From positions 467,578 through 531,577 of the forward strand of contig JADJPW010000004.1 of assembly GCA_016713035.1 (NCBI GenBank): DNA of 64,000 nt. The letters are read 5' to 3'. The notes beneath the pieces were generated by a model. That model was given only the letters and a program-made list of their open reading frames with translations. It had not been told where the DNA came from and did no database searches. Shown here piece by piece: positions 1-64,000 of the stretch (within the stretch, counting starts at the first letter, position 1; the number at the start of each line of letters is the position of its first letter). The translations under genes and the position numbers were made by a program. The stretch is from Verrucomicrobiaceae bacterium (GTDB taxonomy: Bacteria; Verrucomicrobiota; Verrucomicrobiia; Verrucomicrobiales; Verrucomicrobiaceae).

Positions 1-1803
1 CGCGTCCGAGAAAGAAGGTGGCTTTTTCGGACTCGACTTCGAGGTTTTGGGCGGCGCATTGGCGCAACAGACGCGGGACGTTGGGCTTTTGCATGAAGCC
101 GAAGCGACCTGTAACACGCCAGAAGCCTTCGCCGAGGTTTTCGACCTCGACGCGGCGACTCGGTGGCACCCCGGGCTCGTCTTAGGTGATCAAAGTCATG
201 AAGACAACTCGCTGATGGATGGCGTGGTAGTGCTTCAAACTATGCAACAGGGCAATCGGGGCACGCCCGCTGGTGCTGGTCATGAAAATAGCTGTACCGG
301 GCACTTGGATGACTTTCCCTGAGGCGAGGCTCTGAATGAGCATTTCCTGCGTGAGGGAGCTTTTTTCCATGGATGCACGCACCAGTCGGCGACCCGTGGC
401 CCAGGTAGTCATCACGATGAAGATGCCTGCGCCGACAGCGAGCGGGAACCATCCGCCATCGAAGAATTTCACGAGATTGGCGCTGAGGAAGGCGAGTTCG
501 ATGGTGCCAAACACGAGGCATAGCGGCAGCGTTTTGAGCACGCTCCATTTCCACAAATGCCGTGCGGCAAAGTAAAAGAGGATGGTGGTGATGAGCATGG
601 TCATCGTCACGGCTACGCCATAGGCAGCAGCGAGATTGGACGAGGTGCGGAAGGCAACGACGAGGGCTAGGCAGGCGAGCATGAGCACCCAGTTCACCAG
701 GGGGATGTAGATCTGGCCGCGAGCATGCTCGGAGGTGTGGCGGATGCTCAAACGCGGCAGGTAGCCGAGCTGCACTGCGGTGAGCGTGAGCGAGTAGGTG
801 CCGGTGATGAGAGCCTGTGATGCGATGACCGTGGCAGCGGTGGCGAGCAGCACGAGCGGCAGCATAGCCCAGCCAGGAGCCATTTGGAAAAAGGGCGAAT
901 GCGCCACTTCGGGGTTGTGCATCAAAAGGGCACCCTGACCGAGGTAATTGAGCCCTAGTGCTGGAAAAACGAGCGAGAACCAGCTGCGGCGGATCGGTCC
1001 GGCACCGAAGTGCCCCATGTCAGCATACAAGGCCTCCCCACCGGTCACGGCGAGGAAAACACTGCCGAGGATGACGAAGCCCGCATGACCGCCGGTCATC
1101 AAAAAGTGCCACCCATGCCAGGGATTGAAGGCGGCGAGGATTTCCGGCCCGCTAATGAGGTGCGAGGCTCCGAGTGCGCCGAGACTGACGAACCACAAGC
1201 CGGTGATCGGGCCGAAAAAGCGCCCCATTTTCGCGGTGCCAAGAAATTGGACTGAAAACAGCACGATGAGGATCACGATCGTGATTCCCATGATGAGCCA
1301 CTGCATGTGATGATTCCACGCCTCGGCCGCCAAAGCATCCGTCGGAGCCGCGCCGAGCACGCCACCGTCTTTGAGACCCTCCACGGCACTGAGCACCGAG
1401 ATCGCTGGCGTGATGATGCCATCACCAAACAGCAACGCGGCACCGAAAAGGCCTAGGAGCACGATCACCACACGGCGTTTCGAGTTTTCGCTCATGCCAT
1501 GCGAGGCCAGGGCCATCAGGGAGAGCACGCCGCCCTCACCTTTGTTGTCCGCCCGCAGAATGAAGATGAGATACTTCACACACACGAGCAATATGAGCGA
1601 CCAGAGCACCAGGAGACCACGCCGAGGATGTGCGCATGCGTGGGGTCGACGTGATGCGGGCTATGAGGGCTGAAGCACTCCTTCAGCGTATAGATCGGCG
1701 AGGTGCCGATGTCGCCAAAGACTACTCCCAGCGCCGCGATGACGAGGGTGGTGGTGGAGAGCTGGTGGAGGCCGTGTTTGTCGGGGTCACTCATGACGAG
1801 CAA
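1..1803 (-). pseudogene. kup: KUP/HAK/KT potassium uptake transporter, interrupted by a frameshift and an in-frame stop; the C-terminus runs off the window
   Basis: Motifs [55 protein letters not shown] and YGVAVT. One C is missing near 1614 (tcc-tgg where tcc-ctg-gtg is expected). A TAA at 182-184 is followed in frame by Kup-like sequence DEPGVPPSRRVEVENLGEGFWRVTGRFGFMQKPNVP. May be a sequencing artefact. Confidence 0.9.
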
Positions 1804-1990
1804 AGGCTGCGCGATAGGGCCGGATCTACCAGTGAAGGGCCGAATGCGCGGCGTTAAAAATGTGTGAAGCTGGTCTATTCCCTACCTGCGCCGCCCCGGT
1901 TATACAATGCGATTCTACTGATCAGGTAGGGGAGCGATCCGATGACATTCTTTTTGAGAAGCGGCTCAACACGCTCTACTCTCACGGCGC

Positions 1991-2407
1991 ATGAATTGGT
2001 ACATTGATCACGACGGCGCTGCCGAGGGACCCTACGACGAGTCACAGATGACCGCACTCGCACGGGAGCACCGGCTCGACTCAGAGAGTCTCGTCTGGCA
2101 TTCTGATTTGGAGGAATGGAGCACGGTGGCGGCACTCACTCCCACTTGGTGGAGTGCCACGCTGCCCGCCCACATGCCAGAGCCTGCCCCGGAGCCGAAA
2201 GTGCGTGGACCGATGAAAAAGATCGTCATTCCAGCTTCCGCTGAAGATGTGGCGGTCACTCCCGTGCCTATCTCCAATGGCAATGGCGAGGCCACCGCGC
2301 CGAAGCGCCGCCTCACTGCGCCGAAAGCGCCTACCATCACCGAAGCTGATGACAAGGCCTCTGGTGGCGTGCTCAAGAAGTTCTTTGGTTTCGGAAAAAA
2401 GAAGTGA
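1991..2407 (+). CDS. GYF_2 (DUF4339) domain protein with Pro/Ala-rich tail
   Basis: N-terminus WYIDHDGAAEGPYDESQM...SLVWHSDLEEW matches the GYF_2 pattern. Confidence 0.75.
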   Translation: MNWYIDHDGAAEGPYDESQMTALAREHRLDSESLVWHSDLEEWSTVAALTPTWWSATLPAHMPEPAPEPKVRGPMKKIVIPASAEDVAVTPVPISNGNGEATAPKRRLTAPKAPTITEADDKASGGVLKKFFGFGKKK

Positions 2408-2434
2408 TGGCTCTTTTTCGGTGCTGATGCGGCC

Positions 2435-3067
2435 TTACTCGATCCTGATTTTTCCGCCTTCCATCCGCAGCCTCACCTCGGCGAGCTGGACGGCCTCCGC
2501 CTCGGAGTGGGTAACGTGTAGAATGGTAAGGCGGTGCTCTTTTTGGATGCGTTTGAGCATGGCGGCGGCCTCTCCGCGCATGTCCTCATCTAGGGCGGAG
2601 AGGGGCTCATCCAGCAGCAGAATGTGCGGACTGGCGGCGAGTGCACGGGCTAGGGCCACACGCTGCTTTTCACCTCCAGAGAGATCATCCGGCATGCGCT
2701 GCAGCAGCGCCGTGATGCCTAGCTCCTCGGCGAGCTGATGCACGCGCTTCTCTGGAGGCATCCCACGCAGCAGCAGGGCAAAGCCGATCTGCTCCGCGAC
2801 TCGTAATCCGGGAAACAGGGCCAAATCCTGCGGCAGGTAGCCGATACCGCGCTCTCGTGGCTCCAGATCCGTCACGTCGCGGTCCTCCAGGCGGATGCGG
2901 CCACGCTGCGGATGCCGCAGGCCACAGAGGATCTCCAGCAGCGTCGTCTTACCACAGCCCGTGCGGCCCATGAGCACCGCGTAGGCTCCGCGCGGCAGTG
3001 TGAGCGTCACATCATCGAGGATGACGCGTCCACTGGTCTGCCAGGTGATGTTTTCGAGCTGGATCAT
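2435..3067 (-). CDS. ABC transporter ATP-binding protein (ModC/CysA-like)
   Basis: Walker A GRTGCGKTT, signature LSGGEKQRVALARAL, Walker B LLLDEP; ATGA overlap with the permease gene. Confidence 0.9.
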   Translation of the reverse strand: MIQLENITWQTSGRVILDDVTLTLPRGAYAVLMGRTGCGKTTLLEILCGLRHPQRGRIRLEDRDVTDLEPRERGIGYLPQDLALFPGLRVAEQIGFALLLRGMPPEKRVHQLAEELGITALLQRMPDDLSGGEKQRVALARALAASPHILLLDEPLSALDEDMRGEAAAMLKRIQKEHRLTILHVTHSEAEAVQLAEVRLRMEGGKIRIE

Positions 3068-3846
3068 GGTTTTTCTCCGGTAGTGCGCACGACGATGAGT
3101 ACGAGCATGGCCATCGCCACCATGAGCAGGCTCACGGCCACGGCGGCCTCCAGATTGCCCACGCTGAGTTCGAGCCAGACCGTGGTGGGCAGCACCTCTG
3201 TCTTCATCCGCGTGGCTCCGGCGAAGACCAGGATGGGCCCGAACTCACCCAGACTCCGCGCCCAGGCGATGCAAAAGGCCGCCACCATGCCACGCCGTGC
3301 CGCAGGCATCGCCACATGCCACAGTGCCTGAAAGCGTGTGCAGCCCAGCGTCAGCGCGACTTCCTCTGGCCGTGGTGAGAGATGGTCAAACGTCCCCCGC
3401 ATCGTGCGGATCGCGAATGATGCCGCGACCACGAACTGCGCCAGCACCACGCCACTCACCGTGTAGGTGAAGGCCCACACACTCTCGATTTGCTTCCCCA
3501 GCCATGTTTGGAAAAAAATCAGCAAACACAGCCCCACGACGAGGGGCGGCAGAATGATGGGGATGTCGAGCATCGCATCGACGAGCGCTTTGAAGCGAAA
3601 ATCCTTCCGCGACATGAGGTAGCCCACCGGCACGGCGAGCAGCAAAGCGAAGGCCGCCGCTGCGGTGCAGCTCACCAGGCTCAAAAAGGTCGCTTGGCGG
3701 ATTTCCGGTGATTGCAGCACCTTCAGCCAATGATGCGGTGTCGAGTAAGTCGCAGTGGCCCCGAGCAACAGCAGCCAAAACACGATATAAGCCCCCGTGA
3801 TGCACGCGAGAGCCAGCCAGCAGGCGTTGGAGCGATTGAGGCGCAT
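3064..3846 (-). CDS. ABC transporter permease (ModB-like molybdate/anion permease)
   Basis: DIPIILPPLVVG, EAA-like loop EEVALTLGCTRFQ and WARSLGEFG motifs. Confidence 0.85.
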   Translation of the reverse strand: MRLNRSNACWLALACITGAYIVFWLLLLGATATYSTPHHWLKVLQSPEIRQATFLSLVSCTAAAAFALLLAVPVGYLMSRKDFRFKALVDAMLDIPIILPPLVVGLCLLIFFQTWLGKQIESVWAFTYTVSGVVLAQFVVAASFAIRTMRGTFDHLSPRPEEVALTLGCTRFQALWHVAMPAARRGMVAAFCIAWARSLGEFGPILVFAGATRMKTEVLPTTVWLELSVGNLEAAVAVSLLMVAMAMLVLIVVRTTGEKP

Positions 3847-3975
3847 CAGGTTTTTCGGTGAGAGAGCATTAATGGGCGATACGAACGGACGTGGAATCGC
3901 CGATTTGACTCTGATTTACACCGCAGAGCTTGGAACGCCGCAGAGTAAAGGCTTCTGAATCAAGACTCGACAGTG

Positions 3976-6897
<2,922 letters not shown>

Positions 6898-7049
6898 GGG
6901 GCTGGGAAAAGGAGCGCGGACGTTAGCGGGGGCTATGGAGTGGTAAAGGAGGCGTTTCCCTGTCCGTATGAACTACGGGGATAAGGGAGGTGCAGGGCAA
7001 GATTGGGTAAAAAAGGTCCCCAGAGGGCTCATTTTCCTCAACTCCAGGC

Positions 7050-7078
7050 TTGAGAAACTTAGAATAAGTATGTATGCT
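7050..7078 (+). promoter_or_regulatory. Sigma70-type promoter with extended -10, upstream of the prepilin gene
   Basis: TTGAGA (7050-7055), 17 bp, TG-TATGCT (7073-7078); ATG at 7093; AT-rich context. Confidence 0.6.
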
Positions 7079-7092
7079 GTAATTACCATACT

Positions 7093-7524
7093 ATGAGTTA
7101 CCCGCTAAAGCGTATTAAAATTTACAAGCCAAAATCTTACGGTTTTAGCTTGATTGAGTTGCTGACGGTCATCGTGGTGATCGCTTTTCTAGCAACAATC
7201 GCGATTATGGGCTTTAGGGTAGCACATGAGGGTGCGAAGGAGCAAAGGGACAAGCGCAACGCTCAAGAAATCGCCAATGTGGCGTCCTTTGCCAGTGCCG
7301 CTGGGGCAAAATTCGTCGTGTCAGGAGATGAACAAGCCAGTATCTACAAGCTCAAAGATGGCTGCTCTGCTACCAGCGGAGCATTTAAGGGGCGGTTATT
7401 CCAAATCCCCAGCATGGGCGACGCTGAAATCACGGGAGCGATGCGCTTCCTGGCCCTCAGCGATCAGGATTTGATCTACATCCAGACAGAGTCCTCCGAA
7501 GGGAACTACTCCGCGAACCCATGA
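7093..7524 (+). CDS. Prepilin-type N-terminal cleavage/methylation protein (pseudopilin-like)
   Basis: GFSLIELLTVIVVIAFLATIAI class III signal; lower GC than neighbours. Confidence 0.85.
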   Translation: MSYPLKRIKIYKPKSYGFSLIELLTVIVVIAFLATIAIMGFRVAHEGAKEQRDKRNAQEIANVASFASAAGAKFVVSGDEQASIYKLKDGCSATSGAFKGRLFQIPSMGDAEITGAMRFLALSDQDLIYIQTESSEGNYSANP

Positions 7525-7588
7525 CCAGCGGGCGTGCCCCTGCATCTCTGTGTCAAAAATCACGGTGGTCGAAGCGTATAATTCGCCT

Positions 7589-10500
7589 GTGATTCGCCCC
7601 CTTTTCACTTTTCTTCTCGTTTCCTCCGTCCTCGCGGAGCCCATCGACTTTTCCAAGCAGATCCGCCCGATCCTGAGCGAGAACTGCTTCTTCTGCCACG
7701 GCCCCGACGAAAAGAAGCGTGAAGCTGGACTGCGCCTCGATGACGAAACCAGCTCCAAAAAGAGCAACGACGGCGTCATCGCCGTGGTTCCAGGTGATCC
7801 AGACAAGAGCGCCCTGATTGAGCGCATCGTGAGCACGGACCTGGATGAGATCATGCCGCCACCGAAGCAGCACAAGACGATCTCACCCGCGCAGGTGTCA
7901 CTTTTAAAAGAGTGGATCAAACAGGGCGCGAAGTGGGGGAAGCACTGGAGCTATGAGAAAGTCGTGAAGCCTGCGGTGCCAAGTGCTCAGTCCGGCAAAG
8001 TGAATCCGGTGGATGCGTTTCTGGCCCAAAGGCTGGCTAAAGAGGGGCTGAAGTTCTCGCCGAAGGCAGATGCCGCCACGCTCATCCGACGCGTGTCACT
8101 CGATCTCACCGGATTGCCCCCGACGCTCGAAGAACTCGACCGCTTCCTGCCCAAACTGCTGCGAAGCCGCGAAGCGAACACTGAGCACTCAGCACTGAGC
8201 ACTTATGACGAAATGGTCTCCCATTACCTCGCCAAGCCAAGCTACGGCGAGCACTGGGCCCGTCAGTGGCTGGACCTCGCACGCTACGCGGACTCCTCAG
8301 GCTATCCCAGCGACCAGCCACGTGAAATCTGGGCTTATCGCGACTGGGTGATCCGCGCTTTGAACTCGAACATGCGCTTTGATCAATTCACCATCGAGCA
8401 AAACGCCGGCGACTTGCTGCCGAACCCGACGGATGACCAGCTCATCGCGACTGCGTTTCATCGGAACACGATGACGCAAAATGAAGGCGGCACCGACGAC
8501 GAGGAATTCCGCAACGCGGCGATCATCGACCGCGTGAACACGACCTTCGCTGTCTTTATGGGCACCACGATGGCCTGTGCGCAGTGCCACACGCACAAAT
8601 ACGATCCCATCACGATCAACGAGTACTTCCAGTTCTACGCCTTCCTCAATCAAAGCGCCGACAGCGACAAAAAAGACGAGGTGCCGCTGCACAGCTTTGA
8701 CACGCCAGAGACGAAAAAGCAGCGCGAAACGCTGAAAGCCGAGATCGCTGCTTTGGAAGCCCAATTTGGCAAACCGGACGCCAAATGGCTCGCCGGGCTC
8801 GACGCGTGGGATCGCGGCTTTTCCCGTGATTTGGGCTGGCAGAGCCCGAAGCCGGTCAAAGTGAGCGAAAGCGGCGCGAAGATCGAAAACGATGGTCGCG
8901 TGCTCCTCGCGAAGAACAAGGATACGGCGAGCTACACGGTCGAACTGCCGCTCGCGGGCGACAAACTGAGCGCGTTGAGGCTCGAAACGGCTCCGCAGGC
9001 CGGTTTCGGCAATTTTGTGCTCACCAGCCTGAAGGCCGAGGTGGTGCCGCCAGATGCCAAATCGGCTCCGCTGACGCGATTTGTTCGCGTGGAGCTGCCC
9101 GGGCCGAAAAAGATGCTGCAACTCGCCGAGGTGCAGGTTTTCAGCGGCGCGGAAAACATCGCGCCAAAGGGCGTGGCGAGTCACAGCAGCCAGTATCAGG
9201 ACGCCGCGGCGAAGCGTGCGAACGATGGCAACACCGACGGCGACTACAAAAAGGGCAGCGTGTCGCACACGAGCGGGAACGACGACAATCCGTGGTGGGA
9301 GGTCGATCTGAAGGCCGCGAAGCCCGTCGATCGCGTGGTGGTGTGGAACCGGCTCGATGGCGTGAGCAAGCGTCTCGATGGGTTCCGCGTGGTGCTGCTC
9401 GATGAAAAGCGTCAAATCCTGTGGAAGAGCGAGGCGACACCCGCGCCAGAGAAGGAAAAGGCCTTTGCGGTGAGCGGACCGGTGGCCCTGAGCTTCACCA
9501 CCGCGCTCGCGGATTACTCGCAGAGTGGTTTTGAGGCCGTGAAGTTCCTGGAAGCCAAAAGCAAGGGCTGGGCCGTCGGTGGCGCGGCTGAAAAGCCGCA
9601 CACGCTCACGCTTTTGACGAACTCGCCCATCGTGGTGCCTGCGGGCGCGAAGCTGCGCGTGACTTTGGAGCAGAAGAGCGAGTTCAAGCAGCACACGCTC
9701 GGCAACTTCCGCCTTAGTTTCACCGGCGATGCTCGTGTGCAGCAAGCGGCGAAGATTCCCGCGAATGTCATCGCCGCGCTGGCGCAGTCGAAACGCACGC
9801 CGGAACAGCAGAAGTTCGTCACGGACTACTTTGTGCGCAACATCGCCAAAGAATCCGCCGCCGAGCGCACACGCCTCGCTGCGGCGACCAAAAGAACTCG
9901 CCGCGATCAAGCCGGTGACGGTGCCGATCATGCGTGATCTTGATCCGAAGCAGCGCCGCGTGACAAAAGTGCAGCTTCGCGGGAACTGGCAGTCTTTGGG
10001 CGATGAAGTGAATGAGGCCACGCCTGCGGTCTTCAATCCGCTGCCCGCGAACGATCCGCGCAATCGCCTCACGATGGCGAAGTGGCTCGTGAGCCGTGAC
10101 AATCCGCTCACGGCCCGCGTGACCGTGAACCGACTGTGGGAAAGCCTCTTTGGCACCGGCATCGTGCGCAGCAGCGAGGAGTTCGGCAGCCAAGGCGATC
10201 TGCCGTTTCATCCCGAGCTACTCGACTGGCTCGCTGCGGAGCTGATGGACAGCGGCTGGGACATCAAGCACCTGTTGAAGCTGATGGTGACGAGTGAGTC
10301 GTATCGCCAAAGCTCCAAATCGACTCCTGAACTCAACGAACGCGATCCCGACAACCGCCTGCTGGCTCGCGGGCCGCGTTTTCGTCCCACGGGCGAGTTG
10401 CTGCGTGATCAAGCGCTCGCCGTGAGCGGTTTGCTTTCGGAAAAAATGTTCGGAGTGCCCGTGCGCCCCGTCACGCCGAATCTCGGCCTCACCACCGCCT

Positions 10501-11000
10501 TTGGTCGCAGCAACGACTGGGAGGTCAGCAAGGGCGAAGATGCGCATCGCCGCAGCCTTTATACTGAGGTGCGGCGCAATTCGCCGTATGCGAGCTTCAC
10601 CACTTTCGACGCTGGCAATCGCGAGGTCTGCTTGATCCGCCGCAGCCGCACGAACACACCGCTACAGGCCTTCGTGACGCTGAACGATCCCGTCTTCATC
10701 GAAACGCATCAAGCGATGGCGCGGCGGATCGTCCGCGAGGCGAAATCCACGCCCGAACGCCTCACGCACCTCTTCAAGCTCTGTCTCAGTCGCGAACCCG
10801 TCGCACATGAGTTGACCGCGTTGACGCAGCTTCATGCGGAAAGCCTCGCGACGTATCAAAAGGACACCGCCGCAGCGACGAAGATGGCCACGGACCCTCT
10901 CGGACCCGCTGAAAAGGATGCCAACCTCCCCGAACTCGCCGCCTGGACCGCCGTGGCGAATGTGGTCATGAATTTGGATGAGTTTTTGATGCGCCGTTAA
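7589..11000 (+). CDS. Planctomycete cytochrome c + DUF1549 (PSD2) + lectin-like insert + DUF1553 (PSD1) protein, with an apparent frameshift near 9890
   Basis: CFFCHGPD haem motif, GEHWARQWLDLARYADS, CAQCHTHKYDP, NPLTARVTVNR and RRSNTP-like RRSRTNTPLQA. ORFs 7550..9937 and 9729..11000 join at an A-run. GTG start at 7589 is inferred, with TATAAT at 7577-7582. Confidence 0.9.
8161..8204 (+). repeat. Short tandem repeats inserted in frame in the DUF1549 region
   Basis: gcgaagccgcgaagcg, then heptamers ctgagca-ctcagca-ctgagca, encoding LRSREANTEHSALST. Confidence 0.6.
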
Positions 11001-11019
11001 CTTTAACCTGCCTGCTTTT

Positions 11020-12471
11020 ATGAACCCTGTTTTTCACGACCAACTCCAGTTCACCACGCGCCGCCAGTTCCTCGGAGCGACGGGGCAGTTCAGCCTCGGG
11101 GCCATCGCGATGCATGCGATGCAGCAGGAGGCTGCGGCGTTGCCGCAATCGACGAACCCGATGATCCCGAAGCATGGGCACCATGCGGCGAAGGCGAAGC
11201 GGGTGATCTATCTACACATGAGCGGGGCGCCGCCGCATCTCGATCTGTTTGATTACAAGCCGGAGCTGGTGAAGCGCAGCGGGCAGGACTGCCCGGATTC
11301 GATTCTCAAAGGGCGGCGCTTTGCCTTCACCACGGGTGTGCCGAAGCTGATGGGCACACCGCGCACCTTTGAGCGTTACGGCAAGGCGGGGATGTGGATG
11401 AGCGATGCGTGTCCGAACTTCCACACGATCGCGGATGATATCTGCATGGTGCGGTCGATGACGACGGACCAGTTCAATCATGCGCCAGCGGAGCTGCTGC
11501 TCTTCACCGGTCATGCGCGGCAGGGCAGGCCTTCCATGGGCTCGTGGGCGACGTATGGCCTGGGCACGGAGAATCAGGATCTGCCGGGCTTTGTAGCCCT
11601 CATCTCCAGCGGCACGCAGCCGAGCGGCGGGCAGGGCTGTTGGGGCAGCGGCTTCATCCCGAGCGTGTATCAAGGCGTGCAGTGCCGTAGCAAGGGCGAT
11701 CCCGTTTTGTTCGTGAGTGATCCAGCTGGCATGAACCGCGAGATGCGCCGCAAGACGCTCGATGTGCTGAATCAGCTCAACCAGCAGCAGGTGGCAGAGT
11801 TTGGACATCCTGAGACGGTCACACGCATCGCGCAGTATGAGCTGGCGTATCGCATGCAGACGAGTGTGCCAGAGGTGATGGACATCTCAAAGGAAAACGC
11901 GGCCACCCTGGAGGCCTACGGCGCGAAACCGGGCGAGGCGAGCTTTGCGAACAATTGCCTGCTGGCGCGGCGTCTGGTGGAGCAAGGCGTGCGCTTTGTG
12001 AATCTCTTCGACTGGGGCTGGGACTTCCATGGCACCGGCGAGGGCAACGGTATCACCACCGGCCTGACGAGCAAAATGGCCGCCACGGACAAGCCCGTGG
12101 CCGCTTTGATCAAAGATCTCAAGCAGCGCGGCCTGCTCGAAGACACGCTGGTCATCTGGGGCGGTGAATTTGGCCGCACGCCTTTCCGCGAGGGCCGCAC
12201 AGCGGCGAGCAAGGTGCTGGGTCGCGATCACTACCCGGATTGCTACACGCTCTTCATGGCAGGTGGCGGTGTGAAGGCCGGATTCGACTACGGCAGCACG
12301 GATGAGCTCGGTTTCAGCATCGCGGAGAACAAAGTGCATGTGCACGACTTCCAGGCCACGGTGATGCACCTGCTCGGCTTCGACCACGAACGCCTGACGT
12401 ATCGCTTCCAAGGCCGCGACTACCGCCTCACCGACATCCACGGGCATGTGGTGAAGGATTTGCTGGTGTGA
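11020..12471 (+). CDS. DUF1501 domain protein with Tat-like signal
   Basis: TRRQFL Tat motif, GAPPHLDLFDYKP, GEFGRTP and GRDHYP; the usual partner of DUF1549/DUF1553 genes. Confidence 0.92.
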   Translation: MNPVFHDQLQFTTRRQFLGATGQFSLGAIAMHAMQQEAAALPQSTNPMIPKHGHHAAKAKRVIYLHMSGAPPHLDLFDYKPELVKRSGQDCPDSILKGRRFAFTTGVPKLMGTPRTFERYGKAGMWMSDACPNFHTIADDICMVRSMTTDQFNHAPAELLLFTGHARQGRPSMGSWATYGLGTENQDLPGFVALISSGTQPSGGQGCWGSGFIPSVYQGVQCRSKGDPVLFVSDPAGMNREMRRKTLDVLNQLNQQQVAEFGHPETVTRIAQYELAYRMQTSVPEVMDISKENAATLEAYGAKPGEASFANNCLLARRLVEQGVRFVNLFDWGWDFHGTGEGNGITTGLTSKMAATDKPVAALIKDLKQRGLLEDTLVIWGGEFGRTPFREGRTAASKVLGRDHYPDCYTLFMAGGGVKAGFDYGSTDELGFSIAENKVHVHDFQATVMHLLGFDHERLTYRFQGRDYRLTDIHGHVVKDLLV

Positions 12472-12481
12472 GGAATGAATT

Positions 12482-12518
12482 AAAAAAACCGCCGGACTGC
12501 GATGCGCAATCCGGCGGT
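12482..12518 (-). terminator. Intrinsic terminator between convergent genes
   Basis: A7, then stem ACCGCCGGA/TCCGGCGGT; the U-tract is on the minus strand. Confidence 0.75.
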
Positions 12519-12554
12519 GTGGTGGATGAATCAGTTTTTTGAGGCAATCGCTGG

Positions 12555-13379
12555 TTAGTTGTTCAGCGGTGAGGAGGCAGGAGCAGAACCGGGGAGCAGC
12601 GGTGGGAAGCCATCACGGGCCTTGTTTTCTCCTTCGGGGGGAATTGGCGGCGATGGGGTCTTGCCGATGGTGCCACCGGGGAGCTCGGGCATGAGCACAT
12701 TCATGGTCGAGCCCTCTGTGGGCTGGGTGAACATGTCGAGCCCGGCACCGAGGGTGGGCACGGTGACGAGGCCTTTGGCCCCATCGAGGTCCACAATGCT
12801 GACGGAGCAGTCCTGCCGACCGATGACGATCTGGCTGCCGACCCAGGTGCGACCCGGGCGGATCTGCCCGGCGGCGCTGGCATTCCATTTCGGAGGCCAG
12901 GTGGGCTCTGCGGGGTTTTCATAGACGAGCGGGATGCCGCCATCACTGGTATCTGTGAGACCAGCGGTGATGGCCCAGTGTACTTCGCCGGGGAGCAGTG
13001 CCTGCTCGTAACCGGGGGAGGTGCCGATGACGCCATTGGGCTTGTAACCAGCGGGTGCCCCGAAGATTTTTTCTTCGGAGACGATGCGCTGGCGGATGAG
13101 GCTGCGGAAGGCCTCGTTGCTACTGCGTGCCGTATTGCCTGTGACCGGATCGGTGGCGGCATCAGGGTATTGGGAGCCATTCCGCTGGGCATACTGCTTC
13201 ATGGCCATGATGACCTGTCGGCAGTTGTTGATGGCTTCGGTTTGCTTGCCGGCTTTGAGCATCGTCTGGATGGCGGGCACCGACAACGCCGCGAGTGTGG
13301 CGATGATTGCGATGACCACCAGCAGTTCGATCAGCGTGAAGCCGCGCTGTCTGGCTGTGGGTTGTGTGTTCGTTTTCAT
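12555..13379 (-). CDS. Prepilin-type N-terminal cleavage/methylation protein
   Basis: RGFTLIELLVVIAIIATLAAL signal. Confidence 0.9.
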   Translation of the reverse strand: MKTNTQPTARQRGFTLIELLVVIAIIATLAALSVPAIQTMLKAGKQTEAINNCRQVIMAMKQYAQRNGSQYPDAATDPVTGNTARSSNEAFRSLIRQRIVSEEKIFGAPAGYKPNGVIGTSPGYEQALLPGEVHWAITAGLTDTSDGGIPLVYENPAEPTWPPKWNASAAGQIRPGRTWVGSQIVIGRQDCSVSIVDLDGAKGLVTVPTLGAGLDMFTQPTEGSTMNVLMPELPGGTIGKTPSPPIPPEGENKARDGFPPLLPGSAPASSPLNN

Positions 13380-13473
13380 GGTATGTGTATCTATGTTTTA
13401 TGTTATGCGGACACACGGCCTGGATGGCCGTGCATCCGGCGGGATTGGACCAGAAAACGAGGTGCCTGTGAAC

Positions 13474-13504
13474 AAAAAACCCGGAGGGGATGCCTCCGGG
13501 TTTC
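13474..13504 (-). terminator. Intrinsic terminator
   Basis: AAAAAACCCGGAGG-GGATG-CCTCCGGGTTTT, downstream of the small minus-strand gene. Confidence 0.85.
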
Positions 13505-13535
13505 ACATCAGTTAATGATGATATGAGGATGAGTC

Positions 13536-13784
13536 TTAGCTCTTCTTGGCTTCGATGGACTCGACTTTGCCGTGGCCGACTTTGGCGGTCACTTGCTTGC
13601 CGACGAGTTCAGCAGCGTTGGTCACAGCTGGGGTGAGCTTGAGAGTTTTGGTGCCGATGACGATTTCTTTCTTTTCAGCATCGACGCTCTTGAGCTTGCC
13701 GGAGACGTCTTCAGTCTTGCCGCAGCCTGCGTAGGAGGAGACGGAAAGGGTGACGAGTGCGAGGGTGGTAAGGATGGCTTTCAT
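13536..13784 (-). CDS. Small secreted OB-fold-like protein (82 aa)
   Basis: Signal peptide MKAILTTLALVTLSVSSYA; beta-rich V.GKLKSVD.EKKEIVI pattern; own terminator. Confidence 0.75.
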   Translation of the reverse strand: MKAILTTLALVTLSVSSYAGCGKTEDVSGKLKSVDAEKKEIVIGTKTLKLTPAVTNAAELVGKQVTAKVGHGKVESIEAKKS

Positions 13785-13940
13785 GTGTTTGTCTTTGGGT
13801 TGAGGTTCCGTGGGGGCACCCCGGTCAAGGAGCCCCTGATGTCGCGGAATAGGGTATTAAAGACGAAAAGATGCCCCTTCGGCTATCATTTTTTTCGTGG
13901 GATCGGGGGAATCCGGTCGTTTAATGGGCTCGCATCCCCC

Positions 13941-14534
13941 ATGACCGCTACACCTTTCCGCCGATTTTTCGCCCTCTTTTTCCTCAGCGCAGCGCCGCTG
14001 GCCTGGGCACACCCACTGCCAGAGATCCCTGTGCGGACGGACTTTGATGGGGCTGGCGGCTGTGTGGTGACGGTGGAGATCGATCCGCGTAGTTGTGAGG
14101 CAGACCCGAATACGGCCCCTTCGCTGACGAAGGCGGACTACGATCTCACGCCGGAGCCGCAGCGGGAGGCTTTGAAGAAAAAAGCCAGCGAGTACATTCA
14201 CCGTGTGCTGAAGTGGAGTTTCGAGGGTGCGGGGGCTTTTGCGCCGGAGCTGGCCTTTGCCTTTTCCGCGCCGGATGGGAAGCCGCTGCAATTCCCCGAC
14301 GAGGTGGTGGTACTGCATGGGGTGTGGACTGGCAAAACCCCCGCTGGATCAAAGGGCTACGCCATGTCAGCGACCAAGGAGGGCTCTCTCAGTGTGGTGA
14401 TCCATCACACGGCCAAGGGGATGCCGGTGGAGCGCTTTGCGGTGCTCTTTCCAGGTGAAACGAGCTACACACTGGACATGACGACGTGGCTGCCGCGCAC
14501 GGCGGCCCCTGCTCCGATCACGGCAAAGGAGTAA
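13941..14534 (+). CDS. Secreted hypothetical protein
   Basis: Signal peptide ending in AWA-HP; ATG 13941 chosen within ORF 13572..14534. Confidence 0.7.
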   Translation: MTATPFRRFFALFFLSAAPLAWAHPLPEIPVRTDFDGAGGCVVTVEIDPRSCEADPNTAPSLTKADYDLTPEPQREALKKKASEYIHRVLKWSFEGAGAFAPELAFAFSAPDGKPLQFPDEVVVLHGVWTGKTPAGSKGYAMSATKEGSLSVVIHHTAKGMPVERFAVLFPGETSYTLDMTTWLPRTAAPAPITAKE

Positions 14535-14606
14535 ACCACGAAAGAGTAGGCGAGGGCGGCTCTGGGAGCTGTTTTTTCGACCTATTCGCTCCGATCTGTT
14601 GCGAAG

Positions 14607-15500
14607 ATGTCTTTCCGTCTCGAAATGCTCCAAGTCGCCCGCCTTGCGCCGAAGGTGCTGGGCGAGTCTGCACCGCTGGTGGAGGCGTTTTTGCGCTCTA
14701 GGCTCGCAGTGGATGGTGGGGGCTTCCTCGACCGCGATGAGCGGCCAGATTTATATTACAGCGTGTTCGGCATGGAGGGGCTAAAGGCCCTGCTGGTGCC
14801 AGAGGCGGCGCTGCCGGATCTACGACCGTGGCTCCGTGGCTACGGCAGCGGAGAGGGGCTGGATTTTGTGCATTTGTGCTGCCTGGCACGCTGCTGGGCG
14901 AATATGGGCTCTGGCACGAGTTTGACCCAAAGTGCAAAAGAAGAGCTGGCGGGGCGGATCGAGGCCTACCGCTGCGAGGATGGGGGGTATCACCAGGCTC
15001 CAGGGAGGAAAAAAGGCAGCGCCTACGGCTGTCTGCTGGCCTGGGGTGCGTATCAGGATCTCGGCTCACTGCCGCCTGCTCCATGGCGGCTGGCAGAGTG
15101 CATGGGCGGCCTGCGCACACCGGATGGAGCGTGGTCGAATGAGCCCGGCATCCCTGTGGGCTCCACCACGGCTACGGCAGCGATGGTGGCACTGCATCGT
15201 CATTTGGAAATGACTCCGCCTGCACAGGCAGTGGAGTGGCTAATGGCTCGCTGCCTGCCTGCTGGCGGCTTCCTGGCGATGCCACATGCTCCGCTGCCGG
15301 ATCTGCTGAGCACGGCGGTGGCTCTGCATGCGCTGGATGCGGTGCAGGCAGATTTTTCGCGGCTGAAGGAGCCCTGCCTCGACTTCGTGGACTCGCTGTG
15401 GAGCGCGGCGGGCGGCTTTCATGGGAACTGGACAGACGACACGCTCGACTGCGAGTACACCTACTATGGGCTGCTGGCACTCGGGCACCTGGGGCTATGA
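14607..15500 (+). CDS. Prenyltransferase/squalene oxidase repeat protein
   Basis: Repeats of the type DGGYH, DGAWS, AGGFL, GGFHGN..D...DCEYTYYGL. Confidence 0.8.
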   Translation: MSFRLEMLQVARLAPKVLGESAPLVEAFLRSRLAVDGGGFLDRDERPDLYYSVFGMEGLKALLVPEAALPDLRPWLRGYGSGEGLDFVHLCCLARCWANMGSGTSLTQSAKEELAGRIEAYRCEDGGYHQAPGRKKGSAYGCLLAWGAYQDLGSLPPAPWRLAECMGGLRTPDGAWSNEPGIPVGSTTATAAMVALHRHLEMTPPAQAVEWLMARCLPAGGFLAMPHAPLPDLLSTAVALHALDAVQADFSRLKEPCLDFVDSLWSAAGGFHGNWTDDTLDCEYTYYGLLALGHLGL

Positions 15501-15899
15501 TCGGCCCCGCGTCCGCCACAGCATCATAGCGAGAGTCAGTGCCGCGCCGCAGGAGTCAGCGATGAGGTCGTGCATCGTCTCCCGCACATCCTGCTGGATG
15601 CGTGTGCCACGGAAGACATCCGAGGCCAGCTCCGCGAATTCCCAAAACACCCCGATGGTCAGCGCCAAGGCGAAGACGAAAAGCACCCGCCCCACACGCG
15701 TCAGCGTCCCGATCCAGGGCTGAAAGGACTCCACCCCATGCCAGCATAGATACGCTGCGGCCAGCCCACCGGAAAAATGCATCCAAAAATCCAAATCACG
15801 CCGCCAGGGCGTGCGCAGCACGATTTGATGCACCACCAGCACGAGTGCGGGAGCCCACGCGGCGCGGCGAATGAGCTCGAAAAGCGCGGACTTCATCAC
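15495..15899 (-). CDS. Small membrane protein (VanZ/DUF2238-like)
   Basis: Hydrophobic helices; MHFSGG, GVFWEFAE and DLIAD.CGA motifs. Confidence 0.6.
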   Translation of the reverse strand: MMKSALFELIRRAAWAPALVLVVHQIVLRTPWRRDLDFWMHFSGGLAAAYLCWHGVESFQPWIGTLTRVGRVLFVFALALTIGVFWEFAELASDVFRGTRIQQDVRETMHDLIADSCGAALTLAMMLWRTRGRS

Positions 15900-16435
15900 C
15901 AGTTCACTTTGACGGATTGCTCGCGACCATTGCGATCATGGTACTTCACATGGCCGTGCTTCACTCCGTATTCATGGACGCATTTGGTCACCTTCACATC
16001 GTAGCAGCAGTATTCGGCGATGAGGTCCATCTTGCCCTGCTGCCACCAGCGAATGGCATCGAGCCCGTCCGCCGTCTTTCCCATGCCGAGGGATGCTGCG
16101 GCCACGGCCTCCAGCTTCAGCCGGTGGCCGAGGGCTTTTTCGAGGTCGATGAGCAAATCGAGGCTGTTGAGCTGATCGCGGAAATCAAAAAGGCACTGAC
16201 CCAGCAGCACCTCATAATCGAAACCCACATGATTAAAGCCCACCACCAGATCCGCGCGGCGTAGTTGCTCCACGAGATCTGCGGACTCATCCTGCGTGTA
16301 AATGCGGTATTCCTCTGCCTGCGTGCTGTAGGTGCAGGCGACGGAGATGCCCATCTTGTGCTTATTACCCCAGCCACCCACGTCACCAGCGGTCAGGCGT
16401 GTTTCCAAGTCAAAATAGACGATGTCACCTGCCAT
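15896..16435 (-). CDS. RNase H-like domain protein (YprB/RNase_H_2 type)
   Basis: YFDLET, VVGFNHVGFD and YCCYDV acidic motifs of DEDD/RNase H-like folds. Confidence 0.8.
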   Translation of the reverse strand: MAGDIVYFDLETRLTAGDVGGWGNKHKMGISVACTYSTQAEEYRIYTQDESADLVEQLRRADLVVGFNHVGFDYEVLLGQCLFDFRDQLNSLDLLIDLEKALGHRLKLEAVAAASLGMGKTADGLDAIRWWQQGKMDLIAEYCCYDVKVTKCVHEYGVKHGHVKYHDRNGREQSVKVNW

Positions 16436-16477
16436 CGGGGCTGCGGAGGGAGAGAGGTGGGAGAATGCGGCACCCGA

Positions 16478-17050
16478 TTAGCCGATGCGGTACACGATGC
16501 GTGCTTTGTTCACGTCGTAGGGGGACATTTCCAGTTTCACCGCGTCACCGATGACTAGACGGATGAATTTCTTCCGCATCTTACCAGAGATGTGGGCGAG
16601 CACTTCATGCCCAGTGCGCAGCTTCACACGGAACATCGTCCCGGCGAGTACGGAGGACACCACGCCTTCGAGTTCGATGGCTTCTTCCTTTTGCTTGATC
16701 TCTGGCTCTGGCTCAGGCCGGCGCTGTGAGCCACCGCCGCCGCCACGGTTCTGACCGCCACCACGATGGGGTGTATTGCCGATACCGCCACTGCGCTGCA
16801 TCGGGCTACCACCACGGGCACCCGGTGCACCGATGCCAGGACCAGCCGCTCCGCTACCTGTGCCACCGACGATGCCACGAGGCGGGCCACTGCTACTCAC
16901 GATGCCGCGTGGGGGGCCACTGCCACCGACGATACCGCGAGGCGGGCCGCTGCTGCCAACAATGCCGCGGGGAGGGCCGCTGCTACGATGCGGCGGGCCG
17001 CTACGGGAGGATTGGTTCGATGGGCCGCGATTCGGGGGTCGGTTCTGCAT
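16478..17050 (-). CDS. infA: Translation initiation factor IF-1 with a long Gly/Pro/Arg/Ser-rich N-terminal extension
   Basis: C-terminal [68 protein letters not shown] is canonical IF-1. The nearest upstream ATGs are at about 16800 and 17050. Confidence 0.9.
16861..17003. repeat. 30-bp tandem repeat (4 copies plus a partial) in infA
   Basis: Units start at 16861, 16891, 16921 and 16951 and encode (S/G)SGPPRGIV(G/S). Confidence 0.9.
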
Positions 17051-17221
17051 GGATGGATACTTAAAAGAGACGATGTTCCGGGCAGGATGTACGCGTAGGC
17101 GTGGATGACAAGGCGGAAAATCACCAAAGCCCAGCCCCAGCAGCAGCCCCTGGAGAGTCAGGATACACGCCCGGACACTTCTTCCTTGCATGGCAGCGAG
17201 TTTTCCGGCATGCGGCGCGGC

Positions 17222-18169
17222 ATGAACCTGCGCCTGCCCTTTCTGCCTCTGCTTTTGATCCTACCACTCCTCAGCCAGTGCGGTGATGATGCCAAGAATA
17301 CGGCGCCATCCCCTGCCCCAGCAGCTCCAGTGGCCACCGCAGCACCTCAGCCAACTCCAGAGGCCCCAAAAACACCCCCAACGGCTGAAGCAGCCGTGAA
17401 TGTCCACTGGACGCCGGAGAAGATGCACATCGAGGTGAAGCACCACAATCCTGCCTACGAGGGCAATGGCGAATTCAACATCCAGGAGGGCAAAGTCATC
17501 GCCCTGAGCCTGCGCGGAGCGAAAATCGACAATGTGAAATTCCTCCAGCACATCGAGCCCCTCGCCCTAGACCTCAGCGAGACGCCCGTGAGCGATCTGC
17601 GCCCACTCCAGGGCAAAAAACTCGTCGAGCTCTACCTCGAAGACACCAAGGCCCAGGATCTCTCCCCACTGCGTGGCATGCCGCTGGAAAAGCTCTACCT
17701 CAGCCGCACCCCCGTGCGTGATCTCAGTGCCCTGGAAGGCATGCCACTCATCGAACTGAACGCCGTCGAGTCCCAGATCGCCGACATCAGCGGCATCGCA
17801 AAATGCCCCATCCAGATGCTCTGGCTCACCGGCTGCCCGGTGGAAAACATCTCTGCACTCAAAACCGTCCCCCTCGTCAGCCTCACCCTGCATCGCACAA
17901 AGGTGAAGGATCTCACCCCACTCAGCGGCACCGCACTCCAGCGCCTACACATCGCCGAGACGCCCGTGACAGATCTGTCGCCGCTGAATGGTATGCAGCT
18001 CACCCGCTTGGTCTTCACCCCACAAAACATCACCGCCGGCATCGACGTGGCAAAAAGCCTCTCACTCCAGGAGATCGGCACCCGTTTTGACGACCAGGGG
18101 AAAGACCTCCAGCCCCCCGCAGCCTTTTGGCCCGCTTACGACGCGGCTGTGAAGAGCGGTGTAAAATGA
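17222..18169 (+). CDS. Leucine-rich-repeat lipoprotein
   Basis: Lipobox LLSQC, Pro/Ala linker, about 22-aa repeats L.L..T.V.DLSPL.G; start inferred. Confidence 0.85.
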
Positions 18170-18225
18170 GCAAAACTTTTCCTTGTCGGCAGCATCACGT
18201 TCCTGACAGAATCAGCGCACTCCCG

Positions 18226-18822
18226 ATGAAAGAATTCGCCTACATCCATGACGAGCGCCAGGGCTCACCCCTCACCACGGTGCCCGCACTCAGCAGCTTC
18301 AATGAGGAGCAGCTCGACGAGGTTTTGAACTCCAGCAGCCTCCTCCAGTGCGAGCCCGGTGACACCATCATCAAAGAGGGCAGCATCGACTCCCGCATCT
18401 ACGTCCTGCTCAGTGGTGAGCTGGAGGTCCACGTCGGCGGGAAAAAGGTCGCCGCCATCGCCCGCCCAGGTGAGGTCTTTGGTGAGCTAGCCCTCGTCAA
18501 TCAGGACCGGCGTCTCGCCTCCGTCCTCGCCAGCACCAAGGCCGTCTGCCTCGCCGTCGATCAAAAATTCCTCCAGGACATCCATCCGCGTGAGGAAGAC
18601 CCAGACTTCCACGCCTCACTCTACGAATTCGTCGCCCGTCTCGTCGTGCGGAAGCTGGAGGCCACCTCACGCCGCCTCGCCACGGTCGAGAAAGAACTGC
18701 GCGAGCTCCGTGAGGCCAACACACGCAGCGCGAAGGCGGTGAAAACTGTCAAAGCCGTCAAACTCGCCCGTCCGCCGAAAAAGCGCATCATCGCCAGCCG
18801 CAAAGCCGTGCGCAGTCGCTGA
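18226..18822 (+). CDS. Cyclic-nucleotide-binding domain protein with coiled-coil and basic tail
   Basis: PGDTIIKEG, GEVFGELAL and RRLASVLA phosphate-binding cassette; no clear HTH. Confidence 0.85.
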   Translation: MKEFAYIHDERQGSPLTTVPALSSFNEEQLDEVLNSSSLLQCEPGDTIIKEGSIDSRIYVLLSGELEVHVGGKKVAAIARPGEVFGELALVNQDRRLASVLASTKAVCLAVDQKFLQDIHPREEDPDFHASLYEFVARLVVRKLEATSRRLATVEKELRELREANTRSAKAVKTVKAVKLARPPKKRIIASRKAVRSR

Positions 18823-19882
18823 GAGCTGCTGCGCTCGCCTCAAAGACACCCTTCTCCGTGATCAGCGCCGTCACCAGCCGTGCCGGAGTCACATCAAAGG
18901 CATGATTCGCCACCGCGCTGCCTGCCGGAGTCACGCGGATGCTCTGGAGCTGCCCGCTCGCATCCGGCCCCTCCATCCACGCCACCTCATCGCCACTGCG
19001 CTGCTCGATCGGGATACCCTTCACACCATCCTCCATCTCCCAATCGAAAGTCGAGGACGGCAGCGCCACATAAAACGGCACCCCATTGTCCCGCGCCGCC
19101 AGCGCCTTCAGATACGTGCCGATTTTATTCGCCACATCGCCGCAGCGCGTCACGCGGTCTGCCCCCGTGATCACCACATCCACCATGCCATGCTGCATGA
19201 GATGCCCACCCGCATTATCCGGGATGACCGTGTGCGGCACCCCGTGCTGCGCCAGCTCCCAGGCCGTGAGCTTGGCACCTTGATTGCGCGGACGCGTCTC
19301 ATCCACCCACACATGCACCTTCAGGCCTGCATCATGCGCTGCATAGATCGGAGCCGTCGCACTCCCGTAGTCCACAAAGGCCAACCATCCTGCGTTGCAA
19401 TGCGTCAGCACATTCACCACGCCATCCGGCTTGCCCGCCGCGATCCGGCGCAGGATTTCCAGCCCATGCACCCCGATCTGCGCACACGCCGCCGCATCCT
19501 CATCCGCGATCATCTCCGCCTCACGCCGCGCCGCAGCCTTCCACTCAGTCTGCGGCAAATTCTTCAGCACCCGCAGCACTCGCTGCACCGCCCAGGCTAG
19601 ATTCACCGCCGTAGGCCGCGTGGAAATCATCATCTGTGCCATCTCGGCCAACTGCGCCTCACTCCGCGCCTCCATAGCGGCCAAAGCCATGCCATAACCC
19701 GCCGTCGCCCCGATGCAGCCCGCACCGCGCACCGCCATGTCACGGATCGCCTCCGCCACCGCCGCAGCGCTCGTCAGATCCGCCGTCTCAAATGCCCACG
19801 GCAGCCGCCGCTGCTCAATGATCCGTACCACGCCATCCTGTGGCATCCAGACAGTGCGATAAGGTTGTTGATTTACGTTCAT
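18788..19882 (-). CDS. mtnA: S-methyl-5-thioribose-1-phosphate isomerase
   Basis: MAVRGAG, RPTAVNL, LTHCNAG, ETRPRNQGAKLTAWEL, ANKIGTY and AFDVTP. Confidence 0.95.
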   Translation of the reverse strand: MNVNQQPYRTVWMPQDGVVRIIEQRRLPWAFETADLTSAAAVAEAIRDMAVRGAGCIGATAGYGMALAAMEARSEAQLAEMAQMMISTRPTAVNLAWAVQRVLRVLKNLPQTEWKAAARREAEMIADEDAAACAQIGVHGLEILRRIAAGKPDGVVNVLTHCNAGWLAFVDYGSATAPIYAAHDAGLKVHVWVDETRPRNQGAKLTAWELAQHGVPHTVIPDNAGGHLMQHGMVDVVITGADRVTRCGDVANKIGTYLKALAARDNGVPFYVALPSSTFDWEMEDGVKGIPIEQRSGDEVAWMEGPDASGQLQSIRVTPAGSAVANHAFDVTPARLVTALITEKGVFEASAAALSDCARLCGWR

Positions 19883-22326
19883 ACGAGTTCTGCCATGGTC
19901 CCGCGAGTAACACCTAGCTGGCTTTGCGCTTTCAGGTCACGCCAGATCGCCTCCGCATCGCGCTTGCCGGCGAGGAGCTCTTGGTAGGTCTTCAAAACGC
20001 GTGCAGACTCCGCGCCGTCCTCCTCCAGCAGCTCCACGCGGAAGGCACCCAGTCCTGCCTGACGCAGCGCGGTGAAGTACTGCGCTCCTGTTTGCGCCAC
20101 AGCATTGAAAAGCGTGTTCCGGCAGCCCACATCGGCCTTCAGCGGATGCTCCATGCCCACGCGATCACGCAGATGCACGCGGTGCCGGTCACAGGGACGC
20201 CCACAGTTGGTAAAATTCGTCCCCTCACTCAAAAACGCCGCAAAGGCGCAGTGCTCCATGTGAAACATCGGCATGTGCTGATGCAGTGTGAGCTCGAACC
20301 ACGCCGGTGGTGCTCCACCCAGCAGGTCGAGCACTTGCTCGATATTCAGATCGTAACTGATCGTCAGCCGCTCCAGGCCCGTCTTCTTCAAGATTTCTGC
20401 CGTGAGCGGATTGGCTACGTTCAGCGAAAAATCGCCCGTGATCGGCAAACCGGCCTCTTTGAAGTGTGAAATGGCTCCCAGATTCCGAATCAGCACGCCA
20501 TGCGACTTCGCACGTTCGATCAGCTTAAAAAAGCCCGCTTCGCCGGATTTTTGGATGCGCGGCGTCGCCAGCCAAATTTCCGATTTGGAGCCCGAATCAC
20601 GGATTTCCGCCACCACGTCGCCATAGCGCCGAATATCCTCAAAATCGAGGTACAGCCGGGAAATGCCGCATTCGAGTGCCGCGCTGATTTGCTCCTTCGT
20701 GCGGCAAAGAACGAACAATTCCTGTTTGGGGGCTCCAGGTGCCTCTTGGGGGGCTTTTGCAGCGGCCAGCATGCCTTCCAGCGTGCTCGTAGCCCGCTTT
20801 GGCGCAGGTAGCTGCGCAGGCTGCATGTCGCATGCGGCGACCAAATCTCTCCGCATCCGATTGAGTTCACTCACGGGCACCATCACCTCGCCCTCGACCT
20901 GGAAATCGACTTGGCCGAGCTCATAGGCCGTGCCGCCGAGGCGGCTGAACTGATCAATGAAGGCCGCAGGCGTGAGTGGCCGTTTCAGCGCGGCTTGCAG
21001 CGGCATGGAGGAGCTGACCAGTGCCGCGCCGCAACTGACGCGTAGCGGTTCACCCGCCATGCCGGTGACCATGAGATCGAGCCGGTGCAGCTTTCGCTGT
21101 GGGATGTCTTTTTCAAACGACTGACGCAGGGCGCGGTTCAGCGCTGGATCACTCGTTTTAAAGACCCGCGTGCCGGTGGGGATGTCCTGCATGCGCAAGT
21201 GCCCGTGGCGGAAGCTCATGCGAGTGCCGCGTAGCTCATAAATGCTGCCCCCTTGCTCCGCGTTCGTGTCATCCAGGTTTTCAAAGACCACGCCATCACC
21301 GGGCTTCATGTCCAGCCGCAGCTCATTCAGTTCCAGCGTATCCGCACCGAGGATGCGAGTGACGGCGCCGACGTAGGGGCCGCGTTTTTTGCCATAATAA
21401 GCACCCACGAGCTGCTGGTGATCCACACCATGCATCCAGCCAGTGAAGAGGCCGCGTGAAAAGGTCATCTCCAGTGCATAGCGGTCATCCTCCGTCGCAG
21501 GAGCTGGCTTCCCCGCCAGCGCACGATCCATCGCCGCACGATAGACCTGCGTGACCGCCGCCACGTATTCCGGCGTCTTCAGCCGACCTTCGATTTTAAA
21601 GCTGCGGATGCCTAGCTCGATGAGGCGCGGGATTTCATCCACCGCTGCGAGATCCTGTGGGGAGAGAAGGTAGCGCTTGTCCCCGAGATCACGCGCCACG
21701 CCATCGACGAGCATTTCATACGGCATGCGGCAGGCCTGGGCACACTCGCCACGGTTCGCGCTGCGCCTTCCTAGCGACTCACTCGTCAGGCACTGGCCGG
21801 AATACGCCACACACAGCGCACCATGCACAAAGACCTCCAGCGGCACGGGCGAGTCCTTGAAGCGCTCCAGCTCCCGCAGTGACAGCTCACGTGCCAGCAC
21901 GGCCTGATCAATGTCGAGCTGCTGGGCGAACTCTAGCCCCTCCGGCGATGTGATGGTCATCTGCGTGCTCGCATGCAGTCGCAGACCCGGCGTGAGAGCC
22001 TTCACCATGCGTGCGAGGCCCAGATCCTGCACGATCACGGCATCCACGCCGGAGCTTTCCAGCAGGCGCAATTGCGCCGCGGCATCTGGCAGCTCGGCGG
22101 TGAAAATGAGCGTATTGAAGGCCACGTAGCCCTTCACCCCATGCTCGTGGAGAAACTTCATCAGCTCTGGCAAATCCTCCGCGGTGAAGTTATCCGCCCG
22201 CAGCCGTGCATTGAATCGCGGCATGCCGAAGTAGATCGCGTCCGCGCCATTGGCCACAGCGGCACGCGCACACTCCCAGTTGCCAGCAGGAGAGAGGAGT
22301 TCGGGTTTGGAAGCAGGAGAAGGCAT
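19879..22326 (-). CDS. U32 family 'peptidase' with DUF3656 domain (RlhA-like RNA hydroxylation protein)
   Basis: PELLSPAG, EVFVHGALCVAYSGQC, SANRGECAQACR Fe-S cysteines and FKIEGR. Confidence 0.9.
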   Translation of the reverse strand: MPSPASKPELLSPAGNWECARAAVANGADAIYFGMPRFNARLRADNFTAEDLPELMKFLHEHGVKGYVAFNTLIFTAELPDAAAQLRLLESSGVDAVIVQDLGLARMVKALTPGLRLHASTQMTITSPEGLEFAQQLDIDQAVLARELSLRELERFKDSPVPLEVFVHGALCVAYSGQCLTSESLGRRSANRGECAQACRMPYEMLVDGVARDLGDKRYLLSPQDLAAVDEIPRLIELGIRSFKIEGRLKTPEYVAAVTQVYRAAMDRALAGKPAPATEDDRYALEMTFSRGLFTGWMHGVDHQQLVGAYYGKKRGPYVGAVTRILGADTLELNELRLDMKPGDGVVFENLDDTNAEQGGSIYELRGTRMSFRHGHLRMQDIPTGTRVFKTSDPALNRALRQSFEKDIPQRKLHRLDLMVTGMAGEPLRVSCGAALVSSSMPLQAALKRPLTPAAFIDQFSRLGGTAYELGQVDFQVEGEVMVPVSELNRMRRDLVAACDMQPAQLPAPKRATSTLEGMLAAAKAPQEAPGAPKQELFVLCRTKEQISAALECGISRLYLDFEDIRRYGDVVAEIRDSGSKSEIWLATPRIQKSGEAGFFKLIERAKSHGVLIRNLGAISHFKEAGLPITGDFSLNVANPLTAEILKKTGLERLTISYDLNIEQVLDLLGGAPPAWFELTLHQHMPMFHMEHCAFAAFLSEGTNFTNCGRPCDRHRVHLRDRVGMEHPLKADVGCRNTLFNAVAQTGAQYFTALRQAGLGAFRVELLEEDGAESARVLKTYQELLAGKRDAEAIWRDLKAQSQLGVTRGTMAELV

Positions 22327-22375
22327 GAAAAGACACCGTCATTCGTGCTGCATGCTCCATTCGTCATTCAGAAAA

Positions 22376-23218
22376 TCATCCTTTCCCATCCTGCATCGCC
22401 GCCTGAGCGATAGCTCCGAACTCCCGCAGGCTCCAAGCCGACTTGGTCAGCCCCCAGGCCGTATCTGAACGGCTGGAGACATCGAGCTCCGCCGTGATGA
22501 AGTCCTCCGCATGGCGGCGGCTCTGGACAATGATTTCTCCACTCGGGTCCATGACGTAGCTATCGCCGTAACCGACGCCTTCGCTTTTGATGATGCCGCT
22601 TTTGGCCGGATCGAGCACCACATTGTTCGCACGGACGAAATAGACGCTGTTTTCGACGGCGCGGGCGGCGTGATCTGCACGGACTTTCATGAAATGCCGG
22701 ATCAGGCCCGTGGCGGAGATGTAATTGAAGTGTGGGGCGATGATGGCACGGGCTCCTTTGAGCGCGAGGATGCGTGCAGGCTCGATGTAGCCGCCATCTG
22801 CGCAGATGAGCACGCCGAACTTCAAACCCGCGATCTCGAACACCGGAAACTCACGTCCCTGGCGGTGAAATCGCTGATAGGCCGCACATTTGCTGTACTG
22901 GCCGAGCAACTGGCCGTGATGGGCGACCAGCGCCGTGTTGTAGAGATCTGCACCACGCGATTCATTGAATCCGACGATGGCCGCTGCGGCATAGCGAGCG
23001 GTGATTTCCAAGACGCGGCGGATGGGTGGTGAATCGACGGCAAAGGCACCCTTGCGGGCCAATTCCTCCGTATCAGGATACCCGGTGAGAAAACACTCGG
23101 GGAAGGAAACGAGTGCCGCACCGGCCTCATCGGCCTTTTTGAGGCCTTCTTCGAAGCGGCCGAGGTTGTGCTCGAAGTCACCCACCCACGACTCATACTG
23201 ACAATGCGCGATTTTCAT
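22376..23218 (-). CDS. Carbon-nitrogen hydrolase (nitrilase superfamily)
   Basis: FPECFLTGY (Glu), YSKC (Lys) and LICAD (Cys) triad; start inferred at MKIAHCQ. Confidence 0.88.
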   Translation of the reverse strand: MKIAHCQYESWVGDFEHNLGRFEEGLKKADEAGAALVSFPECFLTGYPDTEELARKGAFAVDSPPIRRVLEITARYAAAAIVGFNESRGADLYNTALVAHHGQLLGQYSKCAAYQRFHRQGREFPVFEIAGLKFGVLICADGGYIEPARILALKGARAIIAPHFNYISATGLIRHFMKVRADHAARAVENSVYFVRANNVVLDPAKSGIIKSEGVGYGDSYVMDPSGEIIVQSRRHAEDFITAELDVSSRSDTAWGLTKSAWSLREFGAIAQAAMQDGKG

Positions 23219-23324
23219 GACGAGGATGCCAAACGTGACAGCGAGCACGGATTTGCCAAACTTCGCGCTTGGCGTGTGAAGGGCGGTTTGATAGCCTGGA
23301 GCAGCTTTTTCACCTCTCCCGCTC

Positions 23325-23978
23325 ATGAACAACCAGCTCTTGATCCGAATTTGCATCGTCGTGCTCGTCCTCATCGGAGGCTACCTCGCCTATCAGAAAG
23401 TCATGGCGGCCAGTGATGGGATGAAGCTGGTCTATTTCATCGCACTGGGTGGCGTGGGTGGTGTGCTGGCGGTGAAATACCTGCTGCCGTGGATCGGGGA
23501 TGCGATGGGGCAGGCCGTTTTCTCCAGTGGGGAGGAGACAGAGCAGGATGACATGATGAAGGCGGCCGCCAGCATTTCGCAGGGCAACTATGAAGCCGCG
23601 ATCGGCTTCTACAAAAAGATGATGGAGGAGAAGCCAGAGGACCCCTTCCCTGTCGCAGAAATTGCCAAGGTGTATGCGGAGCGGCTGCATGAGCCGCAGA
23701 TGGCACTCAATGAGCTCAGGCAGCATCTCCAGAGCCGCGAGTGGCCGGTGGATGATGCGGCTTTCATCATGTTCCGCATCGCGGAGGTGAATATGACGCA
23801 TCTGCATGATTACGCTGAGGCGCGTGAAATTCTGGAGCAAGTGATCGGCAACTTCCCCGGCACACGGCATAGCGCGAACGCCTACCACAAGATCAGCGAA
23901 ATCGAGCAGCTCGAGTTCAAGCACATCCAGGAGCAGAAAAACAAGGCGGCTCTAGCTAGCGCCGCATCGCAGAGCTGA
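23325..23978 (+). CDS. Membrane-anchored tetratricopeptide repeat protein
   Basis: Two N-terminal TM segments followed by TPR-like helices. Confidence 0.75.
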   Translation: MNNQLLIRICIVVLVLIGGYLAYQKVMAASDGMKLVYFIALGGVGGVLAVKYLLPWIGDAMGQAVFSSGEETEQDDMMKAAASISQGNYEAAIGFYKKMMEEKPEDPFPVAEIAKVYAERLHEPQMALNELRQHLQSREWPVDDAAFIMFRIAEVNMTHLHDYAEAREILEQVIGNFPGTRHSANAYHKISEIEQLEFKHIQEQKNKAALASAASQS

Positions 23979-23992
23979 GCAAAACCCTCACT

Positions 23993-26371
23993 GTGCTGCG
24001 TATGTGTGCCAGCGTGGGCCGATTCAATGCCTGGGCGCGGCTCAATCCGCTCTTGCTCGCCGCATTTGCCGCAGCAGGGGGCCTGCTCATCGCGGAGTAT
24101 GGTGCCATCGACTCCCCCAGTGCCTGTGGCGCGGCGCTGGGGCTCAGTGCGCTGGCTTTGATGTGGCGGCGTGTGTGGCTGGCGCTGGTGGCATGCATCG
24201 GTGTCTTTGCCGCACTGCATGCCCTGCATCTGGAGGCGACTTTTCGTCATCCGCTGCGTGCCATGCTGCTATCTCAGGCAGAGAGCCGCGCAGTGGTGAC
24301 GGTGCGTGGTAGTCTGCGGCCTGATCACGAATCCCGCGTGCTGCCGAATCGGGCGAATGCGGCCATCCATTTTCACAGCGTGGTGTTCGCGGATGGTAGG
24401 AGCATTCAGCAAACGGGTGAGTTGCTAGTGAGGCTGCCACGTGGGGTGAGCTTCCCCGGTGCAGGGCAGTATGAGCTGCGGGGTGTGCTGCACGTGCCGC
24501 GTGTGCGGATGAATCCGGGCGGCTTTGACTCCGAGACGCACTCTTTGCGGCGTGGATTCGTGGGCCGCATCGACGCGGAGGCGGTGCGTGTGCTCCCTGG
24601 CCGTGGTGAGCCGCTGCGCTGTGCTTTGCTGGATGCGGCAGAGGCCTCACGGAGCTGGATCGCAGAGCGACTAACGCGTGGCATCGCGCAGGATGCGGCC
24701 ACGGCAGGTGTGATCCGTGCGATGGCGCTGGGCGTGGCCGAGGAGGCGCAGGAGGAGGTGGAGGAGGCTTTTCGAGATAGTGGTACGCTGCATGTTTTCG
24801 CCGTCAGTGGACTACACGTCGGTCTGCTAGGCATCATCATCGGCCAGATGCTACGGATGCTGCGCCAGCGCCGCTCGCGGGTGGTGGTGGCGATGATCAC
24901 GACGGTCTTTGTCTATGCCTTCATCACGGGCTGGCGCCCTTCGGCGGCACGCTCGGCGTGGATGATCGCGGTGATGCTGCTCTCCACGCTGGCGGATCGC
25001 CGCTCCTCGCTCCAGAACTCCCTGGGCCTGGCCGCGCTGCTGGTGCTGGTGGCGGATAGTCATCAGCTTTTCTTAGCAGGCTTTCAGCTGAGTTTCGGTG
25101 TGCTGTGGGGCATCTCGATGTGGTCGGACTCGCTCTCCGAAAAACTGCGCCCATGGATGGAGCTCGATCCTTTTCTACCTGATCGACACGCGAGCTGGTG
25201 GCAGCTCCGCATGCGTGATGCACGGCGCTGGATCGGTGGGAATCTGGGCGTGTCAGTGGCGGCATGGTTGGGCAGTGTTCCTTTCATTTGGCTGCATTTT
25301 CAGAGCATCACGCCCGTGGCCGTGGTGGCAAATCTGGTGCTGGTGCCGCTCTCCACGCTATCACTGGCAGTGACATGCATGGGCATGATCAGCGCGGCGC
25401 TGCATCTCAGCGGCCTGCTTTCCACGATCAATTGTGCGAACTGGGCCCTAGCTCGTGCGATGATCTACTGCGCGGCGTGGTTCGCGGCGCTGCCTGGGGC
25501 GAATCTCCACGTCAGCTCCACTCCGCGCTCAGCAGAGGTTTTTGCGACGTGGCATGTGCTGGATATGCCGGATTGCGGTGCCGCAAACCACCTGCGTGTG
25601 GATGGGCGTGACTGGCTGCTCGATACAGGTCATACGCAGGATTACCGTGCTCAACTGAAGCCTGCGCTGCGCCACGCAGGCGTGAATCACCTGGAGGGCA
25701 TCTTCCTCAGTCACAATGATCGTGACCACGTCGGCGCGGTGGATGCGGTAGCGCCAGATTTTGGCCATCCACCACTCTATCTCAGTGCGGTGGAACAAGA
25801 GATGGCCGCCCCGGCAAACTCGGTGCTGCACAGCCTGCAAAGCGGCTCGCTCACCCCCTTGCTCAAGGCTCTACCCACCGATGCAGGCCTCTGCCCAGGT
25901 GCGGATGAAAAAAACACGCGTCTCATCTGCCTGCATCCCGGCACCCATGCACGCACCGGACGTGGCGATGATCGCGCCATGGTGCTGCGGGCAGATCTAC
26001 ACGGCTGGCGGCTGCTGTGGACGAGCGATGCGGGCTGGAACACCGAGCAGGCTCTGCTGGAGTCCGGCGCAGACATCCGCTGCGACGTCCTCATCCAGAG
26101 CCACTGCGAGAGCGATGAAGCAGGCTCCCCGGAGTTCCTCCAAAAAGCGGCTCCGAGGGTGGTCATCCACGCTGCAGAGCCTGGTCGTCTGTTGCTGAAA
26201 ATGCCCGCGAGGCTGGAGTCCTGGTGCACCGAGCAGCGGGTGCCTTTGCTCAATCCATCTGCCACCGGCGGCATCAGGATCGAGCTGCAAGCAGATGAAA
26301 TGCGCGTCCAACCCCTGCGCGGTGCCGCCGAGCTCGCCCTTCGACGAAAACAGGCCGTAGCAGTTGAATAA
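23993..26371 (+). CDS. comEC: ComEC/Rec2 DNA uptake channel with beta-lactamase-fold domain
   Basis: HVFAVSGLHVG, PSAARS, GFQLSF, LLDTG and LSHNDRDH; start uncertain. Confidence 0.92.
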   Translation: MLRMCASVGRFNAWARLNPLLLAAFAAAGGLLIAEYGAIDSPSACGAALGLSALALMWRRVWLALVACIGVFAALHALHLEATFRHPLRAMLLSQAESRAVVTVRGSLRPDHESRVLPNRANAAIHFHSVVFADGRSIQQTGELLVRLPRGVSFPGAGQYELRGVLHVPRVRMNPGGFDSETHSLRRGFVGRIDAEAVRVLPGRGEPLRCALLDAAEASRSWIAERLTRGIAQDAATAGVIRAMALGVAEEAQEEVEEAFRDSGTLHVFAVSGLHVGLLGIIIGQMLRMLRQRRSRVVVAMITTVFVYAFITGWRPSAARSAWMIAVMLLSTLADRRSSLQNSLGLAALLVLVADSHQLFLAGFQLSFGVLWGISMWSDSLSEKLRPWMELDPFLPDRHASWWQLRMRDARRWIGGNLGVSVAAWLGSVPFIWLHFQSITPVAVVANLVLVPLSTLSLAVTCMGMISAALHLSGLLSTINCANWALARAMIYCAAWFAALPGANLHVSSTPRSAEVFATWHVLDMPDCGAANHLRVDGRDWLLDTGHTQDYRAQLKPALRHAGVNHLEGIFLSHNDRDHVGAVDAVAPDFGHPPLYLSAVEQEMAAPANSVLHSLQSGSLTPLLKALPTDAGLCPGADEKNTRLICLHPGTHARTGRGDDRAMVLRADLHGWRLLWTSDAGWNTEQALLESGADIRCDVLIQSHCESDEAGSPEFLQKAAPRVVIHAAEPGRLLLKMPARLESWCTEQRVPLLNPSATGGIRIELQADEMRVQPLRGAAELALRRKQAVAVE

Positions 26372-26413
26372 CGGCACGATCCAGCTTTCCCTGGGCGTTC
26401 TCAGATCACCGCC

Positions 26414-27328
26414 ATGTCCACACGCCGTCACTTCATCACCACCAGTCTCAGCGCCCTCGCTGCCTCCTCTGCATCCGCTATCGAGCCCATCGTCCGCCCC
26501 GGCAAAAGCCGCATGCAGCTCGGCGTGGCCGCATACAGCTTCCGCGAGTACTTCCAATGGATGCGTGACAAGGAACAAAAGCCCAAAAGCGACCGCAAGC
26601 CCTGGAGCATCCTGGACTTCATCGACTGGTGCGGTGACAACAACGTGGCTGGAGCCGAGGTGACGAGCTATTTCTTCCCACCCGATGTGGATGAGGCCTT
26701 TTTGCTCGAAGTGAAGCGCCGCGCTTACCTGCGCGGTGTGCAGCTCACTGGCACTGCCGTGGGCAATAACTTCGCTTTGCCAAAAGGTGACAAACTCAGC
26801 GAACAGATCGCCTACACGAAAAAATGGATCGACTACGCCGCCATCATGGGTGCGCCGCACATCCGCGTCTTTGCCGGTGCCAAGGAAAAAAGCCTCAGTG
26901 AAGAAGAGGCGGTGGCGAACTGCCTCGCCTCCTACCAAGAGTGCCTCGACTACGCAGGTAAAAAAGGCGTCTTCCTTGGCCTAGAGAACCACGGCGGCAT
27001 CGTCGCACTGCCGGATAACCTGATCAAAATGGTGCGTGCCGCGAAAAGCCCTTGGGCAGGCATCAACCTCGATAGCGGCAATTTCCACACAGCGGACCCT
27101 TATGCAGATCTGGCCAAAATCGCCCCGTACTCGGTCAACGTGCAGCTCAAGATGGAAATCAAGCGTGAGGGAGCAAAGGAAGGCGAGCCCAGTGATGTGA
27201 AGCGTGTGATCCAGATCATGCGCGATGCGAATTACCAAGGCTGGTTCACCCTGGAGTTTGAGACAAAAGAAGACCCATTTGTCCGAGTGCCAGAGATTTG
27301 CGACATGCTCAGGCCGCTGCTGGCATAG
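26414..27328 (+). CDS. Tat-exported sugar phosphate isomerase/epimerase (AP_endonuc_2 TIM barrel)
   Basis: TRRHFI Tat motif, LGLENHG, INLDSGNF and LEFE. Confidence 0.85.
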   Translation: MSTRRHFITTSLSALAASSASAIEPIVRPGKSRMQLGVAAYSFREYFQWMRDKEQKPKSDRKPWSILDFIDWCGDNNVAGAEVTSYFFPPDVDEAFLLEVKRRAYLRGVQLTGTAVGNNFALPKGDKLSEQIAYTKKWIDYAAIMGAPHIRVFAGAKEKSLSEEEAVANCLASYQECLDYAGKKGVFLGLENHGGIVALPDNLIKMVRAAKSPWAGINLDSGNFHTADPYADLAKIAPYSVNVQLKMEIKREGAKEGEPSDVKRVIQIMRDANYQGWFTLEFETKEDPFVRVPEICDMLRPLLA

Positions 27329-27362
27329 CGCAAATACCCGCCCATCCGCTAGATCCCTCCAC

Positions 27363-28622
27363 ATGCACATCCACCTCTTACCACTAGGCAGCGCGGGAGA
27401 TGTCTTTCCCCTGATGTGGCTGGGCCGCCTCCTGAAAGCCCGTGGTCATGAGGTGACGATGATCACGTCCTGTCTATTTGAGAAACACATCCTGGATCAG
27501 GGGCTGAAATGCGTGCCCCTGGGCCGTGCTGAGGATTTTGAGGCCTTGCTCCAAGATCCACGCATCTGGCAGCTTTTGCAGGGCCCGAAAGCCTTGTTCG
27601 AGGAGGCTATCAAGCTGGCAGAAACCTATTTATCCGCCGTGGAGAGTCATCCACCCGTGGATTTGATCCTAGCGCCCGTGACAGCCATCGCAGGACGGCT
27701 CGCACGGGAGAAGCTGGGCGTGCCGCTGATCACCATGCACATGCAGCCAGCACCTGTGATGAGTGCGTATGAGCCGCCGCTACTGCATCCGGCCTTTAAG
27801 AGCTTCCGCACACGCCCCCTGTGGTTCAAAAAGCTCATTCTATCTCTGCCGAACCCAGTCGATTTCATCGTGATGCCGAAATTGCGTGCCTTGTGCAAAC
27901 AAAACGGCGTGGCCCCTCCTCGCAGCTTTTTTCGGGATTGGTGGGACTCGCCCGATGGCACGCTGATGCTTTTCCCCGACTGGTTCGCAGCTCCACAGCC
28001 AGACTGGCCGCGAGAGATGCTCCAGTGGACATTCCCGCTAGAGGACCTAGGCGGTGGGAAAGCACTCTCGCCAGAGCTTGCCGCCTTTCTAGACGCTGGA
28101 GAGCCGCCCGTGCTCTTTACCGCAGGCAGTGCGAACAAGCAGGCCGCCCGCTTTTTCCAAACAGCCGTGGAAAGCATGCGCAGACTCGGCAGGCGTGCGA
28201 TGCTACTGACTCGCTACCCGTCCCAGGTGCCTGCGGATCTGCCGCCGGGCTGCATCGTGGTGGAGTATGCACCTTTTAGCCACCTGCTACCGCGTGCCGC
28301 AGCTCTGGTCCATCATGGCGGCATCGGCACGCTCTCACAGGCCTTTGCCGCAGGTGTGCCCCAGCTCATCATGCCCATGGCACATGATCAGCCAGACAAT
28401 GCAGACCGCATCGAGCGCATGGGAGCAGGCCTGAGCATCCAGCCAGACCACTTTGAGCCCGAGCGTGTCACGGCAGCACTACGCCGCTTGCTCACCGAGC
28501 CCTCTTTCCGAGAGACCTCGCAGAAGTACGCCGGGCTACTCGCCGTGAAACCAGATACCGACGTGCTACTGCGCTGGGTCGAATCACATGCGAAACACCC
28601 AGTGACTCGCGCCACACCCTAG
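27363..28622 (+). CDS. GT1 glycosyltransferase (RhlB/UGT-like)
   Basis: GSAGDVFP and VHHGGIGT...AGVPQLIMPMAHDQPDNA signature. Confidence 0.9.
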   Translation: MHIHLLPLGSAGDVFPLMWLGRLLKARGHEVTMITSCLFEKHILDQGLKCVPLGRAEDFEALLQDPRIWQLLQGPKALFEEAIKLAETYLSAVESHPPVDLILAPVTAIAGRLAREKLGVPLITMHMQPAPVMSAYEPPLLHPAFKSFRTRPLWFKKLILSLPNPVDFIVMPKLRALCKQNGVAPPRSFFRDWWDSPDGTLMLFPDWFAAPQPDWPREMLQWTFPLEDLGGGKALSPELAAFLDAGEPPVLFTAGSANKQAARFFQTAVESMRRLGRRAMLLTRYPSQVPADLPPGCIVVEYAPFSHLLPRAAALVHHGGIGTLSQAFAAGVPQLIMPMAHDQPDNADRIERMGAGLSIQPDHFEPERVTAALRRLLTEPSFRETSQKYAGLLAVKPDTDVLLRWVESHAKHPVTRATP

Positions 28623-28667
28623 GTGCTGCCATGACCAAGCCACAGCCACCCAGCCTGTCCCCGACCG

Positions 28668-28889
28668 ATGCGTAAAACCAAAAACGACCAAGGCAAGACC
28701 GACTACATCGCGGACCCCGCCTCCACCGAGGTCCTCTGTGCCCGCTTCTACGATCTGAAGACCGCCAAGCCCATCTTCGCCGGTGCCGACGACGGCATCG
28801 TGTACTCAACCTTCCAAGAAATGGCCGCCAAAAACAAAGTCGCCTACGACTTCTTCAGCACCCGCCCCGCCGAACTCCGCGACATCAAG
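28668..28889 (+). pseudogene. Possible C-terminal remnant of a PL10 (PelA/Pel-15E) pectate lyase
   Basis: ARFYDLKTAKPIFAGADDGIVY resembles the PL10 C-terminal W-ARFY..T..PIF..RDG motif; host-like codon bias but no N-terminal domain or signal. Confidence 0.45.
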
Positions 28890-29424
28890 TATGATCAAAC
28901 CGCTGCTAATCATAACATCTCTGACATTGCTTGCTGCATGCACAAGCCAAGTAAACTTGCCTTATGTTGCACAAATCGATGAACTGGATGCTCCAAAGGT
29001 GCGTTGGTCCCCAAAAGACTCCGTTCACACTTACGCATCACTGACGCTTATCGATTCAAAGTCTGCCAAAGAGCTCGCTCGTGTTCGCAGTGTATTCGAT
29101 GAGGATTGGGTTGCATCTATGGGCCGTCCGGAAGGCGATTCAATCAGCACGTTTCGCAGCCCAACGAATACCACGATCGTCGTTCACGAATGTGCCTCCG
29201 AATCTTCACCAAACGAGCACTTGGCGATTTTCACCAAAGACAGCAGTTCCGGCACATGGACTGTCCAATCGACATTTCCACCTCACAAACCCGACTTTCT
29301 ATACGGACACTATGGAGTAACGCGTGGAGTAGACGATAACCACCTATACTACCAGTTTCCAGACGGTATACTTAGACGCATAGAACTAACATCACTTCCG
29401 CCTAGAGACATGACACTACCATGA
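28890..29424 (+). CDS. Lipoprotein of unknown function, AT-richer than the host
   Basis: MIKPLLIITSLTLLAAC lipobox; atypical codon usage. Confidence 0.7.
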
Positions 29425-30593
29425 CCTACAAACAGGTCGTTTGGCCTCTCCTCTTTTCTTCATTCGTCATTTTGATTTCGTCATTGGCGGCGCAGCCGCC
29501 GAACATGCTCCTCGGCACGCAGGCCATCGGCGCGCGGTATCAGTTCACGAAAGACGAGCCCTTGCTAGAGAGTGCGAAGCTGATCGCGGAGCTGGGGTCG
29601 GGCATCATGAAGTTCTCGATCTCGAAGCAGGCCTCGTTTGGCAAGATGAAGGCGAATGTGCTCAACAATGATCTGGGGCTGAAAACCCTCGCGGAGATTG
29701 CCGCGAAGGACCCGACGCATCGCGCGGTGCTCGACATGCCGTTCACGCACGTTTTCATCTGGGCCTATCCCTTCACCACGCATGGCAGCGCGGGCGCGTT
29801 CAAGCCTGAGGAACGCGATTTGGAGGAACGCGAGATGTTTGACCTCACCGCGCACCTGCTGCGCACTTACAGTGGCAGCGGCAAAAAATTCTACCTCGGT
29901 CACTGGGAGGGCGATTGGCACCTGCGACCGCACTTTGACCCTAAACAGCCCTTCCCCGAGCACTTTGGCGACAATTTCATCGCCTGGCTCAAGGTCCGCC
30001 AGCAGGCCATCGACGACGCAAAGCGCGACACGCCGCATCAAAACGTCGAAGTCTGGCACTACACCGAGGCAAACCTCGTCGAGCCCTTCCTCAAAGGCGG
30101 CCAATGCCTCACCAACGACATCCTCCCGCAGGTAGATGTCGATTTCGTCAGCTACTCCTGCTACGACAGCTTGCAGCGCGGCATCCGCGACGATCTCCAC
30201 GCCTCGCTCAACCACATCGAGTCGAAGCTGAAGCCCAAGCCAGGCATTCCCGGCAAACGCGTCTTCATCGGCGAATACGGCTTCCCCGCGCGTCGCTACT
30301 CGCCGGAGGTGCAAAACAAAAAGAGCATCGAGACCATGATCGCCGCGCTCGAATGGGGCTGCCCCTTCGTGCTCTACTGGGAACTCTACGACAACGAAGG
30401 CACCCCCGATAAACCGGGCGGTTTCTGGCTCATCAACGAAAAGAACGAAAAGCAGCCCCTCTGGCACACGCATCAGCGCTACTTCACGTGGGCGAGGAAA
30501 CACATCGCGGACTTCCAGCAACGCACCGGGAAGCTTCCGACCGAGGCGGAATTCCGCGCAGCGGCGTTGGAGTATCTGCGAGGGCTAAAGTAG
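29421..30593 (+). CDS. Secreted glycoside-hydrolase-like TIM-barrel protein
   Basis: Signal peptide; GHWEGDW, VFIGEYGF and YWELYDNE motifs resembling clan GH-A catalytic strands. Confidence 0.55.
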   Translation: MTYKQVVWPLLFSSFVILISSLAAQPPNMLLGTQAIGARYQFTKDEPLLESAKLIAELGSGIMKFSISKQASFGKMKANVLNNDLGLKTLAEIAAKDPTHRAVLDMPFTHVFIWAYPFTTHGSAGAFKPEERDLEEREMFDLTAHLLRTYSGSGKKFYLGHWEGDWHLRPHFDPKQPFPEHFGDNFIAWLKVRQQAIDDAKRDTPHQNVEVWHYTEANLVEPFLKGGQCLTNDILPQVDVDFVSYSCYDSLQRGIRDDLHASLNHIESKLKPKPGIPGKRVFIGEYGFPARRYSPEVQNKKSIETMIAALEWGCPFVLYWELYDNEGTPDKPGGFWLINEKNEKQPLWHTHQRYFTWARKHIADFQQRTGKLPTEAEFRAAALEYLRGLK

Positions 30594-30646
30594 CCTTGTT
30601 GCTGCGCAACAAGGGCAAACCCTGTTCCGCAGGAACAGGGCTACTT
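30587..30646. repeat. REP doublet (REPIN/BIME-like), copy 1
   Basis: GTAG+CCTTGTTGC-TGC-GCAACAAGG on + and GTAG+CCCTGTTCC-TGC-GGAACAGGG on -; 58/60 identical to copy 2. Confidence 0.9.
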
Positions 30647-31378
30647 GACCGAAAGTGCGCCCCAGCCATCAAACTCCAAACCTAAACTTTCTGCTTGATG
30701 CATTAAATAGACCGACTCCGGCCCGATTAATTGCATGTCTAGCGGCATAGTTTTTGACATCAGCAGCCTCTCTTCAGACGAAGACAGTTCCATCATTTGA
30801 TAACCTCGCCCCGACAAAACCTGTGCCAGGGTTCTCAAAGGCTGCTCGCTGCCTCTGAAACAGTATTCAATCACATGAAGTTTTTCTGGATCGCTACCAC
30901 TCTCCATCAATGACGCCACGACGCGTTTGTCCGTAATCCATTGCCATGATTCGGGCGAGGGCCAAACCGAATCGAAGAAAAAATCCCAACCTTCATGTTC
31001 TGAGATATCCATGCCTTCGTAAGCGTCGATTTCTCTCAGCCAAAGTCCTACATAAGGCCGAAACTGGTCCCAATCGCCCACTTGAAACACCAGCTCGCGT
31101 TTTCCAGAGTGGGTGAGCCGTCCGACCATGAGGCAATCAGCCTCATTTTCTGTCAAGAGAGCCGCCAGATCATCCTCCATCGCCCAAAGCACATCCGCCT
31201 CCTCATTGGCAGGCCCACCGTTTTCATTCGGCTTTTGGATCGGAATAATGATCCTGGCACAATGAGGGAAACGACTTTGCTCGATCTTATCGGCCTCAGT
31301 GTAAAAAGTGGAAATCACCGGTCCATTGTCGGTGCGATAAAGGTAGCTTTCCCAGTTCTGTTCAGGCACAACGCTCAT
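30641..31378 (-). CDS. DUF695 family protein with RraB-like C-terminal domain; lower GC
   Basis: MEDDL...VGRLTHSGKRELVFQV...W.FFFDSVWP pattern; GAAGGT RBS before ATG 31378. Confidence 0.7.
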   Translation of the reverse strand: MSVVPEQNWESYLYRTDNGPVISTFYTEADKIEQSRFPHCARIIIPIQKPNENGGPANEEADVLWAMEDDLAALLTENEADCLMVGRLTHSGKRELVFQVGDWDQFRPYVGLWLREIDAYEGMDISEHEGWDFFFDSVWPSPESWQWITDKRVVASLMESGSDPEKLHVIEYCFRGSEQPLRTLAQVLSGRGYQMMELSSSEERLLMSKTMPLDMQLIGPESVYLMHQAESLGLEFDGWGALSVK

Positions 31379-31417
31379 ACCTTCGTCTAGCACGGCGGCC
31401 TTCGCAGTGTCGAGACC

Positions 31418-31477
31418 AAAGTAGCCTTGTTGCTGTGCAACAAGCGCAAACCCTGTTCCGCAGGAACAGGGCTACTT
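31418..31477. repeat. REP doublet (REPIN/BIME-like), copy 2
   Basis: Same architecture and orientation as 30587-30646, with two substitutions. Confidence 0.9.
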
Positions 31478-34051
31478 TCTCAACACCACCGCCAAAATCC
31501 CGCTCGCGTGCTCCCAGCGGCGGATGACGGTGTCGATCAAGAACAGCAGCAATGCCGCGAGCACCAAGTCCGGCCACAGCTCGATGTGCTGCATGGCTTT
31601 GGTCGTCTCCAAGTTCGGCAAAGCGGCGTTTTCGGCCAAAAACTCGCCACCGGTGAGATTTGCGGCTTCGCGGAGCAGTGTTTCGTTCACGGTGCCGAGG
31701 CTGGCTTCGCTGCTCGGATTGTGCACGAGACCGGCGCTGACCATTTCGGCACCGCTGCGGGCGCGGATGAGATACACGCCGGCTTCATCTGGCTGGAAGT
31801 GGCCGCTGTATTCGCCGGGGGCGGTTTGGGTGAGCGTGAGCTGCTGCGTGGGCTTCATCGGCGCACCGAGGGCATCGGCGACGATGTGGAAGACCTCGGC
31901 GGTGACAGCGGCGTTGTTCGCACGGGTGCCCGCATCGCTCAAAAGATCGACGGTGATCTTCGCGTCATCGCCTTGCATCGTTGTGGCGAGATCCATGAAG
32001 CGACCCTGCGGCGGGCGAGCCGTTTCACGCAGGATTTGTGACCAAAAACGGCTGTAACCCGGCCAGCGGGCGATCCACAGCGAAGCCCAGCGGCTTTTCG
32101 CATCGGAGGTGAACGCGGTGACATTGCCGAGGCCGAATCGCCAATGCGCCAGCAGCGGATCACCGGTGTCGGTGAGCAGTGGCGACTGCGCGGCGGCTTT
32201 ACGCGTGGTTTTGACGTAGCCGAGCAAATCCGGGCTGTCCCATTTTTCGAAGCCCGCGAGCATCGGATGTTTTTCGACGAGTTGAGGCGTGAAGGGCTCC
32301 TCGCGGATCATGCGGCCGGTGTGCATGAGCGTGTCCTGCGTGAAGATGCGCGTGATCGTGCTCGCATCGGTCGTCGAGTAGCTTTGACCTCCACCCGCGC
32401 TCGCGATGGCATGCAGCAGCGCAACGTGGGAACCCTCGCCAATCGCCACGGTGGAGATGGTGATGCCTTCACCACGGCATTGCGACGCAAAGGCTTCATA
32501 ACCACCGCCCGCCGTCTGGCCATCGGTGAGCACGATCATGTGCTTCACGCGGGCTTTGACGCGCAAAAGAGCCTCGCGAGCCAGTTTGAAGGCTGGTTCG
32601 AGGTTCGTGCCGCCACCGCTCGCCACGGCGGCGATCTGGCCGGTGACCGCGGCGGTGGAGGTGAGCCGCGTCATCGGCGCGACGACGTGTGCTTCACTGT
32701 CAAAGGCCCACACGCCGATGCTGTCGTTGCGACCCAAAACCTCGGCGGTGGCGATAGCGGCGCTTTTCGCCATTTCGAGCTTCTCACCAGCCATCGAGCC
32801 GCTGCGGTCCATCACGATGGCCACGGCCGCGCTTTGCTTTTCCTCTTCATCCGGCGCTTTGAGCCTCACAGGCAGCGTTTCTTCGATCGGTGTGCGATAG
32901 TAGCCACCCGTGCCGAAAGATCCCGGCCCTCCGAGCATGAGCAAGCCGCCGCCAAGCTTGTCGATGTAATCACGCAGCATGTTCATGAGCGGCTCACCAA
33001 GCTGATGCGCGGGCACATCGCTCAAAATGACCCCGTCGTAGCCCGCGAGCTGGTCGAGGCTGAAAGCCAGATTGCCCGGCTGTCGCAAATCGAGCTCCAC
33101 GCCCTCTTTTTCCATCGCCTGCGTGAGGTAGCGAGCCTCCGCCGCATCGCTCTCGATGTAGAGCATGCGCAACCGCCCACGCACATCGACGATAGCGAGC
33201 GAGCTGTTGTTCCCTGGCAAGGTATCGCCGCTGATGCCGTCCAAAGCGGCGCGATAATGGTAAATGCTCCGCGTTGCTGGAGTGCGTTGAAACGTGAGCA
33301 CACTCGGCGTACCCGGCTTGAGCTGCACAGGCCGTTTTTCCACCTCGATGCCGTTTTCAAAGAGTCGCAGCACGCCGCTCGCTTCAATGGTGCTCTCGAC
33401 CGTGGCCGTGAGCTGCAAACTCGCGCCTTCAAACAACCGCGAGCGATTCGAAATGAGCGACCGCACCCGCGCATCCGGTTTCTTCGGTCCCGCGATGGGC
33501 AGTGCATGCACTTTGATGCCGCTCACCGCCGCCTCGCGTGCTGCGGCGAGCAAATCGCCGCGTGTCTCGTGTCCATCGCCGATGATCAATACATTGCGGC
33601 TCGTTCCCGGCGGAAACATCGCCTCCGCATACTCCAGCGCCGCCGCGTAATGGCTGTCGCCACCGTTTTTCACCTGCCAATTCTGCGTTTCGGCCTCCGT
33701 GGCCTTTTCCGGCAGCAGATCCGGCTTCGCACCAAGCTGCACGATGAAGCTATCGATCCCGCCCGCTTCGCCTTGAAGCCGCCGCGCCTGCTCCATCGCC
33801 TTCTTCGCCCCTTCCTCGCCCATGCTTTGCGACGCATCCACCACGATGCCCAGCGCCTTCCGCCCCGTCTGCGAAACCCGCGCCGGTCCCGCCAGCGCCG
33901 CGATGATCAGCATCACGATCACCGCCCGCACCACCAGCAGCAGTCTCTTCCGCAACCCCGTCATCGGATGCGAAGACGCGGATTCGATCCACAACAGCGC
34001 CGCGAGCGCCGGGAGGATCAAAAGCAGAAGTTTGGGTGATTCCCAGTCCAC
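31472..34051 (-). CDS. VWA domain / glutamine-amidotransferase-like membrane protein (BatA-type N-terminus)
   Basis: Two MIDAS motifs DASQS and DRSGS, GGGTN, LTDG; GTG start; C-terminal TM. Confidence 0.85.
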   Translation of the reverse strand: MDWESPKLLLLILPALAALLWIESASSHPMTGLRKRLLLVVRAVIVMLIIAALAGPARVSQTGRKALGIVVDASQSMGEEGAKKAMEQARRLQGEAGGIDSFIVQLGAKPDLLPEKATEAETQNWQVKNGGDSHYAAALEYAEAMFPPGTSRNVLIIGDGHETRGDLLAAAREAAVSGIKVHALPIAGPKKPDARVRSLISNRSRLFEGASLQLTATVESTIEASGVLRLFENGIEVEKRPVQLKPGTPSVLTFQRTPATRSIYHYRAALDGISGDTLPGNNSSLAIVDVRGRLRMLYIESDAAEARYLTQAMEKEGVELDLRQPGNLAFSLDQLAGYDGVILSDVPAHQLGEPLMNMLRDYIDKLGGGLLMLGGPGSFGTGGYYRTPIEETLPVRLKAPDEEEKQSAAVAIVMDRSGSMAGEKLEMAKSAAIATAEVLGRNDSIGVWAFDSEAHVVAPMTRLTSTAAVTGQIAAVASGGGTNLEPAFKLAREALLRVKARVKHMIVLTDGQTAGGGYEAFASQCRGEGITISTVAIGEGSHVALLHAIASAGGGQSYSTTDASTITRIFTQDTLMHTGRMIREEPFTPQLVEKHPMLAGFEKWDSPDLLGYVKTTRKAAAQSPLLTDTGDPLLAHWRFGLGNVTAFTSDAKSRWASLWIARWPGYSRFWSQILRETARPPQGRFMDLATTMQGDDAKITVDLLSDAGTRANNAAVTAEVFHIVADALGAPMKPTQQLTLTQTAPGEYSGHFQPDEAGVYLIRARSGAEMVSAGLVHNPSSEASLGTVNETLLREAANLTGGEFLAENAALPNLETTKAMQHIELWPDLVLAALLLFLIDTVIRRWEHASGILAVVLRK

Positions 34052-34058
34052 GAGGTCA

Positions 34059-34089
34059 GTTCAAGGTTCCAAGTTTAAGGTTTCAGGTT
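34059..34089. repeat. Degenerate heptamer tandem repeat
   Basis: gttcaag-gttccaa-gtttaag-gtttcag between the AlbA gene and the VWA gene. Confidence 0.6.
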
Positions 34090-35665
34090 GCTGGGCCGAT
34101 GCTGAGCCAGCCAGGCGCGGCCTTTGTCCGTGAGGCGATATTTTTGCAGGCGGCTGTTGGGTTTGTCGGGGCGAGTCATTTCGATGAGGCCGCTGGAGAG
34201 GGCGGGTTTTAGGTGTCGTTCCTCGAAGTTAGTCCGGCTGCTCAGTTCCAAAGCAGTCTGGAGCTGAAGTCGGCTCATCGTATCAATAAGTGATAGGACC
34301 AGCTTCTCCACTTCCGGCGTGACTTGCCCTGTGACTTGCCCTGTGACTTGCCCTGTGACTTGCCCTGTGACTTGTACGGTCACTGGGTCGCTTTCCTCCA
34401 GCAGCAAATGCGCCGCCTCGGGATGCACGGGGAGGCGGATCATGAAAGAGAGGCGGCTTTCGTCGCTCTCAATGAGGGCGGGCGGGGAGCCGTTGCGCTG
34501 CATGGCGCGGAGGATTTTCGGGATGCCGGTGGCGCGGCCTTCGGTGAGGTCGAGTTCCTTTAAAAACTCGCCCACGCGTCGGTTCCTGTAGCGACGGGAC
34601 ACGGCGCGGCCTTGGCGCAGATCGTCGAGGCTGATGCTGCGGTCCGGGCCGGGGAAACTCAGCACGATGAGCTCATGCGGCGTGATGCGCACCTCCACCG
34701 GCTCGCGTTCCTCGTAGCTGCGATGGTAGATGGCGTTCACCACCGCCTCCTCGACGGCGGGATACGGGAAATTTTCCACACGAGTGGCCTCGGCGCGGTC
34801 TGCGTGCTTGATGACGATTTCTTTGAGGTAATTCCGCCGGATGTAGTCCAGCGCCTCCCGCAGCATGCGAGCGAGCGGGCCACGGAAGGTCTTTTCCTCA
34901 AAGCGATCTCCGCCCGTGTCATCCGGGAACCACACCACATCGATCTGCGTCTGCGGAAAGAAGCGCCACGGCTCCGGGTGGAAAAAAAGCAGGCCTGCAT
35001 TTCGCGGCGCGAGGGTTTCGCCCGCGCCATCCGCGAGGTTCATCTGCTGCGCCAGCTTCTCCATCGGCATGTCCGCCGCCGGTCCAGCGAGATCGCTCTC
35101 CACCTCCTGAAGAAACTGCACGATCAGCTCCCGCGAGAGCTCCGTGACCTTCGCGGAGGGCATCGTGCGATCATCAAAGGGCACCTTCGCGGCGAGCGAG
35201 AGCAGCTCCTGCTCGTCCGCACCGCGAGCCTGCACGGTGGAGGAGCCGTGGCGGATGAACCAGGCCCATTCCTTCGCGTCTTTGCCGAGCGAGGTGCGGG
35301 CTTTGTAAGGCCGCGCCTGTCCGCCGGGTGCCCACACGGCGAGGATGAGCCTGCCCCTGCACCGTCGTCGGCACGGCCAGAGGATGATACGAGGGCTGGA
35401 TCGCGGAGCGGCCGAGTTCGAGCAGCTTCTTTTGGATCGCATCCACCTGCGCGGCCTCTAGGCCCTTCGGCGGCAAAACGGGACGCCCATCCTTTTCCTC
35501 CACTCCAAAGACGAGGTAACCACCTCCCCAGTTATGAAAATCATTCGCGAAGGCGCAGATGGTGCGCAGCGCCGCCTCGGGGTTCCAGCCTTCCTTGAAC
35601 TCCAGACGCTCCCACTCGACCACGCGGCCGGTAAAGAGGTCTTGGATGTCGATGGGCAGGGGCAT
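34075..35665 (-). CDS. AlbA_2 (Schlafen-like) + HATPase_c_4 (RecG C-terminal-like) + wHTH protein, with an apparent frameshift near 35345
   Basis: N-terminal EWERLEFKE...[18 protein letters not shown]; [13 protein letters not shown]; [24 protein letters not shown]; C-terminal [17 protein letters not shown]. Confidence 0.85.
34319..34378. repeat. 12-bp tandem repeat encoding VTGQ
   Basis: gtgacttgccct x4 plus one degenerate unit, in the linker before the HTH. Confidence 0.95.
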
Positions 35666-35872
35666 CGGGGAGTGATGAGTGATGGATTGGGCGTGGCAGG
35701 CTGGATAACTGCTCGATGCTTTCGGCGGCGGAGCGGGGATTTCAATTACCGGAAAGGCTGAAAGTGTTTCAGGCGCAGTGTGGCTGAGAAGGTCTGCCCT
35801 CCATGCTGCGAGTGGGCGGGCGATGAACTTTGCGTGGATATTCCATACGACTCGCCTAAGACTCCGCGCTTC

Positions 35873-37311
35873 ATGCGAGCCCCTGCCCTCATATCCTCTG
35901 CTGATGATGCTGTCGCGGCCATCCCATCTGGTAAGACGGTGGCGGTGGGCGGCTTTGTCGGTGCAGGGCACCCTGAAATGCTCACGGCGGCCCTGGAGCG
36001 GCGCTTTTTAAAAACGGGCACGCCAAATGATCTGACGCTGTTTTACTGCGCTGGCCAGGGGGATAAGCTGGAGCGTGGGCTGAATCATCTGGCGCATGCA
36101 GGCTTGCTCAAGCGCATCGTCGGTGGACACTGGAATCTCGCTCCTAAGCTGGGTGCGCTGGCTTTAGCGAATGAAGTGGAGGCCTACAATCTGCCGCAAG
36201 GAGTCATGAGCGTGCTGACGCGTGAGATCGCGGCAAAGCGGCCCGGTTTGTTCACTCAGGTGGGGCTGAATACCTTCATCGACCCCATCCATACAGGCGG
36301 GCGGCTCAATGCACGGACGACGGAGCCACTGGTCGAGCGTGTGGAGCTAGATGGCCAGACGTGGCTGCGGTACAAGTCGATCCCGATCCATGTCGGACTG
36401 ATCCGGGCGACGTATGCGGACCGGCGCGGGAATCTGAGTATGGCCAATGAGGCGCTGATCAGTGAGGTCCTACCAATCGCACAGGCGGCAAAGAATCACG
36501 GCGGGATCGTGATCGCGCAGGTGGAGAGCGTGGTGGATGCGCTGCCAGATCCGAAATCGGTGCGTGTGCCAGGCATCCTGGTGGACTACATCGTGCCGAG
36601 TGGTGGAGTGCAGCATGATCAGACTTTCGCGACGGTGTTCAATGCGGACTTCGTGACCTCGAACGCGGCTTTTGATCTGCCGCCGATGAGTGATAGTGAC
36701 CGCAAGCGCATCGGCACACGGGCACTGCGCGAGATCAAACGAGGCCATGTGGTGAATCTCGGTATCGGCCTGCCCGAAACGGTCGCTGCCGTGGCGGCGG
36801 AAACGGGGCGACTGAGTGAATTCACGCTCACCGTCGAGAGCGGCCCGAGCGGTGGCGTGCCGGCAGGCGGGCTGGATTTCGGGTGCAGCCACTTCCCAGA
36901 GGCGGTGACGGATCAGCCATCGCAATTTGACTTTTACGACGGTGGCGGGCTCGACATCGCGGTGCTAGGCGCAGTGGAGATCGACGCAGAGGGTAGTGTG
37001 AATGTGGCGAGCTTTGCAGGCCGGTTCTCCGGTGTAGGCGGCTTCGTGAATATCAGCCACGCTGCACGAAAGGTCGTGTTTTGCTGCACCTTTCTGGCCA
37101 AGGGAATGCCAAGTTCGTGCGCAGCACGCAGCATGTGTGCTTTCACGGGCCATCCGCCATCGCACGCGGACAGCAGGTGCTGTATGTGACGGAGCGTGCG
37201 GTCTTTGAGCTGACGACGCAGGGGCTGCGATTGGTCGAGGTGACGCCTGGATTCGATTTGCAGCGTGATGTGCTCGACCAGATGGAATTCCGCCCGCTGT
37301 TGATGGAGTGA
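35873..37311 (+). CDS. Acyl-CoA:acetate/3-ketoacid CoA transferase (YdiF/Pct type), frameshift near 37105
   Basis: [27 protein letters not shown] catalytic Glu, DFYDGGGLD and GVGGFVNIS. Confidence 0.9.
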
Positions 37312-37374
37312 ATCACTTACTTTGCCATCCACTGGATGGCGGGCCATGATGTCCTTCTAGCCCCCCATATCTTT

Positions 37375-38489
37375 ATGAGACCTGTATTCATCTACGACGC
37401 AAAGCGCACGGCCATTGGCAAATTCGGTGGGGCATTGAAAGACCTGCACGCAGCAGATCTGGCCACCGAGCTGGCAATGAGCATGCACATCGACGCGAAA
37501 ATCGACCAAGTCATCCTCGGTCAGGTGTTGCAAGCGGGCTGCGGCATGAATGTGGCACGCCAAGTGAGTCTGAAGCTGGGTTTGCCGCAGGAGGTGCCTG
37601 CGTATACACGATCAACATGGCTTGCGGCTCATCCCTGAAAGCTGTGGGTCTAGGCGCAGCAGCGGTGGCCAGCGGTGAAAGTGACTTCATTCTGGCTGGC
37701 GGCGTGGAGTTGATGAGCCGCGCTCCGCACTATGCAATGGATCAGCGCTGGGGGCGGAAGCTCGGTGATGCGGCGCTGAAGGATGCACTCTTTGTCGATG
37801 GACTGAGTGACCCGCTGCTGCACATCGGCATGGGCGAGACGGCGGAGCGTATCGCGGACAAGCTCGGCATCACAAGGACAGAGCAGGATGCGTTCGCCGC
37901 ACGCAGTCAGCTGCGAGTGAGTGAGGCGGATTTCAGCCGCGAGATCATCCCTGTGGCCGGTTTGAGCCGTGATGAGCACCCGCGTGCCGATACGACCGCC
38001 GAATCGCTCGCGAAGCTCAAGGCCGCCTTCCGCAAAGACGGCACCGTGACGGCCGGAAATGCCTCTGGGATCAATGATGGGGCCGCATGGGTCGTTTTGG
38101 GGCCAGAATCAGCCTCCATGACTCCACGGGCGAAAATCGTCGCGACAGCGGCTGTGGGCTGTGATCCGGCTTTGATGGGTTTGGGGCCCGTGGGAGCTAT
38201 TTCGGCCGTTTTGGCAAAAACAGGCTGGCGGCTCGATGAGGTCGATGCTGTGGAAATCAATGAAGCCTTCGCTGTGCAGACGCTGGGCTGCGCCAAGGAG
38301 CTGAGACTCGATGTAGAGCGGCTCAATCAGCGCGGTGGTGCCATCGCACTAGGCCACCCCATCGGCGCTAGTGGTGCGCGGGTGCTGGTGACGCTGCTAC
38401 ACCTGATGGAGGACGCAGGCTATCAGCGTGGCATTGCTAGTCTGTGCATCGGCGGTGGCATGGGCATCGCGATGGCGGTGGAGCGCTGA
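37375..38489 (+). CDS. Acetyl-CoA C-acyltransferase (thiolase), frameshift near 37610
   Basis: INMACGSSLKA (Cys), GNASGINDGA, NEAFA, GHPIGASG and LCIGGGMG. Confidence 0.92.
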
Positions 38490-38490
38490 G

Positions 38491-39774
38491 TCAGTCTTGC
38501 TCCAGTGACTTGCGATTCGTTTCTTCGGCGAAAAACACCGAAAGGATCGAGACTGCGGCCATGCCGATGAGGTATAGCGCTACCGGCCATGGCTTCCCGC
38601 CCGATTGTGCCAGCAGCGCCGTGGCGATGAGTGGCGCGAGCCCGCCCGCCATCGGTGAGGCGAGCTGATAACCGAGTGATGCACCGCTGTATCGCACCCG
38701 CGTGCCGAAGAGCTCACTGAAAAACGCCGCCTGCGGTCCATACAACGCACTGTGAATGATGAGCCCACTCGTCACTGCAACAGCAAGCGCAGCGGTAGAA
38801 CGCGTGTCGATGAGCCAAAAGAAGGGAAAGGCAAAAGCGATGATCAAAACAGCCCCGCCGATGTACACGGGCCGCCGACCGATGCGATCCGATAGCCAAC
38901 CGAAGAACGGAATAGCGAAAAACTGCACCGCAGAGCCGATGAGCACCGCCTGGAGCACTTGATCCTTCGAGAAGCCTGCCTGCTGCGTGGCATAGGTGAG
39001 GACAAAGGCCGTGACGATGTAAAAGAAGGCATTCTCACCAAAGCGTGCCCCCATCGCCAGCAGCACATTGCGCGGATAGCGGCGGATGACCTCCAGGATC
39101 GGCATTTCCGTCGTAGCATTGGCTTTTTTGGCCTCTGTGAAGACCGGGCTCTCCAGAATGCGCAGGCGGATAAACATGCCGACGCCGAGGAGCAAAATGC
39201 CGATCAAGAATGGGATACGCCACCCCCAAGCGAGGAAGGACTCCTCCGGGATGACCGATGAAAGCGTGCGAAACACACCCGTCGCGATGAGCAATCCGAT
39301 AGGCACCCCAGCCTGCACCCAGCTAGCTAAAAAACCACGCTGCCCAGCCTTCCCATGCTCCACGGCCATCAATACCGCGCCACCCCACTCACCACCGACA
39401 CCTAGCCCTTGAATAAAGCGCAGCGCCACCAGCAGCACTGGGGCGAGGATGCCTGCCTGATCATATGTGGGCAGCAGCCCGATGGCGAAGGTCGCAAGCC
39501 CCATCATCATGAGCGTGGTGACGAGCATCGACTTGCGCCCTAGCTTGTCCCCGTAGTGACCGAAAACGATGCCTCCGAGCGGCCGAGCGAAGAATCCGAC
39601 CGCATTCGTGGCAAAGGAAGCCATCGTCGCTGCCAGTGGGTCCATCTGCGTGAAAAACAGCTTTCCGAACACCAACGCGGACGCCGTGACATAAAGAAAG
39701 AAGTCATACCACTCGATGGTGGTGCCGATGAAGCTCGCCAGCACAACGCGGCGCGTGGAGGTAGCCGCACTCAC
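38491..39774 (-). CDS. MFS metabolite:H+ symporter (ShiA/MHS family)
   Basis: GTTIEWYDFFLY, FGHYGDKLGRK and QGLGVGGEWGGAVL. Confidence 0.92.
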   Translation of the reverse strand: MSAATSTRRVVLASFIGTTIEWYDFFLYVTASALVFGKLFFTQMDPLAATMASFATNAVGFFARPLGGIVFGHYGDKLGRKSMLVTTLMMMGLATFAIGLLPTYDQAGILAPVLLVALRFIQGLGVGGEWGGAVLMAVEHGKAGQRGFLASWVQAGVPIGLLIATGVFRTLSSVIPEESFLAWGWRIPFLIGILLLGVGMFIRLRILESPVFTEAKKANATTEMPILEVIRRYPRNVLLAMGARFGENAFFYIVTAFVLTYATQQAGFSKDQVLQAVLIGSAVQFFAIPFFGWLSDRIGRRPVYIGGAVLIIAFAFPFFWLIDTRSTAALAVAVTSGLIIHSALYGPQAAFFSELFGTRVRYSGASLGYQLASPMAGGLAPLIATALLAQSGGKPWPVALYLIGMAAVSILSVFFAEETNRKSLEQD

Positions 39775-40370
39775 TGGAAACGCGTGCGAAAAGTCTGCTC
39801 AGGTTTCATGGCCAGAAATTTCTCCCTCAGCTCGGGGTGCGCTTTGAGGTGCTTATCGAGCTCTGGACAATTCGTCTCAAAGTGGAGGAGCTTCTTGTCG
39901 TCGGCAAACACCGCCGCGATGTAGTATTTGTACACCTGTCCGCCGACGTTCGTGGCATCACGATCGGAGTCGTAGCGTGACTCCAGCGGGGCGAATTCAA
40001 AATTCCGCCGCACGCCTTTCGGCACAGCGGGGATTTCCAGACTTTCATTTGTAGCCACGGTGAGCAGCTCGTCACCGCGCCTGTATTTGGACTCTGTTTC
40101 CATCGTGATGAGCAGAAAAGTGGCTGACATGGCCGCAATCGGCTGCGTGGATGCACTCTCGACTACGACCTCTGGCGTCATCGTCATGATTTTCATGAAG
40201 CTTGATCCTTGGACCGGCTTATTGCGCTTCCCCACTTTGATCTGAAGGCGAAGTGAAGGATATTTTTTGGCGATCTCTGCCTGGGCGGCCTTGTCTGGCT
40301 GCTGTGCCTCGATGCCTGAGAATGCACCGAGAATACCGAACAGAATAAACGGGAGGAATTTATTTTTCAT
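39771..40370 (-). CDS. Secreted hypothetical protein
   Basis: Signal peptide; intact 199-aa ORF. Confidence 0.65.
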   Translation of the reverse strand: MKNKFLPFILFGILGAFSGIEAQQPDKAAQAEIAKKYPSLRLQIKVGKRNKPVQGSSFMKIMTMTPEVVVESASTQPIAAMSATFLLITMETESKYRRGDELLTVATNESLEIPAVPKGVRRNFEFAPLESRYDSDRDATNVGGQVYKYYIAAVFADDKKLLHFETNCPELDKHLKAHPELREKFLAMKPEQTFRTRFQ

Positions 40371-40435
40371 GATGGTCTCCTATTGAATCATGTCCGCCAC
40401 ACTTGAGTCAAGACCTGATCCGCAGGCCGTGTAGT

Positions 40436-42007
40436 TTACTGCGCCGCGATGTTTGCTCGGCCGCCACGCAGGACATACTTCTGGATTTTGCCGGTGGCGG
40501 TTTTGGGGAGCTCGGTGATGAAGTCGAAGCCATGCGGCACTTTGAAGTGCGCTAAATGATCCCGACAGAACAGGCGCAGCTCTGCCTCGGTCGTCGTCGC
40601 ACCTGGTTTCAGCACGACGAAGGCCTGCGGCGTTTCGCCCCACTTTTTATGCGGCAGGCCGACGACAGCGACTTCTTGAATCGCTGGATGCCGGAGCAGC
40701 GTGCCCTCGATCTCGACGGAAGAGATATTTTCCCCACCGCTGATGATGATGTCCTTCCAGCGGTCGCGGATCTCGATGTAGCCATCCGCATGCACCACAG
40801 CAGCATCACCACTATAAAACCATCCATCGCGGATGGCCTTCGCGGTAGCTGCCAGATCGTTGTAGTAGCCTGCCATCACCGCATTCCCACGGATGATGAT
40901 CTCGCCGAGCGTGCAGCCGTCCTTCGGCACTTCGCAGCCTTCGTCATCGACGACGCGGACTTCCGCATTGCCGAGATACTCCACGCCCTGGCGTGATTTC
41001 ACGCGGGCACGGGCTGTGGGGTCCAGCGTTTCATGCTCTGGCCGTGGCTCACTGATCGTGACGATGGGTGAGACCTCTGTGAGGCCATACACATGGATAA
41101 TCTCCCAGCCTAGCTCGCCTTCGATGCGCTCAATGGTGGCCGCAGCGGGTGGCGCACCTGCGGTGAAAACACGCACACCCCTCGGAGCAGTGCGTCGCAA
41201 CTCCTCCGGCGCATTGGCGATGCTGATGAGAATCGTGGGGGCCGCACAGAGCAGTGTGATCCCTTCTCGGGCGATGGTTTCAAAGATCGCCTTCGGGTCG
41301 GCTTTGCGCAGGCAGATGTGCTTGGCACCCACGGCCGTGATCGTCCAGGTGAAGCACCATCCATTGGCGTGAAACATCGGCAACACCCAGAGGTAGCGAT
41401 CCGCGCTGGTGATCTGCGTGTGCATGAGATGACCCATGATGTTGAGTGCGGTATTTCGGTGCGTGACCATCACGCCTTTCGGATTCGCCGTGGTGCCGCT
41501 GGTGTAGTTGAGCGAGATCATGTCCGTCTCGGCGATGGCTGCGATTTCAAAGACCGGTGAAGCAGCAGCGATCAGCGCCTCGTAGTCTAGCCACCCAGCT
41601 TTCTCGCCCTCCAGCGCCACAAAGTGCTCTACACTGGGCACCTCGGCTCGAATGCGATCCACCGCATCCAGGTAGTCCGCATGGGCGCAGACCACCCGCG
41701 CACCGCTGTGCTTGAGGATGAAGGCGAAATCGTGTGCGGTGAGCCGGAAATTGATCGGCACTGTCACGGCGCCGATTTGCGGCACAGCGTAGTAGCCCTC
41801 CAAATGCGAGTGCGTGTTGGGCGAGATCAGCGCCACGCGGTCACCCTGCCGCACGCCCAGTGATTGCAGCGCAGCAGACCAGCGGTCACAGCGCTCAAAG
41901 AACTGCTCGTAGGTCAGGCGCAGCGCACCATCGACGAGAGCTTCGCGGTCCGGGTAAAGACGCCGCGCACGGCGAGCAAAATCGAGGGGAGAAAGGGGTA
42001 TTTCCAT
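40436..42007 (-). CDS. Acyl-CoA synthetase / long-chain-fatty-acid--CoA ligase
   Basis: YTSGTTANPKG, YGLTE, SGD..V, IISGGENISS and PKTATGK. Confidence 0.93.
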   Translation of the reverse strand: MEIPLSPLDFARRARRLYPDREALVDGALRLTYEQFFERCDRWSAALQSLGVRQGDRVALISPNTHSHLEGYYAVPQIGAVTVPINFRLTAHDFAFILKHSGARVVCAHADYLDAVDRIRAEVPSVEHFVALEGEKAGWLDYEALIAAASPVFEIAAIAETDMISLNYTSGTTANPKGVMVTHRNTALNIMGHLMHTQITSADRYLWVLPMFHANGWCFTWTITAVGAKHICLRKADPKAIFETIAREGITLLCAAPTILISIANAPEELRRTAPRGVRVFTAGAPPAAATIERIEGELGWEIIHVYGLTEVSPIVTISEPRPEHETLDPTARARVKSRQGVEYLGNAEVRVVDDEGCEVPKDGCTLGEIIIRGNAVMAGYYNDLAATAKAIRDGWFYSGDAAVVHADGYIEIRDRWKDIIISGGENISSVEIEGTLLRHPAIQEVAVVGLPHKKWGETPQAFVVLKPGATTTEAELRLFCRDHLAHFKVPHGFDFITELPKTATGKIQKYVLRGGRANIAAQ

Positions 42008-42067
42008 GCGGTGGTTCCAAAGAACGCGGCTGAAACCCTGCTCCCATCGTCGTTTGGTGGGAAAGCC

Positions 42068-43525
42068 ATGAAGTTCTTGCTCTTTTCTCTCCTCCTCACA
42101 CTGCCGCTACATGCCGAAATCCTCGCAGGCATCGCGAAAATGGACATCACCGACCGCACCGTGCCGGTGAATGATCCGTGTTTTGCCAAAGCACTCGTTT
42201 TAAAGAGCGATCAAACGACCGCTGTGCTCATCACCGTAGATGCGGTGGCCATCGGAGGCATCGGACGCATCGGCAATGGCTTCCTCTCGAATGTGCGGAA
42301 GGAACTCAGCGGCATCGCCGACGAGGTCATCATCAATGCCAGCCACTGCCACGGCATCGTTCGAAATGATTTGCAGCAGCTCGTCGTCCAAGCCGTCAAA
42401 GATGCCGCGAAGAGCCTCGTTCCGGTCAAAGTGAGCGCGGGGACCGGTAATGAGAGCCGCATCAGCGAAAACCGCCGCATGTTCCTCAAAGATGGCACGC
42501 AGATCGACATGCGCCGCGCCTACTCGATGCCGCGTGATGAAGACGTGCTCAGCACAGGGCCGATCGATCCGCAGATCGGCCTCCTGCGGCTGGATCGCAA
42601 AAAAGACGGCTCCCCTTTTGCGGTCGTGTATCAGTTCTCCTGCCATCCGATCATGAACCCTCCGAGCAAGGGCAACTCGGCGGACTATCCCGGTTTTGCC
42701 TCCAAGGTCATCGAAGAAGCCACCGGCGCGATGGCCTTCTTTGTCCAAGGTTGCGGCGGAGACATCAATCCGGTGCATTACAAAGAGGTCAGCCGCCCCG
42801 CGGATGCCGAGCCACTCGGCACCATGCTCGGAGCGAGCGTTTTGGCCGCTCTGCGTCGATTTGAGCCGCAAAACGACGCCACACTGAAAATCAGCCGCGA
42901 AGTGCTCCCACTGCCCCGAGCCGCAGATTTCGAAAAACGCATCTCGAACATCGAAACCGAGCAAAAAGCCCTCGTCGCGGCCCTGAAGACCACGAACATC
43001 AATTTCAAGACCTTCCTCCCGCTGCTCATGCAGCACAAATTATGGCCCGAAACACCCTCACACTACGCCCAGGGCTATCTCGACAACGCCAAGCCGCTCC
43101 AGCAGCTCGATGCTGACAACAAAGCGCTCGTGGAGGCCTATCTCGGCAACGTCGCCATCATGGAAAAACTCACGCGACTGAATGCCAACCTCGCTTTGCT
43201 GAAAAAACACCTCGCCGAGACCAAAGCTGCAAACAGCCTCACGCTAGACGCCGAAGTCTGCGGCCTGCGAGTGGGTGCATTCAAGATCGTCACCTTCCCC
43301 GGTGAAATCACTGTGCAGGTGGGCCTAAACATCAAAAAAGCTGCGCAGGATGCCAACGCCCATGTCTCTGGTTACACGAACGGCTACATCTGGTACACCG
43401 CCACCGAGCAGCAACGGCGAAACAGCGGCTATGCTCAGGAGGACTGCGATGTCATCGTCGCCCCAGAGTGGCAAAGGCTCTTTGAAACCAAGGCGCTAGA
43501 AGTGCTGCGTGCTCTGGCCCGGTAA
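42068..43525 (+). CDS. Secreted neutral/alkaline ceramidase-like hydrolase
   Basis: Signal peptide; NASHCH, FSCHP, SADYPG, QGCGGDINP, PGE and GYTNGY. Confidence 0.75.
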   Translation: MKFLLFSLLLTLPLHAEILAGIAKMDITDRTVPVNDPCFAKALVLKSDQTTAVLITVDAVAIGGIGRIGNGFLSNVRKELSGIADEVIINASHCHGIVRNDLQQLVVQAVKDAAKSLVPVKVSAGTGNESRISENRRMFLKDGTQIDMRRAYSMPRDEDVLSTGPIDPQIGLLRLDRKKDGSPFAVVYQFSCHPIMNPPSKGNSADYPGFASKVIEEATGAMAFFVQGCGGDINPVHYKEVSRPADAEPLGTMLGASVLAALRRFEPQNDATLKISREVLPLPRAADFEKRISNIETEQKALVAALKTTNINFKTFLPLLMQHKLWPETPSHYAQGYLDNAKPLQQLDADNKALVEAYLGNVAIMEKLTRLNANLALLKKHLAETKAANSLTLDAEVCGLRVGAFKIVTFPGEITVQVGLNIKKAAQDANAHVSGYTNGYIWYTATEQQRRNSGYAQEDCDVIVAPEWQRLFETKALEVLRALAR

Positions 43526-43580
43526 ATCACATCCAGCACCGGCGTCGAAAAAATCGCCGCATTGAAAACCACCTGCTGAA

Positions 43581-44930
43581 CTACGGCTTCGTGATCGTGT
43601 AGCTGTGCTCCACCGCTCCATTTTCCAGATCGGATCGCGTCACACCGGGCACGATGCTGCGCACGTAGTCCACTTTGGCCTCGCTCGCTGAGACGCTGAC
43701 TCGCAGATGTCCGCTGCTGCCGAGGATGACACCGCCGTAGCCATACTCCTCAGCGCTGCGAGTGCCGCCGCTGGGGTGACCAGGCTGTGGCACCTCTTTG
43801 ACGAATAGATGGTCATGCCCGTGGAAGACGATGTTCACGCCATGCTTCTTGAAGAGCTGATGCAGCGGCATTTCCCAGCCAGGGCGGTTTTGTGTGAAGC
43901 CCTCGCTACCGTCGGCGTTTTTGCCGCCCCATTCCATGTAGGCGGCAGGTTTGGCCCCGCCGCGCACATCACGGCCCAGGCCGCCGACGAGGTGATGGAT
44001 GAAGACAAAGCGCATCGCCGCCTTGCTGCTCGCGAGAGTCTTTTCCAGCCAGCGATACTGCTTCTCACCCAGAGTCATGTCCCACCCAGAGGCTCCACGC
44101 TGCATCGTGGCCCAAAAAGGGTCCAGGCCGATGAAAAGTGCGCTCCCCCACTCAAAAGCGAAGTAGCTATGCTTATCATTTCCATCGGTGGGATTCGGGA
44201 AATAGGTGTGCCGCATGCCCAGTGACCATTCAGACATCTCAGGGTCACTGCCGCGCTCGCCGTCGTGGTTCCCCAGCACCATGAAAACCGGCACACTATG
44301 CGCGATGCGGCCCATGTAGTAGCGCTGCGCCTTGTACTGCGACTCGGAGCGGCGGAAGAATTTGCCAAACTTGTCCACCATCGTCGTATCGCCCAGGTCG
44401 ATCATGAAGTCCGGCTTCTCCGCGAGCATATTGGCCAGGGATTGCTGGTAAACGCGGACATCGGTGTTGTTATCGAGATGTGAGTCTGCCTGCACGACAA
44501 AGGAAAAGCTCTGCCCAGCCTTCCGCTGCGTGTGAAAGCTGCGCATCACATCCTGCACCGCCTCGCCACCCGCGCGGCGATAAGTCAGCCGGTAGTTGTA
44601 AGCCGTGTCGGGCTTCAAACCGTCGAGCACGATGTTTTGAGGCTCGCCAGCCTTCAGCTTCAGCGCTGGCGTCTTCAATCCATCACCATACTCGATGAAA
44701 GCCTCCATTGCCTCCCACGCCAGCATACTGACCGTCACGGAGTCTGCCCCTGGCCTGCACAGCCACACATTGAATAAATACGGTGGCACCACCGCTGGCT
44801 CCACCTGCCCGCCCTGCCCTGCTCCGCCATTCCCGCCGCCTTTGCCTCCGCCCTTCGGCTTTTCATCCGACACAGCAGCGATCAAAAAATGGGGCAGCAG
44901 GGCAAACAGCAGAGCGTAGTGAGTTCTCAT
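43581..44930 (-). CDS. Secreted metallophosphoesterase (purple-acid-phosphatase-like) with Gly/Lys-rich N-terminal linker
   Basis: DSH, DLGD, GNHD, HH and GHDH metal ligands; Fn3-like N-domain. Confidence 0.88.
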   Translation of the reverse strand: MRTHYALLFALLPHFLIAAVSDEKPKGGGKGGGNGGAGQGGQVEPAVVPPYLFNVWLCRPGADSVTVSMLAWEAMEAFIEYGDGLKTPALKLKAGEPQNIVLDGLKPDTAYNYRLTYRRAGGEAVQDVMRSFHTQRKAGQSFSFVVQADSHLDNNTDVRVYQQSLANMLAEKPDFMIDLGDTTMVDKFGKFFRRSESQYKAQRYYMGRIAHSVPVFMVLGNHDGERGSDPEMSEWSLGMRHTYFPNPTDGNDKHSYFAFEWGSALFIGLDPFWATMQRGASGWDMTLGEKQYRWLEKTLASSKAAMRFVFIHHLVGGLGRDVRGGAKPAAYMEWGGKNADGSEGFTQNRPGWEMPLHQLFKKHGVNIVFHGHDHLFVKEVPQPGHPSGGTRSAEEYGYGGVILGSSGHLRVSVSASEAKVDYVRSIVPGVTRSDLENGAVEHSYTITKP

Positions 44931-44951
44931 TCGCTCATCCTATCCAGGTCT

Positions 44952-45000
44952 GTCAGCAGCAGATCAAGCATACGCTGTCGATTTGTCAGCAAACGGTAAG
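44952..45000 (-). promoter_or_regulatory. Conserved box copy A (upstream of the metallophosphoesterase)
   Basis: Minus strand CTTACCGTTTGCTGACAAAT (45000-44981), with a further CTGAC 33 nt downstream. Confidence 0.7.
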
Positions 45001-45118
45001 TGTAGCGCCTCACTCCCACGTCCAAATCGAACCAGATCCCACCGAATCGAACAAGCAATGCAGCCAAACAGGTCCGCTGGCGAGAAAATCGCCATGCACA
45101 CACGTTTGTTGTCGCCCC

Positions 45119-46318
45119 ATGAAATCCCTGTCTGTCCTTTACCTCCTGCTGAGCTCGTTTCTCAGCGCCCAGACGACCTACGATCCCGCGAAATTACCGA
45201 AGGGACATGATTACTATGAACTGCGAGGCGGCTTGGCGAACTGCCAGCGCAAATTCTCGCAGGAAAAGAGCGGTCGGGTGATTTTCCTCGGTGGGTCCAT
45301 CACGGCAGGCGGAGCCTGGCGGCAGCACACCTGCGACTACCTCACCAGAAAATTCCCAGACACGAAATTCGATTTCATCAACGCTGGCATCGGCTCGATG
45401 GGCTCTGTGCCACATGCGTTCCGACTGGAGCGCGATGTGCTGTCAAAAGGGCCGGTCGATCTGCTCTTTGTCGAAGCGGCGGTGAACGACAGCTCGAACA
45501 TCCCCACCCTACCCGATCAGATGCTGCGCGGCATGGAGGGCGTGGTGCGCCACATGCGCAGTGTCAGCCCACTCACCGACATCGTGCAGCTCCACTTTGT
45601 CATGCCACCGCACATGGACGACTACCATAAGGGCAAGGTGCCCACCTCCATCGCACAGCATGAAAAAGTGGCCGTGGCGTATGAGAATCCATCGCTGAAT
45701 CTCTCACTCGAAGTCACCGACCGCATCGACGCAGGAGAATTCACCTGGGACAGGGACTTTAAAGGCCTGCATCCCTCCGCCTTTGGTCATCAGCTCTACG
45801 CCAACAGCGTCGCCCGCATGCTCGATGCCGCTTTTGCCAAACCGCTGGCCGATGCCGCAAAACCGCACGCTCTGCCAGCCATGATCGATGCGCAAAGCTA
45901 TGCCAAAGGCCGCCTCGGCAACATCGCGGAGGCAAAGAACCTCCAAGGATTCACGCTGGAGCCCGCGTGGAGGCCCACGGATAAAAAAGGCACGCGAGCT
46001 GGTTTTGTCGATGTGCCCGCTCTTGTCGCTACGCAGTCTGGCGCAGCGTTTGAGTTCAGCTTCACCGGCACTGGCTGCGGTCTCTTCATCGCCGCTGGGC
46101 CAGATGCTGGGATCATCGAGTGCAGCATCGATGGCGGCGAGTTTCGGCAATCCAATACCTTCACGCAGTGGAGCAGTGGCTTGCATCTACCCTGGGCACT
46201 CATCCTAGACGACAGCCTCCCACCTGGCAGCCACATGGCAAAGGTCCGTATCATCGCGCCAACCGATGCCAGATCCACCGGCCATGCGCTGCGTGTGTTT
46301 CATCTGCTACTCAACTAA
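45119..46318 (+). CDS. SGNH/GDSL hydrolase family protein
   Basis: FLGGSIT, NAGIG, EAAVND and LHP blocks. Confidence 0.85.
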   Translation: MKSLSVLYLLLSSFLSAQTTYDPAKLPKGHDYYELRGGLANCQRKFSQEKSGRVIFLGGSITAGGAWRQHTCDYLTRKFPDTKFDFINAGIGSMGSVPHAFRLERDVLSKGPVDLLFVEAAVNDSSNIPTLPDQMLRGMEGVVRHMRSVSPLTDIVQLHFVMPPHMDDYHKGKVPTSIAQHEKVAVAYENPSLNLSLEVTDRIDAGEFTWDRDFKGLHPSAFGHQLYANSVARMLDAAFAKPLADAAKPHALPAMIDAQSYAKGRLGNIAEAKNLQGFTLEPAWRPTDKKGTRAGFVDVPALVATQSGAAFEFSFTGTGCGLFIAAGPDAGIIECSIDGGEFRQSNTFTQWSSGLHLPWALILDDSLPPGSHMAKVRIIAPTDARSTGHALRVFHLLLN

Positions 46319-46327
46319 TGCTCCCCA

Positions 46328-48992
46328 ATGCTCCGCGCTCTCCTTCTCGCCATTTTCACTGCTGAATCGCTCCTCGCTGCCGATCCGGCGATGCCAGAAA
46401 AACATCGTGCCCTTTTCCAAGAGCACTGCGTGAGCTGCCATGGGCCGGAAAAGCAGAAAGGAAAGTTCCGCGTCGATGATCTGCCGGTAGCGATCACGAA
46501 TGTCGAAATCGCCGAAAAGTGGCAGAAGGTGCTCAATGCGATGAATTCGGGCGATATGCCGCCAGAAGACGAGAAACAGCCCTCGAGTGCTGCAAAGGCG
46601 GATTTCCTCGATGATCTGGCGAATGTGATGGTCGCGGCCCGAAGGACGCTGGGCGATCAAAAGGGCGTGATCACGATGCGGCGGCTGAATCGTCGCGAAT
46701 ACAAAAACACGCTGCGGGAACTGCTCGGCGTGGAGATCAATGTGGCGGAGCTGCCGCCAGATGGTGGCTCTGGGGCCTTTGATACCGTAGGCTCGAACCT
46801 TTTCATGTCGGCAAACCAGATCGAGCAGTATCAGGCGCTCGGTCGCGAGGCGCTGGAGGAGGCTTTTGCGTGGCAAACGGCGGCGAGTGTCACAAAGAAG
46901 CTGCACTACGAGGCCGAAACGACGACGCCGAAGGTGAAAGACTTCGTGAAGTATCAAATCGATGCCCGCGAGCGTGCGCAGAAGTGGGTGAAGGCAGTCG
47001 ATGAGGCCATGGCGAAGCCGGAGAACAAGGAGATCGTCGCGAAGATCCGCGAGGAGGTGAAAAATAGCGAATCACGCCTCCGCCGCGAGTGGGCACGCAT
47101 CCCTGGTGCCCCGAATCCGCGCACGTTTGGCTTTGATAAGAAAGGCGAGAACGATGCCGATCTCGCGAATGATTCGCTCGGAGCGGGCTGGTTGAAGTAT
47201 CACGAGTATTACACGCAGATGCCGGATGTGGATCGCGGGGCCTACCTCGGCACGCAGACGCGACATCCAGCGGAGCTGAACGTGAACTACATCGAGCTGC
47301 TGGTGCCTTTTGACTGGCCGGTGGGAGATTACATCGTCCGCGTGCGAGCAGCGGCCGTGAAGGATACACCTGCAGAGCGTCGCTTCCTCGACTTCGGCAT
47401 CCATGCCCGCACAGGCAAGGTGCTGAACACTTACGAGATCACCGGGACCATCGAGCAACCTCAGACCATCGAGATTCCGCTCTCCCTGACGCGTGGCAAC
47501 CTGACTCGAGAGAACCGCTCGCTTTTCTTCCGCGAGAAAGGCAGTTGGGACACCAACGAAGAAGGCAATCGCAAGCGTGCCGAAGCCGTGAAACGCAACG
47601 GCATCGGCCCCGAGCCTGGCGCTATGGGTGGACTGGATCGAAGTAGAGCGCGTGCCGAATGCCACCAAGCCCGTGCCGCCCGGTTTTGCCGCCCTGAAGC
47701 TGCCGCTCGATGACAAATCGCCCGCACCCGCCGCTACTGAGCTCCGCGCTGCCTTCGAGCGCTTCGCCACCGAGGCCTTTCGCGGCACCACGCCGCCGTC
47801 AGACTATGTGGATCGCTTGATGAGCCTTTACGACGTGCGCCGCAAAGCCGGTGACAAGCCCGTGGCCGCGCTGAAGGACACACTCGCGGTCGTTTTGGCC
47901 TCGCCGATGTTTCTCTACCTCGCGGAGCCTTCGCCCGATGACAAACGTAGGCCGCTCACCGCGCCCGAACTCGCCACACGGCTCTCGTATTTCCTCTGGA
48001 GTGCTCCGCCAGATACCGAGCTGCGTAAAAGCGATCTCTCGAAGCCCGAAGTGCTCGCCGCTCAAACCGAGCGCTTGCTCAATGATCCGCGCTCGGAGGG
48101 CTTTTTGACGGCCTTTGTCCATCAATGGCTCGGCCTGGATCGCATCGACTTCTTTGAGGTGAATCGCGCGCTGTATCCGCGTTTTGACTCCGGCACGAAG
48201 GTCGCGGCCAAAGGCGAGATCCATGAGACCATCGCGCACATCTTGAAGCACAACGCCAGCCTGCGTGATCTTTTGAAAAGCGACTACGTCGTCATCAATC
48301 GCGTGCTCGCTCACTACTACGGCATCCCCGGCGTGAAGGGCGAAGGCTACGAGAAAGTGTCGCTGCCGAAGGACTCGCCGCGCGGCGGCCTGCTGGGCAT
48401 GGCAGCCATTCATTTCATGGGCGGCAATGGCGAACGCACCAGCCCCGTCGAGCGCGGCGCCTGGGTACTGCGCAAGCTCCTGCACGACCCGCCGCCGCCC
48501 GCTCCTGCAAACGTGCCTGCCATCACACGCCTCGCGGGCAAAGTGCTCACCACGCACGAGAGACTCCTCGCGCATCAGGAGGACCCGCAGTGCGCTAGTT
48601 GCCATCGCAAAATCGACCCCATCGGCTTTGGCCTCGAAAACTTCGACGCCGCCGGCCAATGGCGCACCGAAGACAGCTACACCGCCCTCGACGCCAACGG
48701 CAAACCCGACCCCAAGAGCAAGAAGACCTGGACCATCGACTCCGCCGCGGCCTTCCACAAAGGCCCCGCGTTTAAAGACTACTTCGAGCTGCGAAACATC
48801 ATCGCCAGCAAGTCCGACGCCTTCGCCCGCAGCTTCAGTGAAGCCTTGATCGAGTTCGCTCTGGGAAGACCGCTCGGCTTTCGCGATGAGCCGCTGGTGG
48901 ATGATATGTTAGCGAAGGCCGGGAAGAAGAAACTCGCTATGCGGGAGTTCATCCATGCGCTTGTCAGCAGTTACGAGTTCAGGACAAAGTAA
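46328..48992 (+). CDS. Planctomycete cytochrome c + DUF1587/DUF1592/DUF1588/DUF1585 protein, frameshift near 47620
   Basis: [33 protein letters not shown] and [19 protein letters not shown]. Confidence 0.9.
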
Positions 48993-49141
48993 GCTCACCG
49001 AGCCTAGCTGCCTCTGATGAATCATGCCTGGTTAGAAAGCGCCGTAGTGTCAGCATGCACTGTCTGGCCTTGCAGAAACTCCCGCTCCGCATCGCACGGG
49101 GCCAGACCAGCGCCTCATGCTCGGCGTGCTGGTTCATGGGG

Positions 49142-49594
49142 TTATGCCTCAGCAGGCGGTCCGCCTTCGACGAGCATCGCGAGATGCTGCAGCGACTCCT
49201 GCCAGCCGAGGTAGCACATCTCTGCCGGGATCACTTCGGGAACGCCGGCCTGCGTGACGCTGAGCTCGGTGCCGCAGGAGACGGCTTTGAGCTTCACGGT
49301 GACTTCGATGGTGCCGGGCAGGTTCGGGTCATCAAAGACATCGGTGTAGCGGAGGAGTTCGTTCGGCACGAGTTCGAGGTATTCGCCTCCAAAAGAATGC
49401 GTGTGGCCGCTGCTGAACTGGGTGAAGGCCATCTTGAAAGTGCCGCCGACTTTTGGCTCGAGATGGAAGACTTTGCACAGAAAGCCATTCGGCGGCAGCC
49501 AGCGAGAAAGAGCATCGGGATCGAGGAAGGCTTTGTAAACGATCTCGGGCTTCGCTTTGAGCACGCGATGAAGGGTGATGGTGTGGCTGGGCAT
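49142..49594 (-). CDS. SRPBCC/AHSA1 family protein
   Basis: LHRVLKAKPEIVYKAFLDPDA, GEYLELVPNE and CYLGWQESL; start inferred. Confidence 0.88.
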   Translation of the reverse strand: MPSHTITLHRVLKAKPEIVYKAFLDPDALSRWLPPNGFLCKVFHLEPKVGGTFKMAFTQFSSGHTHSFGGEYLELVPNELLRYTDVFDDPNLPGTIEVTVKLKAVSCGTELSVTQAGVPEVIPAEMCYLGWQESLQHLAMLVEGGPPAEA

Positions 49595-49634
49595 GGTTAT
49601 TTGGAGAGCAGGATGCAGTCTTTCGGTTCCGTGT

Positions 49635-50027
49635 TCATGGCTGGTGACGCAGGATTTTTTCCAAGGCCTTTCCTTTGGCCAGTTCATCCATGAGTTTGTC
49701 GAGATAGCGCAGATCACGCATCAGCGGGTCAGCGATTTCTTCCACTCTCACGCCGCAGACGCTACCCGTGATCAAACTGCGCTGCGGGTTCATTTGCGGA
49801 GCTTGGGCGAAAAAAGTCTCAAAGTCACTCTGCGCGGCTAGCACTGCATCAAGCTGCTGCGGGCTGTAGCCGGTGAGCCAGCGGATGATCGTGTCCACCT
49901 CCGCTTTGGTGCGCCCCTTCCTCTCCGCCTTGGCGATGTAGAGCGGATACACGCTCGCAAAGCTGGTGGAAAAGATGCGGTGCCTTCCGCCGCTGGCGGT
50001 GGAGGATGCAGTGGATGGCTTTTTCAT
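49635..50027 (-). CDS. DUF2200 family protein
   Basis: [36 protein letters not shown] and RYLDKL.DELAKGK. Confidence 0.85.
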
Positions 50028-50031
50028 GGCT

Positions 50032-50565
50032 TCACTTTGGCGTGGCGACGAGCTTTGCCATCTCGGCGAGACCTTTTTCAAACTCGGTGCCGCACATGGA
50101 CTCGCAGTCCATGAAGAGGCTCACGAGCTTGGGCATGAGGCCTTCGTTTTTGCCATACATGGCCCAGGTGACGGTGGTTTGGCCGGCATCGGCCTTGAAG
50201 AGGTAATCCACGGTGCTGACGCCCTCCATCGGCTCCAGCCAGTCCATGCGCAGGCGGATGAGTTCGTTCGGTTTGCTCTCGGTGATGGTGGCCTTGCCCT
50301 TGCCGGTCATTTTGCCCTCCCAAGTCGAGGCGGAGCCGACGCCAGTTTCAGGCCCGAGATATTCTACCTTCGAGCCGGGGTCCATTTTTAGCCAGGGATT
50401 GAACTCGTTGAACTTTTTGTGGCTATTGAACCAGACAAACACCGCCTCCGGCGGAGCTGCGACGGTGATACTGCGCTCGACGCGGAAATCTGGCGATTTC
50501 AGCAAGGCGGTGGCGATGAGGCCGGCGATGAGCACAACTAGGACGATGAGGATCTTCTTGAGCAT
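50032..50565 (-). CDS. SRPBCC (polyketide cyclase 2-like) membrane-anchored protein
   Basis: [14 protein letters not shown]...NPW...GVGS and FEKGLA. Confidence 0.85.
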
Positions 50566-50589
50566 GATAGTGGGTGGGTTGGGTGTGAG

Positions 50590-51120
50590 CTATTTCCGCG
50601 TGAAGATGACTGGCGGTCCGCAGGGGGCGCTTTTGCCGTCTTTCCAAGACACGCCTTCGAGTTTGAAGTGGTTCGCATCAATGAAGGTGTAGGTGGCACC
50701 GTGCATGTGCATGTCTTTCTGCACATTCAGACCGGGCGTCGGAGCGAGATCAAAGGTGAGCGAGTCCGCGGTCTGCTTCGCTAGCTTCATGCGCGGCTGG
50801 TTTCGCAGCATGCAGTAATGCGTCATGGTGAGCTTGCCATTCACATCGTGATACACGCTGAGCATCTCCATCGGAGTGCCCGCAGCGAAGCGCTCCTCAA
50901 TAACCGAATCGCCCGCGATAAGGCGGAACTCGGTATTCATCACACCCATCTCAGGCGATTCGCCCGACCATTTGCCGACGAGTGATTTCATGCGTTCAAA
51001 CGCTGTGGAGCCTTTGTAAGGCGGCATCTCGGCACAGGTAGCGTGTTTCGTCTGGCCGGACTGGCAGGACGTGAGAACCGCCAAAGCGGTTAGGGTGAGG
51101 AAGAGAGAGTGTGTTAACAT
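50590..51120 (-). CDS. Hypothetical lipoprotein
   Basis: Lipobox LTSC; MTHYCMLRNQPRM motif. Confidence 0.7.
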   Translation of the reverse strand: MLTHSLFLTLTALAVLTSCQSGQTKHATCAEMPPYKGSTAFERMKSLVGKWSGESPEMGVMNTEFRLIAGDSVIEERFAAGTPMEMLSVYHDVNGKLTMTHYCMLRNQPRMKLAKQTADSLTFDLAPTPGLNVQKDMHMHGATYTFIDANHFKLEGVSWKDGKSAPCGPPVIFTRK

Positions 51121-51470
51121 GTTAACGATGCGGTTGGGATGTATTTGGGTACAAGCAGAACATGATGAAATGACTACCAGTCACAGCATGGACGAACGAT
51201 AAAACACCGCGAGGACAGAAAAGTGAAAATATAACCTTACCACAAGTAGGCTGAAGAGGATCGATCGTGTAGCTCGCGATGGCCTGAATGTTCTTGTTCC
51301 GCCAGATTGAGGCCAAATCGCAAAGCCAGGCATTTTCTAGCCAGATCTGAGCGTGATTGTGGGCTGCACCATGTGCAGCGGACAAGCCCCTGAAGAGTGG
51401 GTATCAGCAAGGCGCAAGTATCCGGCAAGGATTGCCTCACGATGGAGGTATTGATCAAAGCCCAGCCCCC

Positions 51471-52757
51471 ATGAAAACCCGCCGCCACTTTCTCCAGTCT
51501 AAAACTGCGCTCATTGCTTTGCCCGCTTTGGAGTCGCTGGGCTTTCGTCGTTTTGCCTCGGCGGCTGCCTTATCGGCTCCGCCAAAGCGTTTGGTGTTCC
51601 TAGGCTTTGGCTGGGGCATCACGACGGAGACGTGGTTTCCGGACAGCAAGCAGACGGGGAAGGATTACACGCTGCCGGAGGGCCTAAAGCCGCTGGCGAG
51701 GCACAAGGCGGACTTTTCCATCGTACAGGGGCTTTGGAACAAATACTCGAACGAAGGCCACTGGGGCAGCACGATGTGGCTCACGGGCGCGAACCGCTTC
51801 GCGGAGCCTGGGCAGACGTTTCACAACAGCATCTCGGCGGATCAGGTCGCTGCGGCGAAGCTGGGCATGGAGACGCGTTTTGCTTCTCTTCAGCTCAATG
51901 GCAGCGAGAACGCGGAGGCCTCGGGACATGGGCCGGGGCTTTCGATGGCTTGGGATGTGAGCGGCAAACCCATCGGCGGTCACAAAGGCCCGGTGGAGGC
52001 GTTTCATCGGCTGTTTTCCAAGGACACGACGCCCATCGAGCAGCAGAAGGCGATGCTGGCGCAGAAGCGCAGCGTGCTGGACACGGTGATGGAGAACGCG
52101 AAGGCGATGCAGCGTGGCCTTGGCAAAAACGACAAGGCGAAGCTCGACGAATACTTCCAGGGCATCCGCGACATCGAGACGCGGCTCGCGAAGGACGAGC
52201 AATGGATCGGCGTGCCGCAGCCGAAGGCGCCGATCCCTCAGCCGCAGGAAGGCCTGGCGGGCAAAGAAGAGATCAAAATCATGTATGACATCATCGTCGC
52301 CGCGATGCAGACGGACAGCACCCGCGTGCTGACCTACCGCCAGCCGGTGAGTACGCTGCTGACGAGCATCGGCATCAAAGTGGCCCCGCATGACATGAGT
52401 CACTATCACTCGACCATGGGCGAAAAGCTCGCCGCTTCGCAGCAGCGCGATCTGGTGCAGAGCGAGCTGCTCGCTGGGCTCCTCGACAAGCTCAAAGCCA
52501 CCAAGGAAGCCGATGGCAGCCGCCTCTTTGATCACGTCGCCCTCGCCTACGGCAGCAACATCCGCACGGAGCACAATCTCGACAACTGCCCCACGCTGCT
52601 CACCGGCGGCGGCGCGGGCATCAAGCTCGGACACAACATCGTGGCACCGAAAGACACGCCACTGTGCAACACTTGGCTCACTCTGCTGCATGGCATCGGC
52701 GTGAATGCCGAGCGGCATGGCGATAGCTCCGGCGTGCTGAAGGAGATCGTGGCGTGA
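51471..52757 (+). CDS. DUF1552 (HXXSHH) domain protein, Tat-like signal
   Basis: TRRHFL, ISADQVAA and HDMSHY; usual partner of DUF1592 genes. Confidence 0.9.
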   Translation: MKTRRHFLQSKTALIALPALESLGFRRFASAAALSAPPKRLVFLGFGWGITTETWFPDSKQTGKDYTLPEGLKPLARHKADFSIVQGLWNKYSNEGHWGSTMWLTGANRFAEPGQTFHNSISADQVAAAKLGMETRFASLQLNGSENAEASGHGPGLSMAWDVSGKPIGGHKGPVEAFHRLFSKDTTPIEQQKAMLAQKRSVLDTVMENAKAMQRGLGKNDKAKLDEYFQGIRDIETRLAKDEQWIGVPQPKAPIPQPQEGLAGKEEIKIMYDIIVAAMQTDSTRVLTYRQPVSTLLTSIGIKVAPHDMSHYHSTMGEKLAASQQRDLVQSELLAGLLDKLKATKEADGSRLFDHVALAYGSNIRTEHNLDNCPTLLTGGGAGIKLGHNIVAPKDTPLCNTWLTLLHGIGVNAERHGDSSGVLKEIVA

Positions 52758-52764
52758 CGCTTGG

Positions 52765-54189
52765 TCACTTCATTGGCTTCTTCCCACCTTTGGCCCCGCC
52801 CTTCCTCGCAGGCTCTTTAGCAGGGTCATAGTTGGGATTCGGCTTCGGCATTTCAGCGCCGACTTCCTTTAAGTAGTCTGCGAGTCGCCTGGAGAGGCGT
52901 GCAGTGACATCCGGGCTCCTGGCAGCGAGATCACTCCTCTCCGCCAGATCCGCATCGAGATCGAAGAGTCTATCCTCCCCAGTCTCGTAGAAGTGGATCA
53001 GCTTCATGTTTCCACTGAGGATCGCGCTGTGCGGCGTATCACCCTGATAGTGCGGGAAGTGAAACACCATTTCCTCGCGAGCACGCTTTACCGGTTCTTG
53101 GGCACCCCGCAGCAAGGGCGAAAAATCGCCACCATCGAGATTCGTGGGTAGCGCCACTTTCACACCGGCTAGCTTGCAGAGTGTCGGTAGAAAATCGTAA
53201 CCCACGACTCGTTGATGGCACCACGAGTTCGCCGCGATGCCTGGGCCACGGATGATTAAGGGCACACGGATACCGCCCTCCGACACGCCGCCTTTCCCTG
53301 CACTGAGTGGCCGCACTTGCTCACGCCCACCGCCGCCTTTCCCCTTTCCTTTGCCGCCGCCTCCAGCGCCGCCGCCACCCCCACCACCGCCGTTGTCAGA
53401 CATGTAGATAATGTAGGTGTTTCTGCTGAGGCCGAGCTTTTCGACAGCAGACAGCAAGCGTCCCACGCCCGTGTCGAGATCCGCTGTGATCGCGGCGACA
53501 TCCACATTGCTGTGCATGCGACCGGGCGTCTGTTTTTCGTAAAAGGCCCGCGTGGCCTTGAGCGCGTTCTCCGGCAGATGCAGTGCGTAGTAGGACATCT
53601 GCATGTAGAAGGGCTTCCGTGCATCGACTTGCTTCTTCATGAAGGCCTCCGCTCGCTCATTCATGCCAAAGATGTCCACCGGGTTCGGATCGACATATTG
53701 ATCCGCATCGCGATTGCCCGTATCTCCATCACTCACGTCGTAACCATGCGCCTGCGGCCCACCACCACCGAGATGCCACTTGCCAAAATGCGCCGTCGCA
53801 TAGCCCGCCGAATGCAGTAACTCCGCCACAGTGACTTCCTCGCTGCCAATATGCTTGCGAGAGGCTCCTTCGATCAAACGATGCCCTTCCTCTGCGGGTG
53901 CAGCCTTTGTCCAGCCCAGTGCCGCAGGATTCCGCCCTGTCTGCAAACTGATCCGCGTAGGCGAGCACACGGGAGCAGGCGCATACGCTGCGCTAAACCT
54001 CATGCCCTGTGCTGCGAGCATCTCCAGATTCGGCGTGCGGTAAAAATCGCTCTTCGAGTTCGGCAGATCAGGATGCATCTGCACGGACAGCCCCGTCCAG
54101 TCCTGGTCATCGGAGAGAATGAAGATGAAGTTTGGCGACTCTGCTGCGAATGAGCTCATCGCGACTAGGAGGAGAAGCAGGATTTTCAT
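52765..54189 (-). CDS. Arylsulfatase-A-like sulfatase with Gly/Lys-rich loop insertion
   Basis: SDDQ, CSPTRISL formylglycine motif, GKWHLG, SDNG and EGGIRVP; GGAGG RBS before ATG 54189. Confidence 0.93.
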   Translation of the reverse strand: MKILLLLLVAMSSFAAESPNFIFILSDDQDWTGLSVQMHPDLPNSKSDFYRTPNLEMLAAQGMRFSAAYAPAPVCSPTRISLQTGRNPAALGWTKAAPAEEGHRLIEGASRKHIGSEEVTVAELLHSAGYATAHFGKWHLGGGGPQAHGYDVSDGDTGNRDADQYVDPNPVDIFGMNERAEAFMKKQVDARKPFYMQMSYYALHLPENALKATRAFYEKQTPGRMHSNVDVAAITADLDTGVGRLLSAVEKLGLSRNTYIIYMSDNGGGGGGGGAGGGGKGKGKGGGGREQVRPLSAGKGGVSEGGIRVPLIIRGPGIAANSWCHQRVVGYDFLPTLCKLAGVKVALPTNLDGGDFSPLLRGAQEPVKRAREEMVFHFPHYQGDTPHSAILSGNMKLIHFYETGEDRLFDLDADLAERSDLAARSPDVTARLSRRLADYLKEVGAEMPKPNPNYDPAKEPARKGGAKGGKKPMK

Positions 54190-54211
54190 ATCCTCCATGA
54201 ACACTCTCCAC

Positions 54212-54260
54212 GTCAGGGTGGTATCACGGAATTCGAGTTCATTTGTCAGGATTGGGTCAA
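54212..54260 (-). promoter_or_regulatory. Conserved box copy B (upstream of the sulfatase)
   Basis: Minus strand TTGACCCAATCCTGACAAAT (54260-54241), with a further CTGAC 33 nt downstream. Confidence 0.78.
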
Positions 54261-54542
54261 TAGAAACGACGTCAATACGGTCTGAGGCATGATTCGACCG
54301 TTTCCGCCTTCGCCTTCGACCTCCCTAGTAGGTGCCGCGAGTAAGTTGCGACGTTTTGCCGCAAAAAGGTGTCTCTAAGTCGGCAAAAACAAGTTTATGG
54401 CCCGAGTTGACCTTCCACAGCTCATGCGCACATCCCAGTCCTCCCATCATATGATGTTTATCTCCCTTCGTCTCTTCCGCATTTTCCACCAGTCACGTAG
54501 CGCTTCATTTCACTGCGAAATTCCTATGAAAGGAGGTCGGCC

Positions 54543-55532
54543 ATGACCTCTGGTCTCATTGCCCTGCTAGATGATGTCACCGCACTGGCCAAGGTGGCCG
54601 CATCTTCCCTGGATGATGCTGGCGCGATGGCCGCGAAAGCTGGTGGAAAAGCTGCGGGCATCGTCATCGACGATGCCGCTGTCACACCACGATACGTCGT
54701 GGGCCTGAGTGCCGAGCGCGAATTGCCCATCATCGTGAAAATCGCCAAAGGCTCTCTGAAAAACAAGCTGCTCATCCTCCTGCCTGGAGCCCTGATCCTG
54801 AGCCTCGTGGCTCCGTGGATCATCACTCCGCTGCTGATGGCTGGAGGTGCGTTTTTATGCCTAGAGGGCTATCACAAGGTGGTCCAGATCATCCGTCCAG
54901 ACCATCATACCGAGGTGGATGAAGCAGAATCAGCCGCCCCGACCACTGCGGAGGAGCTGGAGGACGAACGCGTGACCAGCGCCATCCGCACGGACTTCAT
55001 CCTCTCTGCCGAGATCATGGCTATCACGCTCGCATCTGTCACCAGCTCGCCATTGTGGATGCAGGCGTTTGTTCTCGCCGTGGTGGGTCTGGGCATGACA
55101 TTGCTGGTCTATGGAGTCGTCGCACTGATCGTGAAAGCGGATGATGCGGGGGTAGCGCTGGCACGCTCTGGCAGTGGGATCGTTCGCAGCATCGGACGCG
55201 GAATGGTCGCCGGTATGCCAGTGTTTCTCAAAGTGCTGAGTTTCGTCGGTATGATCGCTATGCTTTGGGTAGGTGGTGGCATCCTCATCCATGGTCTGCA
55301 TCAGATGGGTGTACACGGGCCTGAGGAGGCGGTGCATCACTCGGCGGAGGCTTTTGCTGGATTGTTGCCAGCTTTGCACGGCTTTCTGGCGTGGCTGGGG
55401 CAGGCGGGCATCGCATCCATCCTCGGTGTGATCGTCGGAGCCCTGGTCGATCCATTTGTGAATCATGTGATGCTGCCTCTCATCGCTCGCTGGAGGGGCA
55501 AGATAAGATCGTTGCCTCGCCACAGAGCTTGA
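54543..55532 (+). CDS. DUF808 (YedI-like) inner membrane protein
   Basis: GLIALLDD, KAAGIVIDDAAVTPRYV and RTDFILSAEIM. Confidence 0.9.
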   Translation: MTSGLIALLDDVTALAKVAASSLDDAGAMAAKAGGKAAGIVIDDAAVTPRYVVGLSAERELPIIVKIAKGSLKNKLLILLPGALILSLVAPWIITPLLMAGGAFLCLEGYHKVVQIIRPDHHTEVDEAESAAPTTAEELEDERVTSAIRTDFILSAEIMAITLASVTSSPLWMQAFVLAVVGLGMTLLVYGVVALIVKADDAGVALARSGSGIVRSIGRGMVAGMPVFLKVLSFVGMIAMLWVGGGILIHGLHQMGVHGPEEAVHHSAEAFAGLLPALHGFLAWLGQAGIASILGVIVGALVDPFVNHVMLPLIARWRGKIRSLPRHRA

Positions 55533-55563
55533 CCAAAGGCACATAAGCTGTCCCCCTCTGCCC

Positions 55564-57143
55564 ATGACTGACACTCCTCCTGCTACCACCTCGTTTTCAC
55601 CGCTCCTCCTCCGTGGAGGTGTGCTGGCACTCATCGGCGCAGCTTTTGCCTATCTTGTCTCGGAGAAGGCAAAAATGGGTGTCGTACCAGGTTGCATTGT
55701 TGGAGGGGCAATTTTCGGAATCGGAATGTTTGCGCTCATCAAGCTCGCGGAGCCCAGCGTGAACTTTGGATTACCTTTGGTTTGAAGATGGTAATCGTGA
55801 CCGCCTACAAGTTGCTCAACGTGGTGTATCACAAATTGGGCAATCAAAGACCTTCATTTGAGTGATGCCAGGGGCAGGCGGTCTTTGCTGCCTGGGGCAC
55901 ATTCATCATGGTTGCCACGTTGCTATCTGGCTCTCTTGCTGATGCGATTGGAATGCGACGCACTCTGATGATCGGCATGCTGCTTTCCGTCGTGTTCCCG
56001 GACCGTGATGTTTGCCAGCACCAACGTATGGGTCGCTCTTGTGTTTGGCATGGTGCCAGCAGCCATCGGCGAGGCATTTTGCACGCCAGTGCTCGTGGCG
56101 GCCACGCGTAAATTCACCACGCCGGAACAGCGCTCCGTGGCGTTCTCGATCTTCTACGCGATCATGAACGCTGGTTTCCTCGTTGCTTATTTCTTTCGCG
56201 ATTCCGTCTTCTCCGCTCTGCCGCCCGATCAAGCTGGAATGGTGAGTTTTACTGGAGTGCCATTTAGCCAAGAACGGGTGCTCATCTTCGTGAGTATTGC
56301 AGTGGAGTTGCTCATGTTGCCTCTGTTGTGGCTGATGCGAGCCGACCATGATATGACCGCTGCAACTAAAAGCAGTGGCCAAGACGGTGGGTTCTGGCGA
56401 AATTTGGCACCACCATCCGAACACAGCGAGTGAAACCGGTAAACAACTCATGGGATTGGTGCGGCACCCTGGCTTCGCGCGGCTATTGACTTTCCTAGCC
56501 ATGATCGGCCTTCTCAAGATCGTTTTTGGAACGATGGACAGCGTGCTTCCCACTTTCCCGGAACGCGAACTGGAGTGGAAGGCGGTGATCGAGCAGGGCG
56601 CTTCAATGCGGTCAACAGTGTGCTCATTCTAGTCCTAGCACCTCTGATCGGTATTCTCACGCGGAAGCATTCAGCCTATTCGATGGTTATTTTCGGCGGA
56701 TTTGTCACGGCGGTCTCATTTATATTCATGGCGCTCCCGGGCAGTTTTTTCAAGGGCTAGCCGATGGTGCCTTGGGGACGCGGTGGGGCATGGTTACCTG
56801 GATTTTCAGGGGCAAATTCATCCGCTTACATCGTGATGATTGTTCTCTGGCAGGTGGTTTTCTCAATCGGGGAGGCACTCTATTCGCCGCGTGTCTATGA
56901 GTATGCCGCCTCCATAGCGCCCAAAGGCCAAGAGGCCTCATTCGCATCATTGTCCTGCATTCCGCTGCTGATGAGCAAGATGGCCACGGGTGCACTTTTG
57001 CGGAATCATGGCTGACTGCCTGGATACAGGCCCTGCGAACGGCCCACGACATGGATGATCGTCGGTGGAGCATTGTCGGCTGGCTCCGCTGCTGCTTTTT
57101 CTCCGCCCCTCCTTCCATTAATGAAGAAGGGAAGGCTAGCTGA
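55564..57143 (+). pseudogene. MFS transporter (POT/MFS_1-like) broken into at least 6 reading-frame segments
   Basis: Fragments GSLADAIGMRRT, RSVAFSIFYAIMNAG, FSIGEALYSPR and APKGQEASF lie in successive frames; AT-richer than the host. Confidence 0.7.
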
Positions 57144-57238
57144 GTCGGGGCTGCGCCCCCATGTTGTCGCTCGCTTTAGTGTGGGGCAATGACCCGTGAA
57201 AGGCTCTACCAGCACTACTGGAATGCATCAGAGGACCA

Positions 57239-59915
57239 TCACTTCACTGGCACGCCGCTCACATCGAGATCGGGCTTCGTGTTCCATCTTGGCGTCCAGC
57301 CGGGTTTTTCGACCTTGGTGCGGAAGATGACGGTGTTGTCGAGGGCGATGTCGTCGCTCCAGATGAACTTGGCACCTTCGAAGTCGTTCTCGAAGTAGGG
57401 CTGTTTGGGATCGACTTCTTCGACGGTGTATTCCTTGGCGTTTTTCCAGGTGCTGTCGTCGAAGTCCACGGTCCACCAATTGGCAGGAAGAGGCTCTTGG
57501 ATGACTTTTGGGTTCGCGGTGTCGGCGTTGATGGGGCCGTGGAAGAAGTTTTGGCCTTCCAGGTGGCGTTGGTGACGGTGCCGTCGGCGAATTGATGCAC
57601 AGGCCGGCGTCGCCGATGCTGGTGCCGTATTCCATGCCGGTCTTCGGATCGGCGTTGTCCTTCGCAAGCACGGCGATGGTCATGGGATACTCGGGCAGGA
57701 AATCGACGCTGACGACATTGTGCGGCGTGAACTGAATGCTGTCCACGGCGACGAGGCGGCCGTTGACGTAGAGCATGAACCAATTGTCGGCATAGACGTT
57801 GAGTTTGATCGTGTCGGCGATGCTGGGCTTCACGAGGCCGGGAGGGCCACCTTTGCCTTTTCCTTTGCCGCCCCCTTTTTGGGTTCCTGGCCCGCATTGG
57901 CTCTCGGCGGGGACGGAATGACCCTGCGCCTGATCCACTGCTGTGAACGACACGCAGAGATGAACTCGCGAGCACCTTGTCCTTCATCGCGGCGATGAGC
58001 TCTTCACGACCGGGAGTGTTATTCACCTTCAGCGGGCCAGAGAGGGCGTACATCGTGATCACGTAGGTCTTTGCGCCAGGCCCCTTGGAGTGCGGGGGTT
58101 CGTAGCCCGCGTCACCTTTGAAGCCAGTGCCTAGCTTGCCAATGCGTTGCGAGTCCTTTGGCAGGCTTGCGACTTCGCTGGGGATGTCATAGATGGTCCA
58201 ATACCACTTCTTGTCTCCATCAGGCGTCACATGATCCATGATCAAGGCGAAGCTCTGTGTGCCAGAGGGTGCCCCGATCCACTCGAGAGGTGGGCTGATG
58301 CCGACTCCGTCTCCAGTGAACTCAATGGGCAGATTTTTGAGGTCTTCCACCACGGGGCTATTGAGCATGAACTTGCCATCGCTGCTGCGAGGCTGATCCG
58401 GCAGTGCCACGAACGTTTCCTGCTTGCCTCCACGACCTCCACCTTCACCGCGCTTCATCTCTTCGCGTGCTGGAGGTTCATTGTCACGGGGTCGAGGGGC
58501 GTCACCGGCAGGTGCGTTGCCAGCGAGTTCATCGAGTTCCGGGGTGTCGAGTTTGCCATCGCGATTGTGATCGAAGGTGTTGAACTGCTCTTTGGCCTTC
58601 GCCATCGCATCGGGACGCCATCGCCATTCACATCGAGGATGCCTTCCACCTCGGCCTGCGGACGCGGCGGGCGACCGCCTTCTTCACCGGGACGGGGCGG
58701 CGGTTCATCACCGCGACGCATCTCGCCTTCGCGACCACCTTTGCCCTGTCCCTTGCCTTTTCCTTTGCCCTTCATGCCTTCAGCACCGCCGCCGGGCGGA
58801 CGATCACCACCACCGCCACCTTGGCGACGTGCGGTGTAAACTTCATCCGCCGTGCCTTCGCGACCATTGTCGAAGTGAAAGGGATAGGTGCCATCGGCCT
58901 TGATCGAGTAGCTGACGCTGCGTTTGTCGCCATTCACCTCGTAGCTGAGCTTGTAGCTGTCCTTGCCGGTGCTTTCGAAGGCGGTGATCTTGGCACCGCG
59001 AAGCGCCGTGAGGGCCTCACGCACACCTTGCGCACGTGGTTGCGGATCCACTTGCTCGCCCGCCTCCACGACCTCGCCGTGGAAGCCACCGAAGACATAC
59101 GGATACTTGTTCGAAGCATGATAATGATAGCCGCCGGGCGATTCGTGGCCGTGGCACTCGTCGAGGTTCGCCACGGGCGAGCCATCCGGCTCCGTGAGGC
59201 CATAGATCGGATAGCCATCGAGCGCATAAGCCACCGGCATGCCTTTGCCCACCTGCGCCTGCAAATGCAGCGGCGCGATGTGGTAGTGATAATCATCCGC
59301 GCGTCCGCAATGACCGCCCCACTCGTCGAGCTCGCCGATTTCATAGCTGATCTCACCGCGATTGTTCTGCGGGTTGAAGATCGGGATGCCATTCACCGCC
59401 AAAGCGATCGCGCCGCGCAGGAAGCGACCTTTGATCATGGCGGGTTCCTTGGCTGGCACCGGCTTCAGCGGAATGCGCCAGGCATTGTCATCGAAATACG
59501 GCTGCGGCAGCGGCACCTGCTGCTGCCACGCGGTGATGCCGACCATCATGTTGTGATCCGGCATGCCATTCGAGCCCACATAGAGAAACTCACCATCCGC
59601 ACGCAGATCGAGCTTCGTGAAGGGCAGAAAGGCCTTCGCGGTCTGCGGGGCATTCGCCGCGTTCGCGACTGCCGCGGCGGCGAGTTGGACGACCGAGGCC
59701 GTGGAGGCGAGAAGAGGAGCGCGGAGACTCTTCTCCGCTTCATTCCTCTTCGCGGCTTCGCCGCCATTTTCAGAAGATGCGGGCAGGAGTGCCCGCGCTC
59801 CCTTCTGCATCCACTCCTCGAGAATATGCGCCCGCAGCGCCTCGCGGTCGGTGGTGGCCAGATCATGCGCGGCGAGGCTTGTCGCGAATAGAAGAAGGGC
59901 AGAGAGCGTTTTCAT
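57239..59915 (-). CDS. Secreted multidomain YHYH + EF-hand + YbhB/YbcL (PEBP) + unknown C-terminal domain protein (about 890 aa if 4 frameshifts are corrected)
   Basis: Signal peptide at 59915; DYHYH and GYHYH; DVNGDG/DHNRDGKLD EF-loops; SPPLEW...FALIMD and YEPPHS PEBP motifs; YADNWF...FDDSTW C-domain. Breaks near 58605, 57878, 57590 and 57553. Confidence 0.75.
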
Positions 59916-59940
59916 AGCACCGCCTACTAACTCTCGACGC

Positions 59941-59989
59941 GTCAAAACGGCTTCAGCGATTCTCGGGAGATTTGTCAGGATTGCGTCAA
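59941..59989 (-). promoter_or_regulatory. Conserved box copy C (upstream of the YHYH fusion)
   Basis: Minus strand TTGACGCAATCCTGACAAAT (59989-59970), with a further TTGAC 33 nt downstream. Confidence 0.78.
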
Positions 59990-60060
59990 GGCAGCCGCAG
60001 GCAGGCATTCGCGCCCACTTCTGCAAAGCGCTGCCCGTGCGACGCGTCTTAATCAAACGC

Positions 60061-61264
60061 ATGCACCTCACCCGCCGCCATTTTCTCCAAACGACCAGCC
60101 TCGCGCTCGCCTCGGCTCACACGCACGTTTTGGCCGCGGAGGACCCGCTCATCGAGTCCATCGAGAAAGTCGTGCTGAAGACCCCCGCGCTGCCCAAAGG
60201 CACCTGGTTCCATCCGCGAGCCTGCATGGTCGGCAAGAAGGCCTTCATGACCACGCAGCCCATCGTGGGCTCCGATCACTTCGGGCATGTGCACTGGACC
60301 ACCTCCGATGACCTCGGCCAAACCTGGAGCGAGTTCATGCCCGCGCCGCCGCTGGGTTGGGAAAAGCTGCCCGATGGCTTGAATGAGGCCGTTTGCGACA
60401 TCACGCCCGAGTTTCATCCGCAGACCGGCAGCGTGCTCGCGCTCGGTCACAATGTCTTCTACAAGGACAAAGGCTTTGATCGCAACCAGCCGCCGCGCTG
60501 GCCGATCTACGCCGTGTGGAAAGACGGCACGTGGGGGCCGCGTCGCAAGCTCGTGTGGGACGACCCGCGTGCCACCGAGATCTACTCAAACAACTGCGGC
60601 CAGCGCCACATGCTGCCGGATGGCGATGTGCTCATGAGCTTCACCTTCGGCGTCAAAGGCCAGACGCGCTCCGTGTGCGGCGTGCGCTGCTCCTTTGATG
60701 GCGACCAGCTCCTCATCAAACAAACCGGCAACGCGCTTACGAACAGCGTCGGCCGCGGACTGCTCGAGCCTTCGCTCACGCGGTTCGGAGGCCGTTTTTA
60801 CCTCACCATCCGCGCCGAGGATCGCAAAGGCTACGTCGCCGTGAGCGATGACGGCCTGCACTACGAGCCGCAGCAGCCATGGAGCTGGGACGACGGCACG
60901 CCGCTCATGACGAACAGCACGCAGCAGCACTGGCTCACGCATTCCGACGGCCTCTTCCTCGTCTATACGCGACGCGATCCCACCAACGAAAAGGTCATCC
61001 GCTGGCGTGCCCCGCTCTGGGTGGCGCAGGTGGACCCGGAAAACGCTCCGCCTCATCCGCGCCACCGAGCGCGTCGTGCTCCCGCTCATCGGCGATGGCG
61101 TGAACGCCGCCGACCTCGTCGCCTTCAACGGCAACTTCGGCGTCTGCAATGCCAGCCCCGCCGAATCCTGGATCACCGACGGCTCCTGGTGCCCCAAAAC
61201 CAACACCGGCGAACTCAACCTCGCCCGCGTGAAGTGGCGGAAGGCGAATGCGTTGGTGGCATAG
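60061..61264 (+). CDS. Tat-exported BNR/sialidase-like beta-propeller, frameshift near 61050
   Basis: LTRRHFL Tat motif, Asp-box SDDLGQTW, GLLEPSL and VSDDGLHY. Confidence 0.8.
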
Positions 61265-61314
61265 CCAAGGCAGCACAACGCCGTTCAGATTCGTGCTTCT
61301 CAAGCTGTGCATAA

Positions 61315-61334
61315 ATTTGTCGGGATTGTGTAAA
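61315..61334 (-). promoter_or_regulatory. Conserved box copy D (upstream of the response regulator)
   Basis: Minus strand TTTACACAATCCCGACAAAT, 17/20 identical to copy C. Confidence 0.68.
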
Positions 61335-61372
61335 GAGCCGTGCAGACAGGAAGGTCTGCATCACACTCCGCC

Positions 61373-62070
61373 ATGCGCCTCCTCATCATCGACGACGACA
61401 CCGAGCTCTGCCAGCTCGTGGCCGATTACCTAACGCCGATGGGCTTCCAGGTCGAAATGGAGCACGATGGCGAGCGTGGAGCTGACCGCGCCACCTCCGA
61501 GGGCTGGGCGGCCATCATCCTCGATGTCATGATGCCCGGCTGCGATGGCTTTGAAGTCCTCCGCCGCATCCGTGCGAAGTCCAAAGTGCCCGTCATGATG
61601 CTCACCGGCCGCGGCGAGGAGGTGGACCGCATCGTCGGCCTCGAACTCGGTGCAGACGACTACCTGCCGAAGACTTTTTCCTCCCGCGAGCTCCTCGCCC
61701 GCCTCCGCGCCCTGCTGCGCCGCACCGGCTGGATCGCGGAGACTGCTCCTCAGGCTCCTATCAAAGAAATCGTCATCGGCGAACTGCGCATCAATCCCGA
61801 AACGCATGATGTCGTCCTCGGCGACCAGCCCGTGCAGCTCACGCCGGCTGAGTTCGGCCTTCTTTTGTCACTCGCGAAGGCCCACGGTCGTGTCAAAACA
61901 CGCGAGCAGCTCATCGAAGAGGTCGCCGACCGCGAGTGGGATGTCTTTGACCGCGCCATCGACATGCACATCTCCACGCTACGCAAAAACTCGGCGATGA
62001 CCCCAAGGAGCCGCGCTACATCAAAACCGTGCGCGGCTACGGCTATCAACTCGTCACTCCCGCCCGATGA
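61373..62070 (+). CDS. OmpR/PhoB-family (CpxR-like) response regulator, frameshift near 61988
   Basis: IDDD, LDVMMPG, GADDYLPK and DRAIDMHISTLR, then YIKTVRGYGY in the shifted frame; ATGA coupling to the kinase. Confidence 0.92.
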
Positions 62071-63478
62071 GCCGCGTGCGCCTACCGCTTTACGGCAAGA
62101 TCCTCTCGTGGTTCGCCCTGAACCTCGCGGTGCTGGCGCTGCTCTTCTTTTTCTTCCTCAAGGCGCAGTTTCGCCTCGGTCTCGACTGGATGCTCTCCGG
62201 CGAGCCCGGTGATCGCATCGCCGCCATCGGCGAGACCATCACCTTTGAGTTCTCCCGCCTCGCCGAGAGCGAATGGCCCGCTCATTTGAGCGACTACGAT
62301 CAAAAACACGGCGTCACCTTCGGCCTTTTGACGGACGCGGCGAGCAGCTCCATGGCAAACCGCTCACGCCACCGCCCGAGGTCATGCCGCGACTCATCGA
62401 CCGCCGTCCACTCGGAGAAAAACTCGCCCGCCGCGCACCCGGCCCTGTCTCGAAACGTCCTGCCGATGCACCGCCGAAGCCGCGCTTCATGATGCGTGCT
62501 GGCGATCCCGCTCGCTACTGGGCTGGTGTGCATCTCGACCTCGTCGCGCAGGATGGTCGCTCACTCACGCTCGTCATGGTCTCTGACAGCATCAGCGGCG
62601 GCGGCCTCTTTTTCGATCTGCGCCCGTGGCTCTGGCTCGCTGCTGCCGCACTCCTCATCTCCGCACTCCATGTGGATGCCCTTCGTGCGCGGCATCACCG
62701 GCTTCATCGGCACGCTCAACCACGCCGCAGGCCGCATCGCGCATGGCAAATTCGACGAGCGCATCGAAAAACAACGCAGCGATGAACTCGGCGAGCTCTC
62801 CACCTCCGTGAACACCATGGCCGCGCAGCTCGGCGACTACATGCGCGAGCAAAAACGCATCACCGCCGATGTCGCACACGAGCTATGCAGCCCCATCGCC
62901 CGCATGCAGATGGCGCTCGGCGTGGTGGAGCAGCGCAGCACGCCCGATCAATCCACCTACCTGCAAAACTCGACCGCGAACTCCAGCACATGGCCAAACT
63001 CGTCGAAGAGGTCCTCGCCTTCTCCAAAGCGGAAACCATCCCCGGCCGCGGAACGCCCGAAGACCTCGATTTGCGCGAATTGCTCCAAAACATCCTCGCC
63101 CGCGAAGCGCCCGAAAACGGCATCAAACTCGAGATCGGCGACTTCAAGCTCCACAGCCTCCGAAACGCCCTGGATCGCGGCATCGGCAACGTCGTGCGCA
63201 ACGCCATCCGCTACGCCAAAAACATCGAAATCACCGCCAATGCTGAAAACGGCCACGTGACACTCCAAATCGCAGATCGTGGCCCCGGAGTGCCCGAAGA
63301 GGCCATTGCACGCCTCTTTGAGCCCTTTTTCCGCCCTGAGGCGGCCCGTGGCCGCAACACAGGTGGCAGCGGCCTCGGCCTCGCGATCACGAAGCGCTGC
63401 ATCGAAGCCTGCGGTGGCACCGTGACGGCACGGAATCGCGAGGGCGGCGGGCTGGTGGTGGACATCACTCTGCCATGA
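62067..63478 (+). CDS. HAMP sensor histidine kinase (CpxA-like), about 3 apparent frameshifts
   Basis: HAMP RSDELGEL, H-box DVAHELCSPIAR, N-box NVVRNAIRY, DRGPG, FEPFFR and GLGLAI. Confidence 0.9.
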
Positions 63479-63538
63479 GATGAGCGGCTGGCAAAAAAGC
63501 CGTCGATCCGTTACTTCGCGGCTGGAACTTGTGAGGGA

Positions 63539-64000
63539 TCATACTTCGCCCCCCTTGGACACCTGGATCAGCGTCATGCGCACCTTCGTGGGAAAGAACT
63601 TCTCGGGATCAGGGCGCTTGTGGACGTGGAGATTTTTGTCGTCTTTGAGGACGAGATGCATCTCCTTGATGCCCTGGCTCCAGATGATGTCGTTGTTCTG
63701 CCAGAACTTCGTCATATCGAGATCCTTTTCGATCACGCCCGTCTTGGAATACGCCCCCGTGCCGATGCAGCCGTAGCCGTGGTTTTGGCCTTTGTAAGGG
63801 ATGTAGCACACGCTCCACGACGTGGGCTGATCCCCCGCCGGTTTTTCGAGCACCTCCAGCCGCAGATGCGCCGTGCCGTTGCGGTAATCCACCGGTGTCG
63901 TCCAGTCCTTCGGACGCTGCGGATTGAGTCGGTCGTCTTTGAGGTAGTAGTGCGACTGACTGGGCTTCGAATTAAGCGCATCTTCCTGCGTGAAGGTGAA
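63539..64000 (-). CDS. Hypothetical protein, 5' end outside the window
   Basis: Open frame to the window edge with host-like codon bias. Confidence 0.6.
   Translation of the reverse strand, partial: FTFTQEDALNSKPSQSHYYLKDDRLNPQRPKDWTTPVDYRNGTAHLRLEVLEKPAGDQPTSWSVCYIPYKGQNHGYGCIGTGAYSKTGVIEKDLDMTKFWQNNDIIWSQGIKEMHLVLKDDKNLHVHKRPDPEKFFPTKVRMTLIQVSKGGEV

Follow-up and report, generated by a model that had tools for sequence, protein, structure and literature searches.

The infA gene in the window, i.e., the 64,000-nucleotide stretch of DNA that was analysed here, encodes a bacterial translation initiation factor IF-1 in which the canonical OB fold is preceded by a Gly/Pro/Ser/Arg-rich N-terminal tail of about 120 residues. 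Comparison with related genomes argues strongly that this tail is real, translated, under selection and order-wide in Verrucomicrobiales, a joint claim that is very probably correct. Among the universal translation factors, IF-1 is viewed as the one that is smallest and varies least, and in bacteria as a bare OB fold; a tailed IF-1 should be moderately surprising to translation specialists. The best explanation overall, to which we give slightly better than an even chance, is a selected tail on the sole IF-1 of the organism, acting as an RNA-docking arm. The features discussed below are collected in Table 1.

Table 1. Features of the infA locus in the window (coordinates in nucleotides from the first letter of the window)
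Feature	Position	Strand	Remarks
infA coding sequence	16478..17050	-	190 aa + stop; predicted 19.4 kDa, pI 11.65
Canonical IF-1 S1-like OB fold	16481..16690	-	residues 121-190; Pfam/TIGRFAM, PDB alignment, AlphaFold2
Pro/Glu-rich linker between tail and OB fold	16682..16723	-	residues 110-123; net charge -1
N-terminal extension	16691..17050	-	residues 1-120 (119-120 aa); Gly/Pro/Ser/Arg-rich, predicted disordered
Four tandem 30-bp / 10-aa units, (S/G)SGPPRGIV(G/S)	16865..16984	-	residues 23-62
Conserved N-terminal tip (MQNRPPNRG...)	17021..17050	-	contains start ATG 17050-17048
Internal ATG, Met84	16799..16801	-	start in public annotation; unconserved
Conserved promoter-like box CCTTGTCATC-N11-GTACATCCT	17084..17113	-	33-63 nt upstream of ATG 17050
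RNase H-like / 3'-5' exonuclease-family gene	15896..16435	-	PF13482, 1.4e-08; 42 nt downstream of infA

On every sequence and fold criterion tested, the infA product is a bona fide bacterial IF-1, and the only part of the usual description from which it departs is that of a single domain of ~70–75 residues. It scores well above the curated cut-offs of both PF01176 (73.9 bits against 30.2; E-value 7.9e-21) and TIGR00008 (90.6 bits against 61.15), in agreement with the first-pass annotation, which had recognised a canonical IF-1 preceded in frame by a G/P/R/S-rich extension of ~120 residues. Residues 120–188 match residues 2–70 of PDB IF-1 chains of 71–72 residues without gaps, with E-values of 1e-17 to 1e-21 for the alignment to chains of 1AH9, 5LMN, and 9FCO. 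In an AlphaFold2 model computed from an alignment of 20 sequences, residues ~122–190 form a confident five-stranded barrel (strands 125–134, 139–144, 149–154, 170–175, and 182–187, and a short helix), with a mean pLDDT of 67–89 per 10-residue block, and residues 1–121 have pLDDT values below 50 and no secondary structure. The polypeptide ends in ...IVYRIG two residues past strand β5, without a C-terminal tail. The solved IF-1 chains (12 of 12) comprise 71–87 residues, and the infA product 190 residues when counted from its conserved start. The longest frame over the gene (16478–17191), which closes with a TAA codon at 16480–16478 on the minus strand, encodes 237 residues, the final 70 of which constitute the IF-1 domain.

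The host genome (a 6.24-Mb assembly, 95.6% complete) holds one infA, and an IF-1 match was found in 40 of 41 related genomes, almost all of which are single-copy. This copy count, proposed as a check by the first-pass annotation, rules out its alternative of a specialised paralogue, since the host genome has no second infA; the gene product is the housekeeping IF-1 of a Prosthecobacter species of the family Verrucomicrobiaceae. The gene lies, as had been noted, outside the usual ribosomal-protein cluster, and rpmJ-rpsM-rpsK-rpsD are located on a different contig. With an L36 regular expression that may miss variants, rpmJ was found after infA in none of 31 members of the order vs 8 of 30 genomes elsewhere in the phylum. 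The separation of infA from the ribosomal-protein cluster is an order-wide trait, and unremarkable by itself; E. coli infA is likewise isolated from ribosomal-protein genes. The exonuclease-family gene follows infA at each of the 20 loci from the same genus and at 68 of another 79 from Verrucomicrobiaceae, but at no locus from other families, and is possibly co-transcribed with infA. Upstream of infA, on the opposite strand, lies a gene for a leucine-rich-repeat protein with a signal peptide.

The tail (residues 1–120) contains 34 Gly, 20 Pro, 16 Ser, and 14 Arg. Its first 119 residues include one Lys, three acidic residues and no Phe, Tyr, or Trp, and the net charge over residues 1–109 is +12. 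The same 119 residues hold 8 RG, 3 RGG, and 4 PRG motifs, yet the prevailing unit is GPPRG, and Pro accounts for 17%. Tandem Repeats Finder reports the 30-bp unit in 4.2 copies at 16861–16986. In the linker, KQKEE is the counterpart of the canonical IF-1 N-terminus AKED in the PDB alignment; alignment A1 has Pro112 in every sequence and retains the RRPEP...KEE pattern. The host genome has a GC content of 59%, from which the excess of Arg over Lys in the tail is partly expected. A genome-wide compositional artefact as the source of the tail was ruled out, as only ~5 plausible RG/PG-rich coding segments occur in 6.2 Mb of the host genome, the others being poly-G tracts. Among the few RG/PG-rich tails of this genome is the classical RGG/YGG tail of an RRM RNA-binding protein.

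Several observations point to selection on the tail peptide. Among the four repeat units, 31 of the 37 pairwise nucleotide differences affect the third codon position and none the second, in line with the third-position bias that had been noticed earlier, and the codon differences are synonymous in 30 cases and non-synonymous in 6. Codon alignments with eight relatives (eight species pairs) give dN/dS values of 0.06–0.13 in the extension vs 0.03–0.06 in the OB fold. The tail values refer to the alignable columns of a low-complexity region, and in several pairs dS approaches saturation. The third-position bias and a dN/dS of ~0.1 extend over the entire tail, including residues 1–83, and wherever the tail differs in length, across more than 100 loci, the frame is preserved. 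Shadow ORFs on the plus strand (16726–17108) were set aside, as the codon-position pattern matches the minus frame.

The frame offers four start candidates, ATG 17191, ATG 17050, a GTG near 16900, and ATG 16801, and conservation indicates that ATG 17050 is the real start of infA. The products of the closest relatives (P0001–P0003) begin with MQNRPPNRG, the same as the frame from ATG 17050, and the tip is shared with little or no change by P0001–P0011 and by L032–L040 (eight further species); it also resembles MPPPRR tips elsewhere in the order. In an alignment of nine species, the sole strongly conserved block upstream of infA is a box composed of TTGTCA, a 16-nt spacer and CATCCT. A simple sigma-70 consensus scan gave no call in the region upstream of infA, which is why we refer to the box as promoter-like only and regard its promoter function as putative. 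ATG 17191 is excluded because the box lies within the 237-residue frame, of which the additional 47 residues are moreover hydrophobic and unconserved. The nearer ATG that the first-pass annotation placed at about 16800 does exist; its exact site is 16801–16799, and it is the publicly annotated start, from which the public entry P0004 (107 residues, 100% identity) begins at Met84. This position is occupied by Ser in P0001–P0003, which rules out Met84 as a conserved start. The stretch from Met84 to the OB fold is free of ATG, GTG, and TTG, as had been remarked for the segment just before the fold, and the next GTGs, at the EGVV position, fall within strand β1 and would cut into it, so that a start beside the OB fold was also rejected. 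No Shine-Dalgarno sequence precedes ATG 17050. A lost anti-Shine-Dalgarno is ruled out in this organism, since the 3' end of the host 16S rRNA, ...GGATCACCTCCTTTCT, is canonical, with a normal CCUCC tail.

Across 40 related genomes and another 79 loci, nearly every member of the order has one infA, extended at the N-terminus. Among ~85 distinct Verrucomicrobiales IF-1 sequences, the N-tails are 27–173 residues long with a median of 46, many of them ~30–45 residues, the choice of start being heuristic for some of the relatives. Their median composition is 25% Pro, 17% Gly, 15% Arg, 10% Ser, 1.6% Lys, and 4% Asp plus Glu, with a median net charge of +8. The 10-residue repeat is present in 1, 3, 4, or 5 copies among near relatives, a different repeat, GGPPRPGG, reaches ~12 copies in Brevifollis gellanilyticus, and the tails of other lineages are built from GPNRGPSRG, GGNSAGGQRTGA, GPARTGTGAG, or GGTGNLANGGPGRSS; RGRGRG runs occur in the tails of several relatives. 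Two patterns recur throughout the order, M-[SP]-x-P-P-[NR]-[RK]-[GS] at the tip, and R-R/P-P-E-P...acidic...K-x-K-E-E at the junction that leads into the canonical IF-1 N-terminus. The middle of the tail turns over fast, and the tip and junction are steadier. The survey across Verrucomicrobiota, which the first-pass annotation had proposed, upholds its view of a lineage-specific IF-1, with an extension that is under peptide-level selection and order-wide rather than species-specific, and with repeats that vary quickly in type and number. There are exceptions. One order member, representing one family (L002), has no tail at all, and family f4 includes two genera (L009 and L010) with C-terminal tails of 21 and 64 residues, as well as a genus (L027) with the 173-residue N-tail. 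Because of the members that are tail-less or have a C-tail only, the N-tail cannot be absolutely required.

Outside the order the picture is different. Among 150 genomes of the phylum, other classes have a plain IF-1 of ~72 residues in open frames of ~72–86 residues. The remaining orders of the class to which Verrucomicrobiales belongs lack an N-extension, but most have a basic C-terminal tail of 14–21 residues, e.g., ...RLRNAAVQRNAPKRSFGPRRR and ...KESTPPPPPMMRRRY, which was present in 20 of 20 sister-order loci examined and in two more; a plain IF-1 adjoining rpmJ occurs in two reduced-genome lineages and one other family. The motif RSFGPR is found in eight of the sister-order C-tails, with RSYGP[KR] in three more, and RSFGPR recurs unchanged in N-tails from within Verrucomicrobiales, at four loci (L092, L095, L099, and L100). 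Based on this distribution, a basic IF-1 tail is a class-level property that changed position from the C- to the N-terminus, either by transfer or by convergence of the motif, and the N-tail is an inherited Verrucomicrobiales trait in place of the short basic C-tail of the sister orders. IF-1 function evidently tolerates a tail at either terminus and over a six-fold range of lengths. Tails in Prosthecobacter retain R-[FY]-x-PPPRPPEP, which is related to RSFGPR, but the clade of the window has lost the aromatic residue. As this clade does without an aromatic RS[FY]GPR-type motif, a single common docking motif is not universal. The tail as compensation for a shortened IF-2 was set aside, since IF-2 lengths follow no clean pattern with respect to tail presence (open frames of 685–782 residues in the order, 614–896 in sister orders, and 619–1075 elsewhere).

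The gut bacterium Akkermansia muciniphila is cultured and intensively studied, and Akkermansia presents a special case with respect to the start codon. In five Akkermansia genomes (L003 and L161–L164), a G/P/R/S/N-rich open frame of ~100 codons precedes the OB fold, and this extension frame contains no ATG, GTG, or TTG in any of the five. It begins six codons past a stop with the conserved arrangement AACAAGGAG-N6-ATC AGC CCG AAT CCA AGA, and other Akkermansia species have an ATG at the homologous codon (e.g., MSSPNSF... and MPSHNGRP...). The AAGGAG-ATC arrangement is found also in a member of another family (L005). A comparison of the extension in two species gave 17 synonymous changes vs 1 non-synonymous change, and dN/dS ranges from 0.02 to 0.28 across pairs. 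Akkermansia is less GC-rich, yet keeps ~100 codons open. The simplest reading is that Akkermansia infA probably initiates at AUC behind the strong Shine-Dalgarno sequence AAGGAG. Public records of A. muciniphila IF-1 are 64, 66, or 52 residues long, e.g., ACD05058.1 (ATCC BAA-835), and these annotated proteins start within, or at the edge of, strand β1 and lack the canonical N-terminus. The tail would have been overlooked in the best-studied member of the order because of its non-canonical AUC start.

Bacterial IF-1 binds to the A site of the 30S subunit, where it is flanked by h44, the 530 loop, and uS12, and has a stimulatory effect on IF2 and IF3. Located between h44 and uS12, it has only a shallow hold on the subunit, and the degree to which it occupies the site varies with the 30S conformation (bioRxiv 10.64898/2026.06.26.734871); it also constitutes an anchoring point for IF2 and IF3 (PMC5037330). 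For the tail we tentatively propose an RNA-docking mechanism, which we consider to have somewhat less than an even chance of being right in this specific form. The disordered, Arg-rich polycationic arm would touch 16S rRNA and/or mRNA near the decoding site, and this contact would increase the on-rate or the dwell time of the shallowly anchored factor on 30S. Docking would be the task of the conserved, basic tip and of the RS[FY]GPR-type motif, whereas the G/P-rich repeats would form a length-tolerant tether that is lengthened and shortened by in-frame gain and loss of 30-bp repeats, and the RRPEP-acidic linker would connect the arm to the OB fold that plugs the A site. The proposal assumes that the tail can reach rRNA or mRNA, and its premise, an inferred one, is that Arg-rich disordered arms bind RNA. 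RNA contact is suggested by the retention of charge and composition while the sequence changes, and by the rarity of RG-rich tails in the host genome, where one of them sits on the RRM protein. A fuzzy electrostatic tether would be favoured over a folded domain, because either terminus and a six-fold range of lengths are tolerated.

A more far-reaching version of the RNA-docking proposal, which we regard as unlikely, sees in the basic tail a portable module for docking to the ribosome, made up of a tip and a short RS[FY]GPR-type motif on a cationic tether. The ancestor of Verrucomicrobiales would have shifted this module from the C-terminal to the N-terminal end of IF-1, for instance via tandem duplication, fusion and loss. 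The tail would then serve mRNA or start-codon handling in the manner of eIF1A, and Akkermansia infA would be under feedback control via its conserved AUC, comparable to the AUU codon of infC.

It is similarly unlikely that the tail is a docking or scaffolding module for proteins, where motifs of the PPII type (GPPRG, GPPRP, and PPNRG) would hold a partner such as IF2, IF3, a ribosomal protein, a helicase, or a chaperone. Such a role would suit the prevalence of Pro, the commonest tail residue with a median of 25%, the reappearance of GPPR(G/P) and PPNRG in otherwise unlike repeats, and the known anchoring of IF2 and IF3 by IF-1 (PMC5037330). However, IF-2 length does not co-vary cleanly with the presence of a tail, the repeats differ greatly among genera, which would be atypical of an interface for specific peptide binding, and the strong positive charge and Arg bias suggest nucleic acid rather than protein as the ligand.

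Less probable still is a role of the tail in RGG-type condensates, i.e., in clustering initiation components in a way that would tune the local IF-1 concentration or behaviour under stress. The disordered Gly/Arg-rich character of the tail with its RG and RGG motifs, the RGRGRG runs in several relatives, and the occurrence of a classical RGG/YGG tail on an RRM protein in the same genome all agree with this possibility. On the other hand, residues 1–119 are devoid of the aromatic residues that could act as stickers, many tails of the order are just ~30–45 residues long, and IF-1 works stoichiometrically on 30S subunits; there is nothing in the sequence data that specifically requires condensation.

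We give an equally small chance to a nearly neutral, functionless low-complexity appendage that arose from the gain of an upstream start codon and replication slippage. The six-fold length range, the different repeat families among genera, the varying copy number (1, 3, 4, or 5) among near-identical relatives, and the tail-less order member are what such a process might leave behind, but it is difficult to reconcile with the purifying selection on the tail peptide, with the retention of the tail in all but a few of the sampled genera, with the conservation of tip and linker and of composition and positive charge despite the turnover in sequence, or with the basic tail that sister orders retain at the opposite terminus.

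Finally, an extension that lies outside the mature factor, as a leader, uORF-like element or GC-rich accident before a start at Met84 or at a non-canonical codon adjoining the OB fold, is very improbable: although gene callers picked Met84 (P0004), ATG 17050 is without a Shine-Dalgarno sequence, and long open frames arise in GC-rich genomes, Met84 is replaced by Ser in the closest relatives, no ATG, GTG, or TTG follows it up to the OB fold, third-position bias and a dN/dS of ~0.1 span the whole tail including residues 1–83, indels stay in frame among more than 100 loci, a conserved Met-tip and a promoter-like box mark the 17050 start, and the frame of ~100 codons stays open in the less GC-rich Akkermansia, where two species differ by 17 synonymous changes and 1 non-synonymous change.

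The favoured reading, a selected tail on the sole IF-1, implies that an entire bacterial order, which includes the tubulin-bearing Prosthecobacter as well as Akkermansia, enlarges this factor two- to threefold by a disordered cationic arm. The miniature arm at the opposite end in the sister orders provides a natural experiment on the tails of A-site factors, whose role has to our knowledge so far been studied only for eukaryotic eIF1A. Public annotation shortens IF-1 to 107 residues for the host genome and to 52–66 residues for Akkermansia, where the probable AUC start escapes standard gene callers, and because of this truncation the tail is undetectable via proteomic databases. In the searchable literature we found no description of a tailed IF-1 in Verrucomicrobia or Akkermansia, and no paper that documents the extension as universal or dispensable.

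Compared with canonical bacterial IF-1, as represented by the 72-residue E. coli protein (1AH9) and T. thermophilus IF-1 on the 30S subunit (1HR0 and 5LMN–5LMV), the infA product has the OB fold in common but differs by 119 additional N-terminal residues, and it lacks the short C-terminal end of the RSRGRA type, terminating instead with ...YRIG. The gene is also located outside the map-infA-rpmJ arrangement. Similarities are noted to eIF1A and aIF1A, which share the OB fold and the role in the A site and have a basic unstructured N-tail of their own, to which the predicted disordered N-tail of the infA product is comparable by analogy of design only. An identity as eIF1A is ruled out by scores far below the model cut-offs (29.2 bits vs 102.9 for TIGR00523, eIF-1A, and 24.4 bits vs 108 for NF003082, aIF-1A), and by the absence of both the helical subdomain and the acidic C-terminal tail of eIF1A. 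Furthermore, the tail is 4–5 times longer than the N-tail of eIF1A, Gly/Pro-rich and built from repeats, and has no sequence relation to it. It clearly arose secondarily within a single bacterial class.

With respect to its start codon, Akkermansia infA is reminiscent of E. coli infC, the gene for IF-3, which is autoregulated via an AUU start codon. By analogy, the non-canonical AUC of Akkermansia infA could couple IF-1 synthesis to the fidelity of initiation, although the codon is not the same, and unlike both of these genes, infA in the window has an ATG without a Shine-Dalgarno sequence. Flexible N-terminal extensions of initiation factors have long been established for IF-2, where the N1 region of the alpha isoform is lineage-variable, flexible, and unresolved in cryo-EM, and is thought to aid the initial recruitment to 30S (bioRxiv 10.64898/2026.06.26.734871). 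A further parallel exists in the basic tails of ribosomal proteins, which are disordered, lineage-variable Arg/Lys-rich filaments that bind rRNA electrostatically (PMC11764897). Those tails, however, sit on stably assembled proteins, whereas the IF-1 tail is carried by a transient factor that leaves before elongation.

The infA reading frame, which in the window starts at an ATG at 17050-17048 and encodes a 190-aa IF-1, is preceded by a promoter-like box, CCTTGTCATC-N11-GTACATCCT, that is sharply conserved in nine species and lies 33-63 nt before the start codon. This box is probably the infA promoter; a sigma-70 scan made no call for it, its fit to the E. coli consensus being too poor. On the 3' side, the RNase H-like or PolB-exonuclease-like gene keeps its position throughout the genus Prosthecobacter, whereas loci of other families lack it; the gene possibly shares a transcript with infA. 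In several Prosthecobacter species (L006, L008, L024, L031, L076, L083 and L094, among other infA loci), the in-frame translation preceding infA reads STGLEPATTRITIW.STIELRPP, a stretch that looks like a tRNA gene immediately 5' of infA, and no tRNA-like stretch is present at the corresponding position in the window.

Features near infA and elsewhere in the genome
Feature	Location	Strand	Remarks
Promoter-like box	window, 17084-17113	minus	
RNase H-like / PolB-exonuclease-like gene	window, 15896-16435	minus	42 nt 3' of infA
156-aa RRM protein	C4, reverse-complement offset 218748	minus	(RGGYGGGGGGG)n C-tail; PF00076, 1.7e-20
562-aa protein	C4, forward offset 146857	plus	RGG/RRD-rich N-terminal region; no Pfam match
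rpmJ-rpsM-rpsK-rpsD cluster	C1, reverse-complement offset ~845.0-846.8 kb	minus	does not contain infA

Disordered RG-rich regions occur in two further proteins of the same genome, both encoded on contig C4, outside the window. Also outside the window, on contig C1, the S11 (rpsK) frame of the ribosomal-protein cluster appears to start with an N-terminal extension rich in Ala and Pro, MADETTPAIPAAPEAAAAPAAAPAAPVAAPGADK... Long tracts that likewise lie outside the window, near 179.9 kb and 851.7 kb on contig C2 and near 103 kb on C12, give poly-Gly whichever of the three forward frames is translated, and the DNA there is thus rich in G-homopolymer; these could be genuine G-tracts or an artefact of two-colour sequencing or assembly.

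The OB fold itself varies in the β2-β3 loop, where several relatives (L032, L034, L036-L038, L040, L044, L086-L090 and the closest relatives' proteins P0001-P0003) carry one or two extra residues, giving KLRGNGHEV, RNATGHEV, RNSSGHEV or RGKDHEV where the window has KLRTGHEV. IF-1 of the sister orders (L141-L160, L165, L166) has a basic C-terminal tail of 14-21 aa; eight of these tails contain the hexapeptide RSFGPR, and three more the variant RSYGP[KR]. RSFGPR is also found in the N-terminal extension of IF-1 in some Verrucomicrobiales (L092, L095, L099, L100), and its occurrence at both ends would reflect either relocation of a tail module between the termini or convergence on one motif.

In Akkermansia (L161-L164 and L003, from genomes G114, G099, G123, G120 and G040), and also in a member of another family (L005, genome G029), about 100 open G/P/R/S-rich codons precede the OB fold of infA, with no ATG, GTG or TTG among them. 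Six codons past the upstream stop there is a conserved AAGGAG-N6-ATC. Comparison of the extension between two Akkermansia species gave 17 synonymous versus 1 non-synonymous difference. In public annotation, A. muciniphila IF-1 is truncated N-terminally, at 52-66 aa. AUC is the likely start codon of Akkermansia infA. If this holds, the gene could be autoregulated in the manner of E. coli infC, which encodes IF-3 and is controlled through its non-canonical AUU start codon.

What the first reader, a model, noticed from the sequence alone, without database searches (positions are those of the whole stretch)
30587..31477. Promoterless low-GC gene bracketed by two near-identical GTAG REP doublets, like a cassette
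Seen: two 60-bp direct repeats (58/60 identical) enclose a 771-bp AT-richer segment holding just the DUF695 gene. Its ATG is only about 40 bp from the upstream repeat. Each repeat is two inverted hairpins (9-bp stems, TGC loop), each preceded by GTAG. Known: GTAG plus hairpin is the REP substrate of RAYT/TnpA(REP) HUH nucleases, and inverted doublets are REPINs. Inference: the gene was acquired or can be excised as a REPIN-gene-REPIN unit, similar to an integron cassette but using REP ends. No RAYT gene is present in this window.
Basis: partly seen in the sequence, partly recalled or inferred. Interest (0 to 1): 0.68.

Follow-up and report, generated by a model that had tools for sequence, protein, structure and literature searches.

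The report
Twin REP repeats flanking a resident gene
Two nearly identical copies of a small selfish palindromic repeat (a GTAG-type REPIN doublet) sit against the stop codons on either side of a small gene, but related bacteria carry that gene at the same spot without the repeats, so the repeats came to the gene and did not deliver it as a cassette.

Summary
Two 60-nt direct repeats (30587-30646 and 31418-31477, 58/60 identical) each consist of two inverted GTAG+hairpin REPs. They enclose 771 bp of lower-GC DNA holding one minus-strand gene (DUF695+RraB domains).

The repeat belongs to a dispersed GTAG-REPIN family, here called family A. This genome has 11 perfect-core doublets, and the family occurs in 52 of 105 congeners.

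- The two closest DUF695 homologues (71-73% aa, two metagenome contigs) lie directly downstream of the same VWA gene with no REPs.
- The VWA-DUF695 spacer aligns across the right doublet, which is a clean ~52-nt insertion after the VWA TAG stop.
- That doublet is shared with congener G046, which lacks DUF695. The left doublet is its younger sister copy, placed after DUF695's own AAGTAG stop.
- An independent locus in congeners shows the same series: no REP, then an upstream doublet only, then twin doublets.

The cognate family-A RAYT, itself flanked by twin doublets in four congeners, is absent here. A single doublet marks its place, so doublet-gene-doublet versus single-doublet polymorphism exists. 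This is ordinary REPIN biology in a Verrucomicrobia-like genome and of modest interest.

The parts
30587..30646 (.). Left family-A REPIN doublet (GTAG-CCTTGTTGC-TGC-GCAACAAGG, spacer GCAAAC, CCCTGTTCC-GCA-GGAACAGGG-CTAC). Younger sister copy. It lies between the stop codons of two convergent genes.
   Evidence: It is 58/60 identical to the right copy (95% over 61 nt in the matrix, against at most 90-92% to any other copy). The spacer GCAAAC is shared only by these two among the 11 copies in this genome and the 82 listed in eight congeners.
31418..31477 (.). Right family-A REPIN doublet. Older copy, inserted directly after the TAG stop of the VWA gene, in the VWA-DUF695 spacer.
   Evidence: An orthologous doublet sits at the same position after VWA in congener G046. 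L074 and L073 have the same spacer without it.
30641..31378 (-). DUF695 + RraB-like two-domain gene (245 aa + stop). Resident, fast-evolving, GC 0.50. Its TAG stop is the TAG of the left doublet's inner GTAG.
   Evidence: Pfam and NCBIfam. Homologues of 71-73% aa lie in the same position downstream of VWA without REPs. Their native ends GTCAAATAG / GTCAACTAG compare with GTCAAGTAG here.
31379..31417 (-). Remainder of the ancestral VWA-DUF695 intergenic spacer, between the right doublet and the DUF695 ATG.
   Evidence: It aligns with the 44-nt spacer of L074 and the 68-nt spacer of L073 (alignment A1). No sigma70-like promoter was found on the minus strand.
31472..34051 (-). VWA + GATase1-like gene (859 aa), upstream of and co-directional with DUF695. 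Its stop TAG (31472-31474) is the GTAG of the right doublet.
   Evidence: Orthologues are 96% aa identical in G044 and G046. G044 ends ...GGCGGTAA with no REP.
29421..30593 (+). Its stop TAG (30591-30593) is the outer GTAG of the left doublet.
   Evidence: Orthologues in G023 and G010 end in a native ...CAAAAGTAG with no REP. G044 and G046 carry a family-B REPIN at the same spot. In relatives this gene is not next to VWA.

Best explanation
The locus is a resident, fast-evolving DUF695/RraB-like gene lying downstream of (and probably co-transcribed with) a VWA gene. It has been bracketed by two sister copies of a family-A GTAG-REPIN doublet. SHOWN: (1) The gene and its upstream spacer were next to VWA before any REP was there. 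(2) The right doublet is a clean insertion right after the VWA TAG stop and is older, because it is shared with congener G046. (3) The left doublet is the closest relative of the right one and sits right after DUF695's own near-native AAGTAG stop. (4) The family is dispersed, and its cognate RAYT is flanked by twin doublets in congeners. INFERRED: (a) The left copy arose by local duplication of the right copy onto the next GTAG-bearing stop about 0.8 kb downstream. The likely agent is a RAYT/TnpA(REP)-type single-strand cleave-and-join reaction at the replication fork, acting while the cognate RAYT was still present. (b) A later rearrangement through or at that doublet brought in the convergent 390-aa gene, whose native end is also AAAGTAG. 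(c) The 60-nt direct repeats now make the 831-bp unit prone to deletion, which would leave one doublet. That is what the RAYT locus of this same genome looks like. (d) At the RNA level the right doublet probably acts as a 3' hairpin for VWA mRNA and damps read-through into DUF695.
For: The repeats are real and non-random. The family is dispersed: 11 perfect-core doublets here, 4-20 in eight congeners, and matches in 52 of 105 congeners. The closest DUF695 homologues, P0002 (73%) and P0003 (71%), lie 68 and 44 nt downstream of a VWA 3' end, in the same orientation, with no REP. Alignment A1 shows G000 and L074 are colinear from VWA through the spacer into DUF695, interrupted only by the doublet. 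G046 has the orthologous doublet after VWA and no DUF695. The G046 doublet is about 90% identical to each G000 copy, matching the 91% divergence of VWA, whereas the two G000 copies are 58/60 identical to each other (95% in the matrix). An independent parallel exists for a 394-aa gene. G109, G057 and G099 have no REP and a native AAAAAGTAG stop. G059 has only the upstream doublet. G044 has twin doublets with an identical spacer, the downstream one inserted exactly after that stop within a conserved downstream flank. The native AAAGTAG end of the 390-aa gene is empty in G023 and G010 and occupied by a family-B REPIN in G044 and G046. The RAYT locus shows the polymorphism: doublet-RAYT-doublet in G046, G110, G044 and G104, but a single doublet in G000 between the left neighbour seen in G046 and the right neighbour seen in G110. 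Literature: GTAG REP termini often supply TAG stops and lie <20 bp from both convergent ORFs (PMC3733652). TnpA(REP) cleaves and rejoins single-stranded REP DNA with GTAG guiding site choice (PMC8266576).
Against: No direct evidence exists for the duplication mechanism. Gene conversion between nearby copies could also make them look like sisters. L073 and L074 are short metagenome contigs (2.0 and 2.4 kb) of unnamed organisms, so loss of REPINs by precise excision in them cannot be strictly excluded. DUF695 is much more diverged (70% nt) than the adjacent VWA 3' end (about 90% nt). This allows allele replacement with a boundary at the VWA stop, exactly where the doublet sits. DNA downstream of DUF695 is not conserved with any relative, so the left doublet's insertion site cannot be compared with an empty site in the same context. 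This genome lacks the cognate RAYT, so activity must be past or cross-catalysed. The transcriptional effects are pure inference.
Confidence: 0.7

Rival explanations
1. Cassette model. DUF695 plus a doublet is a mobilisable unit, either excised as a circle by a RAYT acting in trans on the outer REPs or integrated Campbell-style into a resident doublet. It was acquired that way between VWA and the 390-aa gene.
For: The geometry is identical to true REPtrons (doublet-RAYT-doublet, with the same relative orientation and the stop codon inside the GTAG) in G046 and G110. Several other non-RAYT accessory genes in congeners are bracketed by sister doublets: a DUF5615 toxin-like gene and a 394-aa gene. 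A Fic gene in this genome lies between two doublets that are only 71% identical. Close pairs are far above chance: 4 pairs among 17 doublets in G044 against about 0.06 expected. Single-doublet versus doublet-gene-doublet polymorphism exists for the RAYT. G046 has a single doublet after VWA.
Against: DUF695 sits at the same place next to VWA in REP-free relatives, with a homologous spacer. There is no second context for this gene: it is single-copy here, and the 12 congeners that carry a homologue have versions of <=57% identity, with no REPs in the four loci inspected and, in those four genomes, on a different contig from VWA. In the parallel 394-aa case the gene is demonstrably resident and the doublets arrived one after the other. 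The cognate RAYT is absent from this genome. In G046 the other neighbour is not the 390-aa gene.
Confidence: 0.08
2. Recombination model. The left doublet is a hybrid made by recombination (an inversion) between a doublet at the end of DUF695 and another REPIN at the end of the 390-aa gene. The near-identity of the two copies is maintained by gene conversion rather than by recent duplication.
For: In G044 the VWA and 390-aa genes lie 630 kb apart in the same orientation, and one inversion with end-points at their 3' ends would give the arrangement seen here. Both differences between the copies lie in the half nearest the 390-aa gene, and the other 32 nt are identical. The end of the 390-aa gene is a proven REPIN landing site. 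Synteny in this genus is extensively scrambled.
Against: No relative carries a family-A doublet at the end of the 390-aa gene; only family B is seen there. No reciprocal junction was found in this genome. The model still needs a doublet at DUF695's end, so it supplements rather than replaces the best explanation.
Confidence: 0.15
3. Two independent insertions from a common distant master copy that landed on either side of the gene by chance.
For: REPINs of this family favour positions at TAG stops, which occur at every gene end.
Against: The variable spacer GCAAAC is found only in these two copies among all those listed in nine genomes. The expected number of doublet pairs within 1 kb in this genome is about 0.02 (11 copies in 6.2 Mb). 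The orthologous G046 copy shows that the right copy is old and local.
Confidence: 0.05

Closest known systems
REPINs and their RAYT/TnpA(REP) transposases (Bertels & Rainey 2011, PMC3116915; Ton-Hoang et al. 2012, PMC3333891)
   Same: Two inverted REPs with a short spacer fold into one long hairpin. The copies are dispersed and extragenic. In congeners a single-copy Y1 HUH transposase gene is flanked by the same repeats.
   Different: This genome has lost (or never had) the cognate RAYT. The twin doublets here flank a non-transposase gene. The host is a Verrucomicrobia-like genus rather than a proteobacterium.
GTAG-tagged REP superfamily (Di Nocera et al. 2013, PMC3733652)
   Same: GTAG lies 5' of a short perfect palindrome. 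Dimers are common. The elements sit between convergent or co-directional ORFs within 20 bp of 3' ends, and the TAG of GTAG serves as the stop codon. That paper notes that the verrucomicrobium Opitutus terrae is rich in GTAG repeats.
   Different: Nothing essential differs. This is a further family of that kind, for which empty/filled site comparisons are available.
REPtron (RAYT gene flanked by REP/BIME; PMC3333891, PMC8266576)
   Same: A repeat-gene-repeat layout with an inner segment of about 0.7-0.8 kb and the gene's stop inside the repeat.
   Different: The inner gene is DUF695/RraB-like, not a Y1 transposase (best Pfam hits DUF695 and RraB).
Integron gene cassette
   Same: A small, apparently promoterless ORF bounded by imperfect palindromic repeats.
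   Different: Direct copies of the repeat lie on both sides, rather than one attC. No attI/intI platform or cassette array is evident. The gene is syntenic with its neighbour in repeat-free relatives. The repeats are the HUH (Y1) substrate type, not tyrosine-recombinase sites.
REP/BIME-mediated rearrangements (own knowledge: Shyamala, Schneider & Ames 1990, EMBO J, tandem duplications joined at REPs)
   Same: Short dispersed palindromes serve as recombination end-points. Here a single doublet sits where congeners have doublet-RAYT-doublet, and doublets sit at synteny breaks.
   Different: The events here are inferred only from comparison between species. They were not observed.

Membership tests
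GTAG REP / REPIN | GTAG tetranucleotide immediately 5' of a short G+C-rich perfect palindrome | tested here: met
   All four hairpins have GTAG + an 8-9 bp stem + a 3-nt loop.
GTAG REP / REPIN | Two REPs in inverted orientation with a short spacer, able to form one long hairpin | tested here: met
   The ssDNA fold is -19 to -23 kcal/mol, z -4.7 to -6.4. The left copy folds as a single long hairpin.
GTAG REP / REPIN | Many dispersed, mostly extragenic copies in the genome | tested here: met
   This genome has 31 GTAG-type hairpins and 11 perfect-core doublets on 6 contigs. The reversed-pattern control gives 0 matches.
GTAG REP / REPIN | A cognate RAYT gene flanked by the same repeats in the same genome | tested here: not met
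   The best tblastn hit to the family-A RAYT of G046/G110 is 49-50% identical and is the family-B RAYT at C2:346862-347503, which is flanked by family-B REPs. The feature is met in congeners G046, G110, G044 and G104. A single doublet marks the homologous site in this genome.
GTAG REP / REPIN | Cleavage and strand transfer by the RAYT on the single-stranded repeat | not testable with these tools
   Needs purified protein and oligonucleotide assays of the kind described in PMC8266576.
Mobile cargo unit (REPIN-gene-REPIN cassette / cargo-bearing IS200-IS605-like element) | The same unit occurs in more than one genomic context | tested here: not met
   The gene is single-copy here. The only homologues above 60% identity are in the same VWA context and lack REPs. 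Congener homologues of <=57% identity have no REPs in the four loci inspected.
Mobile cargo unit (REPIN-gene-REPIN cassette / cargo-bearing IS200-IS605-like element) | Homology with relatives stops at the outer ends of the repeats (the unit is foreign to the site) | tested here: not met
   Homology with L074 and L073 runs from VWA across the doublet position into the spacer and gene.
Mobile cargo unit (REPIN-gene-REPIN cassette / cargo-bearing IS200-IS605-like element) | An empty site with one repeat between the same two neighbours | tested here: inconclusive
   G046 has VWA-single doublet, but followed by a different gene. The 390-aa gene lies elsewhere in all relatives checked.
Mobile cargo unit (REPIN-gene-REPIN cassette / cargo-bearing IS200-IS605-like element) | Excised circles or deletion junctions in sequencing reads | not testable with these tools
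Integron cassette | A single attC at the 3' end, an array next to attI and an intI tyrosine recombinase | not tested
   No search for intI was run. The structure seen (identical direct doublets on both sides, with GTAG REP hairpins) is not that of an attC.

The most novel reading that the evidence does not exclude
Family-A doublet pairs might act as the ends of cargo-carrying, RAYT-dependent units (REPtrons in which the transposase gene is replaced by an accessory gene such as DUF695, a DUF5615 toxin or a Fic protein). Such units could be excised and re-inserted at GTAG stop codons, giving an HUH-based analogue of gene cassettes. A weaker version is better supported: doublets copy themselves locally to the next GTAG stop, bracket single genes, and then drive their loss, including the loss of their own RAYT.
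Probability: 0.07. Interest if true: 0.75.

Novelty: new member of a known kind. Interest (0 to 1): 0.3.

Why it matters
The locus gives a clean empty-site/filled-site series for a GTAG REPIN family outside the proteobacteria. The doublets land immediately after pre-existing (A)AGTAG stop codons. The same stop can host REPINs of two different families in different species. A new copy tends to appear about 1 kb from its parent. These points bear on the still unsolved question of how REPINs are disseminated (PMC8266576 states that the mechanism remains to be elucidated). The locus also shows how twin doublets can set up single genes, including the RAYT itself, for loss. As evidence for a new kind of gene cassette, however, it does not hold up.

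Tried and rejected
1. Synteny of the 390-aa 'GH-like' gene. Nine congener loci were fetched, and none has VWA, DUF695 or the window's upstream genes next to it. It therefore gave no empty site, but it did reveal the native AAAGTAG target.
2. A search for the reciprocal junction of a presumed inversion. Neighbours of VWA and of the 390-aa gene in G044, G046 and L074 were compared with this genome. Only scattered hits of 65-84% came back, and gene Z is absent. The result is inconclusive.
4. Rfam found no RNA family in 29000-33000 at E<=1.
5. The promoter/terminator scan found no minus-strand promoter for DUF695, and its only terminator-like call on a doublet hairpin is on the plus strand.
6. A literature search for DUF695/RraB returned only unrelated 'rRABV' papers. 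The function of the gene was not pursued.
7. Other RAYT-like genes in this genome (C2:530777-531301 and C4:43895-44428) have no family-A or family-B REPs in their flanks. They were rejected as the cognate RAYT.
8. The idea that low GC marks recent acquisition was rejected. The orthologues in L073 and L074 have the same low GC (0.52-0.53 against 0.62-0.64 for VWA).
Full report
OBSERVATION

The two 60-nt direct repeats are at 30587-30646 and 31418-31477 and are 58/60 identical. A 25-nt core occurs only at these two sites in the window, and none of 100 shuffles reached two matches.

Each repeat has this layout: AAAGTAG, a 9-bp stem with a TGC loop, a 6-8 nt spacer, then an inverted second hairpin followed by CTACTT. 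In the right copy the first hairpin has an 8-bp stem and a TGT loop. As single-stranded DNA a doublet folds at -19 to -23 kcal/mol (z -4.7 to -6.4). It folds either as two hairpins or as one long REPIN-type hairpin.

The 771 nt between the repeats have GC about 0.50, against about 0.61 in the flanks. They hold one gene, on the minus strand:
- The ATG is at 31378 and the stop is at 30641-30643.
- The product is 245 aa with Pfam DUF695 and RraB domains.
- The ATG is 39 nt from the right repeat.

Three of the four GTAGs supply the TAG stop of a gene.

No Y1_Tnp hit lies in the window, which is C4:467578-531577 of a 6.24-Mb, 19-contig genome.

THE REPEAT FAMILY

The genome holds at least two GTAG REP families that share the head AAAGTAGCC.
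- Family A is the one in this finding. It has 31 GTAG-type hairpins plus GTTG variants, and 11 perfect-core doublets on six contigs.
- Family B (CCATCTCGC-TCC-GCGAGATG) forms inverted pairs about 120 nt apart.

Family-A doublets match in 52 of 105 congeners. Eight congeners examined have 4-20 perfect-core copies each, and the reversed-pattern control gives none. Source names attached to protein homologues point to a Prosthecobacter-like verrucomicrobial genus.

In family A, 9 of the 16 heads that abut a long ORF use the GTAG's TAG as that ORF's stop. Whole doublets lie directly between convergent genes at C1:1014667/1014723 and C1:1223473/1223528 as well as here. This is known behaviour. Di Nocera et al. 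2013 (PMC3733652) report three relevant points:
- GTAG REP termini often provide the TAG stop.
- REPs between convergent ORFs lie <20 bp from both ORFs.
- The verrucomicrobium Opitutus terrae is rich in GTAG repeats.

THE RAYT

The cognate family-A RAYT is 215-225 aa and matches Y1_Tnp. It contains HVH in a VVMPNHVHVL segment. In G046:C509, G110:C152, G044:C1:1405471 and G104:C3 it is flanked by twin doublets.

This genome has no such gene. The best tblastn hit is 49-50% identical, and it is the family-B RAYT at C2:346862-347503, which is flanked by family-B REPs.

At C1:1223470-1223530 this genome has a single doublet between two genes. One is the left neighbour of the G046 RAYT locus (92% nt). 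The other is the sigma-like right neighbour of the G110 RAYT locus. So doublet-gene-doublet versus single-doublet polymorphism exists in this genus, here for the RAYT itself.

WAS DUF695 DELIVERED BY THE REPEATS? NO

Evidence that the gene was already resident:
- In the genus the gene is patchy. Twelve of 104 other species have a homologue, all <=57% identical. The four loci inspected have no REPs, and in those four genomes the homologue lies on a different contig from VWA.
- A search of 5.8 billion proteins found two much closer homologues, P0002 (73%) and P0003 (71%). Both lie on short metagenome contigs (L073 and L074), directly downstream of the 3' end of a VWA orthologue. They have the same orientation, spacers of 68 and 44 nt, and no REP.
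- Alignment A1 shows that G000 and L074 are colinear from VWA through the spacer into DUF695. The only interruption is about 52 nt of doublet inserted after the stop: GAGAAGGTAG|AG|ACTTTCAGCTCGAC in L074 against GAGAAAGTAG[doublet]CTACTTTGGTCTCGAC here.
- All three DUF695 genes are 738 nt long and low in GC (0.50-0.53, against 0.62-0.64 for VWA). They are 70-76% identical in nt, while the adjacent VWA 3' ends are 87-91% identical. Low GC and fast divergence are therefore properties of the gene, not signs of recent arrival.

Evidence on the relative ages of the two doublets:
- G046 (VWA 96% aa) has one family-A doublet at exactly the same place after VWA, followed by an unrelated convergent gene and no DUF695. 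G044 (also 96% aa) has neither REP nor DUF695.
- The G046 doublet is about 90% identical to each G000 copy, which matches host divergence. The two G000 copies are 58/60 identical to each other (95% over 61 nt in the matrix). They alone share the spacer GCAAAC among the 93 doublets listed in nine genomes.
- The right copy is therefore old, and the left copy is its younger sister.
- The left copy starts right after DUF695's stop, GTCAAGTAG. In the REP-free orthologues that end reads GTCAAATAG or GTCAACTAG, so the GTAG is one substitution away from the native end.

AN INDEPENDENT PARALLEL

In G044:C5 a 394-aa gene is bracketed by doublets with identical spacers. Comparison across congeners gives a stepwise series:
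- G109, G057 and G099 have the gene with no REP, a native ...AAAAAGTAG stop, and the same downstream gene.
- G059 has only the upstream doublet, with the same spacer.
- G044 has the second copy inserted exactly after that stop, within the conserved downstream flank.

The 390-aa gene of this window adds a similar point. Its native end AAAGTAG is empty in G023 and G010. In G044 and G046 it carries a family-B REPIN, and here it carries the family-A doublet.

Doublets therefore arrive one after another at GTAG-bearing stops of resident genes, and a new copy tends to land near its parent. Close pairs are far above chance. G044 has 4 pairs among 17 doublets where about 0.06 would be expected.

MOST LIKELY HISTORY AND MECHANISM

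Shown:
- VWA-DUF695 is the older arrangement.
- The right doublet was inserted after the VWA stop before G000 and G046 split.
- The left doublet is a later sister copy placed at DUF695's stop.

Inferred:
- The copy was made by a RAYT/TnpA(REP)-type single-strand cleavage-and-joining reaction. In vitro these enzymes cleave at CT dinucleotides 5' or 3' of the REP, with GTAG guiding site choice (PMC8266576). A nearby landing site is plausible because donor and target would be single-stranded at the same replication fork.
- The cognate RAYT was later lost from this genome.
- The 390-aa gene is not adjacent to VWA in any relative checked. In G044 the two genes are 630 kb apart in the same orientation. 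It was probably brought next to DUF695 by a rearrangement ending in or at the doublet. No reciprocal junction was found, and synteny in the genus is highly scrambled.
- The 60-nt direct repeats now make the 831-bp unit prone to deletion. G046 (VWA-doublet-other gene) and the RAYT-less site at C1:1223470 look like products of such events, but this is not proven.
- DUF695 has no recognisable promoter of its own, and its spacer is 44-68 nt in REP-free relatives. It is probably read through from VWA. The doublet's hairpins probably stabilise the VWA 3' end and lower read-through, by analogy with E. coli REPs.

VERDICT

That agrees with what I verified.

This is a new member of a known kind, a GTAG REPIN family in a Verrucomicrobia-like genus. 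Its useful features are the empty/filled-site series and the REPtron-like bracket around a non-transposase gene. I give about 7% to the most novel reading that remains open, namely that doublet pairs can mobilise cargo genes.

Noticed in passing
Genome contig C1:1223470-1223530 (outside the window): A single family-A doublet sits between a gene that flanks the family-A RAYT locus on the left in G046 and a sigma-like gene that flanks it on the right in G110. This genome therefore looks like a RAYT-plus-one-doublet deletion, leaving about 11 orphan family-A doublets.
   Followed up: yes
L074:355-1300 versus L060 (G044): In L074 the DUF695 segment is flanked by a roughly 16-nt direct repeat of the VWA 3' end (GGTTTTGAGAAGGTAG ... 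GGTTTTGAGGAGATAA). The second copy is followed by the same antitoxin/ParE genes that directly follow VWA in G044. G044 therefore looks like the empty or deleted state of a separate insertion/deletion event that involves no REP.
   Followed up: partly
window 29421-30593 and its orthologues L037-L042: The same native stop context AAAGTAG of the 390-aa gene is empty in G023 and G010, holds a family-B REPIN in G044 and G046, and holds the family-A doublet here. One stop codon is a landing site for two REPIN families.
   Followed up: yes
Genome contig C1:630709-631215 (outside the window): A tandem array of about six units with a 97-bp period. Each unit holds a GTAG-type and a GTTG-type family-A-like hairpin, giving a BIME-like cluster.
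   Followed up: no
window 28783-29421 (+): A 213-aa ORF with no Pfam or NCBIfam match lies in a second low-GC stretch (GC 0.48-0.52) directly upstream of the 390-aa gene. It has no REPs at its ends.
   Followed up: no
Whole genome: About 20 ORFs of roughly 360-440 aa, plus a few shorter ones, each give weak matches to one or both halves of the Y1_Tnp profile (positions 5-62 and 63-119). They form a large paralogous family of long Y1_Tnp-like proteins, distinct from the three IS200-like copies (157-159 aa) and from the RAYTs.
   Followed up: no
window 30641-31378 versus L073 and L074: DUF695/RraB-like orthologues differ by 24-30% in nt, while the adjacent VWA 3' ends differ by only 9-11%. The jump in divergence falls at the VWA stop codon. 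The gene is either fast-evolving or subject to allele replacement, and its function is unknown.
   Followed up: partly
L108 (G103:C238), L106 (G046:C383), L118 and L119 (G044), genome C9:220747-221783: Further non-RAYT segments lie between family-A doublets: a DUF5615/Mut7-C-like toxin gene, a Fic-domain gene, and three segments with unclear ORFs. The C9 pair around the Fic gene is only 71% identical, so it is not a sister pair. Whether these genes are resident, as in the two cases resolved here, was not checked.
   Followed up: partly

Follow-up and report, generated by a model that had tools for sequence, protein, structure and literature searches.

A conserved 20-bp box before YHYH and ester hydrolase genes of Prosthecobacter, predicted operator of a CpxR-like response regulator

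The window, that is, the whole stretch of 64,000 nucleotides that was analysed, comes from the assembly of a Verrucomicrobiaceae bacterium and carries on its minus strand three genes for secreted proteins. The first encodes a metallophosphoesterase of 449 aa (43581..44930; Pfam Metallophos, E 5.5e-11), the second a sulfatase of 474 aa (52765..54189; Pfam Sulfatase, E 1.3e-38) and the third a YHYH/EF-hand/PEBP fusion protein (57239..59915), whose gene is frameshifted here and intact on contig C5, where 906 aa were called. All three genes are monocistronic in this strain; the downstream neighbour of the metallophosphoesterase gene is convergent, and that of the sulfatase gene is a convergent DUF1552 gene. 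On the plus strand lie the gene of an OmpR/PhoB-family response regulator with CpxR as its best match (61373..62070) and that of a sensor histidine kinase (62067..63478) whose periplasmic domain measures about 150 aa. In the window assembly the regulator gene has a frameshift at 61985 (A5 here, A6 on C5), and its product lacks the C-terminal wing. The kinase gene is interrupted at three points by homopolymer frameshifts (62326, 62668 and 62965). If these frameshifts were real, the system would be dead in the window strain.

A box with the consensus YTKACNNNWTNCYGACAAAT occurs four times in the window, always in intergenic DNA and on the minus strand, at exactly the positions given by the initial annotation. 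Box 1, CTTACCGTTTGCTGACAAAT (44981..45000, read 45000-44981; 23.8 bits), precedes the metallophosphoesterase gene; Box 2, TTGACCCAATCCTGACAAAT (54241..54260, read 54260-54241; 35.8 bits), the sulfatase gene; and Box 3, TTGACGCAATCCTGACAAAT (59970..59989, read 59989-59970; 34.3 bits), the YHYH/EF-hand/PEBP fusion gene. The gaps between the box end and the ATG were 50, 51 and 54 nt, respectively, and differ from the previously proposed 51, 52 and 55 only by the convention for counting the ends. The box is built of two 11-bp units, TTKAC-N6-CYGACAAW, which in Box 1 are CTTAC and CTGACAAAT. With up to three mismatches, the 20-mer gave 3 matches against 0.01 expected by chance, and the 9-mer CYGACAAAT 4 matches against 0.76. 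Box 4, TTTACACAATCCCGACAAAT (61315..61334, read 61334-61315), is the regulator-proximal copy and ends 38 nt from the ATG of the regulator at 61373. Its location just upstream of the regulator was thus correctly described, but it points away from this gene. No downstream gene was found on its strand in the window; this box recurs on C5 as well as in other species, there 54 nt 5' of a YHYH + Lcl_C gene, a paralogue of the other YHYH gene type. From this comparison, Box 4 is the predicted operator of a divergent YHYH/Lcl_C gene that was lost in the window strain. Between Box 4 and the regulator ATG there is also a palindrome, TGCAGACA-N4-GGTCTGCA (61341..61360, without strand), which is restricted to this locus and C5. 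The form TGCAGACA-N4-TGTCTGCA was considered as a genome-wide operator and discarded, as it is confined to the window locus and C5.

Downstream of the box, sites 1 to 3 carry a YTGAC exactly 33 nt past CTGAC (44956-44952, 54216-54212 and 59945-59941) and an NTGAW at +22. The additional half-sites with 11-bp phasing of the initial annotation are therefore real and correspond to box positions 45 and 34. They form a second, weaker pair, YTGAWG + CTGACA, on the same helix face as the box: TTGAT and CTGAC at site 1 (44952..44967), GTGAT and CTGAC at site 2 (54212..54227), and CTGAA and TTGAC at site 3 (59941..59956), all on the minus strand. The order TTKAC at position 1, CYGAC at 12, YTGAW at 34 and CTGAC at 45 is kept over 76 sites and four gene families, a tandem direct repeat with the 10-11 bp period of OmpR/PhoB-family operators; the element at position 34 could instead represent a -35 hexamer and not a half-site of the regulator. 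The start codon falls at box position 71-76 in 60 of these 76 sites. At site 1, the -10-like hexamer TAGGAT (44937..44942, minus strand) lies 6 nt 5' of the ATG, a position which suggests a leaderless mRNA or a very short leader for the phosphoesterase gene. The strict pattern TAnnnT, with its end 4-9 nt 5' of the ATG, was present in 7 of 10 phosphoesterase sites and in only 13 of the 76 overall, and a clear canonical -10 hexamer before the ATG was seen in the phosphoesterase family only; leaderless mRNA as the general layout was kept just as a hypothesis for this reason. Reading the TTGAC of the box as a -35 with a -10 located 17 bp downstream was discarded, because that position is not conserved. 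Evidence of transcription start was also sought in public runs. Those containing the sequence were metagenomes or metatranscriptomes of wastewater or sludge, in which the relatives share about 97% identity and the contigs are fragmentary; a raw-read run yielded 0 reads at 1% sampling, and no start was obtained from these data.

The genome-wide weight-matrix scan that had been suggested was carried out over the whole 6.2-Mb assembly. Only seven sites reached 23.8 bits or more, the four boxes of the window and three on C5, and the next best scored 18.2, so that the top sites are confined to the window locus and C5 and the box is not at background frequency. As C5 is a 90-97% identical version of the window locus, its three boxes are not independent genomic positions. 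The whole of C5 is collinear with C4:522915-546123, save one 21.4-kb segment; this collinearity argues against C5 as a true paralogous duplication and favours a co-binned contig from a sister strain.

The conservation of the box was studied in the genus Prosthecobacter as defined by GTDB, which takes in the cultured Brevifollis gellanilyticus. At all 22 loci with a regulator orthologue of at least 83% identity, the box was found 38-96 bp upstream of the regulator ATG and on the opposite strand, while none of eight regulator paralogues of 60% identity had it, one weak variant apart. Loci retrieved by way of the kinase showed the same linkage, even where the kinases were only 51% identical. A 13-mer occurred 32 times in 41 relatives against once for its reversed control, and a 19-mer 102 times in 61 Prosthecobacter genomes against 7 for the control, in clusters of 1-4 per genome. 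Of about 100 distinct boxes, 76 precede genes for YHYH/EF/PEBP (37), YHYH/Lcl_C (19), phosphoesterase (10) or sulfatase (10) proteins, so that site and regulator occur together at the promoters of a consistent gene set, as for operators of the OmpR/PhoB family. Phosphoesterase and sulfatase genes placed directly behind a YHYH gene had no box within 400 bp (best scores <0), whereas separated copies have their own box 50-52 nt before the ATG. At least nine other species have phosphoesterase boxes with a GTTTG or GTTTC spacer, as in Box 1, at these same 50-52 nt, and sulfatase orthologues of other species are also boxed. Each orthologue checked thus either had the box or belonged to an operon behind a boxed YHYH gene. 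The "dispersed" module of the initial annotation has to be amended in this respect: the three scattered boxed targets are real, but the regulon is a compact local cluster that was pulled apart in this genome. Co-control of the hydrolase and YHYH genes by the local pair is largely supported by the tracking of the regulator by the box and by the boxed orthologous targets.

Similar boxes might also arise by common descent of duplicated promoter segments or from a small mobile repeat, instead of by selection for a binding site. In favour of this, Box 3 and its C5 copy have identical flanks, Box 4, C5:17347 and C5:32817 have a common palindrome-bearing flank, and the two YHYH gene types are paralogous. 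However, the flanks of boxes 1, 2 and 3 are mutually unrelated, and the Box 3 sequence is also found 5' of orthologues in more than 30 species, where the upstream flanks are unrelated too. In the orthologous promoters of other species, conservation sets in precisely with the first bases of the box at its 5' edge, and the sequence further upstream is scrambled. In addition, a 2OG oxygenase gene family is boxed at the same distance from the ATG as the unrelated phosphoesterase and sulfatase families, and seven copies in the genome are too few for a REP or MITE element. Descent or a mobile repeat is consequently an extremely improbable origin of the likeness.

The binding of the box by another, remotely encoded factor, for instance a true PhoB under phosphate starvation, was considered in view of the phospho- and sulfo-ester hydrolases among the targets. 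The phosphoesterases among them and the 11-bp period of the repeat, which is that of the Pho box, fit such a factor, and the regulators at C14:139785 and C2:442446 resemble PhoB more than the local one, which scored 185 bits against a PhoB cut-off of 296. This last value also tells against the local regulator being PhoB itself. Moreover, nowhere else in the genome does the box occur, and hence phosphate-transport and other loci have no site in front of them; it stands beside the local regulator at the 22 orthologue loci and is lacking wherever this regulator is lacking. This cis linkage across genomes argues for the local regulator, and is compatible with a second, unlinked factor as well; a remote binder in place of the local regulator seems very unlikely.

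The local regulator has the domains expected of the family, a receiver and a winged helix, as judged from its intact C5 copy (Pfam Response_reg, E 4.9e-25; Trans_reg_C, E 9.2e-27). It scored 209.7 bits with the CpxR equivalog model (cut-off 341), and the kinase 180.7 bits with that of CpxA (cut-off 486), aligning only from residue 183 on. The designation of the pair as CpxR/CpxA-like is hence appropriate for its layout and best family match, but both proteins stay below the equivalog cut-offs. Overall, we consider, with a probability of roughly 80%, that the adjacent CpxR-like regulator (61373-62070), the partner of the kinase encoded at 62067-63478, has its high-affinity operator in the 20-bp box. 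The box would be bound by one dimer of the regulator in phosphorylated form, and a second dimer would be recruited to the proximal pair, beside or over the -35 region. Transcription would then be activated and would give an mRNA without leader or with a very short one. Box 4, besides having served the lost divergent YHYH gene, would probably mediate autoregulation too. Metal or envelope stress, as put forward in the initial annotation, may be the signal of the kinase.

More distant homologues were informative about the ancestry of the box. The CpxR consensus is GTAAA-N(4-8)-GTAAA, active in either orientation, and the CpxR site of Pseudomonas aeruginosa mexA is GTAAACCTAATGTAAA (PMC5063474). 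Among 33 regulator homologues of 52-60% identity, from Desulfobacterota and other groups, 28 have an upstream TTTACA-N5-YTKAC in the same orientation as the Prosthecobacter box, with a density of 3.5 per kb against 0.10 per kb elsewhere, and 26 of the 27 distant motif-bearing homologues have a further half-site at position 44-45. The Desulfobacterota form TTTACA-N5-TTTACA equals the CpxR consensus as GTAAA-N6-GTAAA, whereas the clade of Prosthecobacter and the window reads GTMAA-N6-GTCRG, with one half-site altered. The tandem direct repeat of 11-bp period that had been proposed from the window was thereby corroborated, its ancestral form matching the CpxR consensus. The box and the position-45 site show the half-site change from TTTAC to YTGAC in parallel, and the recognition helix changes from RSVDVHISSLRRKL to RAIDMHISTLRKKL.

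These data bear also on a last alternative, in which the conserved 60-bp region is a promoter for an alternative (ECF-type) sigma factor, with TKAC and TGAC as -35 and -10, and the two-component system is linked to it by position only. The very constant distance from box to ATG would be explained in this way, and most sites have no readable canonical sigma-70 -35/-10 pair with 17-bp spacing. Against it, the motif consists of four phased direct repeats rather than a bipartite pair, agrees with the CpxR consensus and accompanies the lineage of the regulator in different phyla. Neither the conserved neighbourhood nor the syntenic loci, nor the ORFs tested at 40-64 kb of the window, yielded a sigma or anti-sigma gene. 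An ECF promoter appears therefore highly improbable, and none of the sequence-level outcomes that the initial annotation had listed against its proposal (no box at orthologues, background frequency, an ECF promoter or a dispersed repeat) was observed.

Taken together, the comparisons leave room for a broader reading, which we put forward tentatively and regard as possible rather than probable. A CpxR-like lineage common to Desulfobacterota and Verrucomicrobiota may have kept one promoter geometry, a tandem box followed after 33 nt by a half-site. Within Prosthecobacter, YHYH metalloproteins and ester hydrolases may have replaced a periplasmic protein of the CpxP/ZraP type as its targets, while TTTAC gave way to YTGAC in parallel at all sites, in keeping with the recognition-helix changes. 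If so, leaderless mRNAs would express a regulon that serves a metal-linked or ester-scavenging response in the periplasm.

A small regulon with this composition is, as far as we know, undescribed; the switch design itself is ordinary for bacteria. To our knowledge, the regulons of Verrucomicrobiota are almost uncharted, and we know of no function for the YHYH family (PF14240). Only a three-histidine metal site has been predicted for it (2026 preprint). Our AlphaFold2 model of the YHYH domain, built from a 17-sequence alignment, had a pLDDT of 46, too low for use, and a PDB search found no sequence relative of this domain. A link of the YHYH module with MbnP/MbnH was considered and rejected, because the sole MbnP of the assembly, at C1:347014, is unlinked, with no YHYH gene or regulator homologue nearby. 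The cultured type strain Brevifollis gellanilyticus NBRC 108608 has the regulator, the predicted operator and a compact group of targets, namely YHYH proteins, sulfatase, metallophosphoesterase and 2OG oxygenase, which makes the function of YHYH proteins and the signal of the kinase directly testable. One box precedes its 2OG oxygenase gene, and the next one a row of YHYH, sulfatase and phosphoesterase genes. The regulon would thus offer a first experimental handle on this uncharacterised protein family, and the cross-phylum promoter geometry with its parallel half-site switch a natural case for regulator-operator co-evolution.

Finally, the system was compared with the Pho and Cpx regulons. 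The Pho box bound by PhoB has CTGTCAT followed by an A/T-rich stretch in 11-bp units, with tandem boxes replacing the -35, and the PhoP site of Bacillus subtilis consists of TT(A/T/C)ACA repeats. The system described here is similar in its 11-bp direct-repeat units with an A/T-rich tail, in having two such pairs ahead of a weak promoter and in the secreted phosphoesterases among its targets. It differs in that an 11-bp unit is left free between the pairs, the local regulator is not a PhoB orthologue and no other locus of the genome is preceded by the box; a Pho regulon was discarded because of this absence and because the local regulator is not the best PhoB candidate. In comparison with the CpxRA envelope-stress system of Escherichia coli, the sensor domain of the kinase does not align to CpxA, one of the half-sites in Prosthecobacter is GTCRG where CpxR has GTAAA, a YHYH protein takes the place of CpxP as divergent target, and the regulon comprises ester hydrolases rather than folding factors. 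On the other hand, regulator and kinase have CpxR and CpxA as best NCBIfam matches, and their operon is divergent from a secreted-protein gene, as with cpxP, with a tandem-repeat operator in between. The distant homologues combine the exact GTAAA-N6-GTAAA with a divergent CpxP/Spy/ZraP-like gene (Pfam Metal_resist), which was found in these homologues only, with E values of 1e-5 to 1e-6, just under the Pfam cut-off.

The 20-bp box was found four times in the window, always on the minus strand, at 44981–45000 (box 1), 54241–54260 (box 2), 59970–59989 (box 3) and 61315–61334 (box 4), which confirmed the positions reported in the initial annotation. The first three boxes end 50, 51 and 54 nt, respectively, before the minus-strand ATG codons of a metallophosphoesterase (44930), a sulfatase (54189) and a YHYH/EF-hand/PEBP fusion (59915), and in all of them the previously described YTGAC exactly 33 nt past the CTGAC of the box, as well as NTGAW at +22, were recovered. 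Allowing up to three mismatches, the window has 3 matches to the 20-mer versus 0.01 expected, and CYGACAAAT has 4 matches versus 0.76 expected. When the entire assembly (6.24 Mb, 19 contigs, 59% G+C) was scanned with a weight matrix, seven sites reached at least 23.8 bits, four of them in the window and three in a second contig, C5; the next highest-scoring site had 18.2 bits. A further TTGAC lies 15 nt upstream of box 2, and a DUF808 gene (54543–55532, plus strand) is divergent from the sulfatase promoter.

Pfam searches confirmed the identities of the metallophosphoesterase, the sulfatase, the YHYH/EF-hand/PEBP fusion and the OmpR-type regulator (61373–62070, plus strand). Both the phosphoesterase gene and the sulfatase gene have convergent neighbours, so that each box would drive one gene in the window. 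The pair formed by the regulator and the adjacent sensor histidine kinase (62067–63478, plus strand) had been described as CpxR/CpxA-like. The likeness holds, as CpxR (209.7 bits) and CpxA (180.7 bits) were the top NCBIfam models, but both scores are far under the equivalog cut-offs, and the kinase alignment starts only at the HAMP domain; the pair is not a member of the CpxRA family. No sigma factor gene was identified among the open reading frames tested at 40–64 kb of the window.

The window corresponds to positions 467578–531577 of contig C4. Contig C5 (44.7 kb) is reverse-collinear, with 90–97% identity, with positions 522915–546123 of the contig containing the window, a stretch that covers window positions 55338–64000. 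The public runs containing the window sequence come from sludge and wastewater metagenomes, in which the relatives have about 97% identity, and the genome is therefore a MAG. The simplest and probable reading of C5 is that it represents the window locus of a co-binned sister strain and is not a paralogue; it served as an intact reference for comparison. A 21.4-kb segment of C5 (17307–38716) is absent from the window contig, and box 4 is located at its junction. In C5, a gene for a secreted YHYH + Lcl_C protein, divergent from the regulator, has its ATG 54 nt past an identical box, whereas in the window box 4 is without target and is directed at a convergent BNR/TAT gene, towards its 3′ end. 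Thus, box 4 is indeed near the regulator, as had been proposed, but it is directed away from it and its target gene has been lost. Besides the YHYH + Lcl_C gene, the additional segment contains genes for a 904-aa purple-acid-phosphatase-like phosphoesterase and a BNR_2 protein, a 1373-aa NTPase-like open reading frame and two 1.33-kb repeats 98% identical (C5 23981–25314 and 28674–30006). Between box 4 and the regulator ATG there is a palindrome, TGCAGACA-N4-TGTCTGCA (61341–61360). C5 has two doubled versions of it, each a hairpin with a 24-bp stem (17280–17345 and 32750–32812), and a box follows both; the second hairpin comes after the gene for the 904-aa phosphoesterase, without a nearby gene downstream.

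The regulator and the kinase are frameshifted in GCA_016713035.1: compared with C5, the regulator is broken at 61985 and the kinase three times (62326, 62668 and 62965); the copy of the kinase in C5 has one break. All six regulator–kinase indels between both contigs are single-base changes in homopolymer length, and may reflect real decay or else consensus errors in an assembly of two strains. Single-base homopolymer indels were observed at 61985, 62326, 62668, 62851, 62965 and 63549, and also within 57239–59915 and at about 61100 and 47650. The YHYH fusion and the BNR/TAT gene are also broken in this way, as probably is the PSCyt/PSD gene (46328–48992). The frameshifts are concentrated in the stretch having a near-identical sister contig.

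The box was also enriched in Prosthecobacter in the GTDB sense, including the cultured Brevifollis gellanilyticus NBRC 108608. The 13-mer AATCCYGACAAAT gave 32 matches in 41 relatives versus 1 for its reversed control, and the 19-mer YTKACNNNWTNCYGACAAW gave 102 matches in 61 genomes of the genus versus 7 for the control, grouped as one to four per genome on a single contig. Regulator orthologues with at least 83% identity were present in 20 of the 24 sampled genomes of the genus, and all 22 loci with such an orthologue had a box on the other strand, 38–96 bp before the regulator ATG. Upstream of eight regulator paralogues of about 60% identity the box was absent, except for one weak variant, TTTACACGATCTTAACAAAT. 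Loci retrieved with the kinase presented the same linkage down to 51% kinase identity, and the sole apparent exception has a TTTAC-N6-TTGACA variant. The retention of the regulator-proximal box where no target gene follows (the window and genomes G048, G010 and G070) suggests that it also serves for autoregulation. In genome G022 (loci L037, position 5804, and L055) a repressor gene, BlaI/MecI-like by sequence appearance only, instead of a YHYH gene, lies 169 nt past this box, and in G006 (loci L032 and L053) the equivalent position has no more than a weak box (15.8 bits). Divergence across the genus is much faster in the kinase than in the regulator. In a Prosthecobacter debontii MAG (locus L152), the regulator and the kinase core are 97 and 82% identical to the query, and the kinase sensor domain (residues 35–190) 37%, which points to a swapped sensor domain.

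A census of about 100 distinct boxes revealed four recurrent target families: 37 boxes preceded YHYH/EF/PEBP genes, 19 YHYH/Lcl_C genes, 10 phosphoesterase orthologues and 10 sulfatase orthologues or homologues. For 60 of the 76 sites in these families the ATG was at box position 71–76, and in orthologous promoters conservation starts exactly with the first base of the box, the upstream flank being scrambled. Stand-alone phosphoesterase and sulfatase genes have a box 50–52 nt before the ATG. When these genes are directly behind a YHYH gene, as in Brevifollis (YHYH, sulfatase, phosphoesterase), the 400 bp upstream contained no box-like sequence, and the best scores were below 0. This is the pattern expected for a cis-element required once per transcription unit. 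The regulon is local and not dispersed. Six boxes preceded a gene for a 198-aa 2OG-Fe(II) oxygenase (PF13640); here the regulator-proximal box is TTTACYNGATGCTGACAAAK (L033 9298–9990 of B. gellanilyticus, L031, L036, L082, L094 and L104), with an inverted GACAAAT about 50 nt downstream in five of the six species.

Taken together, a composite element with half-sites at positions 1, 12, 34 and 45, the first two inside the box, occurs at a fixed distance from the start codon, is linked to the regulator lineage and precedes recurrent secreted-protein genes. With the corrections on box 4 direction, regulon extent, frameshifts and CpxRA membership, these results support the proposed two-component regulon. 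As for PhoB or CpxR, dimers of the phosphorylated regulator would fill the box first and then the proximal pair, activating a weak promoter. Because of the little distance to the ATG, the leader would be very short or absent. A TAnnnT hexamer 4–9 nt before the ATG was found in 7 of 10 phosphoesterase sites and in 13 of 76 sites overall. As this hexamer is clear only in the phosphoesterase family and rare elsewhere, the layout may instead be one in which the box overlaps the −35, with transcription starting near position 46 and a leader of about 25 nt. A Pho regulon was discarded, since the genome has a better PhoB candidate and there is no box before other loci. MbnP is not linked to the regulon in this genome, as it lies at position 347014 of contig C1 with neither a YHYH gene nor a regulator homologue close by.

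Regulator homologues with 52–60% identity were found in Desulfobacterota, Limisphaerales and one Kiritimatiellia MAG. TTTACA-N5-YTKAC was present upstream in 28 of 33, mostly about 100 bp from the regulator; its orientation was divergent in every case, never the opposite, and its density there was 3.5 per kb, compared with 0.10 per kb in the rest of these loci. An additional T(T/A)(T/A)AC at position 44–45 in 26 of 27 distant loci matches the geometry of the window. The half-sites, in the box as well as at position 45, are TTTAC in these homologues versus YTGAC in Prosthecobacter, and this parallel change argues for a single protein recognising all the half-sites. The regulator also differs between clades in its recognition helix (RAIDMHISTLRKKL vs. 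RSVDVHISSLRRKL), a difference that may be tied to the change in half-site specificity.

This type of switch is already known; the present example is of value for the access it gives to Verrucomicrobiota regulation and to the uncharacterised YHYH family, which has no characterised member and whose three-histidine metal site is a prediction of one preprint. In the distant lineages the product of the divergent gene is a secreted protein, about 180 aa long, matching Pfam Metal_resist (E 1e-5 to 1e-6, slightly below the gathering score), of the CpxP/Spy/ZraP kind. Finally, the ancestral box read on the regulator strand, GTAAA-N6-GTAAA, falls inside the published CpxR consensus, GTAAA-N(4-8)-GTAAA, which reportedly works in either orientation (PMC5063474).
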